Part shown: piece after piece, positions 1 to 64,000 of the stretch
Layout: every line of letters starts with the position of its first letter
Numbering within the stretch: the first letter of the stretch is position 1
Assembly (NCBI GenBank): GCA_965649825.1
Contig: OZ287697.1
Coordinates: 1,474,351 to 1,538,350 of the forward strand
DNA from: Penicillus capitatus
Taxonomy: Eukaryota; Plantae; Chlorophyta
Direction: 5' to 3'
DNA length: 64,000 bases
Position numbers and translations under genes: made by a program
The notes under the pieces: model-generated
What the model saw: the letters and a program-made list of their open reading frames with translations, nothing else
The model's database searches: none
What the model was told of the DNA's origin: nothing

Positions 1-1
1 G

Positions 2-3000
2 ATTCTCCTGTGGGGATCCACATTCGTGATCGAGAACGCCGTGTTCACCAGTAACACTGCCCTGGGTGGCGATGGCGGCGGGGCCATGTGCGTGAGATCC
101 TCTTCCGAAGTGAAGCTCGACAACGCGATCTTCGCACGCAACAGCTGCCCAGAACAGGGAGGCGCCGTTTTGGTCGAAGCCTCGCGACTGAGCATCAAGC
201 GTTCGGTCTTCAGAGATGGAGAGGCGAAGAAAGCGGGAGGCTTTCTCTCGGCGATCTCGAACAGTGCTGTCGTGGTGGAAGAGAGTCAGATGAGCAGAGG
301 CAGCGCCGAGAAGGGAGGAGCCGTCGCGGTGCTCGATGCGAGCTTCGAGGGACGCCACCTCGAGATCACTAGGTGCACAGCGAAATCGAACGGAGGAGCC
401 TTTGTCTTCGAGTCCGAGAAGGCACCGCAGAACAACACAGCCACATTCGCAGGCTGCACATTCGCCAAAAACAGAGCCGGATTTGGAGGTCGGATTCGCG
501 GCCATTGGGTAACACGTGACCCTGGTGTGATGTAGGAGGACTCTACGCGACAACCGGCGGTCAATCGCCCGCCTGCTCGGATGAGAAGGGCGACTGTTCC
601 GTCGTCACTCTGCGGAGGACGATCTTCGAGAGCAACAACGCCGAGAAAGCGGGCGGCGCCATCTTCGTCAGCCAGTCGAGGAATCTCAAAATCAAGTGTC
701 CCGAAGCGAACGACAGATCGACCCGCTCGCCAGGAAAGGGAAAAAAGGGTTACCTGGACGGACTTGCTTCGCCAAAGGTCGGCTGTGCGCAGTGGACGGG
801 CAACAAGGCTGGATTGTACGGCGAAGTCGTCGCCTCTTATGCATCGCGACCCGTGGTGAGCGTTGAAGAGAATGGAGTCAAGACCGTCGTAACGGACAGA
901 TCCAGTCCCTACCGCATCGAGGGCTACAAGAGTGGTTCGTCGTTGCCCACGATCACGCTACAGGTACAAGACGACTTCCGCCAGAGTCCGGCAATCGGGA
1001 GGGACTTCCGCAACATGATCGCCACCGTGTCCTCTCCAGATACACTCTTCGCCGGAAGGCAAAGTCTTCTGCTGGACAAGCATCAAGTCGAACATCAGGC
1101 CGTCGGATTTGCCAAACCGGGAGTCTACACCATCGACCTTGAATTCGAGGATGACTACGTCGAGAAGGTCAAGATCAAGGTCGAGGTGCAGAAGTGCATG
1201 ATCGACGAAGTGCCTTCTATTAGCGGCACGCTCTGTGAGAAGTGCAGTGCAACGACCTACAGCTTCAACCCGACCGACGACGAGGATCTGGGATGTCAGC
1301 CGTGTCCGGCAAACGGCAACTGCGAATCCCATGTGATCGCACCGAAAGATGGATACTGGCACAGTTCGCCGTGCTCGGTGTACATAAGGAGATGCCTGAC
1401 GTCCTACGCCTGCAACTTCGACGACCGCAAGGCAAAACTACAGGAGAAGACGAAACACATGGAGAGCTGCGATCTGAGTCCGGAGGACATCGAGGAATAC
1501 AAGAAAGCGCAGTGCGCAAAGGCAAGTGTTTTCCCGCCGATCACCGAAAGCCGTCGAAACGGGTCTGTCGCTTCGATTCAGGGTCATTCCGGTCCCCTGT
1601 GCGGATCGTGCGAGTCGGGACACGGGAGCTCGCTGTCTTCGAAATGCCATGAGTGTCCGACTACAGCTGGCAATCTCATGGTGATCGCCAGCTCGACGCT
1701 CATCCTACTCGTCCTGTCAGCCATCACGATCCGCGGGACACTGAGCGCCGTGCGGTGAGACCATCGGGCTCTCCCGGACGGCCTTCTGACGGACTGTGTG
1801 CGTCTTGCAGAGCTTCGGTCAGTCCATTCGCTAAAGTCCCTGAGGAGCCTGACGCTTCCGTCGATGGAGGCCACAGCACAGCGCAGAGTGACAGAAACGA
1901 TGGCGTGCACGCGAGCCCTTCCGTCCTGGCCAAATGGAAAGCCATCGAAATGCTCAAAGTACTGCAAGGTCGACGTCACACTTTTCAAGACGATGGAATG
2001 ATGTGACAGATCACACTCAACTATGTACAGGTGACGATTCTCATCGCCTCGGTGGACGTCGGATGGGCCGTCTCCATGCTCATCATCGCACAGGTGGCAG
2101 GTCCGTGATCGAATTCCACCTCACTGCCCAGATCATGACGTCTCGTGATGTGCAGAGTTCCTCGGCGGTCTTGCAGCGGAAGGCATTCGGCGTTCGGTCG
2201 TGTGTCTGAGCACGGGCAAGCAGTCGATGCATCCAACGGCGCTCGCAGTCTTCGTCACCATCTGCGCCATCCCCACGCTCATCTTCTTTCTGCTCAGTCT
2301 CTTCTGGATCGCCGTCGCGGCATACAACCGCATCCGGAAGCCGATGCGCTTTCTCATGATGCGCTGTCTGCTCTCTGTCATGGTCCTGTGGTACATTGCC
2401 TCGGTCCCCGTCATGAAGACAGCATTCGGCAGCCTGCTCTGCGTGAATGTGCAGGACAGCCAGAACCCTACGGAGGACAGGAGCATCAGCTACTGGGCGG
2501 TGGATACCAGTCTCGAGTGCTTCAAAGGCGACCACCGGACGCTGTCTCTCCTTATCTGGTTCTTCGTCGGGACCATCTACGGTGGCCTCCTCGGCTTCCT
2601 GATCATCGTTCTCTGTTCCTCCGAAGAGCAGCGGACCAACACCGAGAGCTGGATCTATCAGACAACAGGATTTCTCTACCGCAGTTTCAAGAGCAACTAC
2701 CTTCGTTACTGGGAAGTTGTTGTACTCGTGAGGAAGATCGTCATCGCCTTCCTTCTTTTCTGCGCCCAACGTTACGACAGCCAGCTGCCGATCATCGGCG
2801 TCGCTGGCTTTATCGTCATCGCCATGGGACTGCAAATCATCGCGCATCCTTATCGAGACGAATTCAATGTCCTGAATAACTTCGAAGTGATTTCTTTGTT
2901 CGTGTCACTCTTGATGTCGCTCGTCGCCGCCGCCCTGAAGAGTGAGGTATTCAGCGCGGAGTGGGGACGGGTGACCATCACGGCCCTGTGTGGCCTGCTC

Positions 3001-3219
3001 AACATATCGACCTTCGCAGTGTTTTTCACTTTTCTCTTCGGATATTTCGTTGAATACGTTAAGCTGTACTTAACAGATCAGGGGGAGACGCTCGAGTCCA
3101 GTCCATCGACAATGAATCTCGTCAAAACGTGGATGACCCACGAGATCGGGGGTTTCGTTACCTACTTGAAGCATGGCAATTCGGACACACCACATGCAGA
3201 AGCGTCGGAGAACGCATGA
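2..3219 (+). CDS. G1: Pmp-repeat beta-helix / Cys-rich / multi-pass membrane receptor-like protein, 5' end outside window
   Basis: Frame open from nt 2 with GGA/FxxN repeats. Introns 489-535, 1522-1581 (GC-AG), 1755-1810, 1959-2009 and 2101-2155 join the ORF pieces into 983 codons. Contains CEKC..CQPCPANGNC..GYWH, GHSGPLCGSC, GFLYRSF..YWEVVVLVRK. Stop TGA at 3217-3219. Confidence 0.88.
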
Positions 3220-3261
3220 TTAGCATCTCGCTCCCTCCTGCAATAGGGAGGATCATTTTTT

Positions 3262-3466
3262 TCAAGTCAAGCTTGCAGCGCAGTCTTCTGGATTAGGATG
3301 GGACGATCTATTTTCGCATTATTGTTTTGGAAATCATGTACTGAGAGAAATAGCGGATGGGTGTCTTATTGGTGGATGGGTTGGTTACAAACGGCTCATG
3401 GTGAATGGGTGGCCGATGATGGTGCATCTTTCATAGAACTCTTGTCTGCCTGTAAGCTTGGCTTGA
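3262..3466. mobile_element. Candidate MITE (~205 bp) with imperfect 17-bp terminal inverted repeats
   Basis: TCAAGTCAAGCTTGCAG (3262-3278) vs reverse complement of 3450-3466, TCAAGCCAAGCTTACAG: 15/17 match. No coding content and no clear TSD. Confidence 0.4.
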
Positions 3467-3526
3467 TGTGACGACTGCCTACCTTGACGCGAACGCGGTG
3501 CCCATAGCAGAGACGTCGCATCAGAC

Positions 3527-3586
3527 AGTATCCGACGCTCCAGATCCGACGCTCCAGATCCGACGTTTATCTCAGATCCGATAAAT
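3527..3586 (+). repeat. Degenerate 14-bp tandem repeat (CAGATCCGACGCTC, ~4 units)
   Basis: Units start at 3527, 3541, 3555 and 3573. Confidence 0.7.
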
Positions 3587-3625
3587 CTCGGCCGAAGACA
3601 TCGAATCTCGGATACTAGGTCTTGA

Positions 3626-5100
3626 GGTAGACGTACGTCGATCGATCACGGAAGGAGTTCTTCCTTCATTGCCGATCCTCAGGATACTTCTCAGACGGAA
3701 TTGGAGGTGAGAGAAGCGCCAGAATCGCACCAGAGTCACGAAACTAGCGAAGGCAGAGAACGACCCATCAGCAAAGCGACCACGGCAGGATGGAATGTTA
3801 CCGAGATGTTCAAGGTACGACAATCGTGCACGTCTTCTTTCCCGACAGCGACGGTTATTGCAGATAACGCTGAACTACATCCAAGTGACAGTACTGATTG
3901 CTTCTTTGAACGTTGGATGGGCCTTTCCTGTTCTCAAAGTGGGAGAGATAACAGGTCCTCAGCTGTCGATGTCAAATCAACCACGCACAACGCCTTATCG
4001 TTGTGTGCTGTGCAGAGTTCTTGGGCGGTCTTGCCACAGAGCGAATCCAGCGCTCTGTTGTCTGTCCGAGCAGAGAAATTCAGTTCCTTCATCCAACTGT
4101 CTGGGCCACAATCACAAGCGTTTCTATCGTTCCTGTTACCGCATTCCTGCTGCCCGTTGCGTTCTGGACAGGAGCATCACGCGATTCTCAAGGCAAATTC
4201 AATCTCCGTCACATCGCGCAGAGATCAATGCTTTCACTCATGGCACTCTGGTACGTCACATCTGTCCCGGCGATCAAGACAACACTCAGCGTCGTCCTCT
4301 TCGTTCATGCATACAGCATACCGGATGGAACACAGAACGATGTTGAAGTCGTCGACGCGACAAAGGAGGAAAAGGTCAACTACTGGGCAGTTGACACGAA
4401 ACTGAAGTGCTTCGAGGGCCAACACTTGACGCTGGTCATCTCGATTCTCCTGTTCGTGTTCGTCATCTATGTCGGACTTCTCATCGTCTTCATCTGCATT
4501 CTCGCGTCAGACAGAGACCTGCCGAATGATCCGGACAGCTGGGTCTATCGGACCAATGGATTCCTGTACCGCAGCTACAAATCTGGATGGCGGCGCTACT
4601 GGGAGGTTGCCATCGTGCTGAGGAAGGCGATCATTGCTTTTCCGGTGTTCTGTGCCCACCGCTTTGACAGTCTAGCGTTCATCATATACCTCGCCATCTT
4701 TATCATACTTGCGATGGCAGTGCAGTTTGCGATCAAGCCCTACAGAGAGAAGTTTCTCAACAGAATAGATGCCTCTGCCCTTTTCGTCTCACTCCTGACG
4801 ATTATGTTAGCCATCGCGCTGGAGAGTGGAGGGTTCACCAGAGAGTGGCTTGGACTGACACTCTCAATCATCTGTGTCGTGCTCACCATCGCCACCTTTC
4901 TCGTTCTTCTCTGTTTTCTGCTCGGGTATTGTGCTGAGTACATTAAGCTCTCACCGAGCGAATGCGGAAGGCACATCGATGCAGATGCCGGAACACTGAC
5001 GCCCATGACGATCTGGCTGGGCTGTAAACTTCAGTCGTTGGCTTGCTATCTGGGATTTGGCCAATCTCGCGACCAAACGACTATCGCTTCCAATGTGTGA
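3626..5100 (+). pseudogene. G2: 5'-truncated paralog of G5 retaining only the cytoplasmic loop and an open membrane domain (possible 394-aa protein from ATG 3806)
   Basis: Collinear with 31860-33225. Introns 3815-3863 and 3955-4015 are at family positions. No stop in the spliced frame from 3626 to TGA 5098-5100. No ectodomain exons upstream. Confidence 0.75.
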
Positions 5101-7481
5101 ATGTTCTTTGGCCAACAGCATCACGCATTTCGTTTATATACAACAACAGAAAGAATATATAGAGTTGTCATTGATTGCAACATCCCACTTGTTTGCGTTT
5201 TCTCTCTAGCGTGCAACATGCATGCGTGTTTAATTGAACGAACAATCTGTGGCAGTGTGGGCAGAAACATAACATTGCTGAGCATCGAGCGTGGGTAGTT
5301 AGTGCTCCCTCCTTGAGTCTGTACTGCACAAGAACAATCATTCAATCAACTGTAAATGTAATTTGTAAAGGAGATTGCTTGATGTGACTGTGAACGGACT
5401 CGAGAGAATGTTGAAGGAGAAGAGGGACTTTTCGACTGAAAGTTCTCCGACGTCTAACTCCGATTCCTCCGCACGTCACCTCACATTCTATGCTTCTCTG
5501 TGCCGACACTCGTATGACGACCAAAGACAGGAGAGACATCTTCAGACAACAGTGCACCGTCATTCTTCCATGAATGGTTTCCATCGTCGCGTTGACGCCA
5601 CTCAGTATCTCTCCCGAAGCAGCACCCTGACAGCGGCATACATGACTGGAAGGCAAACACAGATGCCGATGGTGGAGATGCGAGCAATCGATCTTGCCGT
5701 GATCAGCTAACTGATTCCTTGGCTGAGGTGACTAAAGTGCGTCTTCCATACTCCTGCTGAAGCATGGTGTGCTGTGTCTAAAGGACGAGAGATCTGGATA
5801 TTGCGATACTACCACAGGCATGATGCGGATCGTCGTCGAGAACGTCCTCGATGCAATTAAGGACGATCGACGCGTCATTGTCCGCCGCAATTGTGAAGGC
5901 GATGCGTATCGTTCGACGTTCGCTGGACTATTCGGCCTACGACTCGAGCGTCCAACCCTATTTTCACCATCTAACGGTGTGGCTTTGAGTAGAGTGTTTC
6001 ACCGCGAGAACTCGCAGTGTGACGATGCAGTCGACTAACCTTCGCTTTGGAGGATCGAGCTTCCCGTTTGTCAAGGATTCTTAGTCTTGACTGAAAAATG
6101 GAATCCTGAGAAGAAGAATTCTGATAACGACTGTCGGAAATCTAGTTTTCTATTGTCCTGGATTGGAGGATTCGAGTCTTCTCGCCTGTCGCGGATTCGC
6201 TGTTCGCAACGAGAAGCTGTTTTCTAAATCTGTCGTCGGCCTCTGTTACGAAGCAACGTCCACACAAAACAAGATGAAACGTGATCTGCACAATGGATCT
6301 GTTTCTGTTCTGTGTTATAGCGGAAGGCTAAGGAGTGCCAACCGAGCGACAGAAGTAGATGTGTTTAGTCCTATCGTTTAGTTTGGACAAGAATTCCTCA
6401 CTTAATGGATTGGTGTCCTCGTTCGCTCTCTGCACCTTTCCCTGGAATCGAATTTCCTGATTGGCTTCGACGTTGTTCTCTTTAGTGGCGTTTTCTTTCT
6501 TACGGATATAATGTGTCCGTTGACCGAATTCGATTCGGTTCACTGTCACTCTCCATTCCTACAGGGTTTGTTGTCTGCTCGCTATTATTCACACGACATC
6601 AGTCTTGTGAAGAGAAGATGTCATTCTGAGAAAATGTCTGGTGCGATTTCTGGTGGTCATGATGCTCGGACGTCTCCGTCAAAGACAGATACTTGAATTG
6701 ACGGTTCAATCAGTACGGTAACAGAAAAGTCTCAAGGGTTTCCGTAGACATGGTCATTCGATTCAGCAGAACTGAAGCTGCCGTTCGCTGTTGTCGATCT
6801 CGACATCTCTATGGCAGGAAAAAAGTGGGTTTTCAACTGCGCGTGTACGTTGAGAAGAATTCAAGGGTCGATTCCGAGACCGGAAAGCGTAAATGGTGTG
6901 AGAACATCGCCGTCTGCTCAACATCGTTAACGACTTCGTTTCATGATATGTTACATCGTGAAATGACAGTCGGCAGACAGACCGAAGATGCTCATAAAGT
7001 GTAGCAAGTGACAGAAGGGGCAGGTACCAACGAAAGGGGCCTTGTAGGATGCCGTATCCGGTTTCACTCTATTTGCACCTAACCGGTCGGTTAACGAACT
7101 TCGTATTGGTGACGGCCTATGTGCCGCCGCCGAACACGGACGGCGGCATGAAGTCTGCAAGATCCGTCGCGTCATCAAACCGTCACGTCTATGGCCTGCA
7201 CGTTTCGCGTTTCATTGTGACCGTCGTCGTATCGAGAGACTCAGAGTGAAGTTATTCAGCAAACAACCGTATGGAACGAAGATCCAGTGAATTCGTTAAC
7301 TGCCGCTGCTATTAGAAACATCGCATGTTGTGCGATTCTGATTCGTTCTGCTCTTTGTCACTCTATTGTGTCCGCATCGGTCGTCTGTTAACGCAGCATC
7401 GCACACAAGCCAACGGAACCGCGGTTGTTTTTCGCGAGGTCACTACTAAGAGACTTTCTTATCCGTCGGGGCTACGGACGG

Positions 7482-10400
7482 ATGCGGCGCTCGTTTATTC
7501 TACTCGTGTGCTGCGCTTCATGCAGCTTCTCTGTCTTGTCCACTGCTGGCGCAAAGCCATTCGCACATGACCAGCAGTCTCCCCACTCTATTCATAAAAG
7601 TAGATGCTGTTCCAGCACGCTGATATGCGAGCAAATGTTCGCCGGCAGGTGCGCGGACAAATCTCCGCCGCCGTTCGCTGCCAACCGTAAACAAGGATGT
7701 CTTCGCGGAGACCCCTGTCAAAGCATTACTGGTAAGCCTGTATAGCCAGTAGCGACTCGTCGGCACCGTACTCTTGCGCCAAGGTCCGCAACGGAGAACG
7801 ACTTCTGCTTCAATCCGAAGGACTCGACGTTGCCAGGGAAGCAGGTCAGACATTTCTCTCTCGATTGTCTTTCCAGAAGATTCACTGAGTGGCGTGTTTA
7901 GAACGTGAATGTTCTCTGCGACGCGTCGACATCCGCCGTTTCTTGGACGAGAGCTCGCGAACGTGGCTGGTAGACGACGATGCGATTGATGAAATCGACA
8001 GCGACTTGCAGTCGCTTGTCGACTGCACGAAGGAAGGAGACGTTCTGCTGTTCAACTCGACGAAAAGAATCCGACCCTCCGCTCGCGTAGTCCTCCCATG
8101 GCCGCTGACCCTGAGTGCATTCGTGGAGCATACCGCGCCCGAGGAGGGCGTGGTCCCGAAGGCAGTTAAGAGAGCGACGTTCACGTGTCCCGCCGACAAC
8201 GAAGGCGTCTTCCTCGTCCGGTAGGTCCTGTCGATGCAAAGAACACCGTTGACGGTGTGTGCCTTGCAGAACCGCAGGATCCACTCTCGCTAACCTCGCG
8301 TTCGAGGGATGCTCTTTCGGCGAATCGGAAGAGAAGAAAGCGTTGATCGAAGTAGAGGGGTGTGCCTCGGCGCCAGCAAACCGTACTCTGCTTCTTCACC
8401 ACGTGTCCTTCAGAGAGAACCGACTCGCCGATGCGGCAGGCGTCTGGGTCCACTCGACATCGTGTCTGGCAATCGACATGCGAAACGTCGAGTTCTCAGA
8501 CAATCGGTGCTCGAGCAGCGGCAGCGGCGCCATCCTCTCGTCGGACAACAGAATCGAAGACTTCACGGCCAGGAGGAATCGTCTGACAGAAGAACATGAT
8601 CGTCAGCCGTCCGTTCTGAATGCTCCAGCTGGATCGAAGACCGTGGCGAACGGCGTCAGAGCTACTCACAACGACCTCTCTGCGATGCATGTCGTGGAAG
8701 GATCGCTCTCCCTGACGAATTCGACCTGTTCGCATAACTCAGTGGAGGCGTTTGACGACGAAGAGCCCTTCGGTCCTTGCATCCATCTCGTCCGAACGAC
8801 GGCTACGATCCAGAACTCTCGTTTCGAGGGAAATCAAGGATACTGGGGAGGGTCTGTTTCCATTCAGTCCTCCAACGTCTCCATTGAAGACTCGGACTTC
8901 AGAAACGGCAGAGCCGAGAAGGGAGGTGTTCTCTTCGCCGAGACTGGCAGCGCGGTCTCCATCGAGAGATGCAGCTTCGTGGAGAACGAGGCAAGCAAAC
9001 ACGGTGGTGTGGCCTTCATCGTTTCGTCGTCAGTGTCACTCATCGATTCAAATATGAGTGGCAACTCGGCTGCGGATGTCGGCGGAAGTCTTCGCCTCAC
9101 AGACTCGACGTTGCAGATCGAAGCATGTTATTTTGAGAATGGAAGCGCATCTGAAGGAGGGTTTGTTCGCATGCAGAAAGCATCAGCGAATATCACCGAC
9201 TCAACATTTGTCGAAGGCTTTGCAGAATACGGAGGGTGTATTGCTTTAGATGAGCGAAGCCAGCTGGTGTCTCGTGACCTCATCTTCAGATCCAGTTCCG
9301 CGAGCCACAGTGGAGGAGCTGTTCATGCTTTTCAAAATAGCTCTCTGTCCTTCATCAATGCGACCTTCGTATCGAATACAGCAAGGACCAATGGTCATTG
9401 CATTGCCGTTGATTCGTCTCGCGTTTCAGCAAAGCAATCTCTCGTGGCCAACAACACGGGGGCTGCAAACGGAGCCTTCCTTACTGCCACAAATCGTAGC
9501 AGTGTGGAAATCGTCGATTCCGCTTTCCTCGGCAACGCAGCTAATTACGGTGGCGTGTTCTCTTTGCGAGCCGGGTGTTCAGCGGAAGTACATGGAAGTC
9601 TCTTTTCGGGGAACTCCGCATCTCAAGGCGGCGGAAGCTTTTACATTGGCGAGCATAGCAAGATGTCCATCCATCTATGCCGATTCGATAACGGAACTGC
9701 TGGTAATACTAGCGGAGGATTTATTACATCATTTACCAGCGAAGTCAGAGTTTCGAGTTCTCACTTTACCAATGGTTTTGCCGATGTTGGTGGTTGCCTC
9801 GCGCTTTCTGATGGAGCCAACATGACCGTAGAAAACAGCACCGTTGCCTTTTGCAGAGGAAAGAGTGATGGAGGAGCAGTTAATGTTCTTAACTCGACGA
9901 TAGCCTTAAAGAACACCATATTGGCGAATAGCACAAGTGATATTGGAGCTGGCGGAATCGACTGTGTGCTAATGAGCCTAATAAGCGCATCAAATTCGTC
10001 CTTCGAAGGGAACTCTGGTGTCTTTGGAGGTGCAATGTCTGTTGTGGTCGAGAGCCTGGCCACAGTCGCTGGGTGTCGTTTTTCGGGAAACATAGCTCGA
10101 CACAGTGGAGCAGCAGTCTATGTTGGTTCCTCAAGCGCCAGTCTTAGTCATTGCGTTTTCACAAACGGGAGTGCTGTGTATGGAAGCGCTTTTTCCATCA
10201 TCAAAGGTGCGCGGGTGAATCTTAGTGATTCTTCCATCTCTTATGGGATGAGTGACTCTTTGGGTGGCGCAATCAGTATTAGCACCAAAAGTGTTCTGCG
10301 GATGCGCAATGCCTCTGTGGAGAACAACACATCGCTGGATAGCGGAGGCGCTATCTCTGCTGCAGATTCTGCAATGCATTTTCAAAACTCAAGCTTCCTC

Positions 10401-13400
10401 GGAAACCAGGCAATGGCATCTGGCGGCGGCGTTTATATGCTTAGTGGATCCGAACTCATCGGAGATGCATTGATCTTTGATGCAAATTCAGTACGTAACG
10501 GCAGTGGAGCAAGCATTTTCAGTGAAGAGGCCTACAGAGTTCAGATCTCCAACTCTCGATTCAGTAACGGCATTGCCGATAACGGCGGCGGCGTACTTTT
10601 GCGCAGTGTTGAGATGGCCAGTGCATTTGTCAACTGCTCCTTCGAAGGCAATTCAGTTGTATCGTTTGGAGGCGCATATGTCGTTGCGCATTCCGCTGTA
10701 CGGTTTGAGAACTGCAGCATGGTGGGAAACAGAGCTGGACAGCTTGGAGGCAGCTTAATCGTCACAAATTCCACTGTCGATCTTCGCAACTGCCACTTCA
10801 GTCGCAACAGCTGGACACCATCCGGAGGTTTCATTAGCGCGATCTTGAACAGCGAGATCCGAGGACACAACGTTTCCATGGTGGAAACATCATCAGAGTA
10901 CGGAGGAGCAGTGTGGTTGTATGACTCTATCATGCAGCTAGAAGACGCTCACTTCTCAGGCTGTCACGCAAACATGTCCGGCGGCGTCATCGCTGGATCG
11001 GAGAACACCTCTTTCTTGTGCAATGACTGTGACTTCGAAGACAGCACTGCTGGGCGTACGGGAGGTGCAATGTACTTTGAAACCGTAATGTCGCACCCCG
11101 TCTCTGTCCAGATTGATGGATCCACTTTTCGGAACAACACAGCCACACTTGGAGGTGAGATCGACAACTGCACATCCACTGGCAACAAAGTCTCTTGCTC
11201 AGGTGCCATAGGCTTCGTCAGAGACTCCAAACAGGCAAACTGCACGATCCAAGACGGCAACTGTTCTTTCCTGGTCGTGACAGACTCTGTCTTCTACGAA
11301 AACAAAGCAGAGAGTTTTGGAGGGGGCATTGTTGTATCAGACATCGACAGCATTCGAATGAGCTGTTCTCGCCAAAAAAATCGAAGTAGCAAAACAGAAT
11401 TCTACAACAGAACAGAGCTGGAGGCCTTGGATGTCATCAGATCTACAGATGACATCTGTCAATCTTGGAAAGGCAACCATGCGGTTGCATATGGGGACGA
11501 TGTCGGATCATCTGGTGCCGGAGTTCACATGTCTGTCATCTCTGACAACTCACACGATGGCGTAGAGGAAGTGTCAGGAAACAGGTTTGTCGTTGAAGGG
11601 CATTCGAGCGGAGAACCTCTTCCCACCATTCACTTGGAGATTGTCGACGGATTGGGTCAGGGACCAGCCCTCAGTATAAACAATTATGCAGTCGAAGCTG
11701 CGATGACTTCTGCGGATGGCTTTTTTGCCGGATCCATCAGCCTCAAGATGAATAAGGGCGTCGGGAACTTCTTCGGAGTGGTTGGTTTTGGAAGGAAGGG
11801 TGTGTACGAATGCACGATCGACTTCAGCGAAGAACTGATCGAGTCGCTTGCGGTGGAAGTGCACGTCAGGGAGTGCAGACTTGGCGAAGTGGCCGCCGCC
11901 GACGGAACTTTCTGTGAGCCATGCACCTCTGACACATACAACCTCATGCCAGGCAACGGGACCGGATGTCGGCCTTGTCCGGAGAACGGAAACTGCACGA
12001 CTCAAGTCATCCTGCCAGCAAAGGGATACTGGCACAAGACCCCGTGTTCTGAGAACATCCAAGAGTGCATCTCTTCCGAGGCCTGCAGCTCTAAAGAGAG
12101 GGAAGACAAATTGACTGCTGCAACGAGGAACATCAGCAGCTGCGAATTCGATGAGGATTACGTCGAAGACTACACGGAAGCTCAGTGCAGAGAGGTGATC
12201 TCTGGGTGATATGGTGTGTTGTGCTCAAGGTGTGTTATCACAGGGACACGAGGGCCCTCTGTGTGGATCCTGCAAAGCCTCCCATGGGAAGTCTCACTCT
12301 TTATTGTGTGAGAAGTGCTTCTCTGGATTCGGCGACTATGCCTTGATCTTTGTATCGTTCTTGGTGCTCATGGTATTGTCTTACATCACGGTGAGAAGCA
12401 ACAAGATCTCAACTCCGAAGTTGAAGAGAGTATCTGTTAAATCCATTCGCCAGCTTCAGTCTCTGCCAAGTGGATCATCCGCAGTCCCTGTTAATGAAGA
12501 AATGGTAGAGATGATGGTCACCGGTCGCGTGCCGCCAGAGCTTCTACATCCAGAACTTCAACCAGCACACCGGTCTAGGGCAGAACCTCAAGATGCAGAA
12601 GTGGCGAAGTGGAAGGCTGCGGAGCTGTTTAAGGTTAGAGAAAGCCTCTTTTGTTAGAATGACATTCTGCTATAGATCATGGTGAACTTTCTGCAAGTGA
12701 CCGCCATTGCCGTCGCCATTAACGTCAAGTGGACTCTGGTACTGGTCACACTGTTCGAGGGCGCAGGTGAGAGAAGAGCGTTTCTTAAATAACGTCTAAT
12801 TCTCTGTTGTTTTCTGCAGAGTTCATCAGCGGCATCACCTCGGAGACGGTGAACCGATCAGCGGACTGCATCGTCCCGGACGGTGCCTCGGTGGATCGCT
12901 CGATCTCCAGCGTCATCATCGACGTCTGTCTTCCCTTGGGAGCCATCGGCGTCTTCAGTGTGATCTGGTTGGTCGTCAAGGTCAAGCGAGGAGAGCCGTG
13001 GTCCTACCTGCTCAAGAAGATCATCCTGACAGGCATCGCCGTTCTGTACATAAGCTACATCTCCCTCAGCAAAACGCTAGTCGGCATTCTGGACTGCGTG
13101 GAGGTTCACGATTCGGTCGATTCCGAGATCGACGTCACATCAGACTACTGGGTGACAGACACCAAGATCGAATGCTACAAGGGACCTCATGCCTTGTTAG
13201 CCTTTATGTTGGGATGTCCCTTCCTGATCGTTTTCTCCTTCGGCTTTCCGTTGATCACTGCCTGTGTCATCGTTACAAACGTCGAAGAGGACTACAAGAG
13301 TGGGTGGATCTACGAGACCTGTGGCTTCCTGTACCGTTCCTATAAGAGGAGTTTGGTGTTCTGGGAATCTGTGATTATGCTCAGAAAGGCTGTTCTGGCA

Positions 13401-13859
13401 GTGATCGTCGTTTTCTCTTATCCTCTGGGTGCCAATCTGCAGCAAGTTCTCGCTGTACTCCTCTTCGTATTTGTTCTCTACCTTCAGACCTTGTGTTGTC
13501 CTTACCGTCCTGAGTTCGACAGCTTGAACAAGATGGAGAGTCTGTCTATTCTTGTCTCTGCCATGACGTTTGGTTCGAGCATATTCTTTGGGGACGAGCA
13601 CGTGTCCTCCACCGCTCGTATCGTCATCACTGTCGGTATCGCATTCTTCAACGTTGCTCTCTTTCTTTTCTTTTTTGTTGTCTTTGTCATCTATGCAGCC
13701 AACTACCTGAGAACTGTTCTTGATGAAGAGGGAGTGCCTTGCAAGCCTGATGGCGGTGCTCATCACATCCTGTGGGTCTATTTTTACCATTACCTGATTG
13801 AACGAATAAAGAAGGCTATTCATAAACTTTTCTTCGGCGCACGGCCGGCGTCTGTCTAA
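7482..13859 (+). CDS. G3: Pmp-repeat beta-helix multi-pass receptor-like protein, 1,992 aa
   Basis: Signal-peptide-like start MRRSFILLVCCASCSFSVLSTAGA. GT-AG introns 7600-7648, 7732-7783, 7845-7901, 8221-8269, 11155-11202, 12195-12243, 12634-12675 and 12767-12819 give 1,993 codons. All are conserved in G6. Confidence 0.88.
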
Positions 13860-13957
13860 TAATCGGGCGTCTGCGCTCTGTCATTTTCCTTTCTGCTATA
13901 ACCTACCTAGTTGTTAAGCACTTCCTATTTAATTTGAACCTATCTGTCACAACTGCT

Positions 13958-14166
13958 TGTGAAAGCCGACTGTTAAACAAGATTAATAAAGGGGGAAAGC
14001 GAGAGGCGATATTCGGCGAAAGAATAAAGAAGGGAAGTTGAACAGTCGTATCGCTCTGTGTGGACTTTCTTTTCCTGCTATTGTTCTGACGATATCGATT
14101 GTAAAGGGATCGTTCTGGGCGTCGAAGCGCGTCTGCTACGTCATACGCCCTAGGAGAGGTTTTACA
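13958..14166. mobile_element. Solo-LTR-like insertion (209 bp) in the G3 3' region
   Basis: Starts TGTGAAAGCC and ends GGTTTTACA. 5-bp direct repeat CTGCT at 13953-13957 and 14167-14171. The paralog has a single CTGCT (41956-41960) and no insert. Internal AATAAA motifs. Confidence 0.75.
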
Positions 14167-14384
14167 CTGCTGAGTAAGAGATTGTGTGAGAATAGACAAC
14201 TCGCAACGGTTGCCACGACGCGAGCTAAATCTCAGTCCAAGAGTGATTTCGACACCTTAGGTGTTTCATGAGTAGTATGTCGTAAACTAGCTTCTCTGCT
14301 ATCTCATTCATGCAGGAAACCGGAGGAATGGCTTCAGCTGACTAGATTGCTGCGATAGTTTGCCGACATGGTGACTGGGACAAC

Positions 14385-15182
14385 ATCAACATCTTCAACT
14401 GCGTCGTAGTCCATGATTCGACAACAGTTGGAATCGACACGACAACAAATCAGTGGGCAGTGGACACGAGTGTTGAGTGCTACAAGGGATCACGTGCCAC
14501 GCTGGCTTATCTGTTGGCGTGGCCATTCTTCGTCTCTATACCTGTGGATTTCCTCTAGCTCTTGCATTCCTGGTTGTCAAGAAGGTTATAGAAGACTACA
14601 AGGATGGATGGATGGATCTACGAAGTCAACGGCTTCGTGTACCGATCCTACAGCAAAAGATACATCTTCTGGGAGTCCGTGATCAGGTTCAGGAAAGCCC
14701 TTCTCGCCGTCGTGGTCGTCTTCTCCTACGAACTGGGATTCAACGTTCAAGCTGTTCTGGCCTCTTTCGTCCTGATCATGGCCCTTTACCTTCAAATGAA
14801 TTGTCGTCCTTACCGTAAAGAGTTCGATCATCTCAATGACGTTGAGAGTCTCTCCATCTTGATTTCTTCTTTCACGTTCATTTGCAGCATCTTCTTTGGC
14901 GTCGGTTACGTCTCAGATGAGATTCGTGTTCTCATCAGTGTTCTCTTGTGTTTGACAAACATTCTTTTCTTTCTTTACCTCTTCACTCTTTCTGCCAGGT
15001 TTGCTGCTGAGTACCTCAAGACTGTACTGGCTGGAGAAAGAATTCGTATCTCGTCGACGGATGACACATTTCGGATTCTCGCTACCTATTTGATTGATTA
15101 CCTGTACGTTAATCCAGAGAATTTCGCGAAGCGATGGGGTAGATCTGCCAGATCGAATCGCTATCGTCGTCCTGAAGTCTGA
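14385..15182 (+). pseudogene. 5'-truncated, frameshifted relic of the G7 membrane domain
   Basis: Aligns to ~50895-51689. 1-nt deletion near 14530 followed by an in-frame TAG, and a 4-nt GATG slippage duplication near 14605-14612. No upstream exons. Confidence 0.88.
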
Positions 15183-15612
15183 AGTAGCTATATCATGATC
15201 CACGTCTCTTGTCTGATGGGGGATGAAAAAAAGGATCGAAGTCCTCCCCTTTTCATCGTGTCAATGATGTCGGGTATCAAGAGTGGACAGCAATTTGTCG
15301 ATGACCTGAGTTTAAAGAGAAGCGTCTCATTGTTCTGTGATTTAACCTCTCCAACACCGTCGTCGATACACTGCAATCGCCGACTCCTTGATACAGTGCG
15401 TACAGCAATGCCTCACTCGCAGGAGGGGCATCGTTCCTATTCGGACATCTGCAGAGAGCAGCAGGCTGATTCGGACTCCCTGCTTGGACAGAGGAAGATC
15501 ACCATCACCGGATGTCGACTGCGACGTGGCGCACGTTTAATGATTGCGATTTGAGTGTTCTTTCCAAAACGCAAAAGTGTGATGAAGTGTGAGAACGTCT
15601 ACGACACTGTCA
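14385..15612 (+). repeat. Second block of duplication copy A (paralog of ~50895-52155)
   Basis: G7 3' end plus downstream spacer match up to CCAAAACGCAAAAGTGTGAT.AAGTGTGAGAACGT.TACGACA in both copies. Confidence 0.88.
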
Positions 15613-15755
15613 CAACGGCGTTTTGTGGCAGTAATCGTTTCTGCGCCGCACGTCTCGGTAATCGTGCGACATCATGCAAAGCTGGCAAAAAATGTGCACA
15701 CATAGAAAGTCATTTCCCTATGAGATCGTCTACAGGGAAGGCAATGAAGATGCGA

Positions 15756-16390
15756 TTAGGAACAAAGGGCCGACGCTTTTCCCGCTTCGTTTCCCACCAC
15801 GCTCATTTCGCCAATGACACAGGGGTCGTTTATTGTGTAAGGCTCGTCCTCCACGAAGTCCACTTCATTTCCGTTGAACAGCCCACAGCACGAGTCCGTG
15901 TGTCCCATCTGCCAACCCGTACACCCTACACGAAACATTTCACCCTAGAGACACACAAGCGGCATCTCACATGCGCAGCTTGTGCAACTTTCGGCACAGG
16001 AGAATGGATTCGCCGCCATGATGTGGATAGCAGGCTCGCCTGCGTACCTCAACCCGATGATGACAGGAAAAGCTAAAACCAAAGCCACCGGCGTCCATCG
16101 AAGCGTAAGGCGAGAGACGCTCGCTCGCCTTTGAGTTCGTTGTCCGTCTGTTCGGCGACGATACTTGCGAGGGACCCGGGTTTCGTCAGCACTGTAAGGT
16201 AGACATACAGGCATCGACACCCGAACGACGGCAGACGTGTCGCTTACGTTCGGCATAGATGGAGGATTGCTCAACGTATGCCATCCCCACCTGCCGTTCG
16301 GGCGTTGGATTCGGTGACGGGGTAGATGCTTACCTCGAAGAGGCAGAGAAAGAGGACGGCAGTGGAGAGCACAGACTTCGGGTGGTGCAT
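15756..16390 (-). CDS. Small secreted cysteine-rich protein of unknown family (144 aa; 124 aa if 15988-16047 is also an intron)
   Basis: Introns 16291-16333 (GTAAGC..CAG), 16192-16247 (GTAAGC..TACAG), 16073-16128 (GC-AG) and 15926-15970 (GTGAGA..TAG) give one open frame: MHHPKSVLSTAVLFLCLFEVGMAY...SCAESCTSCAWCTGWQMGHTDSCCG...DPCV...ALCS*. Hydrophobic N-terminus, 8 Cys downstream of it, upstream TATA box. Confidence 0.65.
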
Positions 16391-16466
16391 GCTGCTCTGC
16401 TTGAAAAACGTGAAGGCTAAACAACCGGTGAAAAGACGCGAAATGCACGGTCGCTGACGCACTCGC

Positions 16467-16474
16467 TTTTTATA
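16467..16474 (-). promoter_or_regulatory. Candidate TATA box for the small secreted protein gene
   Basis: Minus-strand GATATAAAAAG about 80 nt upstream of ATG 16390. Confidence 0.45.
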
Positions 16475-18187
16475 TCCATGAGCTTCGCTCAGATGATCAT
16501 GCCTCTGATCGAGTCCATCTTCGGATACAGGACACAACTGTCAACAAAACAATCTCGGACTGTCGCATAGCGGTGGTGCTTGCGAGAGGCTTTCTGGAAC
16601 GGCGCAGTGGTTCTTAGTAGGAAAGCGAATGTTGCATGGCGTTTGGAGAGGGCAGGGATCGTAGTAGTGTGAATAGACGATGAAGAAGGTATGGATGGTA
16701 CTCTCGGCATCTCGTCAGAGAAGGCACACGCTGAGAGTCCATCATTGCGTGAGAGCAGGCTTGGGTAAAATCGCGACCTATGTCATTCTTTGCATGCACC
16801 TAGGATATGTAAGATGCGTCATCTCTGGCGGATCCCTCTATAAAGTGATATCTTTTGAAGGGGAGGAGTCGAGTCCTCGGCACAGACTCCGCCGCCGGCT
16901 GCCATTGCCCCAGTTCGCAATGAATCGACTGTCTTGAATCATCCCCGAGGAACTCTGTTGCGAGATCAGAACAGCGACGTTGGCACGAGCTGTTTCCGTG
17001 CGTCATCTGAACGGAAATCCACAAGAATGGAACGAGGACTGCATTCGATCACGCCTTCACCGTTTTCTGCGCCGCCGCTAGAGATAACACAAGGAGGTAG
17101 CTTCAACGTGGAAAACCATCCACAGATAAAACAACGACTTCACTGTCGACGACTCTGGCTGGATGCTGACGCTTCTTGCACGCCGAGTATCGAAGAATCG
17201 ACAAAGATCTCAGCACCGTTCGGCGCAGATCCCGTTCATAATTGGTCTCCGAGAACGGTGAGGTTGGAGTATTGAACGCGGGTCGGTCACGCTACCAGAT
17301 TCCGATGCATCCTTCTCATGACGTCTTTCATCACGATAGGCCTTAATGGCATCTGTATCCACGAATCCTTAGACAGTCATGAACACACGAAGGTCGAGAT
17401 GGATACTCTCTTTCGGTCGACGGTACAATAAGCCACATACCGTCTCTGTCTTTGCACCTGGCCCCTTCTCTTCTTAACGCCTCATGTTGCTTTTAGCCGC
17501 AGCTTACATGGTCGATAATAAGAGTGACGAGAATGACAAGACTGGATATGTGGTCAGGCCACGGGATTGACGGAAGAACGCATTTCGTCTCCTCTGAGTC
17601 CGCGCACGACCTCTATCATAGGCGTGGCCGGAGCAGTCTATCGCGACGAAAGTCGCATGGAGGCGGCAAATCCGTCACATCAACTCGTACAGGGAGTACT
17701 GTCGATGACGTGACAGCCAAGCTTGAATGCTAACGCAGAGGGCTTCGTCGTCATGGAGGTCGAGATGACTCGGAAGGAGTCTGCCGCCGTAACGCTCTGC
17801 CAACGCAATTGACGTATTCCATCGCCGTTCGCATCGCCGACAAGACAAAGCCAGCTGACTGGAAGGCAGCTTCTCGCGCTCTCATAGCGACCACTCTTAC
17901 CACACTTGAGTCGTACAACAACGAGCAGACAGTCTTGGCGCAAGCGAGACAGAATTCGAGTGTCCGACAGCTCCGGTGGCTGCCTCAAGTCAAGGCAACC
18001 GAAAACGCACCGCGTGACTTGCCATAGACTAAACTCAAGCCACATACTCCTTCTCACTCGGACACGATGACACTCTTATTCATATAATCTTATGGATGAC
18101 AGTACTGCCTTGTTGGATATTTAAGCAGTGACTCACCAGTTGTGCGTATTCGCTCTCTTTTCGCGGTAAAGACGTGCAACGGCAACG

Positions 18188-21100
18188 ATGCTATGCAAAA
18201 ACGCGCTCTTGCTCTTGCTCTGCCTTTCGCCGTCTCTGTCGGCCTCGCCTCCTGCCGAGTTCGACGGGAGACGACAACAAGGGGAACCGTCCTCCGCGTC
18301 GGATCTGTCAGGTATGGCCCTCTTCTTCGACGCGCTCTGCCTTTCCGAGTCACCAACTCACGCAAACTCTGCCTCGCAGAACGCAAAGCGCTGTTTTCGA
18401 CAGAACCGGCTTTACCTAGTAAACAGTCTCTCACACGTTCCCTAGACAACGCAAAGAATGTGACCCTCTCTTGTCGCCTGCGCATATGCCGCAGTCACCT
18501 TCTTCTGTCTCGTTTAGAATGCCAGTCCCGGACGAACGCTGTCCCAAGACGGTGCCTTCTCTGGAGAGGACTCAGGTACTGTCCTCGTACATCGTAGATA
18601 CCATATATTGATACCGTATCTGCCCAGACTTCGAGTGCTCTCTCGGTCAGAGGGCGATTCGTCGGTTTGTCGACGAGGATACGAGAACGTGGCGCGTGAC
18701 TGCCGCCGTACTCGACGAAATCGAACACGACGTGCAGTCCATCATCAACTGCAGCGAAGACGGCGATATCTTCTTGTTCGATGTTATCGGCACCGTTCGC
18801 CTCGCCAATCGCGTGACGTTCTCCAAGAGGCTCACACTTGACGCCAACGACGAGGATGCCCCGAGCACAGACAACGCAAGTGTTGCTTCCCCGACGAGCG
18901 CCACGTTCGAATGCCCCCAGGATAACGAAGGCATCTTTACGATCCAGTAAGCATCTTGCTGACCCTCGTGATGCGTTTGCTCATCGTATCCGATCAGGGC
19001 GAATGGCGTGCGACTCGAGAATCTCATTTTCAGAGACTGCATCTTTGACGATCCTTACAGATCCGAATCCATTATCGCGGCTACCAGCGAATGCAACGGA
19101 GGTGCGAACGCCACGCTGACGTTCAGCAATGTGCAGTTTGTGAGCAATCGACTGGTCGGTGCCGTCGCCGTCCGTATTCCAACGACTTCCTGTACGGCTG
19201 TCAAGATGACCAATGTCGCATTCGTGAACAACACGTGTCATGGGCGTACCTGCGGCGCCGTTCTGTCGACTGACAACGAACTCGTGGAATGCACCTTCGA
19301 GGACAATCATCTGGACGATGACGCAGAAGACGACCGTCCTTTCATGCTGTCCGTCCCGACTGGTTCGACGACAATGGCTCGAGGCATCACTGTGGAGAAG
19401 AACGCCGTCGGACTGCTCAAGATTCTAAACGGCTCTCTGACGCTGTCGGCATCGACCTTCGCCAAAAACCGCCCAGGTGATGACCGTCCGTTCGGACCTT
19501 TGATTCACTTCATCGACGCCGAAGCCACATTTGAATCGTGTCGCTTCGAAGAGAACGGCGGATCGAGTGATGGATCGCGGATGATGATGGCGGAGAGCTC
19601 TGATGTGACCCTCAGCGACTGTCATTTCGTCAGAAATTTGGCGCATTCCGGCGGCGTGCTGTATCTGGATTCAAGCAGTGTCGTGATCGACAGGGAGTGT
19701 CAGTTTGCATCAAATGCGGCGTCGTTGAATGGAGGCGTCGTCTATGCACTCGCGTCCAAGATCTCAACATCGAACACTGTCTTCAGCGAAAATGAAGCAG
19801 ATCGCTTCGGAGGGTGCTTTTATCTCGAATCCGACAGTAAACTGAACGTCAGTTCTGACGCGCTCATGACGAAGAACGTTGCGGGGAGTGGCGGAATGGT
19901 GGCGTATCTCGATAATTCGACGGCCAATCTCGCAGATGCCGTTTTCGAAGGCAGCCCCGGATCGGCTTCTTATGGCGGCGCCTTTTATGCGCGTCGTTCT
20001 AGGATGGCCGTGCAAAACTGCACATTTAGTGGAGGCTTTGCGACCAGAGGAGGATACGTTAGCGCCGAAGACGCCGTTCTTGAGTTCACGGCATCGAACT
20101 TCTCTGGCGGAAATGCAGTTATCGGCGGCGCCTTTGCACTTGGGAAGGAATGCAAGTTGGACATGCGAGATGTTCGTATGGAAGGAAACGAAGCTAAAGA
20201 GAAAGGAGGAGCCGTCTATGCGATCGGCGGTTCGAACGTCACGGTCAGCCACTCCCAGTGCATCTCCAATGAGGCGCTTGGAGAGGGCGGCGGTGGATGC
20301 TTCTTTGTGGAATCTTCCTCGTTAACGCTGCTCGATACCGTTCTCTCCGAAAACAAAGCTCCGAATACCAATGGAGGCGCCGTGTCTTGCCGAGAGAGCT
20401 CGACACTGTCCGTGAACGCGTCCGAGTTCTCGAAGAATGAGGCGGCATTCGGGGGCACCATCTCCTTGTCTTCCAGATCCAGAGCAGACATCGAGTCTTC
20501 CAACATTTCCGACAGTCGAGCTAGCCACTCTGGCGGCGTGTTCTTTCTCGACACGGCAGAAGTCGACCTGTCGCATTGCAAGATCTCCGTCAGCAGAGCT
20601 GAGCAACAAGGCGGTATCCTTTACGCTTTGGCCTCGACGGTGAGCGTTTCGCATTCGCAGCTCAAAAACGGTTCTGCTGTCGACGGGGGGTGCCTTCATC
20701 TGAGCGATGGCACGAACGTCTCTATCCACGACACATCTCTGACGGCATGCGACGCGAAAGAGGACGGCGGTGCGGTGTGGATTGCCGATGCCTCTGAATG
20801 CAACATCTCCGGTGGCGTTTTGGAGAGGAACATGGCGAACGCGTCAGGAGGCGCCGTCTACGCTGCCGGACGCATTCTGACGATCCAAGACACGCACATC
20901 ACAGACAACGAAGCTCAAGAAGGCGGCGGAGGCGGCGTCTACGCCTCTGGAAGGTCGGAGCTGAATTTGATTCGCGCAAACTTGACCCGCAACAAGGCGA
21001 AAGAAGGAGGAGCGCTGGCGATCGTAGGCAGCCATGCAGCGACAGTGACCAGCTGTCAGTTCTTTCAGAACTCGGCCAGCGACAGAGGAGGCGGCTGCTA

Positions 21101-24100
21101 TCTTGACCACGCGCACACTCGTTTCATAGATTGTGGCTTTCGAGACAATCGTGGAAGGCGTGGAGGTGCTCTTGGTGTGTGGAGGTATTCCGAGGCGAAT
21201 TTGACAGACAGCGTGTGCAAAGAGAGCGTTGCAGAGGAGGACGGCGGCTGCCTCTTCGGCGGCCATGACAGTCGCGTAAACATCCGAAACGTTAGCCTGG
21301 TGAACTGCACAGCAGAGCGCAATGGTGGCGGCATCCACCTTGAACAGTCGACGAATCTCGATATCGCGAAAAGCAGCTTCCTGGAGAATCGTGTCGAACA
21401 GAACGGCGGGGCCATTTTTGCGACAACGTCCAAAGTCAAGGGCACCGATCTGGTCTTCAGGACGAACACGGCAAGACAGAGTGGCGGAAGCGTACACTGC
21501 GCAGAGCACTGCGAAATGGACATCGCTAATGCGGTCTTCGCCGACAACCACGCTGACGACGGAGGTGCCGGTTGTCTCACCGATGGATCCAGCATCGCCA
21601 TTCGCGGCTGCCAGTTGAGCGGGAACGAAGCCAAAAGAAACGGCGGCAGTTTCTACGCCAATAAGGCGACGCTCCATGTATCGGATTCGCAATTCGACAG
21701 GGGGCTTGCTGGGATCGACGGAGGGTTTGTAAGGTTGGACAATGGCAGTCGCATCATTGTCCAGAACGTCAACATGACAAAGGGCGAGGCCAAAAACAGC
21801 GGAGGAGCGATGTCCATCGACGATTCCGAGTTCGGCGCCGCCGACTTCCGAATCGAGAAATGCATCGCCCGATTCGACGGCGGTGCAGTGCACATGCGCA
21901 ACGCTCGGACATCAAACTGCACCAGATGCCAGTTGACGGAAAACAAAGCCGAACGCGGGGGAGCCGTCGCCGTTGAGCACACGGAATCGTCTTCGGTGGA
22001 ATGGTGCTTCGTCCAGTCGACACTGCATGACAACACGGCGTCCTACGGAGGTATGTCCCCATGTGCCTCAAGCTCGGATACGAAGACGTGCTGTGCAGGT
22101 GCGATTCATCTTCTGGAACCACAAGACGGCGAAAGACAGAGTGCGACAGACCAAGGCCGACCACTCTTTGGCTTGGTTCGCACTGAACTGTCCCGCAACG
22201 TGGCGGAGGTCGGCGGCAACGACATCCTTGCCTTCGATCTCACAGGTGTGCGTTTTATCTGCGATGATGATGCGTCTGCGACAACGGCCAAGTCGATCCC
22301 TTCGCGAGACGAACTGGAGAAAGCGCACAGACTGGATGCGGAAGGCGTTACGTGTCCGGAGTGGCGAAACGGAGACGGCGGTGACATGACGACGTACGTC
22401 CGTTCCGTGGAGAAGACGCTGTTTTTTCAGCAAACGAACGAGAGCGTTTCTGTCGATGGCGATCGCCACACAATACGAAGCCATGCGAGTGGGACGCCCC
22501 TTCCCACGATCGTCTTTCGGTCCCTGACCCAGCTGGGGCAGCCTTCGTCTCTCGGCCTGAACCGGGGTGTGATTTTGGCCAAGACCGAATCGGGTGACTT
22601 CTTCTCGGGTAACTTGCAGGTCGACCTGCACAACGGAACCGGCAATTTCTCGAGCATCGTCGGGTTTCATAATCCTGGAAGCTATGAACTCCGGATCGCT
22701 TTCAGTGAGGACTACCTACCAGACTTCGTCGTCACCGTCGAGATTCGTGACTGCCGCATTGGCGAATCGGTGACGGCCGGCGGGTCGTTCTGTCGCCCGT
22801 GCAGCGGAGCGACGTACAGTTTCTTGCCAGATCGAGAGGATCTCGGCTGCCTGCCGTGCCCGGAGAACGGAAGATGCAACACATCGACCATTCAGCCGCT
22901 GCCAGGTTACTGGCATCCCTGGCCGTGCTCCAGTCATCTTCAGAAATGCCTGACGGAGCAGGCATGCGACTTCGACCAGCGCGAAGAGCGACTCTACGAG
23001 CTGACGAAAGATATGGAATCGTGTCACATGTCCGACGACCTTGACGACCTTGTAGACAAATACGGAGACGCCCAGTGCGGCACGGTATGGCTGCCCCTTC
23101 TCTATCTGAATGCTTTCATGGTGGGTATTAGGGTCACACGGGTCCGCTGTGCGGTTCCTGCAAGCCCGACTACGGCAAGGCTCAGTTCTTCACCTGCGAG
23201 GAGTGTTTTGCCGATGGGGTGAATGTCTTGCTCTACCTCCTGTCGATCTTTGTGTTCTTGGCTTTGGCCGCGATTGCAATGAAAACGAATCTCGAACCCG
23301 ATGACCAGCATCCGGGATCGAAGGTCGTCGTCGAGATCTTCAAGGTAAACACATGATCATTCGATGCCTGTCTGCGAGTGTGTTCCGTCAGATTGCGGTG
23401 GACTATGCGCAGGTGACGGCCATTGCTATCTCCATCAACGTCTCCTGGAGCACGACGCTCTCCAAATTCTTCGAAATTACTGGTATCGCACTACGACGCC
23501 GAGTCTCTGTTGTCTCAATCCGTTATCTGTTCTTAGAATTGATCAGCGGCGTCATCACGGAGGCCATCGAAAGAGCTGTCCATTGTCTCCTGCACGAAGA
23601 TGATGCCGACATCGAGCGCGCCGTCTTTGCCGTCGTGATGGACGTCGTCACGGTCCTCGGCGTCCTGCTCCTATTCTGCGCATTCTGGGGAATCGTCGCC
23701 GTCATTCGTCACGAAGACTGGTGTTACCTTTGGAAGAGAGCGGGAATGAGTTTCTTCGTCGTCTCCTACTTGGGCTACATCTCGCTGACGAGCACATCCA
23801 TCCACATCTTGACATGTCTTGAAGTTCACGACTCGCTGGAAGTCGCGAACAACAGCACGAGATCCTACTGGGCAGCAGACACGAGTATCCGGTGCCACGA
23901 GGGATCTCATGCAGTTCTGAAGCATACGCTCGGCTGGCCACTCCTTGTCGTTTTTTCGTTCGGATTTCCCGTCGCCATTCTGTGCATCACCCTCTTTGCA
24001 GACCGACAGGATAGGGATCAAGAAGACCGGCGAGAGATCCTTGGATTTCTGTATCAGTCCTACAGGGAGCCGTATCGTTACTGGGAAACGATCGTCCTCT

Positions 24101-24555
24101 TAAGAAAAGCAGCTCTGGCCGTCGTCGTCATGCTCGCCCATCCACTCGGTCCAAATCTACAAGTCATGTTCTCAGTTTCCGTCTTCACAGTGGCTCTCTA
24201 TTTGCAGACCGTTTACCGTCCATTCGGCGAAGATGAGAACGAGCGGAATGGCCAACAGGACGCGGCAGACGGGCAGAACGGCAAACAAGATGCGGCAAAG
24301 GAACTGGATCGACTGAACGACTTGGAAAGCATCTCGCTTCTTGTCTCGCTGCTGACGTTCGTCTCCAGTCTCTGTTTCAATGCAGAGAACGCGTCGTCTG
24401 GCGTTCGTTTGTTTGTCAGTCTGGCGATTCTGGCGCTGAATCTTGCGTTCTTCTCGTATCTCGTTTTCGTTTTCTCAAAGAAGTTCTGCACATGCTGCAG
24501 AGCTGATCCCAACATCCAGCCTATTCCATCTGGTTCGAGCAGCGGTACGGTATAA
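18188..24555 (+). CDS. G4: Pmp-repeat beta-helix multi-pass receptor-like protein, 1,980 aa
   Basis: Signal peptide MLCKNALLLLLCLSPSLSA. Introns 18312-18379, 18460-18517, 18576-18627, 18947-18997, 22051-22098, 23085-23131, 23345-23391 and 23483-23536 give 1,981 codons. Same domain order and motifs as the other paralogs. The two 5'-most introns are the least certain. Confidence 0.85.
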
Positions 24556-25038
24556 GTATGCGCTGCCGAACAGCCGATTACGCGTTCGTCGTCGAATGTC
24601 GTTGTTAGCCTTATCTCTGTTACCGCTTCATCGTTTTTATGCTCTTTTTGCGTCAAGGCTATCCCGATTAGCCTCTGATCTGTGATGGGACGGGTTTGGC
24701 GGTGAACCGCACGTAAATTATGAATCGTCATGGAACGTTATGGTCTGTATTCGATGTATCTTTTGGATAACATTTGCCAAATGGGTTCGTTTAACGCATC
24801 GATCTATTGGACGACGTATTGTCGATGACGACTCGGGTTCCGTGCAGAGACAACCATCCCTGTGACGATTCGACGCTGATGCATAGAGCCAGCTCGTAAA
24901 CGACAGCCAAGGCCTCCTGCGAGGTTTACAGATTTCAGAGTTTTCGACATGGATGAACCAAAGCGACCGAGAGGGCGCTTCACGACACGAATCGACCGTC
25001 GCCTTTCGTCGGTCGACGACCGTTTCGTTCCCTATCAG

Positions 25039-26454
25039 ACTACGACTGCTGGTTGGAAAGGGAACAGACGCCCACGTACGATACAACAGCGTCGTTCACA
25101 CGTGCATCGTGAAGGACGCAGTTTTTAGAGACGATTGACAGCGACTTGCAGATGATCGTTCACTGTACGACAGAACGCGGCACGCCGTTGTTCGATGTCC
25201 TCGATATCAGTCATCCAAGCGACCAGTCATCTTCTCGTGGAACCTGGAGATCAGCGCGCAGACGGATAAGACTCGATGAAATGACCCATCCCCATCGGCG
25301 AGCTTCACGGAAGGAGACGATCACGTGTCCACGCGACGGAGGAAGGTCTTTCTTGTCGAGTGAGCCTATCAGCCTGGGTGTGAAGGCACAGCACTCCTCA
25401 ATACTCTGTGTGTAGGTCGAGCCAGGAGTGTCCTTCTCGCAAACCTCAGATTCGAGAACTGCTCTCTCAGGGTTCTTCTGCATAAGGAGATAGCGTGAAA
25501 GTGGAGAAGTGCGCGTCTGGAAGGACATTCAGCCTCAGTATGACAGCTTTGGCTGGATTTCAGGTACTGTATTCAGCTAAAGTCGCCCACACAAATACGA
25601 GCTTTGTCTCGAATCAAGCAGCCTACGGCGGAGCGGTTTCAGAGACGACGTCGACCATCTCTGGCGATGGCCGGTACCTGGAGGGCAATGCTGTCTCGGC
25701 ATCTGGCGGAGCCGTCTATCTCGACAGATCGAAGAACGCCACGATCCATAACGCAGTCTTCAGGAACAACTCAGCCAGAGACGGAGGAGCCGCGACACAG
25801 GCATGTGGAACCGAGGGCCATCTAAAGAGTGCCACTTTTTGGAAAACCGGGCGATCTAGTGCAGTGGGGATTTGTGGACAGAGTCGTTCACCTACCATCC
25901 GAGTCGGTGATACTCAGAGAGCGTCAAGCATATGTTAGCCGTTTCATGCATTCCTCCAAAACAGTCTTCTGCATATCAATGATTCAGTCATTGTGAACGG
26001 GACTGCTCGATTGGTGCCTGCATCGATGGCGGCGATGGAAATCTTACCTACCGGTATACGATCATCTAGAACTGTTAGGCGTCGAAGGACGGTGGTACAC
26101 GGCGACTGACAGAGCATGCATCTGCTGCGTTGACAAATGTCAGTGTCACAGCCAGTCGTGCAGACGATGACGATGTTCGTCGTCATTCTTGTTCTCTATG
26201 CGCAGGTGATATCCCATCCCTGTCGTTTTGAATCTGACATCCTCGATGAAACGGAAAGCACCTCAGTTCTCGTTTCATTGCCCACTTTTGGTTTGAATGT
26301 CTTGTTCAGTGATGAACGGGTCACATCAGCTGTGCAGTACTTTGAGACACTCGGTGTTGCGTTTTGCAGCCTTGCACTACTGATTTGTTTTCTCTTCTTT
26401 TTGTTGCCAAGAACCTCACCATCGTCCCAATCAGACGGTGTGACGATCGACTAA
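25039..26454 (+). pseudogene. Heavily degraded, internally deleted copy of a G8-type gene, inverted relative to G8
   Basis: Matches the G8 cap exon, its intron (25360-25415, GTGAGCCTA.CAGCC..TGTGTAG), two beta-helix patches and the distal TM helices. Frameshifts and stops are present. About 1.3 kb and 3.1 kb of G8 sequence are missing at junctions near 25540 and 26170. Confidence 0.8.
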
Positions 26455-28824
26455 CGCGCTGGACCATGTACATCATCAAGGTCTATGTGTCCACTTATAT
26501 CTTTACTGGTGTCAAGAAGTGATTCTCTTCGCTGTTCTCGTTCTGTGGCAACCTACGATGGGCACATTTATTTAAGACACGAACCAAGGCCGTACAAGAT
26601 CACATCTTCCATGCGGAATTGCATAGTGAGCTTTTCAATACCAACTCCATGAATAATAAATGACAATGAGTGCGGTGCCTGGAGCACCTCAGCTAACAGA
26701 ATCTGGTGTTCTCCTTACTATACGAGCAAGCTGCAGAAAGGGCGCCCCATCCACGAGTGATAGTTCTGCGTATTCGATCAAAAGCATCAGAATGCGCCTA
26801 ACTATACAAAAAGCATATCCACGGACGCATCTCTGTCCAGATGCGCCCGGTTCGACCTTTATCATCTTCAAGCAACAGAACGGTATCAGGTTGGATGGAA
26901 CTCCGAACGATGAGGTGAACGAGAGACCGTTACTTATAGCATGCACTTGAAGAGCGGTCGTCAGAGCAGTTGCGTAGAAGACGTAGTAGAAATTTGCCTC
27001 CTACGACTTCCGACGGTTTGCATGCAGCTGGACTCTACCCGACGATAAATGCCGTACGTTTTGCAAGCGTCTGTTGAAGGTTGACACTGAGTGGTCTGAC
27101 GAAAATGCGTTGCCGTTTACTCGGTCTGTTGTCGACGTGCGTATTGTTGTTTGGCGCGAAGGCGAACGCATTCGCCTGTCCTAAAATCCATCTCCGCCGA
27201 CCTCTGACTGCGGCGACGGCCGAAGATGTCTCCACCGCGCGTTCTTCCGGCGAAGTCTTAACCTCGAGTCCGTCCGCATTTTCAGAAAGTTCGGCATCTG
27301 CGCCGCCTTGTGCGACGAAGACTGCCTCGTCGTCAACGAGGCACGAGTACGAAGCGGTGAATCCTTCTCGCACGTCCCAAACGAGCAAGGCTGCAGAGGA
27401 GGGCCGTTCTTCTGTTGCTGGGCGAGGTCACAGTCAGAGCCGATCCCTGAGACAAGATGATGGCCAGGACGACGAAGCTCGCGCAAGTGAGACGCCTGCT
27501 GTCTGCGAGAACGATCTCTTGACGCCAGTTCGCCTTGTCTTAGGTCGTCCTTGCTCGCTCAATGAACAGATCGTCAAAGAACACTTGAACGAAACAACGA
27601 GAACGTGGAGCATCAGTTCTGCCCTTGTTAACGCCCCCGGGGTTAGCATCCAAGGCATTATCGACTGCACGAAGCCAGACGATGTGCTTTCCTTCGCTGT
27701 GATGAGAGTCTGGGCGTCTCCGCGCATCGTCATTTCATGGCCGTTGACGTTGACAGGACCAGAGGACAGTTCCTACGCAAAGACGACCTTCATCTGTGCG
27801 AACACAAGAGATGGCGTTTTCTTTGTCAAGTGAGATTTGGATTTTCGATTTGTTATTGTCTGATGTTGGTCTCGTATTCAGGTCGCCGGGTGTCCATTTC
27901 GCGAATCTAGCATTCGAAGACTGCGCTCTCGAACCTGGCAGTTCTGGGTTCATCGTGGAAGTTGAGAACTGTACTTCCAGTCGCATCAGAGGCACTATTC
28001 AGTTTCACCATGTCAGCTTCAGGAAGAACACCCTGATCAACGGCACGGCACTCGCGATACAGTCTCCATCTTGCTCTGAGCTGGAGTTGAGCGATTTCGT
28101 CTTCGAGAACAATACGTGTGTTGGTCGTTGTGGCGTGATCATGTCTAGACGAAATCGATTAACAGACGTCGTCATTCGGCACAACACGCAGTATGACTCC
28201 GAGAACAGCAACACAGCAGTGTTCTTCGCGCCTCCTGGATCTGAGACGTCAGTGGACCGCATGATCAGTTCAGAGAACAGATGTTCAAGCATCGCAGTTC
28301 AGAATGGATTGCTAGACATGACACGTTCTACATTCACCAAGAATTCGATCGAACCTAACCAGGATGGTATGGGCGTTACATCCCTCATGTTGACCTCGGC
28401 GTCAGTGTCGATCATAGAATGCCGGTTTGAACAGAACACGGCTCCCATAGGAGGTGCCGTTGCGATGTCAGAATCGAATGTCACCTTCGCCGACAGCAGT
28501 TTTGAAGCAAATACTGCCAGAAGCGGGGGCGTCATGGTGTTTGGAGATAGCAGCACAGTCCGGATTCAATCCTGCGACTTCTTCATGAATGAAGCTCTCG
28601 AGTTGGGTGGCGTACTAGTGGCGATAGAGTCTCGGTTAATTGTCACGGACTCCGTTTTTGAGAAGAACTCTGCAAACAACTCTGGTGGGTGTATTCTTCT
28701 GGAAGGCTTGAGCAATCTTACAATGTCATTCACGGCGATGAACAACAATGGAGCTGCTTTTGGTGGTGCTGTTGCGCTCGAAGGGAAGACATCGGGAAAT
28801 TTGATGAATTCGTCCTTCCGCATG

Positions 28825-30300
28825 AACAGTGCATCTACATCTGGAGGTGACGTTTACGTCGAAGACTCCACGCTCACCGTTCAGAAGTGTCAGTTCTCCG
28901 ATGGATCTGCAAAGTCCGGTGGAGGAATCTTCTCAGTTTCTTCAACTGTCTCTATCCGGAAGACTGTCGCATCCAATCTGGTTGCGGGTCAGTTTGGTGG
29001 ATTCTGTTCTGGTGGAAATTCCGAGATACAGTTGAAAGGCTGTGTATTCTCAGATAACAGAGCTGACGAAGGAGGTGTGATCCATTGCGGACCCAATTGC
29101 AGATTCTCAGACACTGGATCGAAGTACTCCCACAACTCAGCTGACTCTGGTGGCGCCGTTTACCTCGAGAGCAACCCTTCGGGCAGTATCAAAGATTGTC
29201 AGTTCGAGAAGAACAGTGCATCTTCATCTGGAGGTGACGTTTACGTCGAAGACTCCACGCTCACCGTTCAGAAGTGTCAGTTCGCCGATGGATCTGCAGA
29301 GCACGGTGGAGGAATCTTCTCAGCTTCTTCAACTGTCTCTATTGAAGACAGCTCCGCATCCGACTTGTCTGCAGATCGACATGGTGGATTCTTCTCTGGT
29401 AGAATCTCCAACATATCCATGAAAGACTGCGTGTTCTCAAAAAACAGAGCTGATGAAGGAGGTGTGGTTCAATGTCATTCCAACTGCAGATTCTCGGACA
29501 CTGGATCGAAGTACTCCCGCAATTCGGCAGATTTCGGTGGCGCCATTAACCTCCGGGAAGACTCATCAGGCAGCATCGAAGATTGCCGGTTCAAGAAGAA
29601 CAGTGCATCTACATCTGGAGGTGATGTTTACGTCGAAGACTCCACGCTCTCCGTTCACAAGTGTAGCTTCGAGAATGGGTCTGCGAAGTATGGTGGTGGG
29701 ATCTTCTCATCGTCTGCTGAAATCTCCGTCGATGATACCTCGCATTACTTTAACAACTCAGCAAACTTTGGTGGTGCCATTTGCATTCTGAGCAACTCAT
29801 CCGGCAACATCACTGACTGCCAGTTTGACAAAAACAGTGCATCTACATCTGGCGGTGCTCTATACGTCGAAGATTCCGTTCTATCCGTTCATAAGTGCAA
29901 CTTTACCCATGGATCTGCAGAGCACGGTGGAGGAATCTACTCGCGCTCCTCGGACATCTCTGTCAAGGATGCTTCGCACTACTCCAGCAACACGGCCAAA
30001 TCTGGTGGTGCCGTTTTTCTCGAAGACAACTCGTCGGGCAACATTACTGATTGTCAATTTGACAAGAACACTGCATCCAGATCTGGTGGAGCTGTATATG
30101 TCCGAGGCTCTACGCTCTCCGTTAACAAGTGCACCTTTAAGGATGGATCTGCAGATTCCGGAGGAGCAATCAGTGCAATCTCTTCGGACATCTCTGAATC
30201 AGTCGTCAAGAGTAACAACATCAAGATCTCAAGGTGTGAGGCAGAGACCGATGGAGGTGCCATCATGTGCAGTAGTTCATCGAAGCTGCTTTGCAGTGGC
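28825..30300 (+). repeat. Intragenic tandem cassettes in G5: periods 387, 387, 234, 234 nt
   Basis: AACAGTGCATC/AACACTGCATC anchors at 28825, 29212, 29599, 29833 and 30067. Confidence 0.9.
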
Positions 30301-32433
30301 TGCACTCTAGTCGACAACAAAGCAATCCGTGGCGGGGCCATATCCTTTCAGTACAGTGACACTCGATCTATTTCCCTGCAGTTAGCCGACAGCACTCTCC
30401 GAAAAAACTCAGCCAAATATGGAGGTATTCATTACAAGACTGACAGAGAGAGTCACACTGTTGTTCTTTACGCAGGAGCGATTCAAATTGCCGCCGAAAC
30501 TGAGTCTGTATTGCAAAAGTGTGTGGCAGAATCTGATGAATGTGGAGTCGCGGCTGTGGTGGACACATCGATGACGGACAACAAAGCAAGATCGGCAGGC
30601 GGTGCTATCCATATTGACAAAGTTGCTGGTCTCCGACTGAGCTGCTCAGACGAATTGAAAGAACAGGGACTGCAATTCTACGCAGAGAAGCAGTGGATGT
30701 CCATGAAGCGCCTGACATCGATCGACGACATCTGCCCATCCTGGAAAAACAACACAGCTGAGAGATACGGACCAGATGTGGCAACCTCTGCATTCGATGT
30801 CCGAAAGGAGATCACTGATGAGGAGACAGATGTGTTAAGCTCAGTGAATGGGAATGATTACACCATACGGAACCACAAAAGCGGAAGGCCAATTCCCATG
30901 ATCATCTTAACAGCGGAGGATGAGCTCGGACAAGGCTCGGTCGTCGGGGAGAACAATGAGGAAATCGAAGCTGTGGTGTCCTCCCCAGATGGATTCTTCG
31001 TTGGAAGCGTCAAAGTGCCCCTAGAAGAACGCGTCACAAGCTTCAGCACCGTTGGGTTTGTACAGCCAGGCATTTACAGAATTGTGTTTGATTTCAAAGG
31101 GGCAAGCAGAGAAAACTTTGAGATCGCCGTGGAGGTGAAGCCATGTGAAATGGGCGAAGTTTCTTCCGGGAATAAAACATTCTGTGAAATCTGCAGCGTC
31201 ACCTCTTACAATTTTTCGCCGGAAGAGGACTTGTTATGCCACCCGTGTCCAGAGAACGGAGACTGCACAACGCAAGTCATCTTGCCAAACGAGGAATATT
31301 GGCACGCATCACCTTGCTCGAAGAACATCATCAAATGCCTGAGCTCAAACGCATGTCACAACGAGAAACGCGTTGAGAAACTGGAGGAACTGACACGATA
31401 TATTTCCACCTGTAACATTAGCAAGGAACGAATCGAAGATTACCAACAGGCACAGTGTGAAGAGGCGAGTTTGAGATTCTAATTTGCTCAGGTGTTGATG
31501 ATCTCTGTTGTGCATGCAGGGTTACACTGGTCCACTGTGTGGATCTTGTAACAGTTCATATGGCAGTTCTCCGTCTTCCAAGTGTCAGAAGTGTCGTGTG
31601 GAGATCGATAATGTTCTGGTGATCTGCGTCTCGGCAGTGATTCTCTTGTTTCTATCCGGCATTACAATGAAAGGAACATTGTACACGACAAACCGCCAAC
31701 GGATGATGGTTTCTGGTCACAGACGGATTTCCCGTGGCATTCAACTCTCAAATCTTTCGACGCGAAACCTGGCAGAATCTCCAAGAGCAGAGGATCCTCC
31801 TGTCCGATCGGACGAGGTTGAAGGGACAAACGCATCAACAGGAATGGCGCACGTGACTGAAGCGACCCTGGCAGAATGGAGAGTCACCGAGATGCTCAAG
31901 GTGCGACCATCGTGCACACGCCCCTTCCTAACAGGGACCGTTATTGCAGATAACGCTGAACTACATCCAAGTGACAGTACTGATTGCATCTCTAAACGTT
32001 GGATGGACATTTCTTGTTCTTAAAGTGGGAGAGATAGCAGGTCCTCAGCAGTCCGTGTCAACCATCGCCTCACCTCATCGCTGTGTGCTCTGTAGAGTTC
32101 TTCGGCGGGCTCGCAGCAGAGAGCGTCCGGAGCTCAGTTGTCTGTCTGAGCAAAGCAAACCAGTTCCTTCATCCGACCATCTGGGGCACGATCGTGAGCG
32201 TTTCTGTCGTTCCTGTTGCTGCATTTCTGTTGCTCGTTGTGTTCTGGACTGGAGTTGCACTCTTCTATCAGATCGAAAGGCGGCTGCGTTACATCGCGCA
32301 GAGATGTGTGCTTTCACTCATGGCACTCTGGTACATCACTTCCGTCCCGGTGATCAAGACAACACTCAGCGTTTTTATCTGCGTTGGTGTGTACAACGTT
32401 CTGGATGGAACGCAGAACGATGAAAAGATCATA

Positions 32434-32511
32434 GACACGACAAAGGAGGAAGAGATCAGTTACTGGGCAGTTGACACGACAAAGGAGGAAGAGATCAGTT
32501 ACTGGGCAGTT
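32434..32511 (+). repeat. Perfect 39-bp in-frame tandem duplication (DTTKEEEISYWAV x2)
   Basis: Units 32434-32472 and 32473-32511, followed by GACACGA again. Single copy in G2. Confidence 0.95.
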
Positions 32512-35500
32512 GACACGAAACTGAAGTGCTTTGAGGGCCAACATCTGATCCTGGTGACCTAGATTCTGCCGTTCGTGAGCATCGTCTACGTCGGACTCCT
32601 CATCGTCTTTATCTCCATCCTCACATCGCCCAAGGAGCTGCGCGATCATCCACATAGCTGGGTCTATCAGACCACTGGATTTCTGTACCGTGGCTACGGG
32701 TCCGGATGGCGGCGCTACTGGGAGGCGGTCATCGTGCTGAGGAAAGCGATTCTTGCTTTTCTGGTTTTCTGCGCCCACCGTTTTAACAGCCTTGTTTTCA
32801 TCACGTCCCTTGCTATCTTCATCATACTTGTGATGGGACTGCAGATGGTGGCGATGCCCTACAGAGAGAAGTTTGACGCCTTGAACAGAATAGACTTGTT
32901 ATCCCTTTTCGTCTCACTCCTGACGATCATGTTCGCCATCATGCTGGAGAGTGGGGGTCTCGGCGAAGAGTGGTATGGAATGACGCTCTCGATCATCTGT
33001 GCCGTGCTCAATATCTCTACCTTTCTCGTTCTTCTCTGTTTTCTTTTCAACTACTGGGTTAAGAGCATCAAGCTCTCCATGAGCGAATGCGGGACGCACA
33101 TTGACGCAGATGCCGGAACACTAAGAATCCTGAAGATCTGGCTGGGATACATGTTTCAGTCCGTGGCCCCTTATGTGAGATTCGACAGGCATCACGATCA
33201 GAAGAGTCTTTTTTCCGATGTGTAAACATTTTTTGGCCAACAGCATCTTTTTATATTCAAGCCAGCAACATAAGGGTATTCTAATCTGTTGTTGTCGGCG
33301 ACATCCCAGTTGTTTGTTGTTCTCTTTTGCGTGCGTGCGTGCGTGCATGTTCAGAGTAACGAACAATCTGTGGTGGTGTGGGCAGAAGCGTAATGCTATT
33401 GAGCATTGACTGTGGGTGACGGCTCCCTCCTTGATTCTTTATTCCAGATGAACAATCGTGTTATCAACTGTCGATGTAACGAGGGAGCTTTCTTGATGTG
33501 ACTGTGAACAGACGCGCGAGAATACTAAATGAGAAGCGCGAGCATTAAGTTGGAAGTTCTCCGACATACAACTCCGATTCCTCCGCACGTCACCTCACAT
33601 TCTATGCTTCTCTGTGCCGATACACGTAAGGACGACTGAAGACGGGAGAGACGTCTTCAGACAACAGTGCGCCGTCATTCTTCCATGAATGGTTTCCATC
33701 GTCGCGTTGACGTCACTCAGTGTCTCTCCCGCAGCAGCACCCTGACAGCGGCATACATGACTGGAAGGCAAACACAGATGCTGATAGTGGAGATGCGAGC
33801 AATCAATCCTGCCGTCCTCCGCTAGCTGATTCCTCGGCTGAGGCGACGAAAGTGCGTCTCTCATACTCCTGCTGAAGCATGTGGTGCGTTGTCTAAAAGA
33901 CGAGAGATCTGGATGTTGTGACACAGTAACGCACACGGTGATTGTCGTCATCGTCTCTGATGCAATCAAGAACGATCGACGCGTCATTCTCCGTCTGACT
34001 TGTGAAGATGGAGCGTCACCCTTCAATGCCTGTTGGATTATATGGCCTTTCGATTGGAAGGCCATCCTTCAATCCATCCTCTTCAGCGCCATCGCTTCGA
34101 GTAGAGTGCTTCGCAGAGCGAATTCGTGGAGCAACGATGGAAACGGCCTTCACTTTAAAGGATCGAGCATCGCGTTTGTCGAGGATTCTTCGTCTGCAGG
34201 GAAAAATGGAGTCTTAAGAAGAAGGATTCCGATCGCGACTGTTGGATATTTAGCCTCTTACCTGTCCTGGAGGAAAGAACCCGAGCATTCTCTTGTGTTG
34301 AATGAAGACTGTTTGTTCTCAGCTAACACACCTATCCTCTCTGACTTTGTTATCAACAGCTCTGTGCGATAGAGAAATCTGCGCTTGATACAAGACAAAA
34401 CGCGATCTGTCTAATAATGAGCAGGCCGCTGTTGAGGTGTTGGAAAGCTAAGGAGTGCCAACCGGGCGACAGAAGCAGATGCGTTTGGTCATATCGTTTT
34501 CGTTCGGACAAGAATTCCTCAGTCAATGGATTGGAGTCCTCGTTCGCTCTCTGCATCTTTCCGCGGAATCGAATCCCCCTACTGGCTTCGGCATTGTTCT
34601 GCTTATCGGTGTTTGCTGAGCTATACCCGTGTGCCGGTTGATCTCATTGAATTCTGTTCAATGTTACACTCCATTCCTGCAGATGGTGTTGTCTGCTAGC
34701 ATTTACATGACGCAAACCTTGTGGAAAGGAGATGTCATTATGAGAGCAAGGTGTGTTTGGTACTGCCCACCTCGCCGTTCATGACGCTCGCAACGTCTGC
34801 CGAAGACAGATACTTGAATGGGTTTCTTAGTTAGTAGAGCAAGAGAAGGAGTGTCTCCAAGATTCTTGCCGACTTAGGCATTCGATTTGGCACAACTGCA
34901 AGTGCCGTTTGCTGTTGTCGATCGCGACATCTATCGCGACAGAAGAGAGATAACAATGATGACGATAACGCTGCCGTTTACTATGCACCGTCGAGGATTT
35001 CGTCCAGTAATATGTCACGTCATGAAGTGAAAGTGCGCAGACAGAAATACTCGTGACGAGCAGCGAGTGATAGATGAGACAAGTACTAACGAAAGGAACC
35101 TTGTGGAATGAATGGCTGCCGTAGTCGGTTCGTCTCTGATCGCGATTGGCCGGCGGGATCGACGGGTTCTATACTGGAGAGGGCGTATGTGTCGCCGTGT
35201 TCGGCTCAGGGAAGCCCGCAAGATCCGTCGCGTCATCAGACCGTCGCTTCTATGGTCTGCACGTTTCGCTGCGACAGTCATCACGTTGATCGATGCGGAA
35301 AGCCTGAAGCGAAGAACCACAGTGAAAGTTTTGTGGTATACAGCGCGAGAGATTTAACTGTCACCACTACTAGAGACACCACGTCTCTTGCGATTCTAAT
35401 TCGTTCCGATCCTTGTCTCTCTGGTGCGTCCGCATCGCTCGTCCTGCCCACTTGTGCAATATCATCGTGCACACGCCGACGGAGACTTCTTTGTCTTCGC

Positions 35501-35546
35501 GAAGCCATTCCTGCGAGACTTTCTATTCCGTCGGGGCGACGGGCAG

Positions 35547-38500
35547 ATGCGGCGCTCGTTTATTCTACTCATGTGCTGCGCTTCATGCAGCTTGTCTGTT
35601 TTGTCCACTGCTGGCGCAAAGCTATCCGCAAACGACCAGCAGTTTCCCGACTCCATTCATAAAGGTAGATGTTGTTCCAGCACTCTGATATGCGAGCGAG
35701 CGTTCGCCGGCAGGCGCGCGGACAACTGTCGGACGCCGTCCACTGCCAGCCGTAAACAAGGATGTCTTCACGGAGACTCCTATCGAATCATCAATGGTGA
35801 GCCGGTATAGCCAGTGCCGAATCCTCGGCATTGTACTCTTGCGCGAAGGTCCGCAACGGAGAACGCATTCTGCTTCAATCCGAACAACCCAACGCTGCCA
35901 AGGAACCTGGTCAGATATTTCTCTCTCGATTATCTTTCCAGAAGATTCACTGAGTGGCGTGTTTAGAACGTGAATGTTCTCTGCGACGCGTCGACATCCG
36001 CCGTTACTTGGACGTGAGCTCGAGAACGTGGTCAGTGGACGACGACGCGATTGATGAAATCGACAGCGACGTGCAGGCGCTCGTCAACTGTACGAAGGAA
36101 GGAGACGTTCTGCTGTTCAACGCGACGAAGAGAATCCGACCCTCCACTCCCGTTGTCCTCCCGTGGCCGCTGACCCTGAGTGCATTCGTCGAGCAGCCTG
36201 ATGGTCCCGAGGAAGGCGTGTTCCCGACGGCAGTTAAGAGAGCGACGTTCACGTGTCCCCACAAGAACGAAGGCGTCTTTCTCGTCCGGTAGGTCCTCTC
36301 GATGCAAAGAACATCGTTGACGGTGTGTGCCTTGCAGAACCGGAGGTTCGATTCTCGCCAACCTCGAGTTCAGAGACTGCCTTTTCGGCGAATCGGGAAA
36401 GAAAAAAGCGTTGATCGAAGTGGAGGGGTGTGCCTCGGCACCGGCAGACCGTATTCTGCTTCTGCACCACGTGTCCTTCAAGGAGAACCGCCTCGTCGAT
36501 GCCGCGGGCGTCTGGGTCCACTCGACATCTTGTCTGGCACTCGACATGCGAAACGTCGAGTTCTCGGACAATCAGTGCTCGAGCAGCGGCTGCGGCGCGA
36601 TCCTGTCGTCAAACAACAGAATCGAAGACTTCACGGCCAGGCGGAATCGCCTGACGGAAGAGCACGACCGTCAGCCATCCGTTCTGAATGCTCCGGCTGC
36701 ATCGAGGACAGTGGCGACCGACATCAGGGCTGTTCGCAACGATCTCGCTGCGATGCATGTCGTGGAAGGATCGCTCTCCCTGACGAATTCAACCTGTTCG
36801 TATAACTCAGTGGAGGCGTTTGATGACGAAGAGCCCTTCGGTCCTTGCATCCATCTCGTCCGAACGACGGCTACGATCCAGAACTCTCGTTTCGAGGGAA
36901 ATCAAGGATACTGGGGAGGGTCCGTTTCCATGCAGTCCTCCAACGTCTCTCTTGAAGACTCAGACTTCCGCAACGGCAGAGCCGAGAAGGGAGGTGTCCT
37001 GTTCGCCGAGACTGGCAGCGTGGTCTTTATTGAGAGATGTAGCTTCGTGGAGAACGAGGCAAGCAAACACGGTGGTGTGGCCTTCATTGTTTCGTCGTCA
37101 GTGTCACTCGTCGATTCAAATATGAGTGGCAACTCGGCTGCGGATGTCGGTGGAAGTCTTCGCCTCACAGACTCGACGTTGCAGATCGAAGCATGTCATT
37201 TTCGGAATGGAAGCGCATCTGAAGGCGGGTTTATTCGCATGCAGAAAGCATCAGCGAATATCATCGACTCAACATTTGTCGAAGGCTTTGCAGAACACGG
37301 AGGCTGTGTTGCTTTAGAAGAGCGAAGCCAGCTGGTGTCTCGTGACCTCATCTTCAGATCCAGTTCCGCACACTACGACGGAGGGGTTGTTTATGCTTTG
37401 CAGAATAGCTCTCTGTCCTTCATCAATGCGACCTTCGTATCAAATACGGCAAGGGAGGGCGGTCACTGCATCGCCGTTGATACGTCTCGTGTTTTTGTGA
37501 GACAATCTCTCGTGGCCAACAACACGGGGGCTGGAAAAGGAGCCTTCCTTTACGCTGCAAATCGTAGCAGTGCAGATATCGATGATAGCACATTCGTTCA
37601 CAACGCCGCTCGTTTTGGCGGCGTGATCTATCTAGACATGAGCTCAGTGGGAGTACATGGAAGTATCTTTTCGGGGAACGCCGCATCTCAAGGAGGCGGA
37701 AGCATTTACATGCACACCGATAGCAATCTGTCCATCCATCTGTGTGGATTCGATAATGGAACTGCTGGTGGGAACGGAGGATTTGTGTTGTCATACAACA
37801 GTGAAGCCAGAATCTCGAGATCTCACTTCACCAATGCTTCTGGCGTCTTTGGTGGATGCTTGGCTCTTTCTGATGGAACGAACATGACCGTAGAGAACAG
37901 CACCTTTTCCTCCTGCCGAGTACAGGGTGATGGAGGCGCAATTCATGTCGCTAACTCAACACTGGCAGTTGAGAACATCATCCTGGCAAACAATACAAGT
38001 GAAGATAGTCGGGATGGTGCTGGTGGCGTCTCCTGTCTGTCGAAGTGCCGAATGAGCGCAGTTAACTCGTCCTTTGAGGCGAACTCTGGAATATACGGAG
38101 GCGCCATGTCTATTGCCTACGAGAGCTTGGCCACAGTCGCTGGGTGTCGTTTTTCGGGAAACACAGCTCGACACAGTGCTGCAGCAGTATTCGTTGATTC
38201 CTCACACGTCAGTTTGATTCATTGCGTTTTTACAAACGGGAGTGCGATGTATGGAGGCGCTTTTTCCATCAGCCAAGGTTCGCGGGTGAATCTCAGTGAT
38301 TCCTCCATCTCTTATGGGATGAGTGGCCAAAGTGGCGGCGCAATCACTATTAGCACCGAAAGTGTTCTGCTGATGCGCAATGTCTCCGTGGAGAACAACA
38401 CATCGCTGGATAGCGGAGGCGCTATCTCTGCTGCAGATTCCGCAATGCATCTACAAAACTCAAGCTTCCTCGGAAACCAGGCAATGGCATTCGGTGGCGG

Positions 38501-41500
38501 CGTTAATATGCTCAGTCGATCCGAACTCATCGGAGATGCATTGATCTTTGATGCAAATTCAGTACGTAACGGCAGTGGAGCAAGCATTTTCAGTGAAGAG
38601 GCCTACAGAGTTCAGATCTCCAACTCTCGATTCAGTAACGGCATTGCCGACAACGGTGGCGGCGCACTTCTGCGCTTTGTTGAGGCGGCCAGTGTACTTG
38701 TCAACTGCTCCTTCGAAGGCAATTCAGCTGTATCGTTTGGAGGCGCATGTGTCGTGGCGAATTCCGCCGTAAGGTTTAAGAACTGCAGCATGGATGGAAA
38801 CAAAGCTAGAGAGTTTGGAGGCAGCTTGGTCGTCGCAAATTCCACTGTCGATCTTGGCAACTGTCACTTCAGTCGTAACAGCTGGACAGCATCCGGAGGT
38901 TTCATATGGGCGGGCGTGAACAGTGAGATCCGAGGGTACAATGTCTCTATGGTGGAAGCATCTTCACAGATGGGAGGAGCAGTGTGGTTTCATGATTCTG
39001 TGATCCAGCTAGAAGACGCTCACTTCTCAAGCTGTCACGCAAACATATCCGGCGGCGTCATCGCCGGATCGGAGAACGCCTCTCTTTTGTGCAACAACTG
39101 CATCTTTGAGAATAACACAGCTAGGAATTGGGGAGGTGCTGTATTCTTTTATAACGTAACGTCGCACCCCGTCTCTGTCCAGATCAACGGATCCACTTTC
39201 AAAAACAACACAGCCACACTTGGAGGTGAAACCAATCACTGCAGCATCTATCCACTGGCAATGGAGTTGTGCCTAGGTGCCACAGCCTTTTTCAGAGATT
39301 CTGAGCAAACGAACTGCACGATCCAGGATGACAACTGTTCTTTCCTGGTCGTGACAGATTCTGTCTTCTCTGAGAACGAAGCCGTGTCTGCTGGCGGGGC
39401 TGTCTTTGCGTCAGACATCGACAGCATTCGAATGAGCTGTTCTGCCTATGAGAGATGGCCAAAGAGGGCAGAATTCTACGACATAGAAGAACTGATGACC
39501 TTGGATGCAATAAGATCCGTGGAAGATATCTGTCAGTCTTGGAAGGGCAACCAGGCTGGTGTATACGCGGACGATGTTGGGTCATCCGGTGCTGGAGTTC
39601 GCACAACTGTCGTCCCTGACGGCTTACACGAAGCCGTGGAGGAAGTGTCGGGAAATAGATATGTCGTCGAAGGGTACTCGAGTGGAGAGCCTCTTCCTGT
39701 TATCCAGTTGGAAGTCGTCGACGGATTGGGTCAGGGACCAGCCATCAGTGCAAGCGGTCGAGTAATCGAAGCTGTGATGACCTTTCCAGTCGGCTTTTTC
39801 TCCGGATCCGTCAACATCAAGATGAATGATGGCGTCGGGAACGTCTCTGGAGTGGTTGGTTTTGGAAGGAAGGGTGTGTACGAATGTATGATCGACTTTA
39901 GCGAAGAACTGATCGAGTCGCTTGCGGTGGAAGTGCACGTCAGGGAGTGCAGACTTGGCGAAGTGGCCGCCGCCGACGGAACTTTCTGTGAGCCATGCAC
40001 CTCTGACACATACAACCTCATGCCAGGCAACGGGACCGGATGTCGGCCTTGCCCGGAGAACGGAAACTGCACGACTCAAGTCATCCTGCCAGCAAAGGGA
40101 TACTGGCACAAGACTCCGTGTTCCGAGCACATCCAAGAGTGCCTCTCTTCCGAGGCGTGCAGCTCCGAAAAGAGAGAAGACAAATTGACTGCAGCAACGA
40201 GGAACATCAGCAGCTGCGAATTCGATGAGGAGTTTAAACAGAACTACACGGAAGCTCAGTGCAGAGAGGTGATCTCTGGGTGCTATGGTGTGTTGTGCTT
40301 AAGGAGTGGCGTCACAGGGACACGAGGGCCCTCTGTGTGGATCCTGCAAAGCCTCCCATGGGAAGTCTCACTCTTTATTGTGTGAGGAGTGCTTCTCTGG
40401 ATTCGGCAACTATGCCTTGATCTTCGTGTCGTTCTTGGTGCTCATGGTACTGTCGTACATCACGGTGAGAAGCAACAAGATCTCGACTCCGAAGTTGAAG
40501 AGAATATCCATTAAATCCATTCGCCAGCTTCAGTCCCTGCCAAGCGGATCATCCTTAGTCCGCGTTAATGAGGCAGAACCTCAAGATGCAGAAGTGGCGA
40601 AGTGGAAGGCTGCAGAGCTGTTTAAGGTTGGTCAGAGAAAGCTTCTCTGTCGAAATGATACCTCTCTGTATGTAGATCATGGTGAACTTTCTGCAAGTGA
40701 CCGCCATTGCCGTGGCCATCAACGTCAAGTGGACTCTGGTACTGGTCGCGCTGTTCGAAGGCGCAGGTGAGAGAAGAGCGTTTTTTAAGAATAACGCCTT
40801 CACAGGTTGGTTGTCCTGCAGAGTTCATCAGCGGCATCACCTCGGAGACGGTGAACCGATCAGCGGACTGCATCGTCCCCGTCGATGCCTCGATGGATCG
40901 TTCGATTGCCAGCATCATCATCGACGTTTGTCTTCCCCTGGGCGTCATCTGCGTGTTCATCATGATCTGGATGGCCATCAAGGTCAAGCGAGGAGAGACG
41001 TGGTCCTGTCTGCTCAAGAAGATCATCCTGACGGTCATCGCCGTTCTGTACACGAGCTACATCTCCCTCACCAAGACACTCGTCAGCATTCTGGACTGCG
41101 TGGAGGTCCACGATTCTGTCGACTTTGAAATCGACGTCACATCAGACTACTGGGCAACAGACACCAAGATCGAATGCTACAAGGGACCCCACGCCTTGTT
41201 AGCCTTTATTTTGGGATGGCCTTTCTTGATCCTTTTCTCCTTCGGGTTTCCGTTGATCACTGCCTGCCTCATCGTCACAAACGTCGAAGAGGACTACAAA
41301 TGTGGATGGATCTACGAGACCTGCGGGTTCCTGTACCGTTCCTATAAGAGGAGTTTCGTGTTCTGGGAATCTGTGATTATGTTCAGAAAGGCTGTTCTGG
41401 CAGTGATCGTCGTTTTCTCTTATCCTCTGGGTGCCAATCTGCAGCAAGTTCTTGCTGTACTCCTCTTCGTATTCGTTCTCTACCTTCAGATGATCTGCTG

Positions 41501-41861
41501 TCCTTATCGTCCCGAGTTCGATAGCTTGAATAAGATGGAGAGTGCATCGATCTTCGTTTCGGCAATGACCTTTGCCTCGAGCATGTTCTTCGCAGACGAG
41601 AAAGTATCTTCCTCTGTCCGCACGTTGATCACTGTCGGTATTATACTGGCGAACGTGACACTTTTGTTGTTCTTCCTTTTCTTTTTGGTGATCTTTGCCG
41701 TCAACTACCTGAAAATTCGTCTTGATGAAGAGGGAGTGCCTTACAACCCAGATGGCGGTGCTCACCACATCCTGTGGGTCTATTTTTACCATTACCTGTT
41801 TGAACGCATGAAGAAGGCTATTCACAAACTGTTCTTCGGCGCACCGCCGGCATCTGTCTAA
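35547..41861 (+). CDS. G6: Pmp-repeat beta-helix multi-pass receptor-like protein, 1,967 aa (close paralog of G3)
   Basis: Introns 35665-35713, 35797-35848, 35910-35966, 36289-36337, 39226-39276, 40269-40317, 40627-40675 and 40767-40821 give 1,968 codons with no internal stop seen. Confidence 0.88.
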
Positions 41862-44800
41862 GAATCGGACGTCTGTGATCTCTCATTTTTCCTTTCTGCC
41901 GCGATGTTCTAAACTGTTGATCACTTCCTATTTGATTTTAACCTGTCTGTTAGAACTGCTGAGTAAGAGATTGTGTGAGAATAGACAACTCGCAGCCGTT
42001 GCCACGACGAGCGCTAAACCTCAGTCCAAGAGTGATTTCGACAGCTCAGGTATTGCATGAGTAGAATACCGTAAACTCGTTTTTCTGCTATCTCACTCGT
42101 GCAGGTAATCAGGTGACAGGCTTCAGCTTAAACAGATTGCTGCGATGGTTTGACGACATGATCAATTGGATGACCTCATCTTCGTATGGCCTGTATGTGG
42201 AATGATAACCCAAATGCAAGAATCGGTGAGAACGCCCACAGGCAAAAGACAAGGAAACAATGAATGGCATTCCTGAAGAGGAGTGCTCGCTACGTAGGCG
42301 CCTACAATGCTCCATAGTTCTTCCGTCTTAGCATGCGCCGTCACTTTGTTGATTGAGACTGCTCCGAACATCTGCGTTCGAGTTTGTCTGTTCCGACGGG
42401 GTGGAGGTCGTCTTACGTGGTGGGACTGGCTGCATCGGGAAAGAACTCAGCAAAGAATGATCGCGCTGTGTCGCTGGGGTCAGTCAAGAGGCTCCCTTTT
42501 CAGGAGAGTAAGATCGTCCAGTTACACGGATCTTCGAGTGCCGATTCCGTCTAAGAGAGGTTCAGAACACAATCCGGTTCTTGAGTTTCAGCTTGGGCCG
42601 TCTTCCTCTCTTCTGTTCTTTATCCCATAAACGAGTATCGAGGTTCAACCAGGCTCTAAAAGGTAGGCGCCCTTGACACCAGACATGGTCTTTTGCGGTT
42701 AGTGACTTGATCTACTAACCGAGATACCGTCAAAACCAAGGCGCTCAAAGCAAGGACGAATCGCAGCTGCTTGCAAGCCATTTAGCTTTGTACAGCTCTG
42801 CCTCGAGATGCTAAGTGAGAAGGTCCCACTCGATCTTCTTCCATTGGCGTTTAGCTTATGTCGAGATAGGACTCCACAAAGGCCGATCTCAAAGGACATC
42901 CGTTCGTGGTCGGTGGACGGAATTTCAACTTCATGCTTCTGTCAGCTGCATTCTAGAGGTAAGTGTCTTAGATAGCGAGCGACACAGCGACCTACGGTAA
43001 GGGTCGGTCGTGGACACGTTAGGAGGGAAGCAGGAATACAGAGCTCTCGTTCTTCAACAAACTCAGTTCAGAATATCATCAGAGCGCGACGTGCGTCTCA
43101 TCTGCCCCCCATCCGTCGTACCATCGATCTTACACCTGCAACAAAGAGACTTTTTTTGAGCGGAAAGTGTACGGTGCATGATGTGTCTCGCCGTCTTCTC
43201 AGATCATTGCGACCTGATATCTTCTCGACGATAGTAACAAGTAGGATGTGAACATGCCAGTAGTACTTTATGTGTGCTTTGTCAAAAACATTCTTCTTTT
43301 AACTCGGACAGGAAATATCGGTTTCAATGATCATCTTTATAACGCAGATATGTGTTCTTAGTCTTTTTTATGTTTCTAGACGGAGAGGCTTTAGCAGACT
43401 TTCCATCCAGGATAGGCGACAACACTTCGAATGCAGGTGGAAGTCGCGAAGAGGAAGGAGTCCGTTCGTCGCGTCTGACAAGGGGCCGAAAAACCTGCGC
43501 ATTGCCTCGGCGGAAGAATCCGCGCAAACGCCAGACTTTGCCCTAACGTGGCTTGTGACGCGACCGATGGGCGACCAAAAGATCATTTCTCAGCTAGCTA
43601 GCCGTACGGCAGAAAGATCGATACGGCGACTGTTTCCACCTTCTGCGCTGGACTCACTCTACAAGGTCTGGCAGCCAGAACGTTGACGGAGATGAAAACT
43701 ACTCGATGTTCTGTCGAGCAAGTAGAGAGTACAGAAGAGCAGATCCTACAGCTGACCCGTCGTACGAGATTGAGTCTGTCCACAGCGTATTCCAGTGACG
43801 GAGCTTGTTGTCTGTTTTGCTTTGAAACTCCTGGATTCTGCGATTCGGAGAGCGTCGTTTCGCAGTGTGTATCTGGCAGATGCGTTAACCTATCTCCCTT
43901 CTGGTGGCCAACAGGATCCAGCAGCCAGTAGACAGTCACCGTTCGATAACATGGGATTCAAGTGCTCCATTGACAAACGATGATCTGGCACATTGCTAAT
44001 ACAGACCAGTCTCCTTTTTCAGCGTGTTAAAGAGCAGTCAGACAAGTCTTTCTGTTTATGGTCAACCTGCACGCATCCGTTGACTCCATTCCGGGCAAGT
44101 CTCGTGTGTCATGTCTCGCTTCTATGTGTCCTTGACCCCCTCTCCTGCTCAGGAAGAAGTGAACCACACTTGGCCAGTGCAGTGACATTCATCAACCTCG
44201 TCGTTGCATCCCTCGGTTACGTGGCGAGTCACTCATCCGCCCTGTCATGGTGTCGAAGAGAATTCCTTGCTTGTCTGATTGAGAATGGATATGGACTTTC
44301 TTAGCTGCGAGACGATGAGGCACCAGCACAGCAGACATGAAATAATCTGTGCAGATGTCGAATCACAATCTGTTTTCTGACAATGCGATGCAAATGCCGA
44401 TGCAGTATCAACGGCATACGGCAGACAGAACGTAGTAAACAAACCATCCCACATTTGCAAACCATCCGGAGTTCTCTGTCTCTGTAGAGTGTTTACCAGA
44501 TCACATACAACCTGCCTCCATAGTCTCGTCTCAGCAACCTCTTTGTTCTCCGCGACGCTACGGATTCGCACTGGATGGAGCTCCGAAGTGTGAGAGTTTC
44601 ATACGATGTCACACTTGAGATGAATGGTCGTTGATTGCGCCCTCTCTGTCAAACATCGTCCACCGTACTGTCAGAAAAAGCGGCGATTCTGTGTCCTGCG
44701 AAAGTGTGACGAGTGGACGAGCTGCTTCGGTGTTGGCACTCTAGGCCTGCAGCCTTAGGCCATATTCGCCAACGTTGCGTCAGCATGACAACACGAAGCC

Positions 44801-45215
44801 GCAATTGGCAACAGTGGAGCCAACGGTTGCTCTTCAAACGCGGCATCAAGACGCGGCTGGTGGACAGCGGTGTTCTTGCTCGGACAGGTCGTAGTTGGTG
44901 CGACTGTTCGTTGCATGTCAGCATTGGAGGCCTTGCTTGATCTGAAAAGACATCCACAGTGGGCTGCGCGACGAATAGACGCTCGAAGAAGCACGTCGAT
45001 TTTGTCCGTATGCCCAACGGGAGAATAAGGCGCGTGCACGAAGCATGCTCTCGGACACGTGGTCGTTCGCTGCACCAGCTGCACCGTAGCTGCAGTAGAA
45101 GCATTTCTCGCCTCAGCTTGCAGCGATTTCCATGCAGCTGGGCTCTTCCCGACTACAAAAGCCGCACAGTTTGCAAGCGTCTGTTGAAGTTTTCGTTCAG
45201 TAGTCCGACAAAAAA

Positions 45216-48200
45216 ATGCGACGCCGTTTACTTGGTTTGTTGTTGACGTGCGTGATGTTCCGCACAACCGCGAGCGCATTATTAACCTCTTCAAAGCCCG
45301 GTCCACGTCGAGCTCTTGCTGCTTCGACTGCCAAAGGTGCCTCGACCTCGTTTATCTCCTGCGAAATCTCGGCCTCGAATCCATCGTCACTTTCAGAAAA
45401 AATGACATCTGTGCCGCCTCATGCAACGAAGACTGCCGACTTCCCGACGAAACAGGAAGATGAAGCGACGAGTTCGTCTCTGGCGTCCCAAACGAGCATG
45501 GCTTTGGAGAAAGATCGTCCATCTCTTGATTTGGGAGGTCGAAGTGCGAGCCGTTCCCTGCTACAAGATGATGGCCTCAACGACGAAGCTCCACTGAGTG
45601 AGATCCTTGCTGTATCTGAGAACTCTTTCTTGACGCCAGTGCTCTTGGTCTTTACAGGCCTTCCTTGTTCCCTGAACAAACGAATTCTTAAAGAACATCT
45701 GAACGAGACGACGAGAACGTGGCGTATCAACCGTTCACTTCTTGACGACGTCGAGAATGACATCCAAGTCATTGTCAACTGTACGAAGCCAGGCGACGTC
45801 CTCACCTTCAGTCCGAAGCGAAGAATCCGGCCGTCTTCGCGCATCGTCATACCATGGCCACTGACGCTGACAGCCCCGGTGAACAGTTCTAAGCTCGAGG
45901 AAGGCGTGTTCCCTCGTTCCGACTCAAAAGCGACCTTCACCTGTCCGAACAGAAGAGAGGGCGTCTACTTGGTGAAGTGAGATTCGAATTCCCGAATCCG
46001 CCGTTGTCTGACGTGGATCTCGTTTTCAGGTCGACGGGTGTCCTTTTCGCCAATCTGATGTTCGAGGACTGCTCGTTCGAATCTGGCAGTTCTGGGTCCA
46101 TCGTGGAAGTTGAAAACTGTACTTCCAGTCGCATCAAAGACAACATTCAGCTCCATCATGTCAGTTTCGTGAATAACACGCTGATCAACAGCACGGCACT
46201 CGCAATGCAGTCACCATCTTGCTTTGAGCTGGTATTGATCGACTTCGTCTTCGAGAATAACACATGTGACGGCAGTTGCGGCGTGATTCTTTCCAGAAGG
46301 GATCGATTACGTGATATCGTCATTCGGCGCAACAAGCCGCATGACTCTGCGAATCTTAACACGACGGTGTTCTATGCGTCTGCTGGATCTGAGACGTCAG
46401 TTGATCTCATGAACAGTTCAGGGAACAGATGTTCAAGCATTACACTTAAGAACGGATCTCTAGACATGACACGTGCTACATTCGCACAGAATTCGATCGC
46501 ACATGGCCGGAATGATACGAGCATCGCATCATTGCGCTTGACGTCAGCGTCGGTGTCGTTCAAAAAGTGTCGGTTTCAACAGAACTCAGCTCACATCGGA
46601 GGTGCCATTACCATATCAAGATCGAATGTCACTTTCATAGATAGCATCTTTGAATCAAATGCTGCTGCTGTACACGGTGGTGTCATGGTGTTTCAAGATA
46701 ACAGCACTGTCTGGATTCAATCCTGCAACTTCTCCTTGAACGAAGCTCTCGAGTCTGGTGGCGTGTTGCTGGGGATTAAGTCTCGGTTAATCGTCACTAA
46801 CTCCTTTCTGGAAAAGAACTCTGCGAACGACACTGGTGGGTGTATTCTTCTGGATCACTCAAGTGATCTGACGATGTCATCCACTGTGATGAAGAACAAT
46901 GAAGCTACGTTTGGTGGTGCCATTGCGATCAAAGGGAACACATCGGGGCGTGTGATGAATTCGTCCTTCCACATGAACAATGCATCCACATCTGGCGGCG
47001 CTGCTTACGTCGATGATTCCGTACTCTCAGTTCAGAAGTGCAGCTTCACCAATGGATCTGCGAAATTTGGTGGTGGAATCTACTCAACCTCTTCCAAAAT
47101 CTCCGTCAATGATACTTCGCATTACTTCCACAACTTTGCAGGTTCCGGTGGAGCCATTTTTATGGAGAGTTACTCATCAGGCATCGTCACCGAAGGCCAG
47201 TTTGATAAAAACAATGCAACCACATTTGGCGGCGCTATATTCGTCCAAGATTCCGTCCTCTCAGTTCAGAAGTGCAGCTTCACCAACGGATCTGCGAAAT
47301 ATGGCGGCGGAATCTACGCATTCTCTTCATATATCTCCGTCAATGATACTTCGCATTACTCCCACAACTCCGCGGACTTTGGTGGAGCCATTTTTATGGA
47401 GGCCAACTCTTCAGACATTATCAAGAATTGTCAATTTGATAAAAATAGTGCATCCACATCTGGCGGTGCTATTTACGTCCAAGATTCCGTCCTCTCAGTT
47501 CAGAAGTGTGACTTTACGAACGGATCTGCAGAGAGCGGAGGAGGAATCGTCACATTCTTTTCAAATGTCTCTGTCGGGGAAACCTCGGCGTCTGGCCTGT
47601 TTGCAGTTCAGCGTGGCGGATTTGTCAATGGAATTACTTCTGAGGTTTACATGAGCAACTGCTCATTCTCGGACAACAGAGCTCGTGTTAGCGGAGGAGT
47701 GATACAATGCGATGATGGTTGCCGTTTCACAGATACGAGATCGAAATACTCTGGCAATGCAGCAGAGTATGGTGGCGCTATTGTTCTTACAAGCAATTCA
47801 TTTGGCAGTATCACCAAATGTCAGTTTGGCGAGAACGAAGTCAAAAGCGCTGGCGGCGCCGTCTACATCCTAGAGGCTGCGCTCTCAGTTCAGGAGTGCA
47901 ACTTCACCGACGGATCTGCAATACTCGGTGGGGCAATCTACTCAATGTCTTCAGACTTCTCCATCCAGGATACATCCGCATCTAACATGTCTGCAGCCAA
48001 CTTTGGTGGATTCTTAGTTGGTATAACTTCTCAGATACGCATGAAGAACTGCTTATTCTCAGACAACGTGGCTGGTATCGGAGGAGGTGTGCTCCATTGT
48101 GAAGCTAATTGCAGTTTCTCGGATACGGGATCGAAATACTCTGGCAATAGAGCAAACGATGGTGGCGCCATTAGCTTTTTAAGCAATTCAGTTGGCAACA

Positions 48201-51200
48201 TCACCAAGTGTCAGTTTGATAAGAACGAAGCGGAAAACTATGGCGGCTCCGTCTACATCCTAGAGGCTGCGCTCTCAGTTCAGGAGTGCAACTTCACCGA
48301 TGGATCTGCAATGCACGGTGGGGCAATCTACTCAACCTCCGCAAAAATCCCCGTCGACGATACTTCGCATTACTTGCACAACTCAGCGGATTTTGGTGGC
48401 GCCATTTTTATGGAGCGCAACTCCTGGGGCATCTTCACCGAAGGTCAATTTAACAAGAACAATGCGACCGCAGCTGGCGGCGCTGTATATGTCATAGACT
48501 CCGTGCTTTCGTTTCAGAAGTGCAACTTTGCCAATGGATCTGCGGGATACGGAGGCGGAATCTGCTCGTATTTTTCGGACATCTCTATCTTGGAGACTAA
48601 CGCCTTTGACCACTCTGCCAATGAGCAAGGCGGTTTTATCTCATCATGGAATAGAAGCACAGTCACTGTGACAAGAAGCTCCATGATCAAAGGCAGATCG
48701 CGGCAAGGAGGTGCTGTTTTCCTCGCCAAATCTGTCTTCAAGGGTGACGATATCCGCATCGCACAGTGTGAGGCAGAGAGTGATGGTGGTGCCATCATGG
48801 GCAATGATTCATCGAGGTTGCTCTGCAGTGGCTGCACTCTAGTCGACAACAAAGCAATCCGCGGTGGAGCCATATTTCTGGTCTACAATGACACTCGATC
48901 CATTTCCCTGCAACTCGATGACAGCACTCTGGTCGACAATTTAGCTGAAAATGGAGGTACTCACGATAAGGCCAACGGTTAAAGGGGGTTTAGGCTGTTG
49001 TTCTTTACGCAGGAGCGATCCAAATCGCCGCCGAAACGGAGTCCATGCTGCACGACTGTCGGACAGAACCCGACAAATGTGGAGTCGCGGCTGTGGCGGA
49101 CACGTCGATGATGGACAACAAAGCAAGATCGGCAGGTGGTGCCGTCTTCATCGACACGGTTGCTGGTCTACGACTGAGCTGCTCAGACGAATCGAAAGAT
49201 CACAGACTGCAATTCTACGCAAAGAAGCAGTGGATGTCCATGAAGCGCCTGACATCCATTGACGACATCTGTCCGTCCTGGAAAAACAACACAGCTGAGA
49301 GATACGGACGGGATGTGGCAACCTCTGCATTCGGTATCCGAAAGGAGATCTCTGATGAAAAGACAGGAGTGCTGAGTCCAGTGAATGCAGTAAATCACAC
49401 CATACACAACCACAGAAGCGGAGATCCAATTCCTATGATTAGCTTAGCACTCGTGGATGAGCTCGGACAAGGCTCCGCTGTCGGGGAGAACAATGAAGAC
49501 ATCAAGGCTGTGATGTCCTCACCCGATGGATTCTTCGCTGGAAGTGTTATCAAGCCTCTGGGCATCGAAGGCGCGAATCTCAGTGCCATTGGCTTCGCGC
49601 AGCCTGGAGTGTACAAAGTTCAGATTGAGTTTGAAGGAGCAGACTTGGAGAGCTTCGAGATCACTGTGGAGGTGAAGCCGTGTGAAATGGGTGAAGTGTC
49701 TTACGGAAATGGGACGTTCTGTGAATCTTGCAACGTTGCCTCCTACAGTTTTTCTCCGGAAGAGGATCTAGAATGTCATCCGTGTCCAGAGAATGGAGAC
49801 TGCAGCAGTCAAGTCATCCTGCCAAACAAGGGGTACTGGCATCGAACTCCGTGCTCGGAGCGTGTCCAGAGATGTCTCACAGCAGAAGCGTGTGCGAGTG
49901 ACAATCGTGCAGATACATTACGAGAACGCACGCAAGATGTACAGACGTGTCAATTTGACGATCAGTATGTACAGAACTACACAGAGGCGCAGTGCAGAGA
50001 GGTGAGCATCGTGTTTGTCCGCAGATTTCATCAAGCGTCGTTGGTTCTCAGGGGCATGAAGGGCCACTATGTGGATCCTGTAAGGAATCCTATGGAAAAA
50101 CAAACTCTCATCTCTGCGAGAAGTGTCGATCGGATGCTGCTGATGTCGTCTTAGTCGTTCTGTCATTTCTTGTCCTATTGGGCTTATCCAGCATCGCCAT
50201 CAGGAGCAACCTCATCTCTATGTCTCCATCGCAGCAGGGACAGCAAATACAAACTACTCCTCAGTTTTCGCCTGCCTCCACCAGCACCCACACAGTTCCG
50301 GCCGAGATGAGAATAGAATTGGCAGTCATCCAAGAGATCAGGGAAGAAGGCTCAACTTCTGATCACAATCAAGAAGCTGGTACTGGTCAGTCTTCTAAAG
50401 ATGCAGAGCTCTCCAAATGGATGGCAATTGAGCTCTTAAAGGTCGCACCTTTCTCTACTGTATGTTGTGTCCATTCACAATGACTGTTCTGCAGATTACA
50501 GTGAACTTTCTGCAGGTCACAGCCATAGCTGTGGCAATCGATGCTCAGTGGACATTCGCATTAATCGCACTCTTCCAAACTGCAGGTGACTAAAAGATCA
50601 CTCTGTTCGACAGTTTGTGGACGTGTGTTGTGTGCTGCAGAGTTCGTCAGTGCCATCACATCAGAGGCCGTCAATCAATCTGTCGACTGCCTCATCCCAA
50701 CAGGAGCTTCTCTGCAGCGATCAGTCGCCAGTACACTGGTAGATGCAACGCAGCCGATTGCATGCATCTTCGTTTTCATCGTTTTCTGGCTGGCAATCAA
50801 GATAAGCCGCAGAGGGTCATGGACGTATCTGTTGAGAAAGTGTATCCTTAGCGCACTCGTCGTCTTCTACATCAGCTACATCTCCATCACCAAGACGCTC
50901 ATCGACATCCTAAACTGCGTCGAAGTCCATGATTCAGCGATGCCTGGGATCGACGAGACAACGAACTACTGGGCAGTGGACACCAGCGTTGAGTGCTACG
51001 AGGGATCGCATGCCGCGTTGGCTCATCTGTTGGCATGGCCATTCCTCGTCATCTTCACTGTTGGGTTTCCACTCTCTGTCGCATTCCTGGTTGTCAAGAA
51101 GGTTACAGGAGACTACAAGGATGGCTGGATCTACGAAGTCAGCGGCTTCGTCTATCGATCCTACAGCAAACGATACATCTTCTGGGAGTCCGTGATCATG

Positions 51201-51689
51201 TTCAGAAAAGCCATTCTTGCAGTTGTCGTCGTTTTCTCTTATGAACTCGGATTCGACATTCAAGCAGTTCTGGCCTCTTTCGTCCTGATCATGGCATTGT
51301 ACTTTCAGACCAAATGCCGTCCCTATCGTGAAGAGTTTGATTCTCTCAATGACGTAGAGAGTCTCTCCATCTTGGTCTCTTCCTCTACGTTCATTTGCAG
51401 CATCTTCTTTGGGGTTGATCACGTCTCTGATGAGGTTCGTGTGCTCATCAGCGTTCTCTTGTGCTTTGCAAACATTCTTTTCTTTCTCTACCTCCTCACT
51501 CTTTCTGCCAGGTTTGCTGCCGAGTACCTCAAGACTGTACTGGCTAGAGAAGGAATCTCGTCGACAGATGACACGTTTCGAATTCTCGCAACCTATTTGA
51601 TTGATTACCTGTTTATGCATGTTAAGAACGTTCTGATGAGATGGGGCAAATCTGCCAGATCTCGTCGCTATCGTCGTTCTGAGCTTTGA
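45216..51689 (+). CDS. G7: Pmp-repeat beta-helix multi-pass receptor-like protein, 2,048 aa (ectodomain close to G5)
   Basis: Signal peptide MRRRLLGLLLTCVMFRTTASA. Introns 45598-45657, 45977-46029, 48957-49012, 50002-50051, 50442-50494 and 50586-50640 give 2,049 codons. About 150 bp upstream of the ATG is shared with G5. Confidence 0.88.
46976..48690 (+). repeat. Intragenic tandem cassettes in G7: periods 234, 234, 390, 390, 234 nt
   Basis: Anchors (Asn codon of FxxN) at 46976, 47210, 47444, 47834, 48224 and 48458. Confidence 0.9.
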
Positions 51690-53149
51690 AGTGGCTTCAT
51701 CATGTTTCACATGTCGATTTGTGGGGGATGAAAAGCGATCGAAGTTCTCTACCTTCATCGTATCGATGATGTCGGGCATCTTAAGAGGACAGAAGTTGTT
51801 GTCGAACATGAGTTTAAACAGAAGCGTCTCATTGTTTTGCAGATTAGCCTTTCCATCGTCGTCTTCGATTCGATGAGATCACCGACTACTTGATGCGGAA
51901 TGCATAGGAACAATGCTTCATTTCCAACTGGGCGTCTCGATCCCGATTCGGACACATGCAGAACGCAGCAGGATACAAAGGATGCATCGTTTATTCGGAT
52001 TCTCACTCTGGGCAGAGAGATCGTCTTCACCTGTCCATACCGACGGCTTCTGTGTCGTCGCAGACATCTCTTGGTGCATGTCTAACGGCAGAGATTCGAA
52101 TGTTGCCTCCAAAACGCAAAAGTGTGATAAAGTGTGAGAACGTTTACGACATCGGCACAGAGCTGTATCGTCGAAGGACTCACTCAAGGCCAGAAGCACC
52201 GTCCGTCTGGCAACTCTGAAGAGACAGACGCGATGTCAGCCAAAGATTCGCGTAAGGGGAGCCTCTGTGTCACACAATGTGTGAAGGAGTATTCGACTCG
52301 ACGTCTCTTACATGGAGGCGTTCTCTCTCGCGAGACGTCGCGAAGAGCATAGGAGAGCGTGTCGAGTTTCTGAGCAATCAAGTAGCCTTCTGGTCATAAA
52401 ACGTCTTCGCGGACATCTGCGATGGGATGACTGTGTATGACGGCGAAGACTCGTCCGGACCTATAGAAGAAAGGCAAGTGAACAGTGACGATATTCTTTG
52501 GCCGTGAATCTTCAGCTGAGCGTCCATTCTTCGATGTTGAGGAAGCCGCTCAGCATGTCGTCCGCGGCGTCATTTTGAAGGAAACAGTTCCCTGGCTAAG
52601 GAGGAGCACTTGTAGACGCAGCTCTGCATCGACTGTTTCAGCGTTCGAAAAGCGAAGGTTGATGGCAAATGGCCCGCTAGATACAACACGACACCGAGAA
52701 GCTAACTCTCACCTGGAGATCGAGTCAACAATGGCCTTATTTCAGGCTTCGGCAGGAAGTGCATGCTATCGGCAACTTCATCATATGTGTTCGGGTTCTG
52801 GTGAAAAACTATTGGCAGCTCGCGACGAGAGCTGCCGGGAACATCTGCCTGTGCTTTGCAGAACTTGAGACGTATTCCTTTCTCGTGTGCTTACCATGAT
52901 TGAATCTTCGTTGGCGTTTTTGCTGTTGAATGAGGGTCACACTTTAAGAATGTGCGACAGACTTAGTGCATGATGATTTCGAACGCACGAGCGATGACGC
53001 ATGTCATTCGATTCTTAACGCAACAGTCAGTATTACATCTCACACATTCATCTCGTTGTGAAATTGCTTAGCGACTGAGAATCGTTGTCCTGTGGATACT
53101 GTCGTTTAAATGAAGGTCTTAATGAACGCAAACGTGTTTGGATGTGCAC

Positions 53150-56100
53150 CTAGTGACTTGCACCCCTAGTGGGATTGACAGTGACCGAGGTTCTGCGGCG
53201 GCCACTGCCACGGCGGCGACACAGAGAAAGAAAACCCTGCTTGAACAGGACAAAGATGTGATCGGTTACGTAGACTCTGATAATGTGATGCGGTCCTGAA
53301 CGGGGATCGACTGGCACACCCTCGTTGATCAATGTCATCCTCAAGTACGTGGCACCAAAGCTGACGAAACAGCAGAGAAAGCAGAACAGCAGCGCGCCGT
53401 TGGACACGACAACACCCAGTGTCACCAGGACTCGAACGACCGAGGAGACTCTGTCTTCGCTGAAGAAGATGCTCGAGACAAAGGTCAGCGAGGACACGAG
53501 AATAGAGGCTCCCTCCATTTCGTTCAGGACGTCAAAATCGTGACGGTACGGACGGCAGACTATCTGCACGTACAGGGCCAGAATCAGGACGAACACTGCG
53601 AGAAGGTGCTGCAGATCGGCGCCCAGCGGGTAAGAGAAAACGACAACGACGGCCAGGATGGCCTTACGCAGCAGGATGATCGATTCCCAGAAGATGTACT
53701 TCTTCTCGTACGATCGGTAAAGGAAACCAGCAACGTCGTAGACCCATCCCTCCTTGTAGTCTTCCTTGACGTTGCAAACGGTGAGGTGACCAATGACGGC
53801 GGGAAAGCCGAATGTGAAGACGGCCAAGAACGGCCATCCCAGGACACCTGCCAGGACTGCGTGGGATCCCTCGTAGCACTTGATCGCGGTGTCGACCGAC
53901 CAGTAATCCGTTGTGTGGTCGACGCCGACGGAGACTGAGTCGTGGACTCTGATGCAGCTGAGGATCTTGACGAGAGACTTGCTCAGCGAGATGTAGCTGA
54001 TGTAGAAGATGACGAGGGCGCTCAGGGTAACCTTCTTCAGCAGATAGATCCACGTCTTCTGGTAGCAGGTCTTGATCATGAACCAGAAGACGGCGTAGAC
54101 GAGGATAGCGGCCAGGGGCTGGAAGATGTCGACCAGAGTGCTTCCGATGGATCGTTCGATCGAGGCAGTCGCTGGAATGATGCAGTCCACGGAACGATTG
54201 ACGGCTTCGGACGTGATGCCGCTGACGAACTCTGCAGAGAGGACAAGGCAGTGATCGACAGTTTGATGTCACGGTGATCCCTTACCGGCGGCTTCGAACA
54301 TGGCGATGATGGCGAGGGTCCACTCGACGTTGACAGCAATGGCGATTGCCGTCACCTGGAGAAAGTTCACGGTGATCTGCACACAACAGCCAAGATTGTC
54401 ACTCGTTCAGTGTGAGATGGATGTGCAGATATGACCTTGAACATCTCGACTGCTTTCCATTTTGCGAGTTCCGCTTCTTCAAGGCTCTGATCGGGATCGC
54501 TTCCTTGTTCCTGATCGCTTCCCTGACCGTATCGAGAGCTCAGAAATTTGCTAGGCACGTGCCCAGTGACCATCATCTCTACCATCTGTTCGTTGACCGG
54601 AACCGGACGCTCACTCGCAGAAGCGACGGGTGGCCGAGAAGAGGATCCCTGCTGCGACGAAGGCGAAGGCGATGGCGATGCGGCAGCGGCAGGAGTCTTT
54701 CGATTGCTTCGGACTGTGAAGCTTGACAGTCCCATCAGAACGAGAAAGGAGGCAAAGATCAGAGCGTAGTTGCCGAATCCCGAGAAGCACTTCTCGCAGA
54801 GGAAGGAGTGCGTCCTTCCGTAAGACTCCTTGCACGAACCGCAGAGAGGTCCATCGTGTCCCTGCGATACAAGTGTCTTAGAGGCTGAGATGACATCCAG
54901 ACGCACCTCTCTGCACTGCGCCTCTGCGTAGTTCTCGAGCGATTCCTCGTCGAAGTCGCAGCTCTGTACGTCTCTGGTCGCCTCAATCATACTCTGCTGC
55001 CTGTCTTCTGAGTCGCAGCCGTCAGATGCGAGACACCTCTGGATGTGTCCGGAGCACGGTGTCTTGTGCCAGTATCCCTTCTTCGGCAGAATCACTCGGG
55101 TCTCGCAGTTCCCGTTCTCGGGACACGGGTGGCAGGCCAGGTCGTCGTCCGGATGGAAGCTGAAAGTCGATGTCGTGCAGGGCTCGCAGAAGGTGCCGTT
55201 TCCCGATGGCACCTCGCCCATGTCGCAGCTCTTCACTTCGACGGTGATCTTCAGACTCTCGATCTGCTCTTGGTCGAATTCGACGACGACCTTGTAGGTG
55301 TCAGGCGTCGCAAACCCGGTGGTGGTGAGATGCACAAGATCCTGGTTCAGGAGCACCCCCGTGCTTCCGTCGAACAATCCATCTGGCGAAGACATCAGGG
55401 CCAGAACCTCTCTGTTGTCCATTCCGACTGCTGGACCTTGGCCGAAGCTGTCAAGGGCTCTCAGTGCAATCGCGGGAAGCGGCGAGCCGCTCTTGTAGTT
55501 GCTTATGATGTAGGCGTCTTCGTTTACCGACACCACGTCTTCCTCCTCCTCGCTGAGTATGTGCGACTGGACGCTGGACAGAAAGGATGCAACCTCTGGG
55601 CCGTATCTGGCAGCTGCGTTGCCCGACAGAGCTGGACAGATGTCCTCTGCGAATTCGAGGCCCATCAGCGACTCCATTTTCTTCCTTGAATAGAATTCCG
55701 GTGCATCACTGGACGTCTGGGCCCGACACTGGACTCGCACGATCGCCGCCCTGTCGACGACGACTCCTCCGCCAGCCGCTTCTGCTTCGTTCCCCGAGAT
55801 GGAAGAGTTGACGACGGCGACGACGCCGCAGATGTCTCCTTGTCTCTGCGAGTAGTTCTGGTGCGCCGCTTGCACCTCTCTGGCAACATGCAGTCCACCT
55901 GCGCGATAGGATGATCACTTCTCCTGTCTTGACGTCCATGAGAGTACCTCCGTACACTGCCGAGTTGTTCACCACAGTGCTCTCCTCCAACTGGAGGGCG
56001 AGGGATTGGGGATCGGTGTACTCGAGGAAGATCGCTCCTCCGCGTGTTGCTCTGTTGTCATGCAGTGTGCAGTTGGCGCACAGAATGCGCGAGGCGGATC

Positions 56101-59100
56101 TTCCCGCGATGGCACCACCGTCCTTCTCCGCTGTGCAGCGAGACACAGTCAGATTCTTCGCTCTGACATCGGACTCTGACAACGCAATGGCGCCTCCATC
56201 GACATCGGCACTGCCGTTGAACATCGACGTCGACTCCATGAACATCTCGCTCCTCTCCCCGGCACTGACAAAGCCGCCGCTTTCGGAGGCCTTTCCGTCG
56301 GCGATCTCCAGGTCGCTGAGGCTCAGCGTCGACTCGGAGAGGAAGAAGCTGCCACCCCGCTCGGCTGTACCATCTGTCAAGCTGCTGGATGTGATTCTCA
56401 GAGATGAAGCCTTCATGTGGCAATGTCCTCCGGATTCTTCGGCACGGTTGCCAGCAAATGTGACATTCGCCAGATTCCCGGTGGCATTCCTTCGCAGATC
56501 GAGAGCTCCGCCCAACCGGGCAGTGTTGTTGCTGATGCGCGCATCCGTGATGTTGACAGTGCCTGGCTCTGCGCAGAACAGTCCGCCTCCGTTGCTGGCA
56601 GCATTGTTTCCTGCGAGAAGCAGTTGGCTGGCAGCGAGAGTGCTCCGAGACAAGTGGATACCGCCTCCCTCCTCATCTGCATGACTGGCTGTGATGCTGA
56701 CATTTGTCATCACAGCAGATGCATGCTCCGCCAGGCGCAGTGCACCACCGTCCTTTGAGGCCCGACAGTCTTGGATGGTCGTATTCCGTATCGTGAGATT
56801 ACCATTGCCAACGTCCATGCACCCACCCAATCGAGCAGTGCCGTTCTCTAGTGATGAATCACTGATAAACAGAAGACTGTTTGCCCAAGCGTATATGAAG
56901 CCACCAGCCTCGCATTGGCTGTTCTTGAAAGTACATCGGCTCAGGTTGAGTGTGGAACGCTCGGTATGCAGTGAGCCACCGTTGTGCCTTCCCTGATTGT
57001 CGATGAAAGTAACGTTTACTAGAGCATCGTTGCTCCTGAAACCTTCCGCTATGGCGCCACCATCTCTGGCAGAATTGTTCTTGAAAAGAGAGTTGGTGAC
57101 GGTCAGGTTTGTTGAAGCGGTGGCAGAGAGGCCTCCGCCTTCTCGAATAGCAGTGTTGCTTTCGAAAACCAGCTCATCTCCAGACATCATTGATCCAAAT
57201 TCGTAGACGCCCCCTCCATACACTGCTCGATTTTCTACAAAGCGTGTACGAGTGATGACAGCTGCTGCAAATGGGGTCACATGGATGCCGCCTCCAACAT
57301 ACCCGGCGTGGCACCCTTGTAAGGTTGCATTGTGAACAGTGACTGTTGCCATATCACAGTTCACGCAAGCGCCTGACCTTGCAGTGCCATTTCTGAACAC
57401 AGAATGTCTGATGTCGACGTGTGATCCCTCTTTGATCTCCAGACATCCGCCACTCACTTCTGCCCTTCCGTCGATGAGGACGCACCGCCTGATGGTGGCA
57501 TTCGATTCGGAGACATGCACGGATCCTCCCTCTGAAGATGCAGAATTCTTGGTGAAGTTCACGTCGACGAAGCCGCCAACAGAACTTGACGAAAGCCTGA
57601 CGGCACCACCCCTCTCAGCCGTGTTGTTGCGGAAGAGCGTGTCGCTGATGCACAGTTCTGACTCCACGGCGTGCACGGCGCTCCCACTGTTGTCTGCCAG
57701 ATTCAGTCCATCGCCGACGATGTGCGACTCCGTGACGTAGAGTCCCGCTCCTTGTTCTGCCGATCCTTTGTCGATGCGGCATCTTCGGATGTCGAGTCTG
57801 GATTCCTTGGCGTGAACTGTGCCGCCAGACGTCGCTGCGTTGTTCTGGTCGAACTCGCAGTCGGAGAGGTTGGCCGAGAGGGCCAGATCCAGATAGAGAA
57901 CGCCGCCGACGTCAGCTGCGTTCTTGCTGAAAGTGCTATCTGCGATGGCGACGTCAGACTCGGAGGCGGCCAGCACTCCGCCAGAACTGTTGGCGCTGTT
58001 TGCGACGAATCGGCATGACTGGATGACAGCAGAGCTGGATGCTCGAAGACTCAAGGCGCCACCCTCTCTTGCCTCGTTCCGTCTAAATGTGTCGTTCGCC
58101 AAAGTCACATTCGAGCCTGTTGCTAAGATGGTGGATCCAGTCGTGCAAGCATTCTCTTCGAAACGAGTGTCCCGGACGGATGCAGATGCATTCGACAGTC
58201 GAATGCAGGGAGTGGCAGCGTCCGCCTCGGATACGTTGACTGTGTTCTGGACAAAGGAAGCGTTGGACAGATCCAACGACCCACTCTCGACGTGAAGGAT
58301 GGGACACGCGTTCCCCGTTGCGTCCATGCGCTCGATGGATGTCTCTGACCCGTCTGGCCCGCGGAACACGACTGTGCTGGCGTTGGCAGAGTCCGACAGA
58401 CGGTTCTGCCGAACTCGGATGTTCTCCAGCCGGTTCCGACGGGACAGCGTCACACCACAGTGACCGCCACACTCGTTGTCGGAGAATTCGAAGTCCATCA
58501 GCTCCAGTCCGGAGCAGGAAGGACTCTCAATGGCGAGAGCAGCAGCATCGATCACGGTGTTCCGCTCGAAGCTGACGTGCTGAAGCTGGATGACGCCTTG
58601 CGTTCTGTCGGACTGGCACTGCTCCACCTCGACGATACCTCGAGACCCAGAAGAACCTCTCAGAGAGCAGTTCTCGAATCTGAGATTGGCAAACAGAACA
58701 CTTCTGGATCTACACAGAAACAGAGTGTAAAGCTGCCTTCTCGCCAAGGCTGGTAGGCTCACTTGACAAGGAAGACGCCTTCTCCGTCGCCGGGGCATGT
58801 GATGGGCGCCTTCCGTGGGGCTCTCGGATAGAGACCCTCCACACTCCGAGTTCTGCCCGTCGTTGCGCTGATCGTCACGTTCCACGGAATGATGACTGTA
58901 GCCGCGGGCTGGATGTCTACAGTGACGTCGAAGACGAGCGTATCTCCTTCTGCCGTACAGTTGACGATGACCTGCAGGTCGTTGTCAATCGCCTCAAGGA
59001 CATCGCCGTCGATGCGCCAAGTACGCGCCGCTGCGTCGAGATACCGACGCACCTCGCTTCTGCTCAAGACGCACGGATAGTCTGAGCAAATTCACATACC

Positions 59101-59399
59101 AAGTCCTCAGTCCATCGTGGCGCAACCGCTGTCTCGTAGTGCTCACCCGAATCTGAACTGTCAGCGTCGTCCTGCAGCAGGCGTTTCCCGAGACTCTGTT
59201 TTCCGATAGCGAATTCGCCGTCCGTCGGCCGAGACGCCGCCATGCGCGAAGAATCGTCGAACCCTTCAATGCCGTTTCCGACCCTCTCCGACACGGGTCG
59301 GCTACGGTCCGAACGTATGGTCGTTTCAGCTGTGGCGCATAGCGAGGGAAGAATTGGCAGGAGGCAGAAAACGGAGAGGAATCGCAGGAGAGTGGCCAT
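53150..59399 (-). CDS. G8: Pmp-repeat beta-helix multi-pass receptor-like protein, 1,974 aa, convergent with G7
   Basis: Signal peptide MATLLRFLSVFCLLPILPSLCATA. Introns 59082-59146, 58710-58762, 55899-55947, 54862-54906, 54377-54435 and 54232-54285 give 1,975 codons. Family motifs are intact. Confidence 0.88.
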
Positions 59400-62300
59400 G
59401 GAGAGAGTTGCAATGTCCGTTTCGCCGACAATGAACGCCTCCGAATATAAAAAGCCTCGACGGTTGTCTGGACATTCTACCCATCGCGAATCACCGTCCC
59501 AGCTTGGAAGCTGGCCGAAACTGATCGATAGGGTGCATCATTGACCGGTCTTCGCTTCTCCACGCGTCCGGTTCGATGGCCTCTTCTGAACCGCAGGAAG
59601 AGCTTGCGCCGCTGGTGTTCTAGCGGTCGCTTCTAAGCGACGACATCGCGACGGACAGGAGAAGAGAATCCTGGGCTTCGCATGCGGACACGCGGGACGA
59701 CCGTGACGCGACGGACGTGATCGATTCCACCGCGCGGCAGCTGCCCGTCGACCGAGCTTCCGTATCCCTGCCTCCTTTGCTTCTAGGCGAGCACCTTCCG
59801 TGTCGAAGAAGCGACTCAACAGCCATCTTGCCTCCGAGTTCGGCCGAGCAATTGTTTATGACACGAATGGTGTAGTAACTGCACCCTGCAGAAACAGATT
59901 AGATGTGGCTGAAAACGCTTCTCCGCCTCTCTGTCGCGGCAGATACTCGCCAACAGATACTGAGGTGGTTTACCGAGGTGCACTGCCACTCAATATATCT
60001 TCATCCAGAAAGCGGAGCTGGAATGGAGATGATACAAGCTTAGTGGCACAGAGCAGGTAAGGATAGACTCCGGTCATGTCATTTTATCGGAAGCAATAAG
60101 GCCAGACGGAGAAGCGCAAAAACCAAGTCTCTTTGCAGCTGCAGTGTTCTGTAGGAGAACGTGATGGAAGGAAGGCATGTCACTCGGAAGCGTGGGTGTG
60201 ATCTATCTGCATGACTGGTATCGCACCACGTCAATGACATCCTGGATGTTGGAAACGAGCACAGGATCCCCGGATGGATTTACAACCTGCTGGCTCGCGG
60301 CATCATACACTTTGTGTTACCTGCTGATTCACAGAAAGATGTATGCTACCTGTGACCCGTTGACATGCCCGACCGTAGACAATACCGTATTTTACTGTAA
60401 ATACGCTTTTGCTGTGTGTTCGTTCTTGCGCGCGTCGTACGACAACAGGTCGCAGATAGAACAGACGGAGACTCAGTTTCGTAGACAGGAAGCCTGCTGT
60501 GCTTCGTTCGACGGCGGAAACTTCTGCTCTGTCATCTGCTGAGAAGAGGACTTACTGTGGTGGCGTCGGTAGATCCTGCTGCCATGGGGGAGAGACGAGA
60601 AGTGACAGTACCACTGGACTGCATACTTACAAATCGAAAGCAGACCCAGAAAGGCGGCGTACACAGCATCTCAGCAACACAGAAGGAATCAGCTGAGGTG
60701 TATGGAAGCTGATGAGAACATGCACTCTTCGGTGTCTTGACTGAATATCATGTCTGTCAGGACAGGCACTCGGATGATGTCGTCGGCCAAGAGCATAGTT
60801 ACGAAGACTTTTTGGCTTCAATGAGCACATTGGTATCATATGGACACCTGCTGCGTAACTAACCACTTTCATTACATGTAAGATCGAAGGTGTGACAGTC
60901 CACGTTGCATTCTCTCTCATTCACCTAATCGAGACGCGCTTACTAGATAAGATGATCGATCAATGTGCAGAAAACTAGATGCTTCCAGAAAGTGTTTAAT
61001 CGGACTCGGAGAATTGGACTCTTGAGAGCAGCATTTCTGTGGGAGATCACCATCACATCGACAAAGATGTCACTCAGGTATATGAGTGCCCTCTTTCTAA
61101 TAAAACCGATAAACGGACGTGATACCTGATTTTGGACTTAAGAAGGAAGTCTGTCCGGTTCAGGATTAGTCAAACGAGCTGTCGGCGAATATACACTACG
61201 TGACACAGATACTTCTTTCACTAAACACGTCAAAACAGACGCACACAAATGCTCAGAGTTGTTAAGTGTTCAAAACATTACGCCGCCATACAACGTGATC
61301 TTGGATATGTGCGGTAAGGCCACGCCAGTAGACGGCGACAAACAGGGAATTGGACAATCGAGGAGCAGTAGCAAGAAGGCGGAGGCTTTCTGATCGAACC
61401 AGCTCAACTGACTTTCTCGCTTCTTGGAAGAATCCAAGCTTCTCTCCATACGCCACACGCTGCATTTGTATGCAAGAAACAGTTGCGGGTGCAAAAATCA
61501 CGTTCACATCGAACACGATATCCGCCTCGCATCTGAACTCGGAGTCCGATGATAAAAAGTCTATCCGAGAAGGCACAAGACAGAAGAGACAGTTATCTGA
61601 GAGCTCGAAACCTGCAATGCCCTTGGGCAAACCTTCGTAAAAGCGTACGGCACATATCCGGCCTCATCTCCGAAGTCAACTTGCAGCGCGAACGATTCGA
61701 AAACTCGCGCTAAACGCTACCGAGAACATATACGCGTCGAAAGGCTTGAGACATACACTTCCTTAGACGCAAACAGACGCCATGACTCGATCAGACGCAT
61801 TTCAATCTTGTAGCAAGAACATGAGAGGGGCTGAGTGATGGATTTGTATAGAAGATGGCAGTGAATGGAGTTCCCGAGTGGCGAGAGCTATCAAGTCATG
61901 TGTCGAAGAAGATATGGTTTCTTTCAGAATATCCGCATCCTGGCATGCGTGGTCTGGGTCTCAAACGGAAATGGGCACGCTTACCGAGAGATGCGTACTG
62001 CGTGTGAGGACTCGGCTTGTATCGGTGAGAGAGGGTTTCTTGCAGGGATGGTGGCAGTTTGCCGTTTCGTCGACGCAGTGAAGGACGGTGTGCTTCTGCG
62101 CCACCGGGATCTGTGACGACTGATGGGACCCTTCGAGGAAGGGTAGCTGTCGCGCCGGCGCCAGAGAACGTAGTCGAGGAAACAATGTTAAACGGCAAAT
62201 TATCCTTCGGTCCGCAGATCAACAACACCCTAAATGTAATCGTTATGAGTTCTCATTGACCGACACCGCTTCCCTGCGCACTACTGAAAAGGGCAAAATG

Positions 62301-62820
62301 TGACAGAAAGGTATGCACAAAGAAACAGAATAGGATTGAGATCCAATGACCTAAACAGTAAAGACATCAAAAATAAAGTTCTCATTCTAGAAATCGCCCC
62401 GGGGCCACCTTTACAAATGTCACAGCCAAAAAATAAATTGTTGACAAATAAAGAAAAGGATCGCGGAGATTCGAGTCAATCAGCCGTCATATCATGATCT
62501 ACCTCATACTGAGGGCCGCAAACGAGATGAATGATACGGTCCTGTAAGTGTTCTGCGTAAAGTCTGTGTCCAGAAGAGTGCTCGATGCACCAGAGTCGAT
62601 TGCCTAGCTCGCAAAACGTGAGGACCTGTCCAAGGTGTGTCCAGAGGGTTACGACGTCTGTCTAGCCTCCATAAAAGGACAAGAGAACCCGGCTGTTATG
62701 GAGGTTGCTAATGTTTATTGGTCCCACTCCGGAGAGCTGCCCGTCTCTGCTCAGCTGTAGTACATCATTAGCCAAAAAAAGGCCATTGGTCCAACACTTC
62801 TCACTCGATTTCCTCGCCAC

Positions 62821-64000
62821 TTTTGTTCCGACCAAGGAGCTAGTCGGAGGCAGTAAATCCAGTAATACGATGGACTGCTTCGTTCAGGAGTTTCTCCGCC
62901 TCGAAGCAAGTAGGCATCGGTCCTGGCTAAGCCCGGTGTCGACGGATTTGGCGCTTGAGCGTCTGGATGGCCTGTTCAGCCATCCCATTGGAATAAGAGG
63001 AACCGACTCTTGTTGTTAAGTGTGACCTAGATGATGCTGGCACCAGTCTTGGACGTCTCTGCCCGTGAACACCCGCGCATTGTTCGTGACAATAGCCCGA
63101 ATGGTCACTCAACTGAGCAATTTTTTATTAAGTTGGCGGTACTTACATCCCCTTTTAAAGTGAAACATCAGAGGAGAGGCCGAACACATTGTTCATTGTT
63201 CATAGTGACTCAAACTAGTTCATGTGGATTAACACCACCTTCTTCCTTGTGAGGTCCATTCTCTTGCGATGTTGTCCAGGAATGCCGCCAGCGAGCTCGG
63301 GGCATTCCAAGGAGAGTGAGATTGCCCTTCACTAGTTAACAGTTCTTGCTGGTAAGTCCTTCGGATGCCATCAAATCGGGTGCAGGAGTGGAGCAGGTGA
63401 TCTCTGTCTTCGTCTCCTTGCCCACATTCGCAAATTGCGTCTACCTCAACTGAGCAATGACGGCTCCGCCATCTCTCTCTAAGGCGGACACAACAACATC
63501 AGAGTTGATTGTCTTGCCACTAAAACTGGATGAAGCGAGTCCGTCCGTCCACAATGACCAAGAAGGACTGTCGTAGTCCTCTCCAGCTGATGGGCGCAGC
63601 CCAATTCACGTACAGATCTGATTCGGACGGGAATGTTCTAGACCGGCCCATGGGTCGCGAAACTGTCGATGAGCAAATCTCTGACAGACCTCGCATCGTT
63701 AAATCCACTCTTGCACATCATCACGCTCTCCAACCCAGCACCGACCATCTCGTCTCAAATGTTGCATCGTCTTGTCAAAAGACTAGTGTCCACGGTGGGC
63801 GTTTGCTAACCATCGCTGCTTGTGTTCCAAACTTGGGGCATCGCACCATGTAGCTCCATTCTTCATCTCCAGTCAACTTGTCATGATAACGGCTTAAAGC
63901 ATCTGCCACTGCATTGTCTTGACCCGGCAGAAAGAGTACACTGAATCGACCAGCAAAGTTGGCTAACGGCCACTCCACCAGATGCGTCGCCCGAATTCCT
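62821..64000 (-). mobile_element. Degraded Ty3/gypsy LTR-retrotransposon pol (RNase H end, integrase zinc finger and core)
   Basis: Minus-strand order: PGQDNAVADALSR (RNase H C-terminus); HRGH..W..DV..CEVCQ (HHCC); FLVIVDGRTRF; IVTNNARVF; SNGMAEQAIQTLKR; NEAVHRITGFTASDxLLGR. Several stops and frameshifts. RH-then-IN order is gypsy-type. Continues past the window end. Confidence 0.88.
63122..63444 (-). mobile_element. 5'-truncated non-LTR retrotransposon (LINE) 3' end inserted in the gypsy integrase
   Basis: 14-bp TSD CTCAACTGAGCAAT at 63108-63121 and 63445-63458. Open 71-aa frame (63444-63229) VDAICECGQGDEDRDHLLHSCTRF... carries a C-x-C-x8-H-x4-C knuckle. About 105-nt 3' UTR ending TAATAAAAA. 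Confidence 0.88.

What the first reader, a model, noticed from the sequence alone, without database searches (positions are those of the whole stretch)
2..59399. Tandem array of giant Pmp-type beta-helix / multi-pass membrane receptors: candidate diversified recognition system
Seen: 7 genes and 3 relics of one ~2,000-aa architecture occupy most of 60 kb. They share intron positions, cap domain, Cys-rich module and TM motifs, while the beta-helix surfaces diverge strongly. Established: GGA(I/L/V)+FxxN repeats define chlamydial polymorphic membrane protein adhesins and form right-handed beta-helices. I recall that similar Pmp-plus-TM architectures exist as uncharacterised protist/algal proteins, so the architecture itself may not be new. 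Inference: duplication, cassette shuffling, patchy homogenisation and pseudogenisation together resemble immune or allorecognition receptor clusters. This may be a non-LRR variable receptor repertoire.
Basis: partly seen in the sequence, partly recalled or inferred. Interest (0 to 1): 0.85.

Follow-up and report, generated by a model that had tools for sequence, protein, structure and literature searches.

The report
Giant beta-helix, TRP-like membrane protein array
A siphonous green alga carries a tandem cluster of about 2,000-residue surface proteins that join a long, fast-evolving Pmp-type beta-helix to a conserved nine-helix membrane domain related to fungal Flc/Pkd2 "TRP-like" calcium channels, so they look like an uncharacterised family of cell-surface sensors, but an immune-like role is not shown.

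Summary
Window 2-59399 carries seven copies of one ~2,000-aa, intron-containing gene plus three gene remnants, about 75% of the span. Five copies are complete and intact. G1 is cut by the window edge. G4 has one premature TAG. All copies share five intron positions, an N-terminal cap, a ~26-residue Pmp-type rung, a Cys-rich stalk and a multi-pass membrane domain.

New here: the closest named relatives are hypothetical proteins of Caulerpa, Bryopsis and Ostreobium, so the source is probably a bryopsidalean alga. The membrane part has nine predicted helices. It is a divergent relative of Pfam PF06011 ("TRP", fungal Flc/Pkd2 type), shown through relatives and not by the window proteins directly. 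It has no solved-structure relative.

The array evolved by block duplication, deletion, a domain swap and patchy gene conversion. The central beta-helix diverges about 40-fold faster in protein sequence than the membrane domain. However, dN/dS stays below 1 everywhere tested (0.4-0.6 in the helix, 0.1-0.2 in the membrane domain).

Best reading: surface sensor-channels for wall, wound or contact signals. The immune or allorecognition reading is possible but unsupported. This is a new variant of known kinds, present but unstudied in published algal genomes.

The parts
2..3219 (+). G1: 3' half of a family gene, cut by the window start. It holds the last beta-helix rungs, middle domain, Cys-rich stalk and 9-TM domain of the 'type B' subtype. 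There are 5 introns, and intron c is GC-AG.
3767..5100 (+). Relic A: 3' third of a G4-like gene (end of exon 5, the TM2 exon, and the TM3-9 exon). The ORF is still open, but no beta-helix lies upstream.
7482..13859 (+). G2: complete gene, 8 exons, 2006 aa. It is the paralog of G5 within a 28-kb block duplication.
14385..15179 (+). Relic B: G6-like fragment of the membrane domain (aa 1807-2068), 75% aa identity.
18188..24555 (+). G3: complete gene, 1972 aa, and the most divergent copy. The first exon and its 202-nt intron are the least certain part of the model.
25035..26358 (+). Relic C: heavily deleted remnant with cap, beta-helix and membrane-domain pieces.
27105..33225 (+). G4: full-length copy, 1952 codons. 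Its ectodomain is G6-like and its membrane domain is G1/relic-A-like. Intron c is GC-AG. It is interrupted by one TAG.
32560..32562 (+). Premature TAG in the G4 membrane domain, where relic A has TCG.
32434..32511 (+). Perfect in-frame 39-nt tandem duplication in the extracellular hairpin loop of G4.
28824..30155 (+). Intragenic tandem duplications of beta-helix cassettes in G4: 387 nt (5 rungs) x2.3 and 234 nt (3 rungs) x2.4.
35547..41861 (+). G5: complete gene, 8 exons, 1981 aa.
45216..51689 (+). G6: complete gene, 6 exons, 2068 aa. It has a 234-nt x2.4 rung cassette duplication at 46976-47529.
53150..59399 (-). G7: complete gene, 7 exons, 1974 aa, convergent with G6. Exons are: signal peptide and linker 59399-59147; cap 59081-58763; beta-helix 58709-55948; middle domain and Cys-rich stalk 55898-54907; CxC motif, TM1 and cytosolic linker 54861-54436; TM2 54376-54286; TM3-TM9 and tail 54231-53150.
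3774..13957 (+). Copy 1 of the block duplication (relic A plus G2). It is homologous to 31860-41960 (G4 3' part plus G5) at 74-85% nt.
16834..17277 (-). Faint beta-helix-like fragment: 32% aa identity to G4, E = 2e-5.

Best explanation
What it is (well supported): a tandem array of a gene family of siphonous green algae (Bryopsidales), evolving by gene birth and death.

Each gene encodes, in order:
- a signal peptide;
- a variable linker;
- a ~100-aa cap;
- a beta-helix of 24-32 recognisable rungs, of Pmp type and rich in N-glycosylation sequons;
- a ~220-aa middle domain;
- a ~110-aa Cys-rich stalk;
- a GxxGPLCGSC motif;
- a nine-helix membrane domain with the N-terminus outside and the C-terminus inside.

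The membrane domain is a divergent relative of Pfam PF06011 ('TRP'). That family holds the fungal Flc proteins and fission-yeast Pkd2.

How it most likely works (inferred): the proteins are cell-surface sensor-channels.
- The long rigid helix reaches into the cell wall or beyond and binds wall or foreign glycans, or carries mechanical load.
- The disulfide-rich stalk couples it to the conserved membrane domain.
- The membrane domain converts binding or force into an ion signal, probably Ca2+, as reconstituted Pkd2 does when the membrane is stretched.
- Paralogs differ mainly in the helix, so the array would supply sensors with different ligand or load specificities. This would suit wall-integrity, wound or contact signalling in a giant single cell.

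The array itself grows and decays by block duplication, rung-cassette duplication, exchange between paralogs and deletion.
For: Architecture and intactness:
- Five ORFs of 1972-2068 codons are spliced at shared GT-AG sites.
- A second copy of G7 keeps the ORF, all introns and only in-frame indels.

Extracellular ectodomain:
- The N-termini are hydrophobic, as in signal peptides.
- Each complete gene has 20-43 NxS/T sequons and 45-53 Cys in the ectodomain.
- Conserved Cys residues lie in loops predicted to be outside.

Nine helices:
- AlphaFold2 model of the C-terminal region, pTM 0.71, with pLDDT 80-94 in the core.
- Hydropathy peaks agree.

Link to PF06011:
- 18 of 63 family members match the family at E<=1, best 7.3e-13.
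- Bryopsis GMH41758.1 has the same full architecture, scores 32.8 bits against a 28.5-bit cut-off, and matches the window's membrane profile at 1.4e-70.
- UniProt names an Ostreobium homolog 'TRP C-terminal domain-containing protein'.

Function of PF06011 proteins, from the literature:
[quoted passage not shown] It passes Ca2+ when the membrane is stretched (PMC9727806).
- Flc1 combines an extracellular ML-like domain with the TRP domain and controls Ca2+ homeostasis (PMC9600462).

Selection:
- Strong constraint on the membrane domain (dN/dS 0.10-0.22) and Cys-rich stalk (0.08-0.27).
- Weaker constraint on the helix (0.40-0.46).
Against: - The window's own proteins do not match PF06011 even at E<=10. 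The link rests on relatives.
- Only the last ~170 positions of the 426-position profile are matched.
- Neither predicted model resembles any solved structure, including canonical TRP or polycystin channels. The best Foldseek results were E = 0.36 and 0.022, with TM-scores below 0.25.
- A profile search of PDB sequences found nothing.
- Channel activity in PF06011 has been shown directly only for Pkd2.
- Flc proteins act mainly in the ER, so a cell-surface location is not assured.
- No expression, localisation or ligand data exist for this family.
- Literature searches found no paper on this family.
Confidence: 0.45

Rival explanations
1. The array is a variable, non-LRR recognition repertoire for microbes, or for self versus non-self at wounding, fusion or mating. 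The beta-helix surface is kept diverse by selection, as in immune or allorecognition receptor clusters.
For: - The array is tandem, with relics, a block duplication, rung-cassette duplications and a domain swap.
- Synonymous divergence is mosaic, which suggests gene conversion.
- Against its counterpart on another contig, G7 differs by 15-19% nt in the central helix but only 2-3% in the membrane domain (dN 0.25 against 0.006).
- A second contig pair is 96.9% identical overall but has a 13-15% divergent patch inside a helix ORF.
- The family has dozens of members on many contigs.
Against: - dN/dS is below 1 in every domain and window tested: 0.40-0.46 over the helix, 0.54-0.61 at the variable rung positions, and 0.90 at most in a single window.
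- Raised dN comes together with raised dS. That fits exchange between paralogs or relaxed constraint as well as it fits balancing selection.
- The two contigs may not be alleles, because their relative order and orientation differ.
- There are no expression or challenge data.
Confidence: 0.2
2. The proteins are static adhesins or wall-anchoring structural proteins. The beta-helix ties the plasma membrane to the wall or substratum. The multi-pass domain is only an anchor and does no signalling.
For: - Pmp-type helices are adhesins in Chlamydia (PMC11166332, PMC10715098).
- Pmp-like surface proteins mediate adherence in Trichomonas (bioRxiv 10.1101/454884).
- UniProt labels one Ostreobium homolog 'Adhesin-like protein'.
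- There is purifying selection across the helix.
Against: - A simple anchor does not need nine helices.
- The membrane domain is the most constrained part of the protein: 0 of 395 and 5 of 343 residues changed between near-identical copies, with dN/dS about 0.1.
- It carries invariant polar motifs such as YW..DT..C..G.H, GFLYRSY, WE...LRK and LN..E.
- Relatives of this domain belong to a family with channel and Ca2+-homeostasis roles.
Confidence: 0.2
3. The proteins are membrane-anchored enzymes that modify carbohydrates. The beta-helix would be a catalytic pectate-lyase or epimerase-like domain acting on wall polysaccharides in the Golgi or at the surface. The Flc-like domain would serve transport or targeting.
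For: - Pfam Beta_helix (PF13229) and NosD (PF05048) match several copies and homologs.
- Right-handed beta-helices include many polysaccharide lyases, hydrolases and epimerases (established knowledge).
- Flc proteins are largely endomembrane proteins (established knowledge, not checked in the papers read here).
Against: - No match to any specific lyase, hydrolase or epimerase family appeared.
- The rung motif is the non-catalytic Pmp type.
- The helix lacks conserved polar positions across paralogs (28-32% identity), which is unexpected for a shared active site.
Confidence: 0.1
4. The array is decaying and no longer functional.
For: - There are three relics.
- G4 has a premature stop.
- G2 and G5 have degenerate Pmp motifs that fall below the Pfam cut-off.
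Against: - Five ORFs of about 6 kb are uninterrupted and have conserved splice sites.
- dN/dS is well below 1 in all structured domains.
- The counterpart of G7 has only in-frame exon indels.
Confidence: 0.03

Closest known systems
Uncharacterised Bryopsidales proteins: Caulerpa lentillifera g3968.t1 (1958 aa), g3776.t1 and g3773.t1; Bryopsis sp. KO-2023 GMH41758.1 and GMH45542.1; Ostreobium quekettii A0A8S1ISC7, A0A8S1IWH3 and A0A8S1IW64
   Same: - The domain order is the same from signal peptide to tail.
- The motifs match, including EGVF-type cap end, GYTGPLCGSC, KWKAVEIFK|ITINYLQV, YW..DT..C..G.H and GFLYRSY.
- The membrane domain matches at E = 1e-131 to 1e-55.
- Near-adjacent Caulerpa gene numbers suggest arrays there too.
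   Different: - Identity to the window genes is only 24-52% by domain, so these are not the same species or not orthologs.
- They are annotated only as hypothetical, 'adhesin-like', 'right handed beta helix' or 'TRP C-terminal domain' proteins.
- No study of them was found.
Fungal PF06011 'TRP' proteins: S. pombe Pkd2, S. cerevisiae and Cryptococcus Flc1-3, Aspergillus TrpR
   Same: - They also have a signal peptide, an extracellular N-terminal domain, about nine helices and a cytosolic tail.
- Relatives of the window proteins match the Pfam model above its cut-off.
- Pkd2 is a stretch-activated, Ca2+-permeable protein of the plasma membrane (PMC9727806).
   Different: - The fungal ectodomain is a small ML-like lipid-binding domain (PF14558; PMC9600462). 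Here it is a ~1,400-1,560-aa beta-helix, middle domain and Cys-rich stalk.
- The window proteins themselves fall below detection by the Pfam model.
- Only the C-terminal part of the model is matched.
Chlamydial polymorphic membrane proteins (Pmp; Pfam PF02415 repeats)
   Same: - The rung motif FxxN...GGA(I/L/V) builds a right-handed beta-helix.
- Both are multigene families with divergent helices (PMC11166332, PMC10715098).
   Different: - Pmps are bacterial type V autotransporters with a C-terminal beta-barrel.
- These are spliced eukaryotic genes with an alpha-helical nine-pass domain, a cap, a middle domain and a Cys-rich stalk.
Apicomplexan and ciliate CRMPs (cysteine repeat modular proteins)
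   Same: - CRMPs have a large modular ectodomain with EGF, ephrin-receptor-like or furin-like Cys repeats. Some have parallel beta-helix repeats.
- That ectodomain sits directly ahead of nine transmembrane helices.
- CRMPs are proposed contact sensors that trigger exocytosis (PMC9815656, PMC9670195).
   Different: - Homology of the membrane cores was not tested here.
- CRMPs are few per genome, act as a heterodimer, and are not in tandem arrays.
- The Cys-rich stalk here matches Ephrin_rec_like only weakly (E about 0.07-0.08).
Trichomonas vaginalis Pmp-like and BspA-like surface protein families
   Same: They are eukaryotic expansions of bacterial-type surface repeats, and they are implicated in adherence (bioRxiv 10.1101/454884).
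   Different: From my own knowledge, not checked in the paper here, the Trichomonas proteins are anchored by a single helix. There is no Flc/Pkd2-like domain.
Clustered variable receptor loci (plant NLR and RLP clusters, invertebrate allorecognition loci)
   Same: - They show tandem gene birth and death with relics.
- They show exchange between paralogs.
- The ligand-facing part evolves much faster than the signalling part.
   Different: - The fold is different.
- No dN/dS above 1 was found here.
- No genetic or functional link to recognition exists.

Membership tests
Chlamydial Pmp autotransporters | Repeated GGA(I/L/V) and FxxN motifs (Pfam PF02415 above its 20.6-bit cut-off) | tested here: met
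   Scores are G1 22.6, G3 44.9, G4 78.0, G6 62.1 and G7 64.9 bits. G5 scores 14.9 bits and G2 has no match. The rung consensus from all copies is F..N.A..GGA[IVL] with a 25-27 aa period.
Chlamydial Pmp autotransporters | C-terminal autotransporter beta-barrel and bacterial outer-membrane context | tested here: not met
   The C-terminus is nine predicted alpha-helices. No autotransporter family appeared in the Pfam scans. The genes have spliceosomal introns.
Pfam PF06011 'TRP' (Flc/Pkd2 type) | Match to the family model above its 28.5-bit cut-off | tested here: inconclusive
   - The window proteins show no match even at E<=10.
- Among relatives, 18 of 63 match at E<=1, best 7.3e-13.
- Bryopsis GMH41758.1 scores 32.8 bits.
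- The close relative P0073 scores 17 bits, E = 0.0028.
- Membership therefore follows only by transitivity, through HMMER matches of 1e-55 or better.
Pfam PF06011 'TRP' (Flc/Pkd2 type) | Signal peptide, extracellular N-terminal domain, about nine helices, cytosolic C-terminus | tested here: met
   Supported by the AlphaFold2 model, hydropathy, and sequons and Cys residues in the ectodomain. This is prediction only.
Pfam PF06011 'TRP' (Flc/Pkd2 type) | N-terminal ML-like domain (PF14558) usual in fungal members | tested here: not met
   There is no such match. The ectodomain is a beta-helix, a middle domain and a Cys-rich stalk.
Pfam PF06011 'TRP' (Flc/Pkd2 type) | Ca2+ permeability or a role in Ca2+ homeostasis | not testable with these tools
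   This needs reconstitution or imaging.
Canonical TRP/polycystin channels (six-helix, tetrameric pore fold) | Structural similarity to solved TRP or PKD2 channels | tested here: not met
   Foldseek of both models against the PDB gave best E = 0.36 and 0.022 with TM-scores of 0.25 or less, and no TRP channel was listed among the top 50 matches of either search. A profile search of PDB sequences gave 0 hits.
CRMP-type sensors | Cys-rich EGF or ephrin-receptor-like modules directly ahead of nine helices | tested here: inconclusive
   Nine helices are predicted. The Cys-rich stalk matches Ephrin_rec_like only at E = 0.07-0.08. No CRMP sequence was available to compare the membrane cores.
Immune-type or allorecognition variable receptor cluster | Tandem array with birth-and-death evolution and exchange between paralogs | tested here: met
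Immune-type or allorecognition variable receptor cluster | Positive or diversifying selection on the ligand-facing surface | tested here: not met
   Pairwise Nei-Gojobori dN/dS is 0.40-0.46 over the helix, 0.54-0.61 at variable rung positions, and 0.90 at most in one window. These are crude pairwise tests. Site models were not run.
Immune-type or allorecognition variable receptor cluster | High polymorphism between individuals or haplotypes | tested here: inconclusive
   Two contig pairs show local helix divergence of 13-19% against 0.2-3% in membrane domains. Whether the contigs are alleles is uncertain.
Immune-type or allorecognition variable receptor cluster | Expression or function tied to recognition | not testable with these tools
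   No transcript or phenotype data are available.

The most novel reading that the evidence does not exclude
Siphonous green algae use clustered, recombining beta-solenoid ectodomains fused directly to an Flc/Pkd2-type ion-conducting domain as a repertoire of recognition channels. Each paralog or allele would be gated by a different wall fragment, microbial surface or self/non-self cue. This would be a receptor-is-the-channel surveillance system without LRR, Ig or kinase domains, triggering the Ca2+-dependent wound and plug response of a giant single cell.
Probability: 0.12. Interest if true: 0.85.

Novelty: new variant of a known kind. Interest (0 to 1): 0.55.

Why it matters
Bryopsidalean algae are single giant cells. 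They must detect wall breaches, grazers and microbes within seconds, and the surface sensors that do this are unknown.

This family is large, clustered and conserved in at least three sequenced genera. It joins a possible glycan-binding or load-bearing rod to a domain whose fungal relatives handle stretch-activated Ca2+ entry. That makes it a concrete and testable candidate for wall-integrity or wound sensing.

It also extends the PF06011 family to green algae with a completely different ectodomain. It provides a second lineage, besides CRMPs, in which a giant modular ectodomain sits on nine helices.

The array is also a clean example of block duplication, cassette duplication, domain swapping and decay within 60 kb.

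Tried and rejected
- Ab initio splice prediction with a home-made dynamic programme over-called or under-called introns depending on the penalty. I replaced it with motif-anchored junction searches checked across paralogs.
- Word-indexed protein searches returned only unnamed metagenome ORFs and never reached named proteins. The exhaustive HMMER search followed by cluster look-ups gave the taxonomy.
- Direct Pfam scans of the window's membrane domains, both single ORFs and spliced, gave nothing.
- Foldseek on two AlphaFold2 models and a PDB sequence search found no structural relative. I therefore rejected the GPCR, canonical TRP, TMEM16 and transporter folds.
- The weak JAMP, DUF7630 and TNFR_ELAPOR1 matches on the GPLCGSC motif are below all thresholds and were not used.
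- ORFs in the intergenic stretches and at 59.4-64 kb matched no Pfam family.
- No tRNA genes were found.
- Literature searches for Pmp repeats in algae, or for this family in the Caulerpa, Bryopsis, Ostreobium or Halimeda genome papers, found nothing.
- I rejected an assembly artefact because the copies differ by 15-70%.
- The species was not identified beyond 'closest to Bryopsidales'.


Full report
**Source and nature of the DNA.** The window is eukaryotic nuclear DNA with about 52% G+C. It has short canonical introns of 42-65 nt. It is the reverse strand of positions 276,534-340,533 of a 576,620-bp contig, ctg340394_13x, from the ENA metagenome assembly ERZ25074695. An exhaustive HMMER search with a profile of the membrane domain found 9,994 cluster representatives at E<=1e-3, 3,542 at E<=1e-10 and 299 at E<=1e-30. 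Of the 20 best full-length hits I looked up, 18 carried a name. All 18 come from the siphonous green algae Caulerpa lentillifera, Bryopsis sp. KO-2023 and Ostreobium quekettii. A plant-type DCD-domain gene lies nearby on the same contig. The source is therefore most likely a bryopsidalean alga. The species was not identified.

**Check of the observation.** Mapping seven domain queries by tblastn gave seven ordered copies and three fragments. I built spliced models by anchoring each junction on conserved peptide motifs and listing GT/GC-AG introns that keep the frame.
- G2, G3, G5, G6 and G7 are complete and uninterrupted, at 2006, 1972, 1981, 2068 and 1974 codons.
- G1 is cut by the window start.
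- G4 is full length but carries a TAG at 32560-32562, where relic A has TCG. It also has a perfect 39-nt tandem duplication at 32434-32511.
- Five introns lie at homologous positions in all copies. They follow the cap, split a GG|A(I/L/V) motif in the last rungs, follow AQCxx, follow KWKAxExFK, and follow the 91-nt TM2 exon.
- Intron c has a GC donor in G1 and G4 only.
- G2 and G5 have two extra 5' introns, G7 one and G3 one. The G3 intron is 202 nt and is the least certain junction. G1 has one extra intron in exon 5.
- Relic A (3767-5100) is the 3' third of a G4-like gene. Relic B (14385-15179) is a G6-like membrane-domain fragment. Relic C (25035-26358) is a mosaic of cap, helix and membrane pieces.

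Genes and relics fill about 75% of 2-59399. The splice models are inferred. They gain support from a second copy of G7 on contig ctg340204_12x, which is 88.7% identical over 11.6 kb. There the ORF is intact, all six introns keep GT-AG, and every exon indel is a multiple of three.

**Architecture.** Each protein starts with a hydrophobic, signal-peptide-like N-terminus and a variable linker. Next come a ~100-aa cap ending in EGVFLV(K/R), and a beta-helix of 24-32 recognisable rungs spaced 25-27 aa apart. The rung consensus is S-S-...-(D/N)-x-(S/C)-F-F-x-N-N-A-A-x-x-G-G-A-(I/V/L), which is the Pmp FxxN/GGA(I/L/V) repeat. Pfam Chlam_PMP passes its cut-off in five copies, and Beta_helix or NosD match three. 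G2 and G5 are degenerate and fall below the cut-off.

After the helix come a ~220-aa middle domain and a ~110-aa Cys-rich stalk. The stalk matches Ephrin_rec_like only weakly. Then follows an invariant G(H/Y)xGPLCGSC motif and the membrane region. The ectodomain of each complete gene holds 20-43 N-glycosylation sequons and 45-53 Cys.

An AlphaFold2 model of the whole C-terminal region of G7 has pTM 0.71 and pLDDT 80-94 in the core. Together with hydropathy it gives nine transmembrane helices:
- TM1;
- a low-complexity cytosolic linker;
- TM2, with an exon to itself;
- an extracellular helix;
- TM3-4;
- a conserved extracellular beta-hairpin carrying YW..DT...C..G.H;
- TM5;
- a cytosolic GFLYRSY helix;
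- TM6-9;
- a cytosolic tail helix.

Caulerpa g3968.t1 and Bryopsis GMH41758.1 show the same order and motifs.

**What the membrane domain is.** The window's own sequences match no Pfam family, even at E<=10. Across the family, however, 18 of 63 members match PF06011 ('TRP') at E<=1, the best at 7.3e-13. The full-length Bryopsis homolog scores 32.8 bits against a 28.5-bit cut-off over profile positions 228-396. A relative 39% identical to G2 scores E = 0.0028. UniProt names an Ostreobium homolog 'TRP C-terminal domain-containing protein'. These proteins match the window profile at E = 1e-55 or better. I therefore regard the domain as a divergent branch of PF06011, with about 0.8 confidence.

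PF06011 is the family of fungal Flc proteins and fission-yeast Pkd2. Flc1 combines an extracellular ML-like domain with this domain and controls Ca2+ homeostasis (PMC9600462). [quoted passage not shown] When reconstituted, it lets Ca2+ through if the membrane is stretched (PMC9727806).

The name 'TRP' should not be over-read. Neither of my models resembles any solved structure, canonical TRP or polycystin channels included. A profile search of PDB sequences was also empty.

**How the array evolved.**
- Self-comparison shows a block duplication: 3774-13957 (relic A plus G2) matches 31860-41960 (the 3' part of G4 plus G5) at 74-85% nt. In addition, 14384-15614 (relic B) matches the 3' end of G6 at 77%. 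The unit 'G4-like, G5-like, G6-like' was therefore copied and then partly deleted.
- The same G2-like then G6-like order recurs at about 80% identity some 100 kb away on the contig. More members lie at 79-100 kb.
- G4 and G6 share their ectodomains (57-72% identity, dS 0.5-0.8), but their membrane domains are only 32% identical with saturated dS. G4's membrane domain groups with G1 and relic A. This indicates a domain swap.
- Rung cassettes of 234 nt (3 rungs) and 387 nt (5 rungs) are tandemly duplicated inside G4 and G6.
- Along G2/G5, dS varies from 0.06 to 0.94 in 100-codon windows. This is the signature of patchy conversion.

**Selection.**
- For distant paralogs, identity is 28-32% in the helix repeats, 33-39% in the middle domain, 42-49% in the cap, 54-58% in the Cys-rich stalk and 56-59% in the membrane domain.
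- G2/G5: dN/dS is 0.46 in the helix repeats, 0.27 in the Cys-rich stalk, 0.22 in the membrane domain and about 1 in the signal and linker region.
- G4/G6: dN/dS is 0.40 in the helix repeats.
- G7 against its counterpart: 0.44 in the helix, 0.08 in the Cys-rich stalk and 0.10 in the membrane domain. The highest windows, 0.77-0.90, lie in the central helix. There dN reaches 0.25, against 0.006 in the membrane domain.
- Splitting rung positions by how conserved they are across rungs gives 0.54-0.61 at variable positions and 0.25-0.45 at conserved ones.
- A second pair of contigs is 96.9% identical but has a 13-15% divergent patch inside a helix ORF (dN/dS 0.41). A neighbouring membrane-domain ORF has no amino-acid change in 395 residues.

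The helix is thus a hot spot of change in which dS and dN rise together. Nothing exceeds neutrality. This fits relaxed constraint plus exchange between paralogs. It neither proves nor fully excludes diversifying or balancing selection, which would need true alleles and site models.

**Interpretation.** The identity of the array is secure. For function I favour a surface sensor-channel, with about 0.45 confidence. A rigid, glycosylated rod is coupled through a disulfide-rich stalk to the most conserved part of the protein. That part is a nine-helix domain whose fungal relatives mediate stretch-activated Ca2+ entry and Ca2+ homeostasis. Apicomplexan CRMPs offer an independent parallel. They also place a large Cys-rich ectodomain, sometimes with beta-helix repeats, on nine helices, and they are proposed contact sensors (PMC9815656, PMC9670195). 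Homology to CRMPs was not tested.

Rival readings are:
- static adhesins or wall anchors (0.2);
- membrane-anchored carbohydrate-active enzymes (0.1);
- a dead array (0.03).

**Novelty.** Proteins of this family sit in three published algal genomes as hypothetical or auto-named entries. I found no paper that describes them. The parts are known kinds: the Pmp-type helix and the PF06011 membrane domain. Their fusion, the family's expansion in Bryopsidales and its array dynamics are not described. I rate it a new variant of a known kind, of moderate interest.

Noticed in passing
window 1522-1581 and 31465-31519: Intron c has a GC donor (GCAAGT, GCGAGT) in G1 and G4 only. These are the two copies that share the 'type B' membrane domain. 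The GC-AG intron looks inherited within that subfamily.
   Followed up: partly
L007 5545-17118 (contig ctg340204_12x) against window 60256-48703: A second syntenic copy of G7 and the 3' half of G6 is 88.7% identical. Further along, G6's helix is only 70-78% identical. Its order and orientation relative to the L005/L006 pair differ between the two contigs, so they are not simple colinear haplotypes. They may be rearranged haplotypes or old duplicates.
   Followed up: partly
L005 against L006, about 14-16 kb in L006 coordinates: Two contigs (12x and 13x) are 96.9% identical over 21 kb but have a 13-15% divergent patch confined to a beta-helix ORF. 135 of 743 residues differ there.
   Followed up: partly
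L004 (record 424,811-445,836 of the window's contig) and L006 (78,841-100,028): Further arrays of the same family lie about 100 kb and 200 kb from the window on the same contig. L004 repeats the G2-like then G6-like order at about 80% nt.
   Followed up: partly
L001 (contig ctg340592_344x, 6.9 Mb, same sample): A family member (P0046, 41% identical) lies on a contig with 26-fold higher coverage, next to ORFs with A2M/bMG10 and phosphatidylserine decarboxylase domains. The sample seems to hold a second, more abundant organism that also has this family.
   Followed up: no
window 20844-21893 (-), 53664-54272 (-), 55045-55689 (+) and similar: Long ORFs lie antisense or out of frame inside the beta-helix and membrane-domain exons. 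They overlap the real frames and are most likely by-products of the repetitive, biased codon content, not genes.
   Followed up: no
window 63520-63978: A short minus-strand ORF reads ...FLPGQDNAVADALSRY.... From memory this resembles a conserved motif of Ty3/gypsy-type retroelement polyproteins, but Pfam gave no match. A clear RVT_1/RNase H/integrase element flanks family genes in L002.
   Followed up: partly
window 59400-63500: About 4 kb downstream of the array has no long ORF, no Pfam match and no family fragment. The array ends at the G7 start codon (59399).
   Followed up: partly
Caulerpa lentillifera gene models g3773, g3776, g3785 (P0090, P0069, P0086): The gene numbers of three homologs are nearly adjacent, which suggests that the family is tandemly arrayed in Caulerpa as well.
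   Followed up: no
window 12390-12633 against 40470-40626: The cytosolic linker between TM1 and TM2 is low-complexity. Its length ranges from about 10 aa in G3 to about 80 aa in G7. G5 lacks a 27-aa stretch that G2 has. dN/dS there is close to 1 in G7 against its counterpart (0.92).
   Followed up: no

Follow-up and report, generated by a model that had tools for sequence, protein, structure and literature searches.

Results

Gene structure and flanking elements

The window (the whole 64,000-nucleotide stretch of DNA analyzed) very probably contains, as judged from its letters and their conservation, a genuine eukaryotic gene of five exons that has so far escaped annotation. It lies on the minus strand, its coding sequence runs from 16390 to 15756, and its predicted product is a 144-residue acidic precursor. 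An earlier note on this DNA had proposed a hidden frame joined across four introns; we reproduced that model exactly, on the minus strand, and comparison with four other copies of the locus (L002, L007, L008, and L009; see below) supports it. The coding sequence of 435 nt, or 144 codons, would yield the product MHHPKSVLSTAVLFLCLFEVGMAYVEQSSIYAELLTKPGSLASIVAEQTDNELKAFPVIIGLRYAGEPAIHIMAANPFSCAESCTSCAWCTGWQMGHTDSCCGLFNGNEVDFVEDEPYTINDPCVIGEMSVVGNEAGKASALCS. Its introns measure 43, 56, 56, and 45 nt in order, the third having GC-AG ends.

Exon 1 (16334..16390, minus strand, as are all parts of the gene) carries the ATG and spans 19 codons (MHHPKSVLSTAVLFLCLFE; dN/dS 0.41); the signal-peptide-like start described in the earlier note was present as a hydrophobic exon 1 by hydropathy. 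A 5-nt indel in L007-9 lies immediately 5′ of the ATG and marks the start of the coding frame. In L007-9, intron 1 (16291..16333, 43 nt, GT-AG, GTAAGC..CAG) retains both its donor and its acceptor and is lengthened to 60 nt by a 17-nt insertion, whose length is not divisible by 3. Exon 2 (16248..16290, 43 nt) and exon 3 (16129..16191, 63 nt, encoding a variable acidic linker) each have the same length in the five copies, and a conserved SSIYxELLxKP block spans the two; between them, intron 2 (16192..16247, 56 nt, GT-AG, GTAAGC..CAG) retains its splice sites in L007-9. Intron 3 (16073..16128, 56 nt) is the GC-AG intron, with exon end AAG followed by GCGAGC...TTTTAG; its GCGAGC donor does not vary among the five copies, and read-through of the intron stops at the acceptor TAG in both lineages. 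Exon 4 (15971..16072, 102 nt) encodes the end of the linker and C80, C84, and C87. Intron 4 (15926..15970, 45 nt, GT-AG, GTGAGA..TAG) contains an in-frame TAG and keeps its splice sites in the five copies, and the codon for W89 is formed across its splice junction. Exon 5 (15756..15925, 170 nt including the TAA) encodes C90, C101, C102, C124, and C143 together with an acidic NGNEVDFV(E/D)DEPYTINDP stretch. The resulting arrangement, C80-x3-C84-x2-C87-x-W-C90, C101C102, C124, C143, agrees with the eight-cysteine pattern (CxxxCxxCxWC, CC, C, C) that had been read earlier.

Upstream of the gene, the TATA box noted previously was read directly as TATAAAAA at 16474..16467 on the minus strand (feature 16467..16474), 84 nt 5′ of the ATG; the corresponding TATA-like sequence is ATAAAAAG in L007 and L009 and ACAAAAAG in L008. 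A second upstream block, TCAGAGGCATGATCATCTGAGCGAAGC (16482..16508, minus strand), contains the palindrome ATGATCAT and is a candidate promoter element that may be a transcription-factor site. In the alignment of the five copies (alignment A1), 25 of its 27 positions are invariant, the exons being less conserved, and it occurs once in the window when up to 3 mismatches are allowed. This 27-nt block lies beyond the TATA-like box and is near-invariant though the copies are ∼25% diverged; its 8-bp palindrome is flanked by TCAGA/TCTGA. On the other side of the gene, a probable 3′ untranslated region (15673..15755, minus strand) is marked by similarity to L007-9 that runs to about 15673, and the first ∼20 nt past the stop are conserved among the copies.

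The gene was said to lie just beyond a duplication breakpoint at ∼15612 and to be missing from the second copy of the duplicated segment. Self-comparison of the window placed the similarity break at 15614, with 14384-15614 showing 77% similarity to 50900-52159 and 15615-18660 being unique in the window, and detected no counterpart of the gene in copy B or at any other position. Scanning the window for Rfam families and tRNAs gave no match.

In the public collection, the contig of the window is ctg340394_13x (576,620 bp) of ENA analysis ERZ25074695, for which the ORF calls are prokaryote-style only. Two such calls overlap the gene: P0001 (167 aa, 15945-16448, minus strand), which reads through introns, and P0069 (60 aa, 15759-15941, minus strand), which starts at an ATG inside intron 4. 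Both are artefactual fragments, and thus the eukaryotic contigs of ERZ25074695 are mis-annotated in protein collections.

Intrinsic coding evidence

To put the spliced frame on a quantitative footing, a dynamic programming search was run for ATG-started frames with up to four introns of 40-60 nt and G[TC]RAG...YAG ends. A dinucleotide-shuffled 64-kb strand gave ∼5.4 loci at which a spliced ORF reached 144 codons or more; taken by itself, an open spliced frame is therefore not significant, being expected several times per window. For codon usage, the long ORFs of the window served as the training set of the scoring table. The spliced model scored +28.3 bits (0.195 bit/codon), which falls in the span seen for real coding windows (43 ± 11), and the two other frames scored −58 and −47. 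The 216 chance spliced ORFs had a mean of −0.044 ± 0.062 bit/codon and a maximum of 0.117, all below the value for the gene, and each of the five exons had its top or joint-top codon score in the proposed frame.

The introns also resemble those of the surroundings. Neighbouring genes yielded 28 inferred introns of 42-61 nt, accepted only between long coding ORFs, a chain gene finder lacking an intergenic state having over-joined genes. The introns of the small gene, which measure 43-56 nt in the window and 45-60 nt in L007-9 and have the same ends in both, fall in this local short-intron class. A possible second GC-AG intron (GAG followed by GCGAGT...GCAG, 55 nt) was seen at 31465-31519 on the plus strand, by the chain search only, where it would link ORF 27796-31482 to the next ORF.

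Conservation of the gene in two assemblies

Exhaustive HMMER searching with the exon-5 peptide retrieved P0002, a 60-aa ORF with 98% identity, whose 90% cluster has three members; through these we located four further genomic copies. One of them, L002, comes from another contig (12x) of ERZ25074695; its collinearity with window positions 25950..6801 (∼19 kb) at ∼96.5% marks it as either a second haplotype or a duplicate of very recent origin. The other three, L007, L008, and L009, are carried by two contigs of a different assembly, ERZ26696514, and are ∼81% identical to the window copy in exons. Because L007-9 are near-identical to one another, the five copies represent effectively two independent lineages, and all comparisons fall within one narrow lineage. 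An origin of L007-9 as recent gene-conversion copies is unlikely, since their ∼19% exon divergence speaks against it.

None of the five copies interrupts the 144-codon spliced frame, and each of the five exons has the same length throughout. All eight splice dinucleotides, GC donor included, and the eight mature cysteines are invariant, as is an acidic stretch within residues 78-144. Every indel among the copies is confined to introns or untranslated regions (intron lengths, window/L007-9: 43/60, 56/53, 56/59, and 45/45). In a neutral simulation at the non-exon divergence (20,000 trials), the frame survived in 1.8%, the eight splice dinucleotides in 2.1%, and both in 0.035%; 0.3% of trials kept the eight cysteines, and 0 of 20,000 kept frame, splice sites, and cysteines together.

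Selection along the protein

Between the window and L007, divergence was 18.9% in exons, 23.4% in introns, and 34% at synonymous sites. Changes at codon positions 1/2/3 numbered 29/14/39, and dN/dS was 0.36 overall (32.7 synonymous and 49.3 nonsynonymous changes). Constraint was unevenly distributed: exon 5 gave a dN/dS of 0.10 (17 synonymous, 10 nonsynonymous changes), and the value was 0.14 for codons 78-144 versus 0.68 for codons 1-77. The C-terminal part of the protein is under purifying selection. Exons 2-3 had a dN/dS of 0.89 and exons 2-4 of ∼0.9, so constraint on the linker is weak.

Between the window and L002, exon 5 showed 3 synonymous codon changes and 1 nonsynonymous change, and 1 of the 67 residues of the cysteine-rich domain differed; 11 of the 12 amino-acid differences lay in codons 1-88, where there were 0 synonymous changes. 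This 11:0 excess in the first 88 codons is as compatible with neutrality (P about 0.06) as with diversifying selection.

Alternative readings of the open frame

We judge the gene to be real because its frame, splice sites, and cysteines are conserved and the unspliced ORFs are not. That short introns and a loose splice consensus assembled the frame by chance from noncoding DNA is highly improbable. Such an origin would be in keeping with the several loci per shuffled strand, with a dN/dS of ∼0.85 between the two closest copies, and with the finding of no homologue outside the lineage in the collections searched. It is opposed by the retention of frame, splice sites, exon lengths, and cysteines at ∼19% exon divergence, by the restriction of indels to introns and untranslated regions, by the low dN/dS of exon 5, by the failure of any neutral trial to keep all features, and by a codon usage above that of every null ORF.

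It is scarcely credible that the true product is instead the plus-strand ORF 15555..16076 (173 codons) or the unspliced minus-strand ORF 15945..16448 that corresponds to P0001. Neither is conserved in L007-9, the 17-nt indel of intron 1 breaking the frame of P0001, and the plus-strand frames have lower codon scores (+5, −23, and −97 bits) than the spliced model. Both ORFs are long for DNA of 50% GC, and the plus-strand frame continues the upstream ORF 14592..15179 with only two stops between; against such a continuation, the upstream gene ends at a stop (15180-15182) that is common to its paralogue, and substitutions at the small gene peak at the third codon position of the minus strand. Shadow ORFs are expected in the antisense register of coding exons. 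The plus-strand ORF occupies exactly that register relative to exons 4-5 and scores poorly, and we therefore regard it as a shadow ORF.

Predicted protein and search for relatives

The precursor has a calculated mass of 15.4 kDa and a pI of about 4.4. By hydropathy its sole hydrophobic stretch is residues 7-18, following K5. These residues may act as a signal peptide that directs the protein into the secretory pathway. The −3/−1 rule for cleavage fits the window copy (G-M-A before Y) and fits L007-9 poorly (R-V-A before H). Residues ∼24-77 could serve as a fast-evolving linker or pro-region, and residues 78-144 would fold as a compact domain with up to four disulfides that might act extracellularly as a binding module. 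The overall architecture looks like a pre-(pro-)protein that ends in a disulfide-rich domain. Structure prediction for exon 5 alone gave a pLDDT of 39, which is unusable.

The profile search that had been proposed was carried out with all five sequences and returned no Pfam family at E≤10. PDB sequences contained no relative, the single weak match being to LexA (E 0.8-1.9). In a collection of 5.8 billion proteins that includes the Logan assemblies, searches with the single sequence and with the five-sequence profile recovered only the gene's own read-through ORF P0001, the spliced product being absent from it. Exhaustive HMMER searching of a library of 1.84 billion representatives with the exon-5 peptide returned its own cluster and three further matches, and a scan of JGI metagenomes with exon-5-only patterns gave no match. 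The gene appears to found a protein family for which no relatives were detected outside the five copies in the collections searched.

The three further matches (P0003, P0004, and P0005) were rejected as relatives. They score ∼23 bits per stretch and pass only when summed over 9-21 repeats. They look like translated tandem DNA repeats, with E-values of ∼1e-9 to 1e-10 against the 55-aa query; such summing of weak repeat stretches is a trap for searches with short cysteine-rich queries.

The neighbouring gene R2 and the receptor-like family

The head-to-head neighbour of the small gene, R2, occupies 18188..24552 on the plus strand; its start, placed from the ORF and a signal-peptide-like sequence (MLCKNALLLLLCLSPSLSA) only, lies ∼1.8 kb from the ATG of the small gene. 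R2 has a Chlam_PMP/NosD-type ectodomain (19008-23222, plus strand), and its C-terminal domain (23353-24552, plus strand) contains several hydrophobic helices. More generally, the large ORFs of the window contain Chlam_PMP repeats and NosD-like beta-helix matches, followed by C-terminal domains with about six hydrophobic helices, one of which weakly matches the fungal-type TRP family PF06011 (E = 0.004, below the Pfam cut-off). "Receptor-like" is a reasonable, provisional label for these PMP-repeat proteins. The family is large and, in the collection searched, almost entirely confined to ERZ25074695 and ERZ26696514; a literature search on eukaryotic Chlam_PMP proteins gave nothing useful. The receptors are under purifying selection, with dN/dS values of 0.18-0.48, and no segment convincingly has dN > dS.

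The small gene and R2 are syntenic and head-to-head in all five copies. Two of these, the paralogous loci L008 and L009, share one contig at a distance of 66 kb, and their other flanks are unlike.

Discussion

Comparison with known systems

The predicted product shares several properties with small secreted cysteine-rich proteins, which as a class (fungal and oomycete effectors, plant cysteine-rich peptides, animal mini-proteins) are grouped by description, not by homology, and no member of which matched our sequences. The shared properties are a short precursor (144 aa) with an N-terminal signal-like segment and no other hydrophobic helix, an even number of cysteines (eight in the 121 residues after presumed cleavage, that is, after residue 23), a conserved cysteine scaffold beside faster-evolving sequence, restriction to a lineage, and several short introns. 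The gene is best described as representing a family that is new and restricted to its lineage but made up of proteins of a familiar kind.

Linked pairs of a small secreted ligand and a polymorphic receptor underlie self-recognition at the Brassica SCR/SRK and Papaver PrsS/PrpS loci. Like SCR/SP11 beside SRK, the locus described here has a small eight-cysteine protein with a predicted signal peptide beside a large membrane-receptor-like gene, with the linkage present in all copies. The likeness goes little further. None of the five sequences matched an SCR-like or defensin-like Pfam profile at E≤10, and the cysteine spacing is, we presume, different from that of SCR. The mature SCR/SP11 peptide is hypervariable with only its cysteines conserved, whereas here the cysteine domain is conserved and the variation lies in the N-terminal half. 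SRK is a receptor kinase; R2 is not, being a PMP-repeat protein with several C-terminal hydrophobic helices, and its adjacency in five of five copies does not identify it as a receptor. The Papaver system offers a predicted secreted protein of ∼15 kDa beside a novel multipass membrane protein as a parallel; however, the Self-incomp_S1 profile of PrsS was not matched here (Pfam, E≤10), and R2 is far larger than PrpS and has a beta-helix ectodomain.

The C-x2-C then C-x-W-C motif presumably resembles the core of the PSI (plexin-semaphorin-integrin) domain, a likeness that we take as a lead only. Pfam PSI was unmatched at E≤10, and the full eight-cysteine spacing differs. Because CxxC and CxWC share one cysteine (C84-x2-C87-x-W-C90), one cysteine and the loop of the PSI pattern are missing.

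The small gene as a neighbour of R2

The earlier note had further suggested that the product might be the cognate ligand, or a co-factor, of the receptors among which it lies. The positional part of that idea held, since the gene stands beside a receptor-like gene in five copies; nothing beyond position came to its aid. We consider it unlikely that the secreted cysteine-rich domain binds the ectodomain of R2 or its paralogues and that the two genes have been kept together for that reason. The head-to-head order of the five copies, among them the two paralogous loci whose other flanks differ, points in that direction, as do the probably extracellular location predicted for the product and the ratios of nonsynonymous to synonymous changes in the N-terminal half (11:0 for window versus L002, 3:0 for L007 versus L008). 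Adjacency is nevertheless the sole link, and duplication that copies neighbours together would explain it. The earlier note had proposed looking for similar genes beside other clusters of the family; neither a relative nor an ORF with the same cysteine spacing was found beside the other family genes of the window or in four further clusters (L003-L006). The upstream block at 16482-16508 is absent from other promoters in the window, and no promoter motif is shared with the receptors. Between the haplotype-like contigs the cysteine domain is conserved, not polymorphic, and the dN/dS range of the receptors, with no convincing segment of dN > dS, likewise argues against a pair of this kind. It is also doubtful that R2 and the small gene encode a receptor (or channel) and its ligand that have stayed together through speciation and duplication, with specificity carried by the fast-evolving N-terminal half of the small protein. 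The fallback offered in the earlier note, an unrelated neighbour, is the default reading, and the product is best treated as a lineage-restricted secreted cysteine-rich protein and a conserved neighbour of R2, not as an established ligand.

The locus thus provides a real intron-split gene that was recovered by tool-free reading of raw sequence and that is the only nonreceptor gene with a stable place in the large, rearranging array of genes for PMP-repeat membrane proteins. If the functional link were true, the gene would be the first handle on what the receptor-like family senses, and a true pair would constitute a previously unknown extracellular recognition system; without the link, the product is an ordinary orphan secreted cysteine-rich protein.

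Rearrangement of the surrounding array

Window segment 14384-15614 (plus strand) is a truncated receptor C-terminal membrane domain that is probably a gene fragment or pseudogene. It contains an ORF of 192 aa (14604-15182) with ∼four hydrophobic helices and a conserved stop; upstream of this ORF the frame is broken, and dN/dS versus L002 is 0.38. The 3′ flank of this truncated copy is also homologous to 50900-52159 and to L006 18048-19313. In L007/L009 (10269-11679), the 3′ side of the small gene directly meets a homologue of window positions 1-3522. Window positions 3774-15600 (copy A plus the truncated C-terminal fragment) are therefore an insertion or duplication relative to L007/L009, and hence the array is actively rearranging.

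Divergence between window positions 6801-25950 and L002 is a mosaic, with stretches of ∼900-1000 nt that are free of differences (e.g., 9301-10300) adjoining ones with a synonymous divergence of 0.1-0.2. One 500-nt bin (12301-12800) showed 97 differences, possibly an alignment artefact. The mosaic points to gene conversion between paralogous genes or to old haplotypes that recombine. ORFs of Ty3/gypsy-type retroelements (RVT_1, RNase H, integrase) lie beside several clusters (L002 19164-20183, L003 1-92, and L009 645-3455), and such elements may contribute to rearrangements of the array.

In L004 (ERZ25074695 ctg340592_344x, 6.9 Mb), the receptor C-terminal family has a distant member, with 41% identity, close to an A2M/bMG10/EGF_Teneurin gene. 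The genome of L004 is represented at 344x versus 12-13x for the window, and the organism of the window is thus a minor component of the sample.

Follow-up and report, generated by a model that had tools for sequence, protein, structure and literature searches.

In-frame cassettes of whole beta-helix turns differ in number and order between paralogs and homologous contigs in a putative surface protein family of the green alga Penicillus capitatus

Recombining tandem repeats in the genes of surface proteins are already well known. The FLO adhesins of yeast and the ALS adhesins of Candida carry in-frame tandem repeats in their ectodomains, whose number is changed by recombination across alleles and paralogs, altering the exposed length. 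Pertactin carries polymorphic repeat regions. The VLR genes of lampreys and hagfish are incomplete in the germline and are finished somatically from hundreds of flanking donor cassettes. The two genes described here, G5 and G7, display hallmarks of the FLO/ALS type: in-frame tandem repeats, order and number that vary from copy to copy, and footprints of recombination. However, the FLO/ALS repeats are Ser/Thr-rich stalks, whereas each repeat of G5 and G7 adds whole turns of a folded beta-helix, so that surface and length shift together. With the VLRs they share a solenoid whose repeating units swap as cassettes while the fold is preserved. New here is that the repeat unit comprises a set of complete beta-helix turns and that the eukaryotic protein carrying it combines a PMP-type helix with a TRP-like membrane domain; helix length and cassette order are polymorphic at syntenic loci.

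The closest annotated relatives come from Caulerpa and Bryopsis. Full-length proteins of Caulerpa lentillifera (EukProt EP00210, e.g. P004162) and Bryopsis sp. KO-2023 (GMH41758.1) have the same domain order, with ectodomains of 1,000-3,000 aa, and combine Beta_helix/Chlam_PMP matches with a C-terminal TRP domain (PF06011). Their transmembrane (TM) domains are homologous to those of the G5/G7 family (E from 1e-86 down to 7e-31, with E = 7e-31 for the Bryopsis homolog P0226 against the TM domain of G7), but only 32-46% identical. P0226 scores 32.8 bits against the PF06011 cut-off of 28.5 bits, and a TM fragment at 4003-5100 of our window matches the family weakly (16.5 bits). G5 and G7 themselves fall below this threshold, and a Pfam search with the assembled TM region of G7 recovered no significant family. 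Fungal TRP-like/Flc proteins (PF06011) have the multi-pass C-terminal domain in common with the Bryopsis homolog and the window paralog, but bear a small ML-like domain at the N-terminus in place of the beta-helix. The literature on the Caulerpa and Bryopsis beta-helix plus TRP-like proteins yielded nothing on function or cassette arrays, and that on PMP/beta-helix families in protists and Bryopsidales held no description of this family.

The window, that is the whole stretch of 64,000 nucleotides that was analysed, contains both genes. From the N-terminus, each encodes a signal peptide, a PMP-type right-handed beta-helix, a Cys-rich stalk and lastly a membrane domain of roughly 9 passes. The features of the two genes are as follows.

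27081..33225, + strand: gene G5 (ORFs and translations, Chlam_PMP match of 78 bits, tblastn exon mapping, stop-codon check), comprising a signal-peptide/low-complexity exon, the beta-helix ORF 27796-31482, the Cys-rich stalk and a divergent multi-pass TM domain
28822..29208, + strand: G5 unit 1, type L; 387 nt, 129 aa, rungs A-B'-D-E-C
29209..29595, + strand: G5 unit 2, type L; 387 nt, mosaic test p = 0.0005
29596..29829, + strand: G5 unit 3, type S; 234 nt, 78 aa, rungs A-B-C, mosaic
29830..30063, + strand: G5 unit 4, type S; 234 nt
30064..30225, + strand: G5 terminal partial unit; rung A plus a truncated B
45216..51689, + strand: gene G7 (ORFs, tblastn exon mapping, GT..AG boundaries); exon 1 45216-45976, intron 45977-46029, beta-helix exon to 48956, intron 48957-49012, then the Cys-rich stalk, the TM1 exon and the TM domain ending at 51689
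46973..47206, + strand: G7 unit 1, type S (repeat finding, translation, motif scan)
47207..47440, + strand: G7 unit 2, type S (repeat finding, translation, motif scan)
47441..47830, + strand: G7 unit 3, type L; 390 nt, 130 aa
47831..48220, + strand: G7 unit 4, type L; 390 nt, with a 50-mer at 47861-47910 that is exact in unit 5 too
48221..48454, + strand: G7 unit 5, type S, mosaic; about 110 nt at the 5' end like unit 4, 3' part in the S clade
48455..48688, + strand: G7 terminal unit; rungs A-B plus one divergent rung, followed by cap rungs

The arrays sit within continuous ORFs (27796-31482 in G5 and 45977-48982 in G7). The introns of G7, placed by GT..AG boundaries and restored protein continuity, are of spliceosomal type and about 53-56 nt long. 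The G7 gene appears intact; an in-frame TAG at 32560-32562, inside the TM domain of G5, means that G5 may be non-functional or a pseudogene.

An earlier note on this DNA had described two cassette types, arranged in different orders in sister genes. Repeat finding and a motif scan recovered exactly the spacings it gave: 387, 387, 234 and 234 nt in G5 (L-L-S-S) and 234, 234, 390, 390 and 234 nt in G7 (S-S-L-L-S), with TRF scores of 1172, 565 and 763 for the arrays. In-frame translation gives units of 129/129/78/78 aa in G5 and 78/78/130/130/78 aa in G7. Each unit consists of whole rungs of 25-27 aa, A-B-C in S and A-B'-D-E-C in L, which agrees with the note's view that both reading frame and helix register are kept. 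All rungs have a GGxI / FxxN(S)A core in common. The claim that the last unit of G5 lacks about 47 aa is also right, since 13 aa separate the conserved motifs SDIS and CEAE(S/T)DGG in G5 as against 60 aa in G7; this terminal unit is thus 47 aa shorter than the tail of G7. The idea of two cassette types has to be given up, however. The S unit is an L unit minus two rungs and not an independent module: at the consensus junction two rungs are missing between short EDTS and SDTGS repeats, and in the tree of 3' halves the S units group together as a single clade (91% bootstrap). Other paralogs have repeats of 1, 4 and 9 rungs.

The helix belongs to the Chlam_PMP family (PF02415 / PF13229 helix class), with 78 bits for G5 and 62.1 bits for G7 against a cut-off of 20.6; the window paralogs G3 and G8 also exceed the NosD threshold. 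An AlphaFold2 model of 46103-47440, built from 115 homologs, reaches a pLDDT of 95.4 and a pTM of 0.93, and its three-stranded rungs of about 26 aa run unbroken through the first two S units of G7. The alignment of 115 sequences was required: the whole G7 array modelled from a single sequence gave a pLDDT of 39. All Foldseek neighbours of the model are right-handed beta-helices, namely pertactin, phage tailspikes, PL6 lyases and Ag43. The nearest structural kind are surface-exposed beta-helices such as pertactin (1dab, TM 0.53, probability 1.0), Ag43, TibA and UpaB; these autotransporter adhesins have no sequence relationship to G5 and G7 beyond the fold, and their membrane anchoring is unlike that of the algal proteins. 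Chlamydial Pmps and the prokaryotic PMP-repeat 'outer membrane repeat' proteins (PF02415) share the GGA(I/L/V) and FxxN rung repeats. Pmps, however, are type V autotransporters with a C-terminal beta-barrel, whereas G5 and G7 have introns and a signal peptide, and their Cys-rich stalk is followed at the C-terminus by a multi-pass alpha-helical domain with about 9 hydrophobic helices. Domain search and TM analysis found no autotransporter domain or C-terminal beta-barrel in either gene.

Of the protein searches, only exhaustive HMMER search combined with a cluster look-up led to named relatives, those of Caulerpa and Bryopsis. The TM domain is matched by 2,783 representative sequences, and the helix has hundreds of prokaryotic PMP-repeat homologs. 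Searches of k-mer-indexed proteins with the TM domain and the C-terminal ectodomain (C-ecto, the Cys-rich stalk region after the array) returned metagenome proteins only, and neither the TM domain nor the helix drew a useful match from PDB sequences. An Rfam search of the window found no match, and a Blastocystis-type TGTTTGTT signal occurs in it at chance level. At 12 loci the neighbouring ORFs are all family members, with zero housekeeping genes. The nearest annotated homologs (33-46% identity) make a siphonous green alga, of the Bryopsidales or related to them, the most likely source; an Ostreobium-like alga would also agree with the GC content and diploidy given in 10.1101/2020.07.21.211367. 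On the best explanation, both genes are members of a lineage-specific family of surface membrane proteins that is large and clustered in tandem, and whose most likely role is that of a putative polymorphic surface sensor or adhesin.

Units within the arrays carry footprints of recombination. The 5' halves of the units yield a tree that is incongruent with that of their 3' halves, and the maximum chi-square test gave p = 0.0005 in five unit triplets. One case is G7 unit 5, which the earlier note, placing it at 48224, had called a visible chimera; the tests bear this out. In rung A it matches the L unit at 47831 with 90% identity, while its last 102 nt are 55% identical to that unit and 78-79% identical to S units, with a breakpoint at unit nt 104-117 (permutation p = 0.0005). 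The 50-mer at 47861-47910 recurs at 48251-48300 and occurs exactly twice, where chance expectation is zero. Synonymous differences jump in the same way: pS is 0.12 in the 5' part of units 4 and 5 as against 0.65 elsewhere in the pair, and across such pairs it is 0.00-0.12 in 5' tracts as against 0.43-0.65 in the remainder of the same units. In G5, the first 129 nt of unit 2 differ from unit 1 by a pS of 0.00 and the remainder by 0.43-0.46; unit 3 resembles the G5 L units in its 5' part and falls into the S clade in its 3' part. The longest exact matches are 52-169 nt within arrays and at most 15 nt between G5 and G7. The pattern in these sequences suggests that homogenisation acts inside each array and that the recent tracts are all intragenic. 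The earlier note's proposal of frame- and register-preserving recombination is borne out by tree conflict, mosaics and pS jumps, but a recent exchange between G5 and G7 finds no support, given the 15-nt limit.

We compared the window with a collinear contig from the same sample (more than 100 kb of collinearity) by sliding-window identity. The second contig is either the other haplotype or a co-occurring sister strain; the two have coverages of 12x and 13x and are 94-98% identical in intergenic DNA. Two blocks depart from this level.

29150..32878, no strand: G5 divergent block (comparison with the collinear contig); rearranged array, C-ecto 82-93% identical, TM region without homology; flanks 96-99% identical upstream and 97% downstream
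44800..51104, no strand: G7 divergent block (sliding-window identity with the collinear contig); 5' part 73-83% identical, array unalignable, 3' part 81-92%; upstream flank 94-98%

The G5 array reads L-L-S-S in the window and L-S-S-S on the collinear contig, and that of G7 reads S-S-L-L-S as against six L units. Cassette order is therefore not fixed, and the refuting outcome named in the earlier note, one and the same order everywhere, did not occur. Two further family members, P0247 and P0250, are about 99% identical apart from one L unit, the former having two and the latter one. G5 unit 1 is 91% identical at the nucleotide level to the sole L unit of the other contig's G5, unit 4 is the positional counterpart of unit 4 there (90%), and the terminal unit is one rung shorter than its counterpart. 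Between the contigs, both genes have diverged far beyond the level of their flanks (dS 0.44-0.60). Helix length runs from about 14 to 30 cassette rungs for one pair of loci.

We infer that ordinary germline recombination between repeats probably shapes the in-frame three- and five-rung cassettes of this beta-helix family, with no programmed or somatic assembly. In one subfamily, in-frame tandem DNA repeats encode the part of the helix nearest the membrane. The basic unit is the five-rung L, from which a single two-rung deletion produced the three-rung S. In the germline, units of an array would then be duplicated, deleted and partly overwritten by misaligned recombination and by gene conversion of short tracts; because the GGxI / FxxN(S)A core is shared by all rungs, this would proceed in whole-rung steps. 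As an outcome, helix length and the order of exposed residues vary between paralogs and homologous chromosome copies, possibly with an effect on ligand binding. On a larger scale, entire 3' halves of genes are replaced as well.

Exchange with other family members could have contributed more than events within each array. According to this alternative, the order differences between G5 and G7 stem mainly from ectopic conversion or crossing-over between paralogs. S units are confined to G5 (on both contigs) and to G7 in the window, even though the two are not each other's nearest kin: in the tree of the pre-array helix G5 is sister to K4, a paralog about 86 kb away (87-89% nucleotide identity, 100% bootstrap), while the pre-array helix of G7 is about 78% identical to every sampled sequence. 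G5 and G7 are mutual closest relatives only inside the window, the nearest relative of G5 lying outside it, which rules out the true sister relationship that the earlier note had assumed. The S units of G7 are nested within the diversity of G5 S units (88% bootstrap), 3' halves have been replaced entire, with wholly different G5 TM domains on the two contigs and a relic left behind, and a block of 88.7% identity (48703-60256) stops exactly at the array. Yet the S units of the two genes differ by 26-33%, at least as much as the genes themselves, so any transfer is old; there is no long identical tract between the arrays beyond the 15 nt noted above, and recent tracts are entirely intragenic. 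As the main source of the differences, ectopic exchange is possible but unlikely.

The depth of the divergence requires a further process. At about 0.5-0.6, the dS of G7 is as deep as that between paralogs and needs more than slippage: either an unsampled paralog has replaced the gene, or allelic lineages have persisted for a long time. Another alternative takes G5 and G7 as recognition loci under long-term balancing or diversifying selection, with the array as the determinant of specificity (self/non-self, gamete or microbe). It agrees with the identity of only 73-92% between contigs across G7 and its promoter region, against 94-98% in the flanks, and with a dS of 0.60 and 0.47 in G7, where the conserved 5' part of G5 has about 0.10. 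Cassette segments that were homogenised recently show a pN/pS of about 1.0, as against 0.24-0.42 in non-repeat parts, and the changes lie outside the GG and hydrophobic core positions. However, the comparison comprises two chromosome copies, replacement by an unsampled paralog gives the same pattern, overall dN/dS between the contigs is 0.24-0.42, K4 and G6 are ordinary (95-98% identical), and G5 is possibly a pseudogene. We regard such selection as rather improbable. A fuller version is slightly more doubtful still: G5 and G7 might serve a coenocytic green alga as hyper-polymorphic receptors for recognition, in which the array would set specificity, the TRP-like domain would transduce, and old balanced alleles would be reshuffled by whole-rung recombination. 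If that were true, LRR-based recognition systems would have a counterpart in the germline that is built on a beta-helix. If giant single-celled algae use the family to sense signals from the cell wall, wounds or partners, the loci are natural candidates for specificity determinants; otherwise, they provide a clear worked example of solenoid proteins growing and shrinking by whole turns.

The earlier note had likened the arrays to LRR-cassette assembly. A programmed or somatic process of the lamprey VLR kind, copying cassettes combinatorially to build a repertoire within an individual, is favoured only by the mosaic units and by a modular structure that preserves frame and register. The array and ectodomain frames of G5 and G7 are complete in a germline-type assembly (the TAG of G5 lies downstream, in the TM domain). 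BLASTN of all 23 units against the 64-kb window found matches only at 28822-30202 and 46973-48597, that is inside the two arrays, which rules out donor cassette banks within the window. With complete genes and no donor cassettes there, the resemblance to VLR assembly is lost. In addition, a pS of 0.1-0.6 between units marks them as old, inherited copies, and the allele-like pair K4/K4alt has the same L-L-L array. Somatic assembly is thus very improbable, and germline recombination within arrays is preferred.

It is just as hard to credit that the arrays were collapsed or mis-joined during the assembly of a metagenome at 12-13x. Coverage is modest, and one related contig is a 46.6-kb 'circle' of family genes, apparently an artefact induced by repeats. 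But every array is open over 1.2-2.5 kb, units within an array differ by 4-30% and are resolvable by long accurate reads, and the breakpoints between contigs fall on whole-unit boundaries. Two further family members, P0247 and P0250, are about 99% identical apart from one L unit, the former having two and the latter one.

Comparing the two homologous copies of the chromosome, which adds evidence beyond the earlier note, reveals strong divergence confined to the genes together with cassette polymorphism in their beta-helix arrays. This is the more interesting result, and its setting is an uncharacterised family of putative beta-helix/TRP-like receptors. The two arrays first described belong to G5 (27081..33225, plus strand) and G7 (45216..51689, plus strand), in which a beta-helix ectodomain precedes a multi-pass TM domain. 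Their copies start exactly as far apart as the earlier note gave: 387, 387, 234 and 234 nt in G5, and 234, 234, 390, 390 and 234 nt in G7. Read in a 26-aa register, the length of one helix turn or rung, the arrays comprise five rung types (A, B/B', C, D and E): the short cassette S is A-B-C (25+26+27 aa) and the long cassette L is A-B'-D-E-C (129-130 aa). The 50-mer pointed out in G7 occurs exactly twice (47861-47910 and 48251-48300; chance expectation zero), and the G5 tail is shorter than that of G7 by 47 aa. The observation is real and was well described.

The window lies on ctg340394_13x_l, a 576,620-bp contig in ENA metagenome assembly ERZ25074695, and the same sample contains a homologous contig, ctg340204_12x_l (313,748 bp). 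The two are collinear over >100 kb, with the coordinate sum of four anchors constant within ~5 kb, and their intergenic sequences are 94-98% identical. The second contig represents the other haplotype or else a very close strain. The arrays of G5, G7 and the paralog K4 compare as follows.

Cassette order on the window contig and on the homologous contig
G5: L-L-S-S; L-S-S-S plus one extra tail rung
G7: S-S-L-L-S; six L in a single 1,563-aa ORF
K4: L-L-L; L-L-L

The paralogs P0247 (576,620-bp contig) and P0250 (39,966-bp contig) share ~99% protein identity apart from one 130-aa L unit, a clean copy-number polymorphism of 2 versus 1 L units. Cassette order is therefore not the same everywhere, differing at the syntenic G5 and G7 and between P0247 and P0250; the earlier note had named invariance as evidence against exchange. 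K4 on the window's contig (L004 7493-10007) has a frameshift right where the array begins, leaving two overlapping ORFs, and its counterpart (L008 16851-19322) is a single open frame. Related lineages co-occur at 12-13x, 41x and 344x coverage. One contig reported as circular (L010, ctg296184_87.61x_c, 46,591 bp) is made up of several family genes; an assembly artefact caused by repeats is likelier than a true circle.

Unequal recombination at shared rungs had been proposed as the mechanism. We compared trees of two unit segments, the first 129 nt and, for all 23 units (six genes), the last 105 nt, and they conflict. By its 5' part, G7 unit 5 (S) groups with the L unit 4, and G5 unit 3 (S) with the G5 L units; at their 3' ends both fall in the S clade. 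Max-chi-square analysis of parent/mosaic triplets gave p = 0.0005 in all cases tested (G7 unit 5, G5 unit 3, G5 unit 2 and unit 6 of the G7 counterpart), with the breakpoint of G7 unit 5 at unit nt 104-117. The abrupt change of pS inside single unit pairs is a signature of conversion, not of selection.

pS along two unit pairs (5', middle, 3')
G5 L1/L2: 0.00, 0.46, 0.43
G7 L4/S5: 0.12, -, 0.65

In G7 L4/S5, ~52 identical nt lie within ~90 highly similar nt, and identity drops to ~70% in the 5' flank as well. Tracts this short look like short-tract gene conversion rather than one crossover. The longest exact matches reach 52-169 nt within arrays, against a maximum of 15 nt shared by the G5 and G7 arrays; judged by these lengths, homogenisation is intragenic. 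Tree conflict, mosaics and pS jumps thus support recombination at shared rungs, in the form of ordinary germline, mostly intragenic repeat recombination and conversion. The analogy with VLR cassette assembly fails its defining tests: unlike VLR genes, G5 and G7 have cassette-bearing reading frames that are already complete, and the 64-kb window holds no donor bank. A combinatorial binding surface would be a putative function. Overall dN/dS is 0.24-0.42; pN/pS comes to ~1.0 in the 5' segments that were recently homogenised (six unit pairs), where changes avoid GG and hydrophobic core positions.

Rung B of S consists of the first ~22 residues of B' and the last residues of E, joined where a short direct repeat occurs ('..EDTS..' in B', '..SDTGS..' in E), so that S lacks 51-52 aa of L, which is exactly two rungs. 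By this composition S is not an independent module and derives from L by two-rung loss. In the 3' tree the eight S units are monophyletic (91% bootstrap), which fits one deletion event followed by spread. Other unit sizes occur in further paralogs.

Repeat units of other paralogs
K3 (one copy) and K6 (two copies): 4-rung unit, C/A rung fused
P0246 (two copies): distinct 4-rung unit, D/E fused
K11, L011 6637-6960: one 26-aa rung three times near the C-terminal cap, a 78-nt tandem repeat
K12: 9-rung duplication of 235 aa that takes in pre-array rungs

The copies of the tripled K11 rung (IGNNASRGGAIMGTRSSKLLCSGCTL) are almost identical, and their position in the helix differs from that of the cassette array. 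With S derived from L and units of 1, 4 and 9 rungs elsewhere, the "two cassette types" are a local sample of a continuum; the paralogs show that whole rungs recombine in many registers.

G5 and G7 are not the sisters they had been taken for. In the tree built from the pre-array helix, the sister of G5 is K4 (87-89% nt, 100% bootstrap), a gene of the same contig at ~86 kb distance, and G7 is equally far from every relative sampled (77-79% identity). Among the family genes examined, only G5 (both contigs) and the window G7 have S units, and those of G7 nest inside the G5 S diversity (88% bootstrap). This hints that these neighbours once exchanged sequence long ago, or that other genes lost their S units. 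G5 and G7 S units are 26-33% different, so no recent event connects them. In a related lineage (L007, a 96x contig of sample ERZ26696514; 78-84% nt), a G3 ortholog is directly followed by a single G7-like gene (K7, with about two L units), after which comes G8. This lineage lacks G5 and G6, so the pair arose by insertion or duplication in the lineage of the window. G6 and G2 are 84% identical.

Between the contigs, G5 and G7 are far more diverged than their own flanks. From ~400 nt upstream of the G7 start codon identity falls from ~95% to 73-83%, and in the 3' half it recovers only to 81-92%. In G7, the N-part (the helix before the array) has dS 0.60 and the C-terminal ectodomain including its Cys-rich stalk (C-ecto) 0.47, against 0.10 in the conserved G5 5' part. 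In G5 the divergence starts inside the array (C-ecto dS 0.44), and no homology at all was found between the TM domains of the window contig (31319-32843) and the homologous contig (L005 10764-12717). The TM domain of the counterpart is G7-like, and behind it a relic of the window-type 3' end persists, recognised because identity returns within the last TM ORF, at window 32843. In one haplotype, then, the gene has had its 3' half replaced. A block of 11.6 kb (48703-60256; G7 3' half and G8) matches the K4 3' half and its G8-like neighbour (L008/L004) at 88.7% identity. Its boundary coincides precisely with the array's 3' end in G7, so arrays are also breakpoints for larger replacements. The G5 TM domain contains a perfect 39-nt (13-aa) tandem duplication (32434-32518) and, ~40 nt 3' of it, an in-frame TAG (32560-32562) in a conserved helix; G5 on the window contig may be truncated, or may have become a pseudogene recently.

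A single-sequence model of the whole G7 array had a pLDDT of only 39; a model of 46103-47440 (pre-array helix, S1 and S2) with 115 aligned homologs reached 95.4 (pTM 0.93). The latter model has three short strands per ~26 residues, unbroken through S1 and S2, and nearly all Foldseek matches in the PDB are right-handed parallel beta-helices (neighbours include pertactin, TM 0.53, phage tailspikes, PL6 alginate lyases, alginate epimerases and Ag43). The predicted continuous helix and these neighbours make register-keeping exchanges, as proposed, structurally reasonable. The usual beta-helix rise is ~4.8 Å per rung, and the two G7 versions would differ by ~50 Å in length.

About eight paralogous genes, seven on the plus and one on the minus strand, fill the window (GC ~51%). 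Each encodes in order a signal peptide with a Ser/Ala/Thr-rich stretch, a Chlam_PMP ORF, C-ecto and a hydrophobic domain of ~9 helices. Chlam_PMP repeats in the long ORF score 78 bits in G5 and 62 in G7 (cut-off 20.6), and window paralogs also pass the NosD model. Exons are separated by GT..AG introns of ~53-56 nt, whose removal restores protein continuity; the DNA is accordingly eukaryotic.

Introns of G7
45977-46029, plus strand: GT..AG boundaries, continuity restored
48957-49012, plus strand: GT..AG boundaries, continuity restored

We searched exhaustively with HMMER, using the G7 TM domain, and recovered 2,783 representative proteins at E <= 1e-3. The best full-length annotated relatives, from Caulerpa lentillifera and Bryopsis sp. 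KO-2023, have the same architecture as the window genes, and the TM domain of the Bryopsis protein passes the Pfam TRP model PF06011. A siphonous green alga is thus the most probable source of the window; an Ostreobium-like alga is a candidate that would match the GC content, the diploidy and the co-occurring related lineages. In the literature on PMP/beta-helix families in protists and Bryopsidales we found no publication on this family. Orphan TM-domain fragments lie between genes at 4000-5019 and 14385-15179, the latter 84.5% identical in nt to the G7 TM domain; ectopic recombination probably left them behind. The first (partial) gene contains a perfect 14-nt tandem repeat of 2.6 copies (3530-3565).
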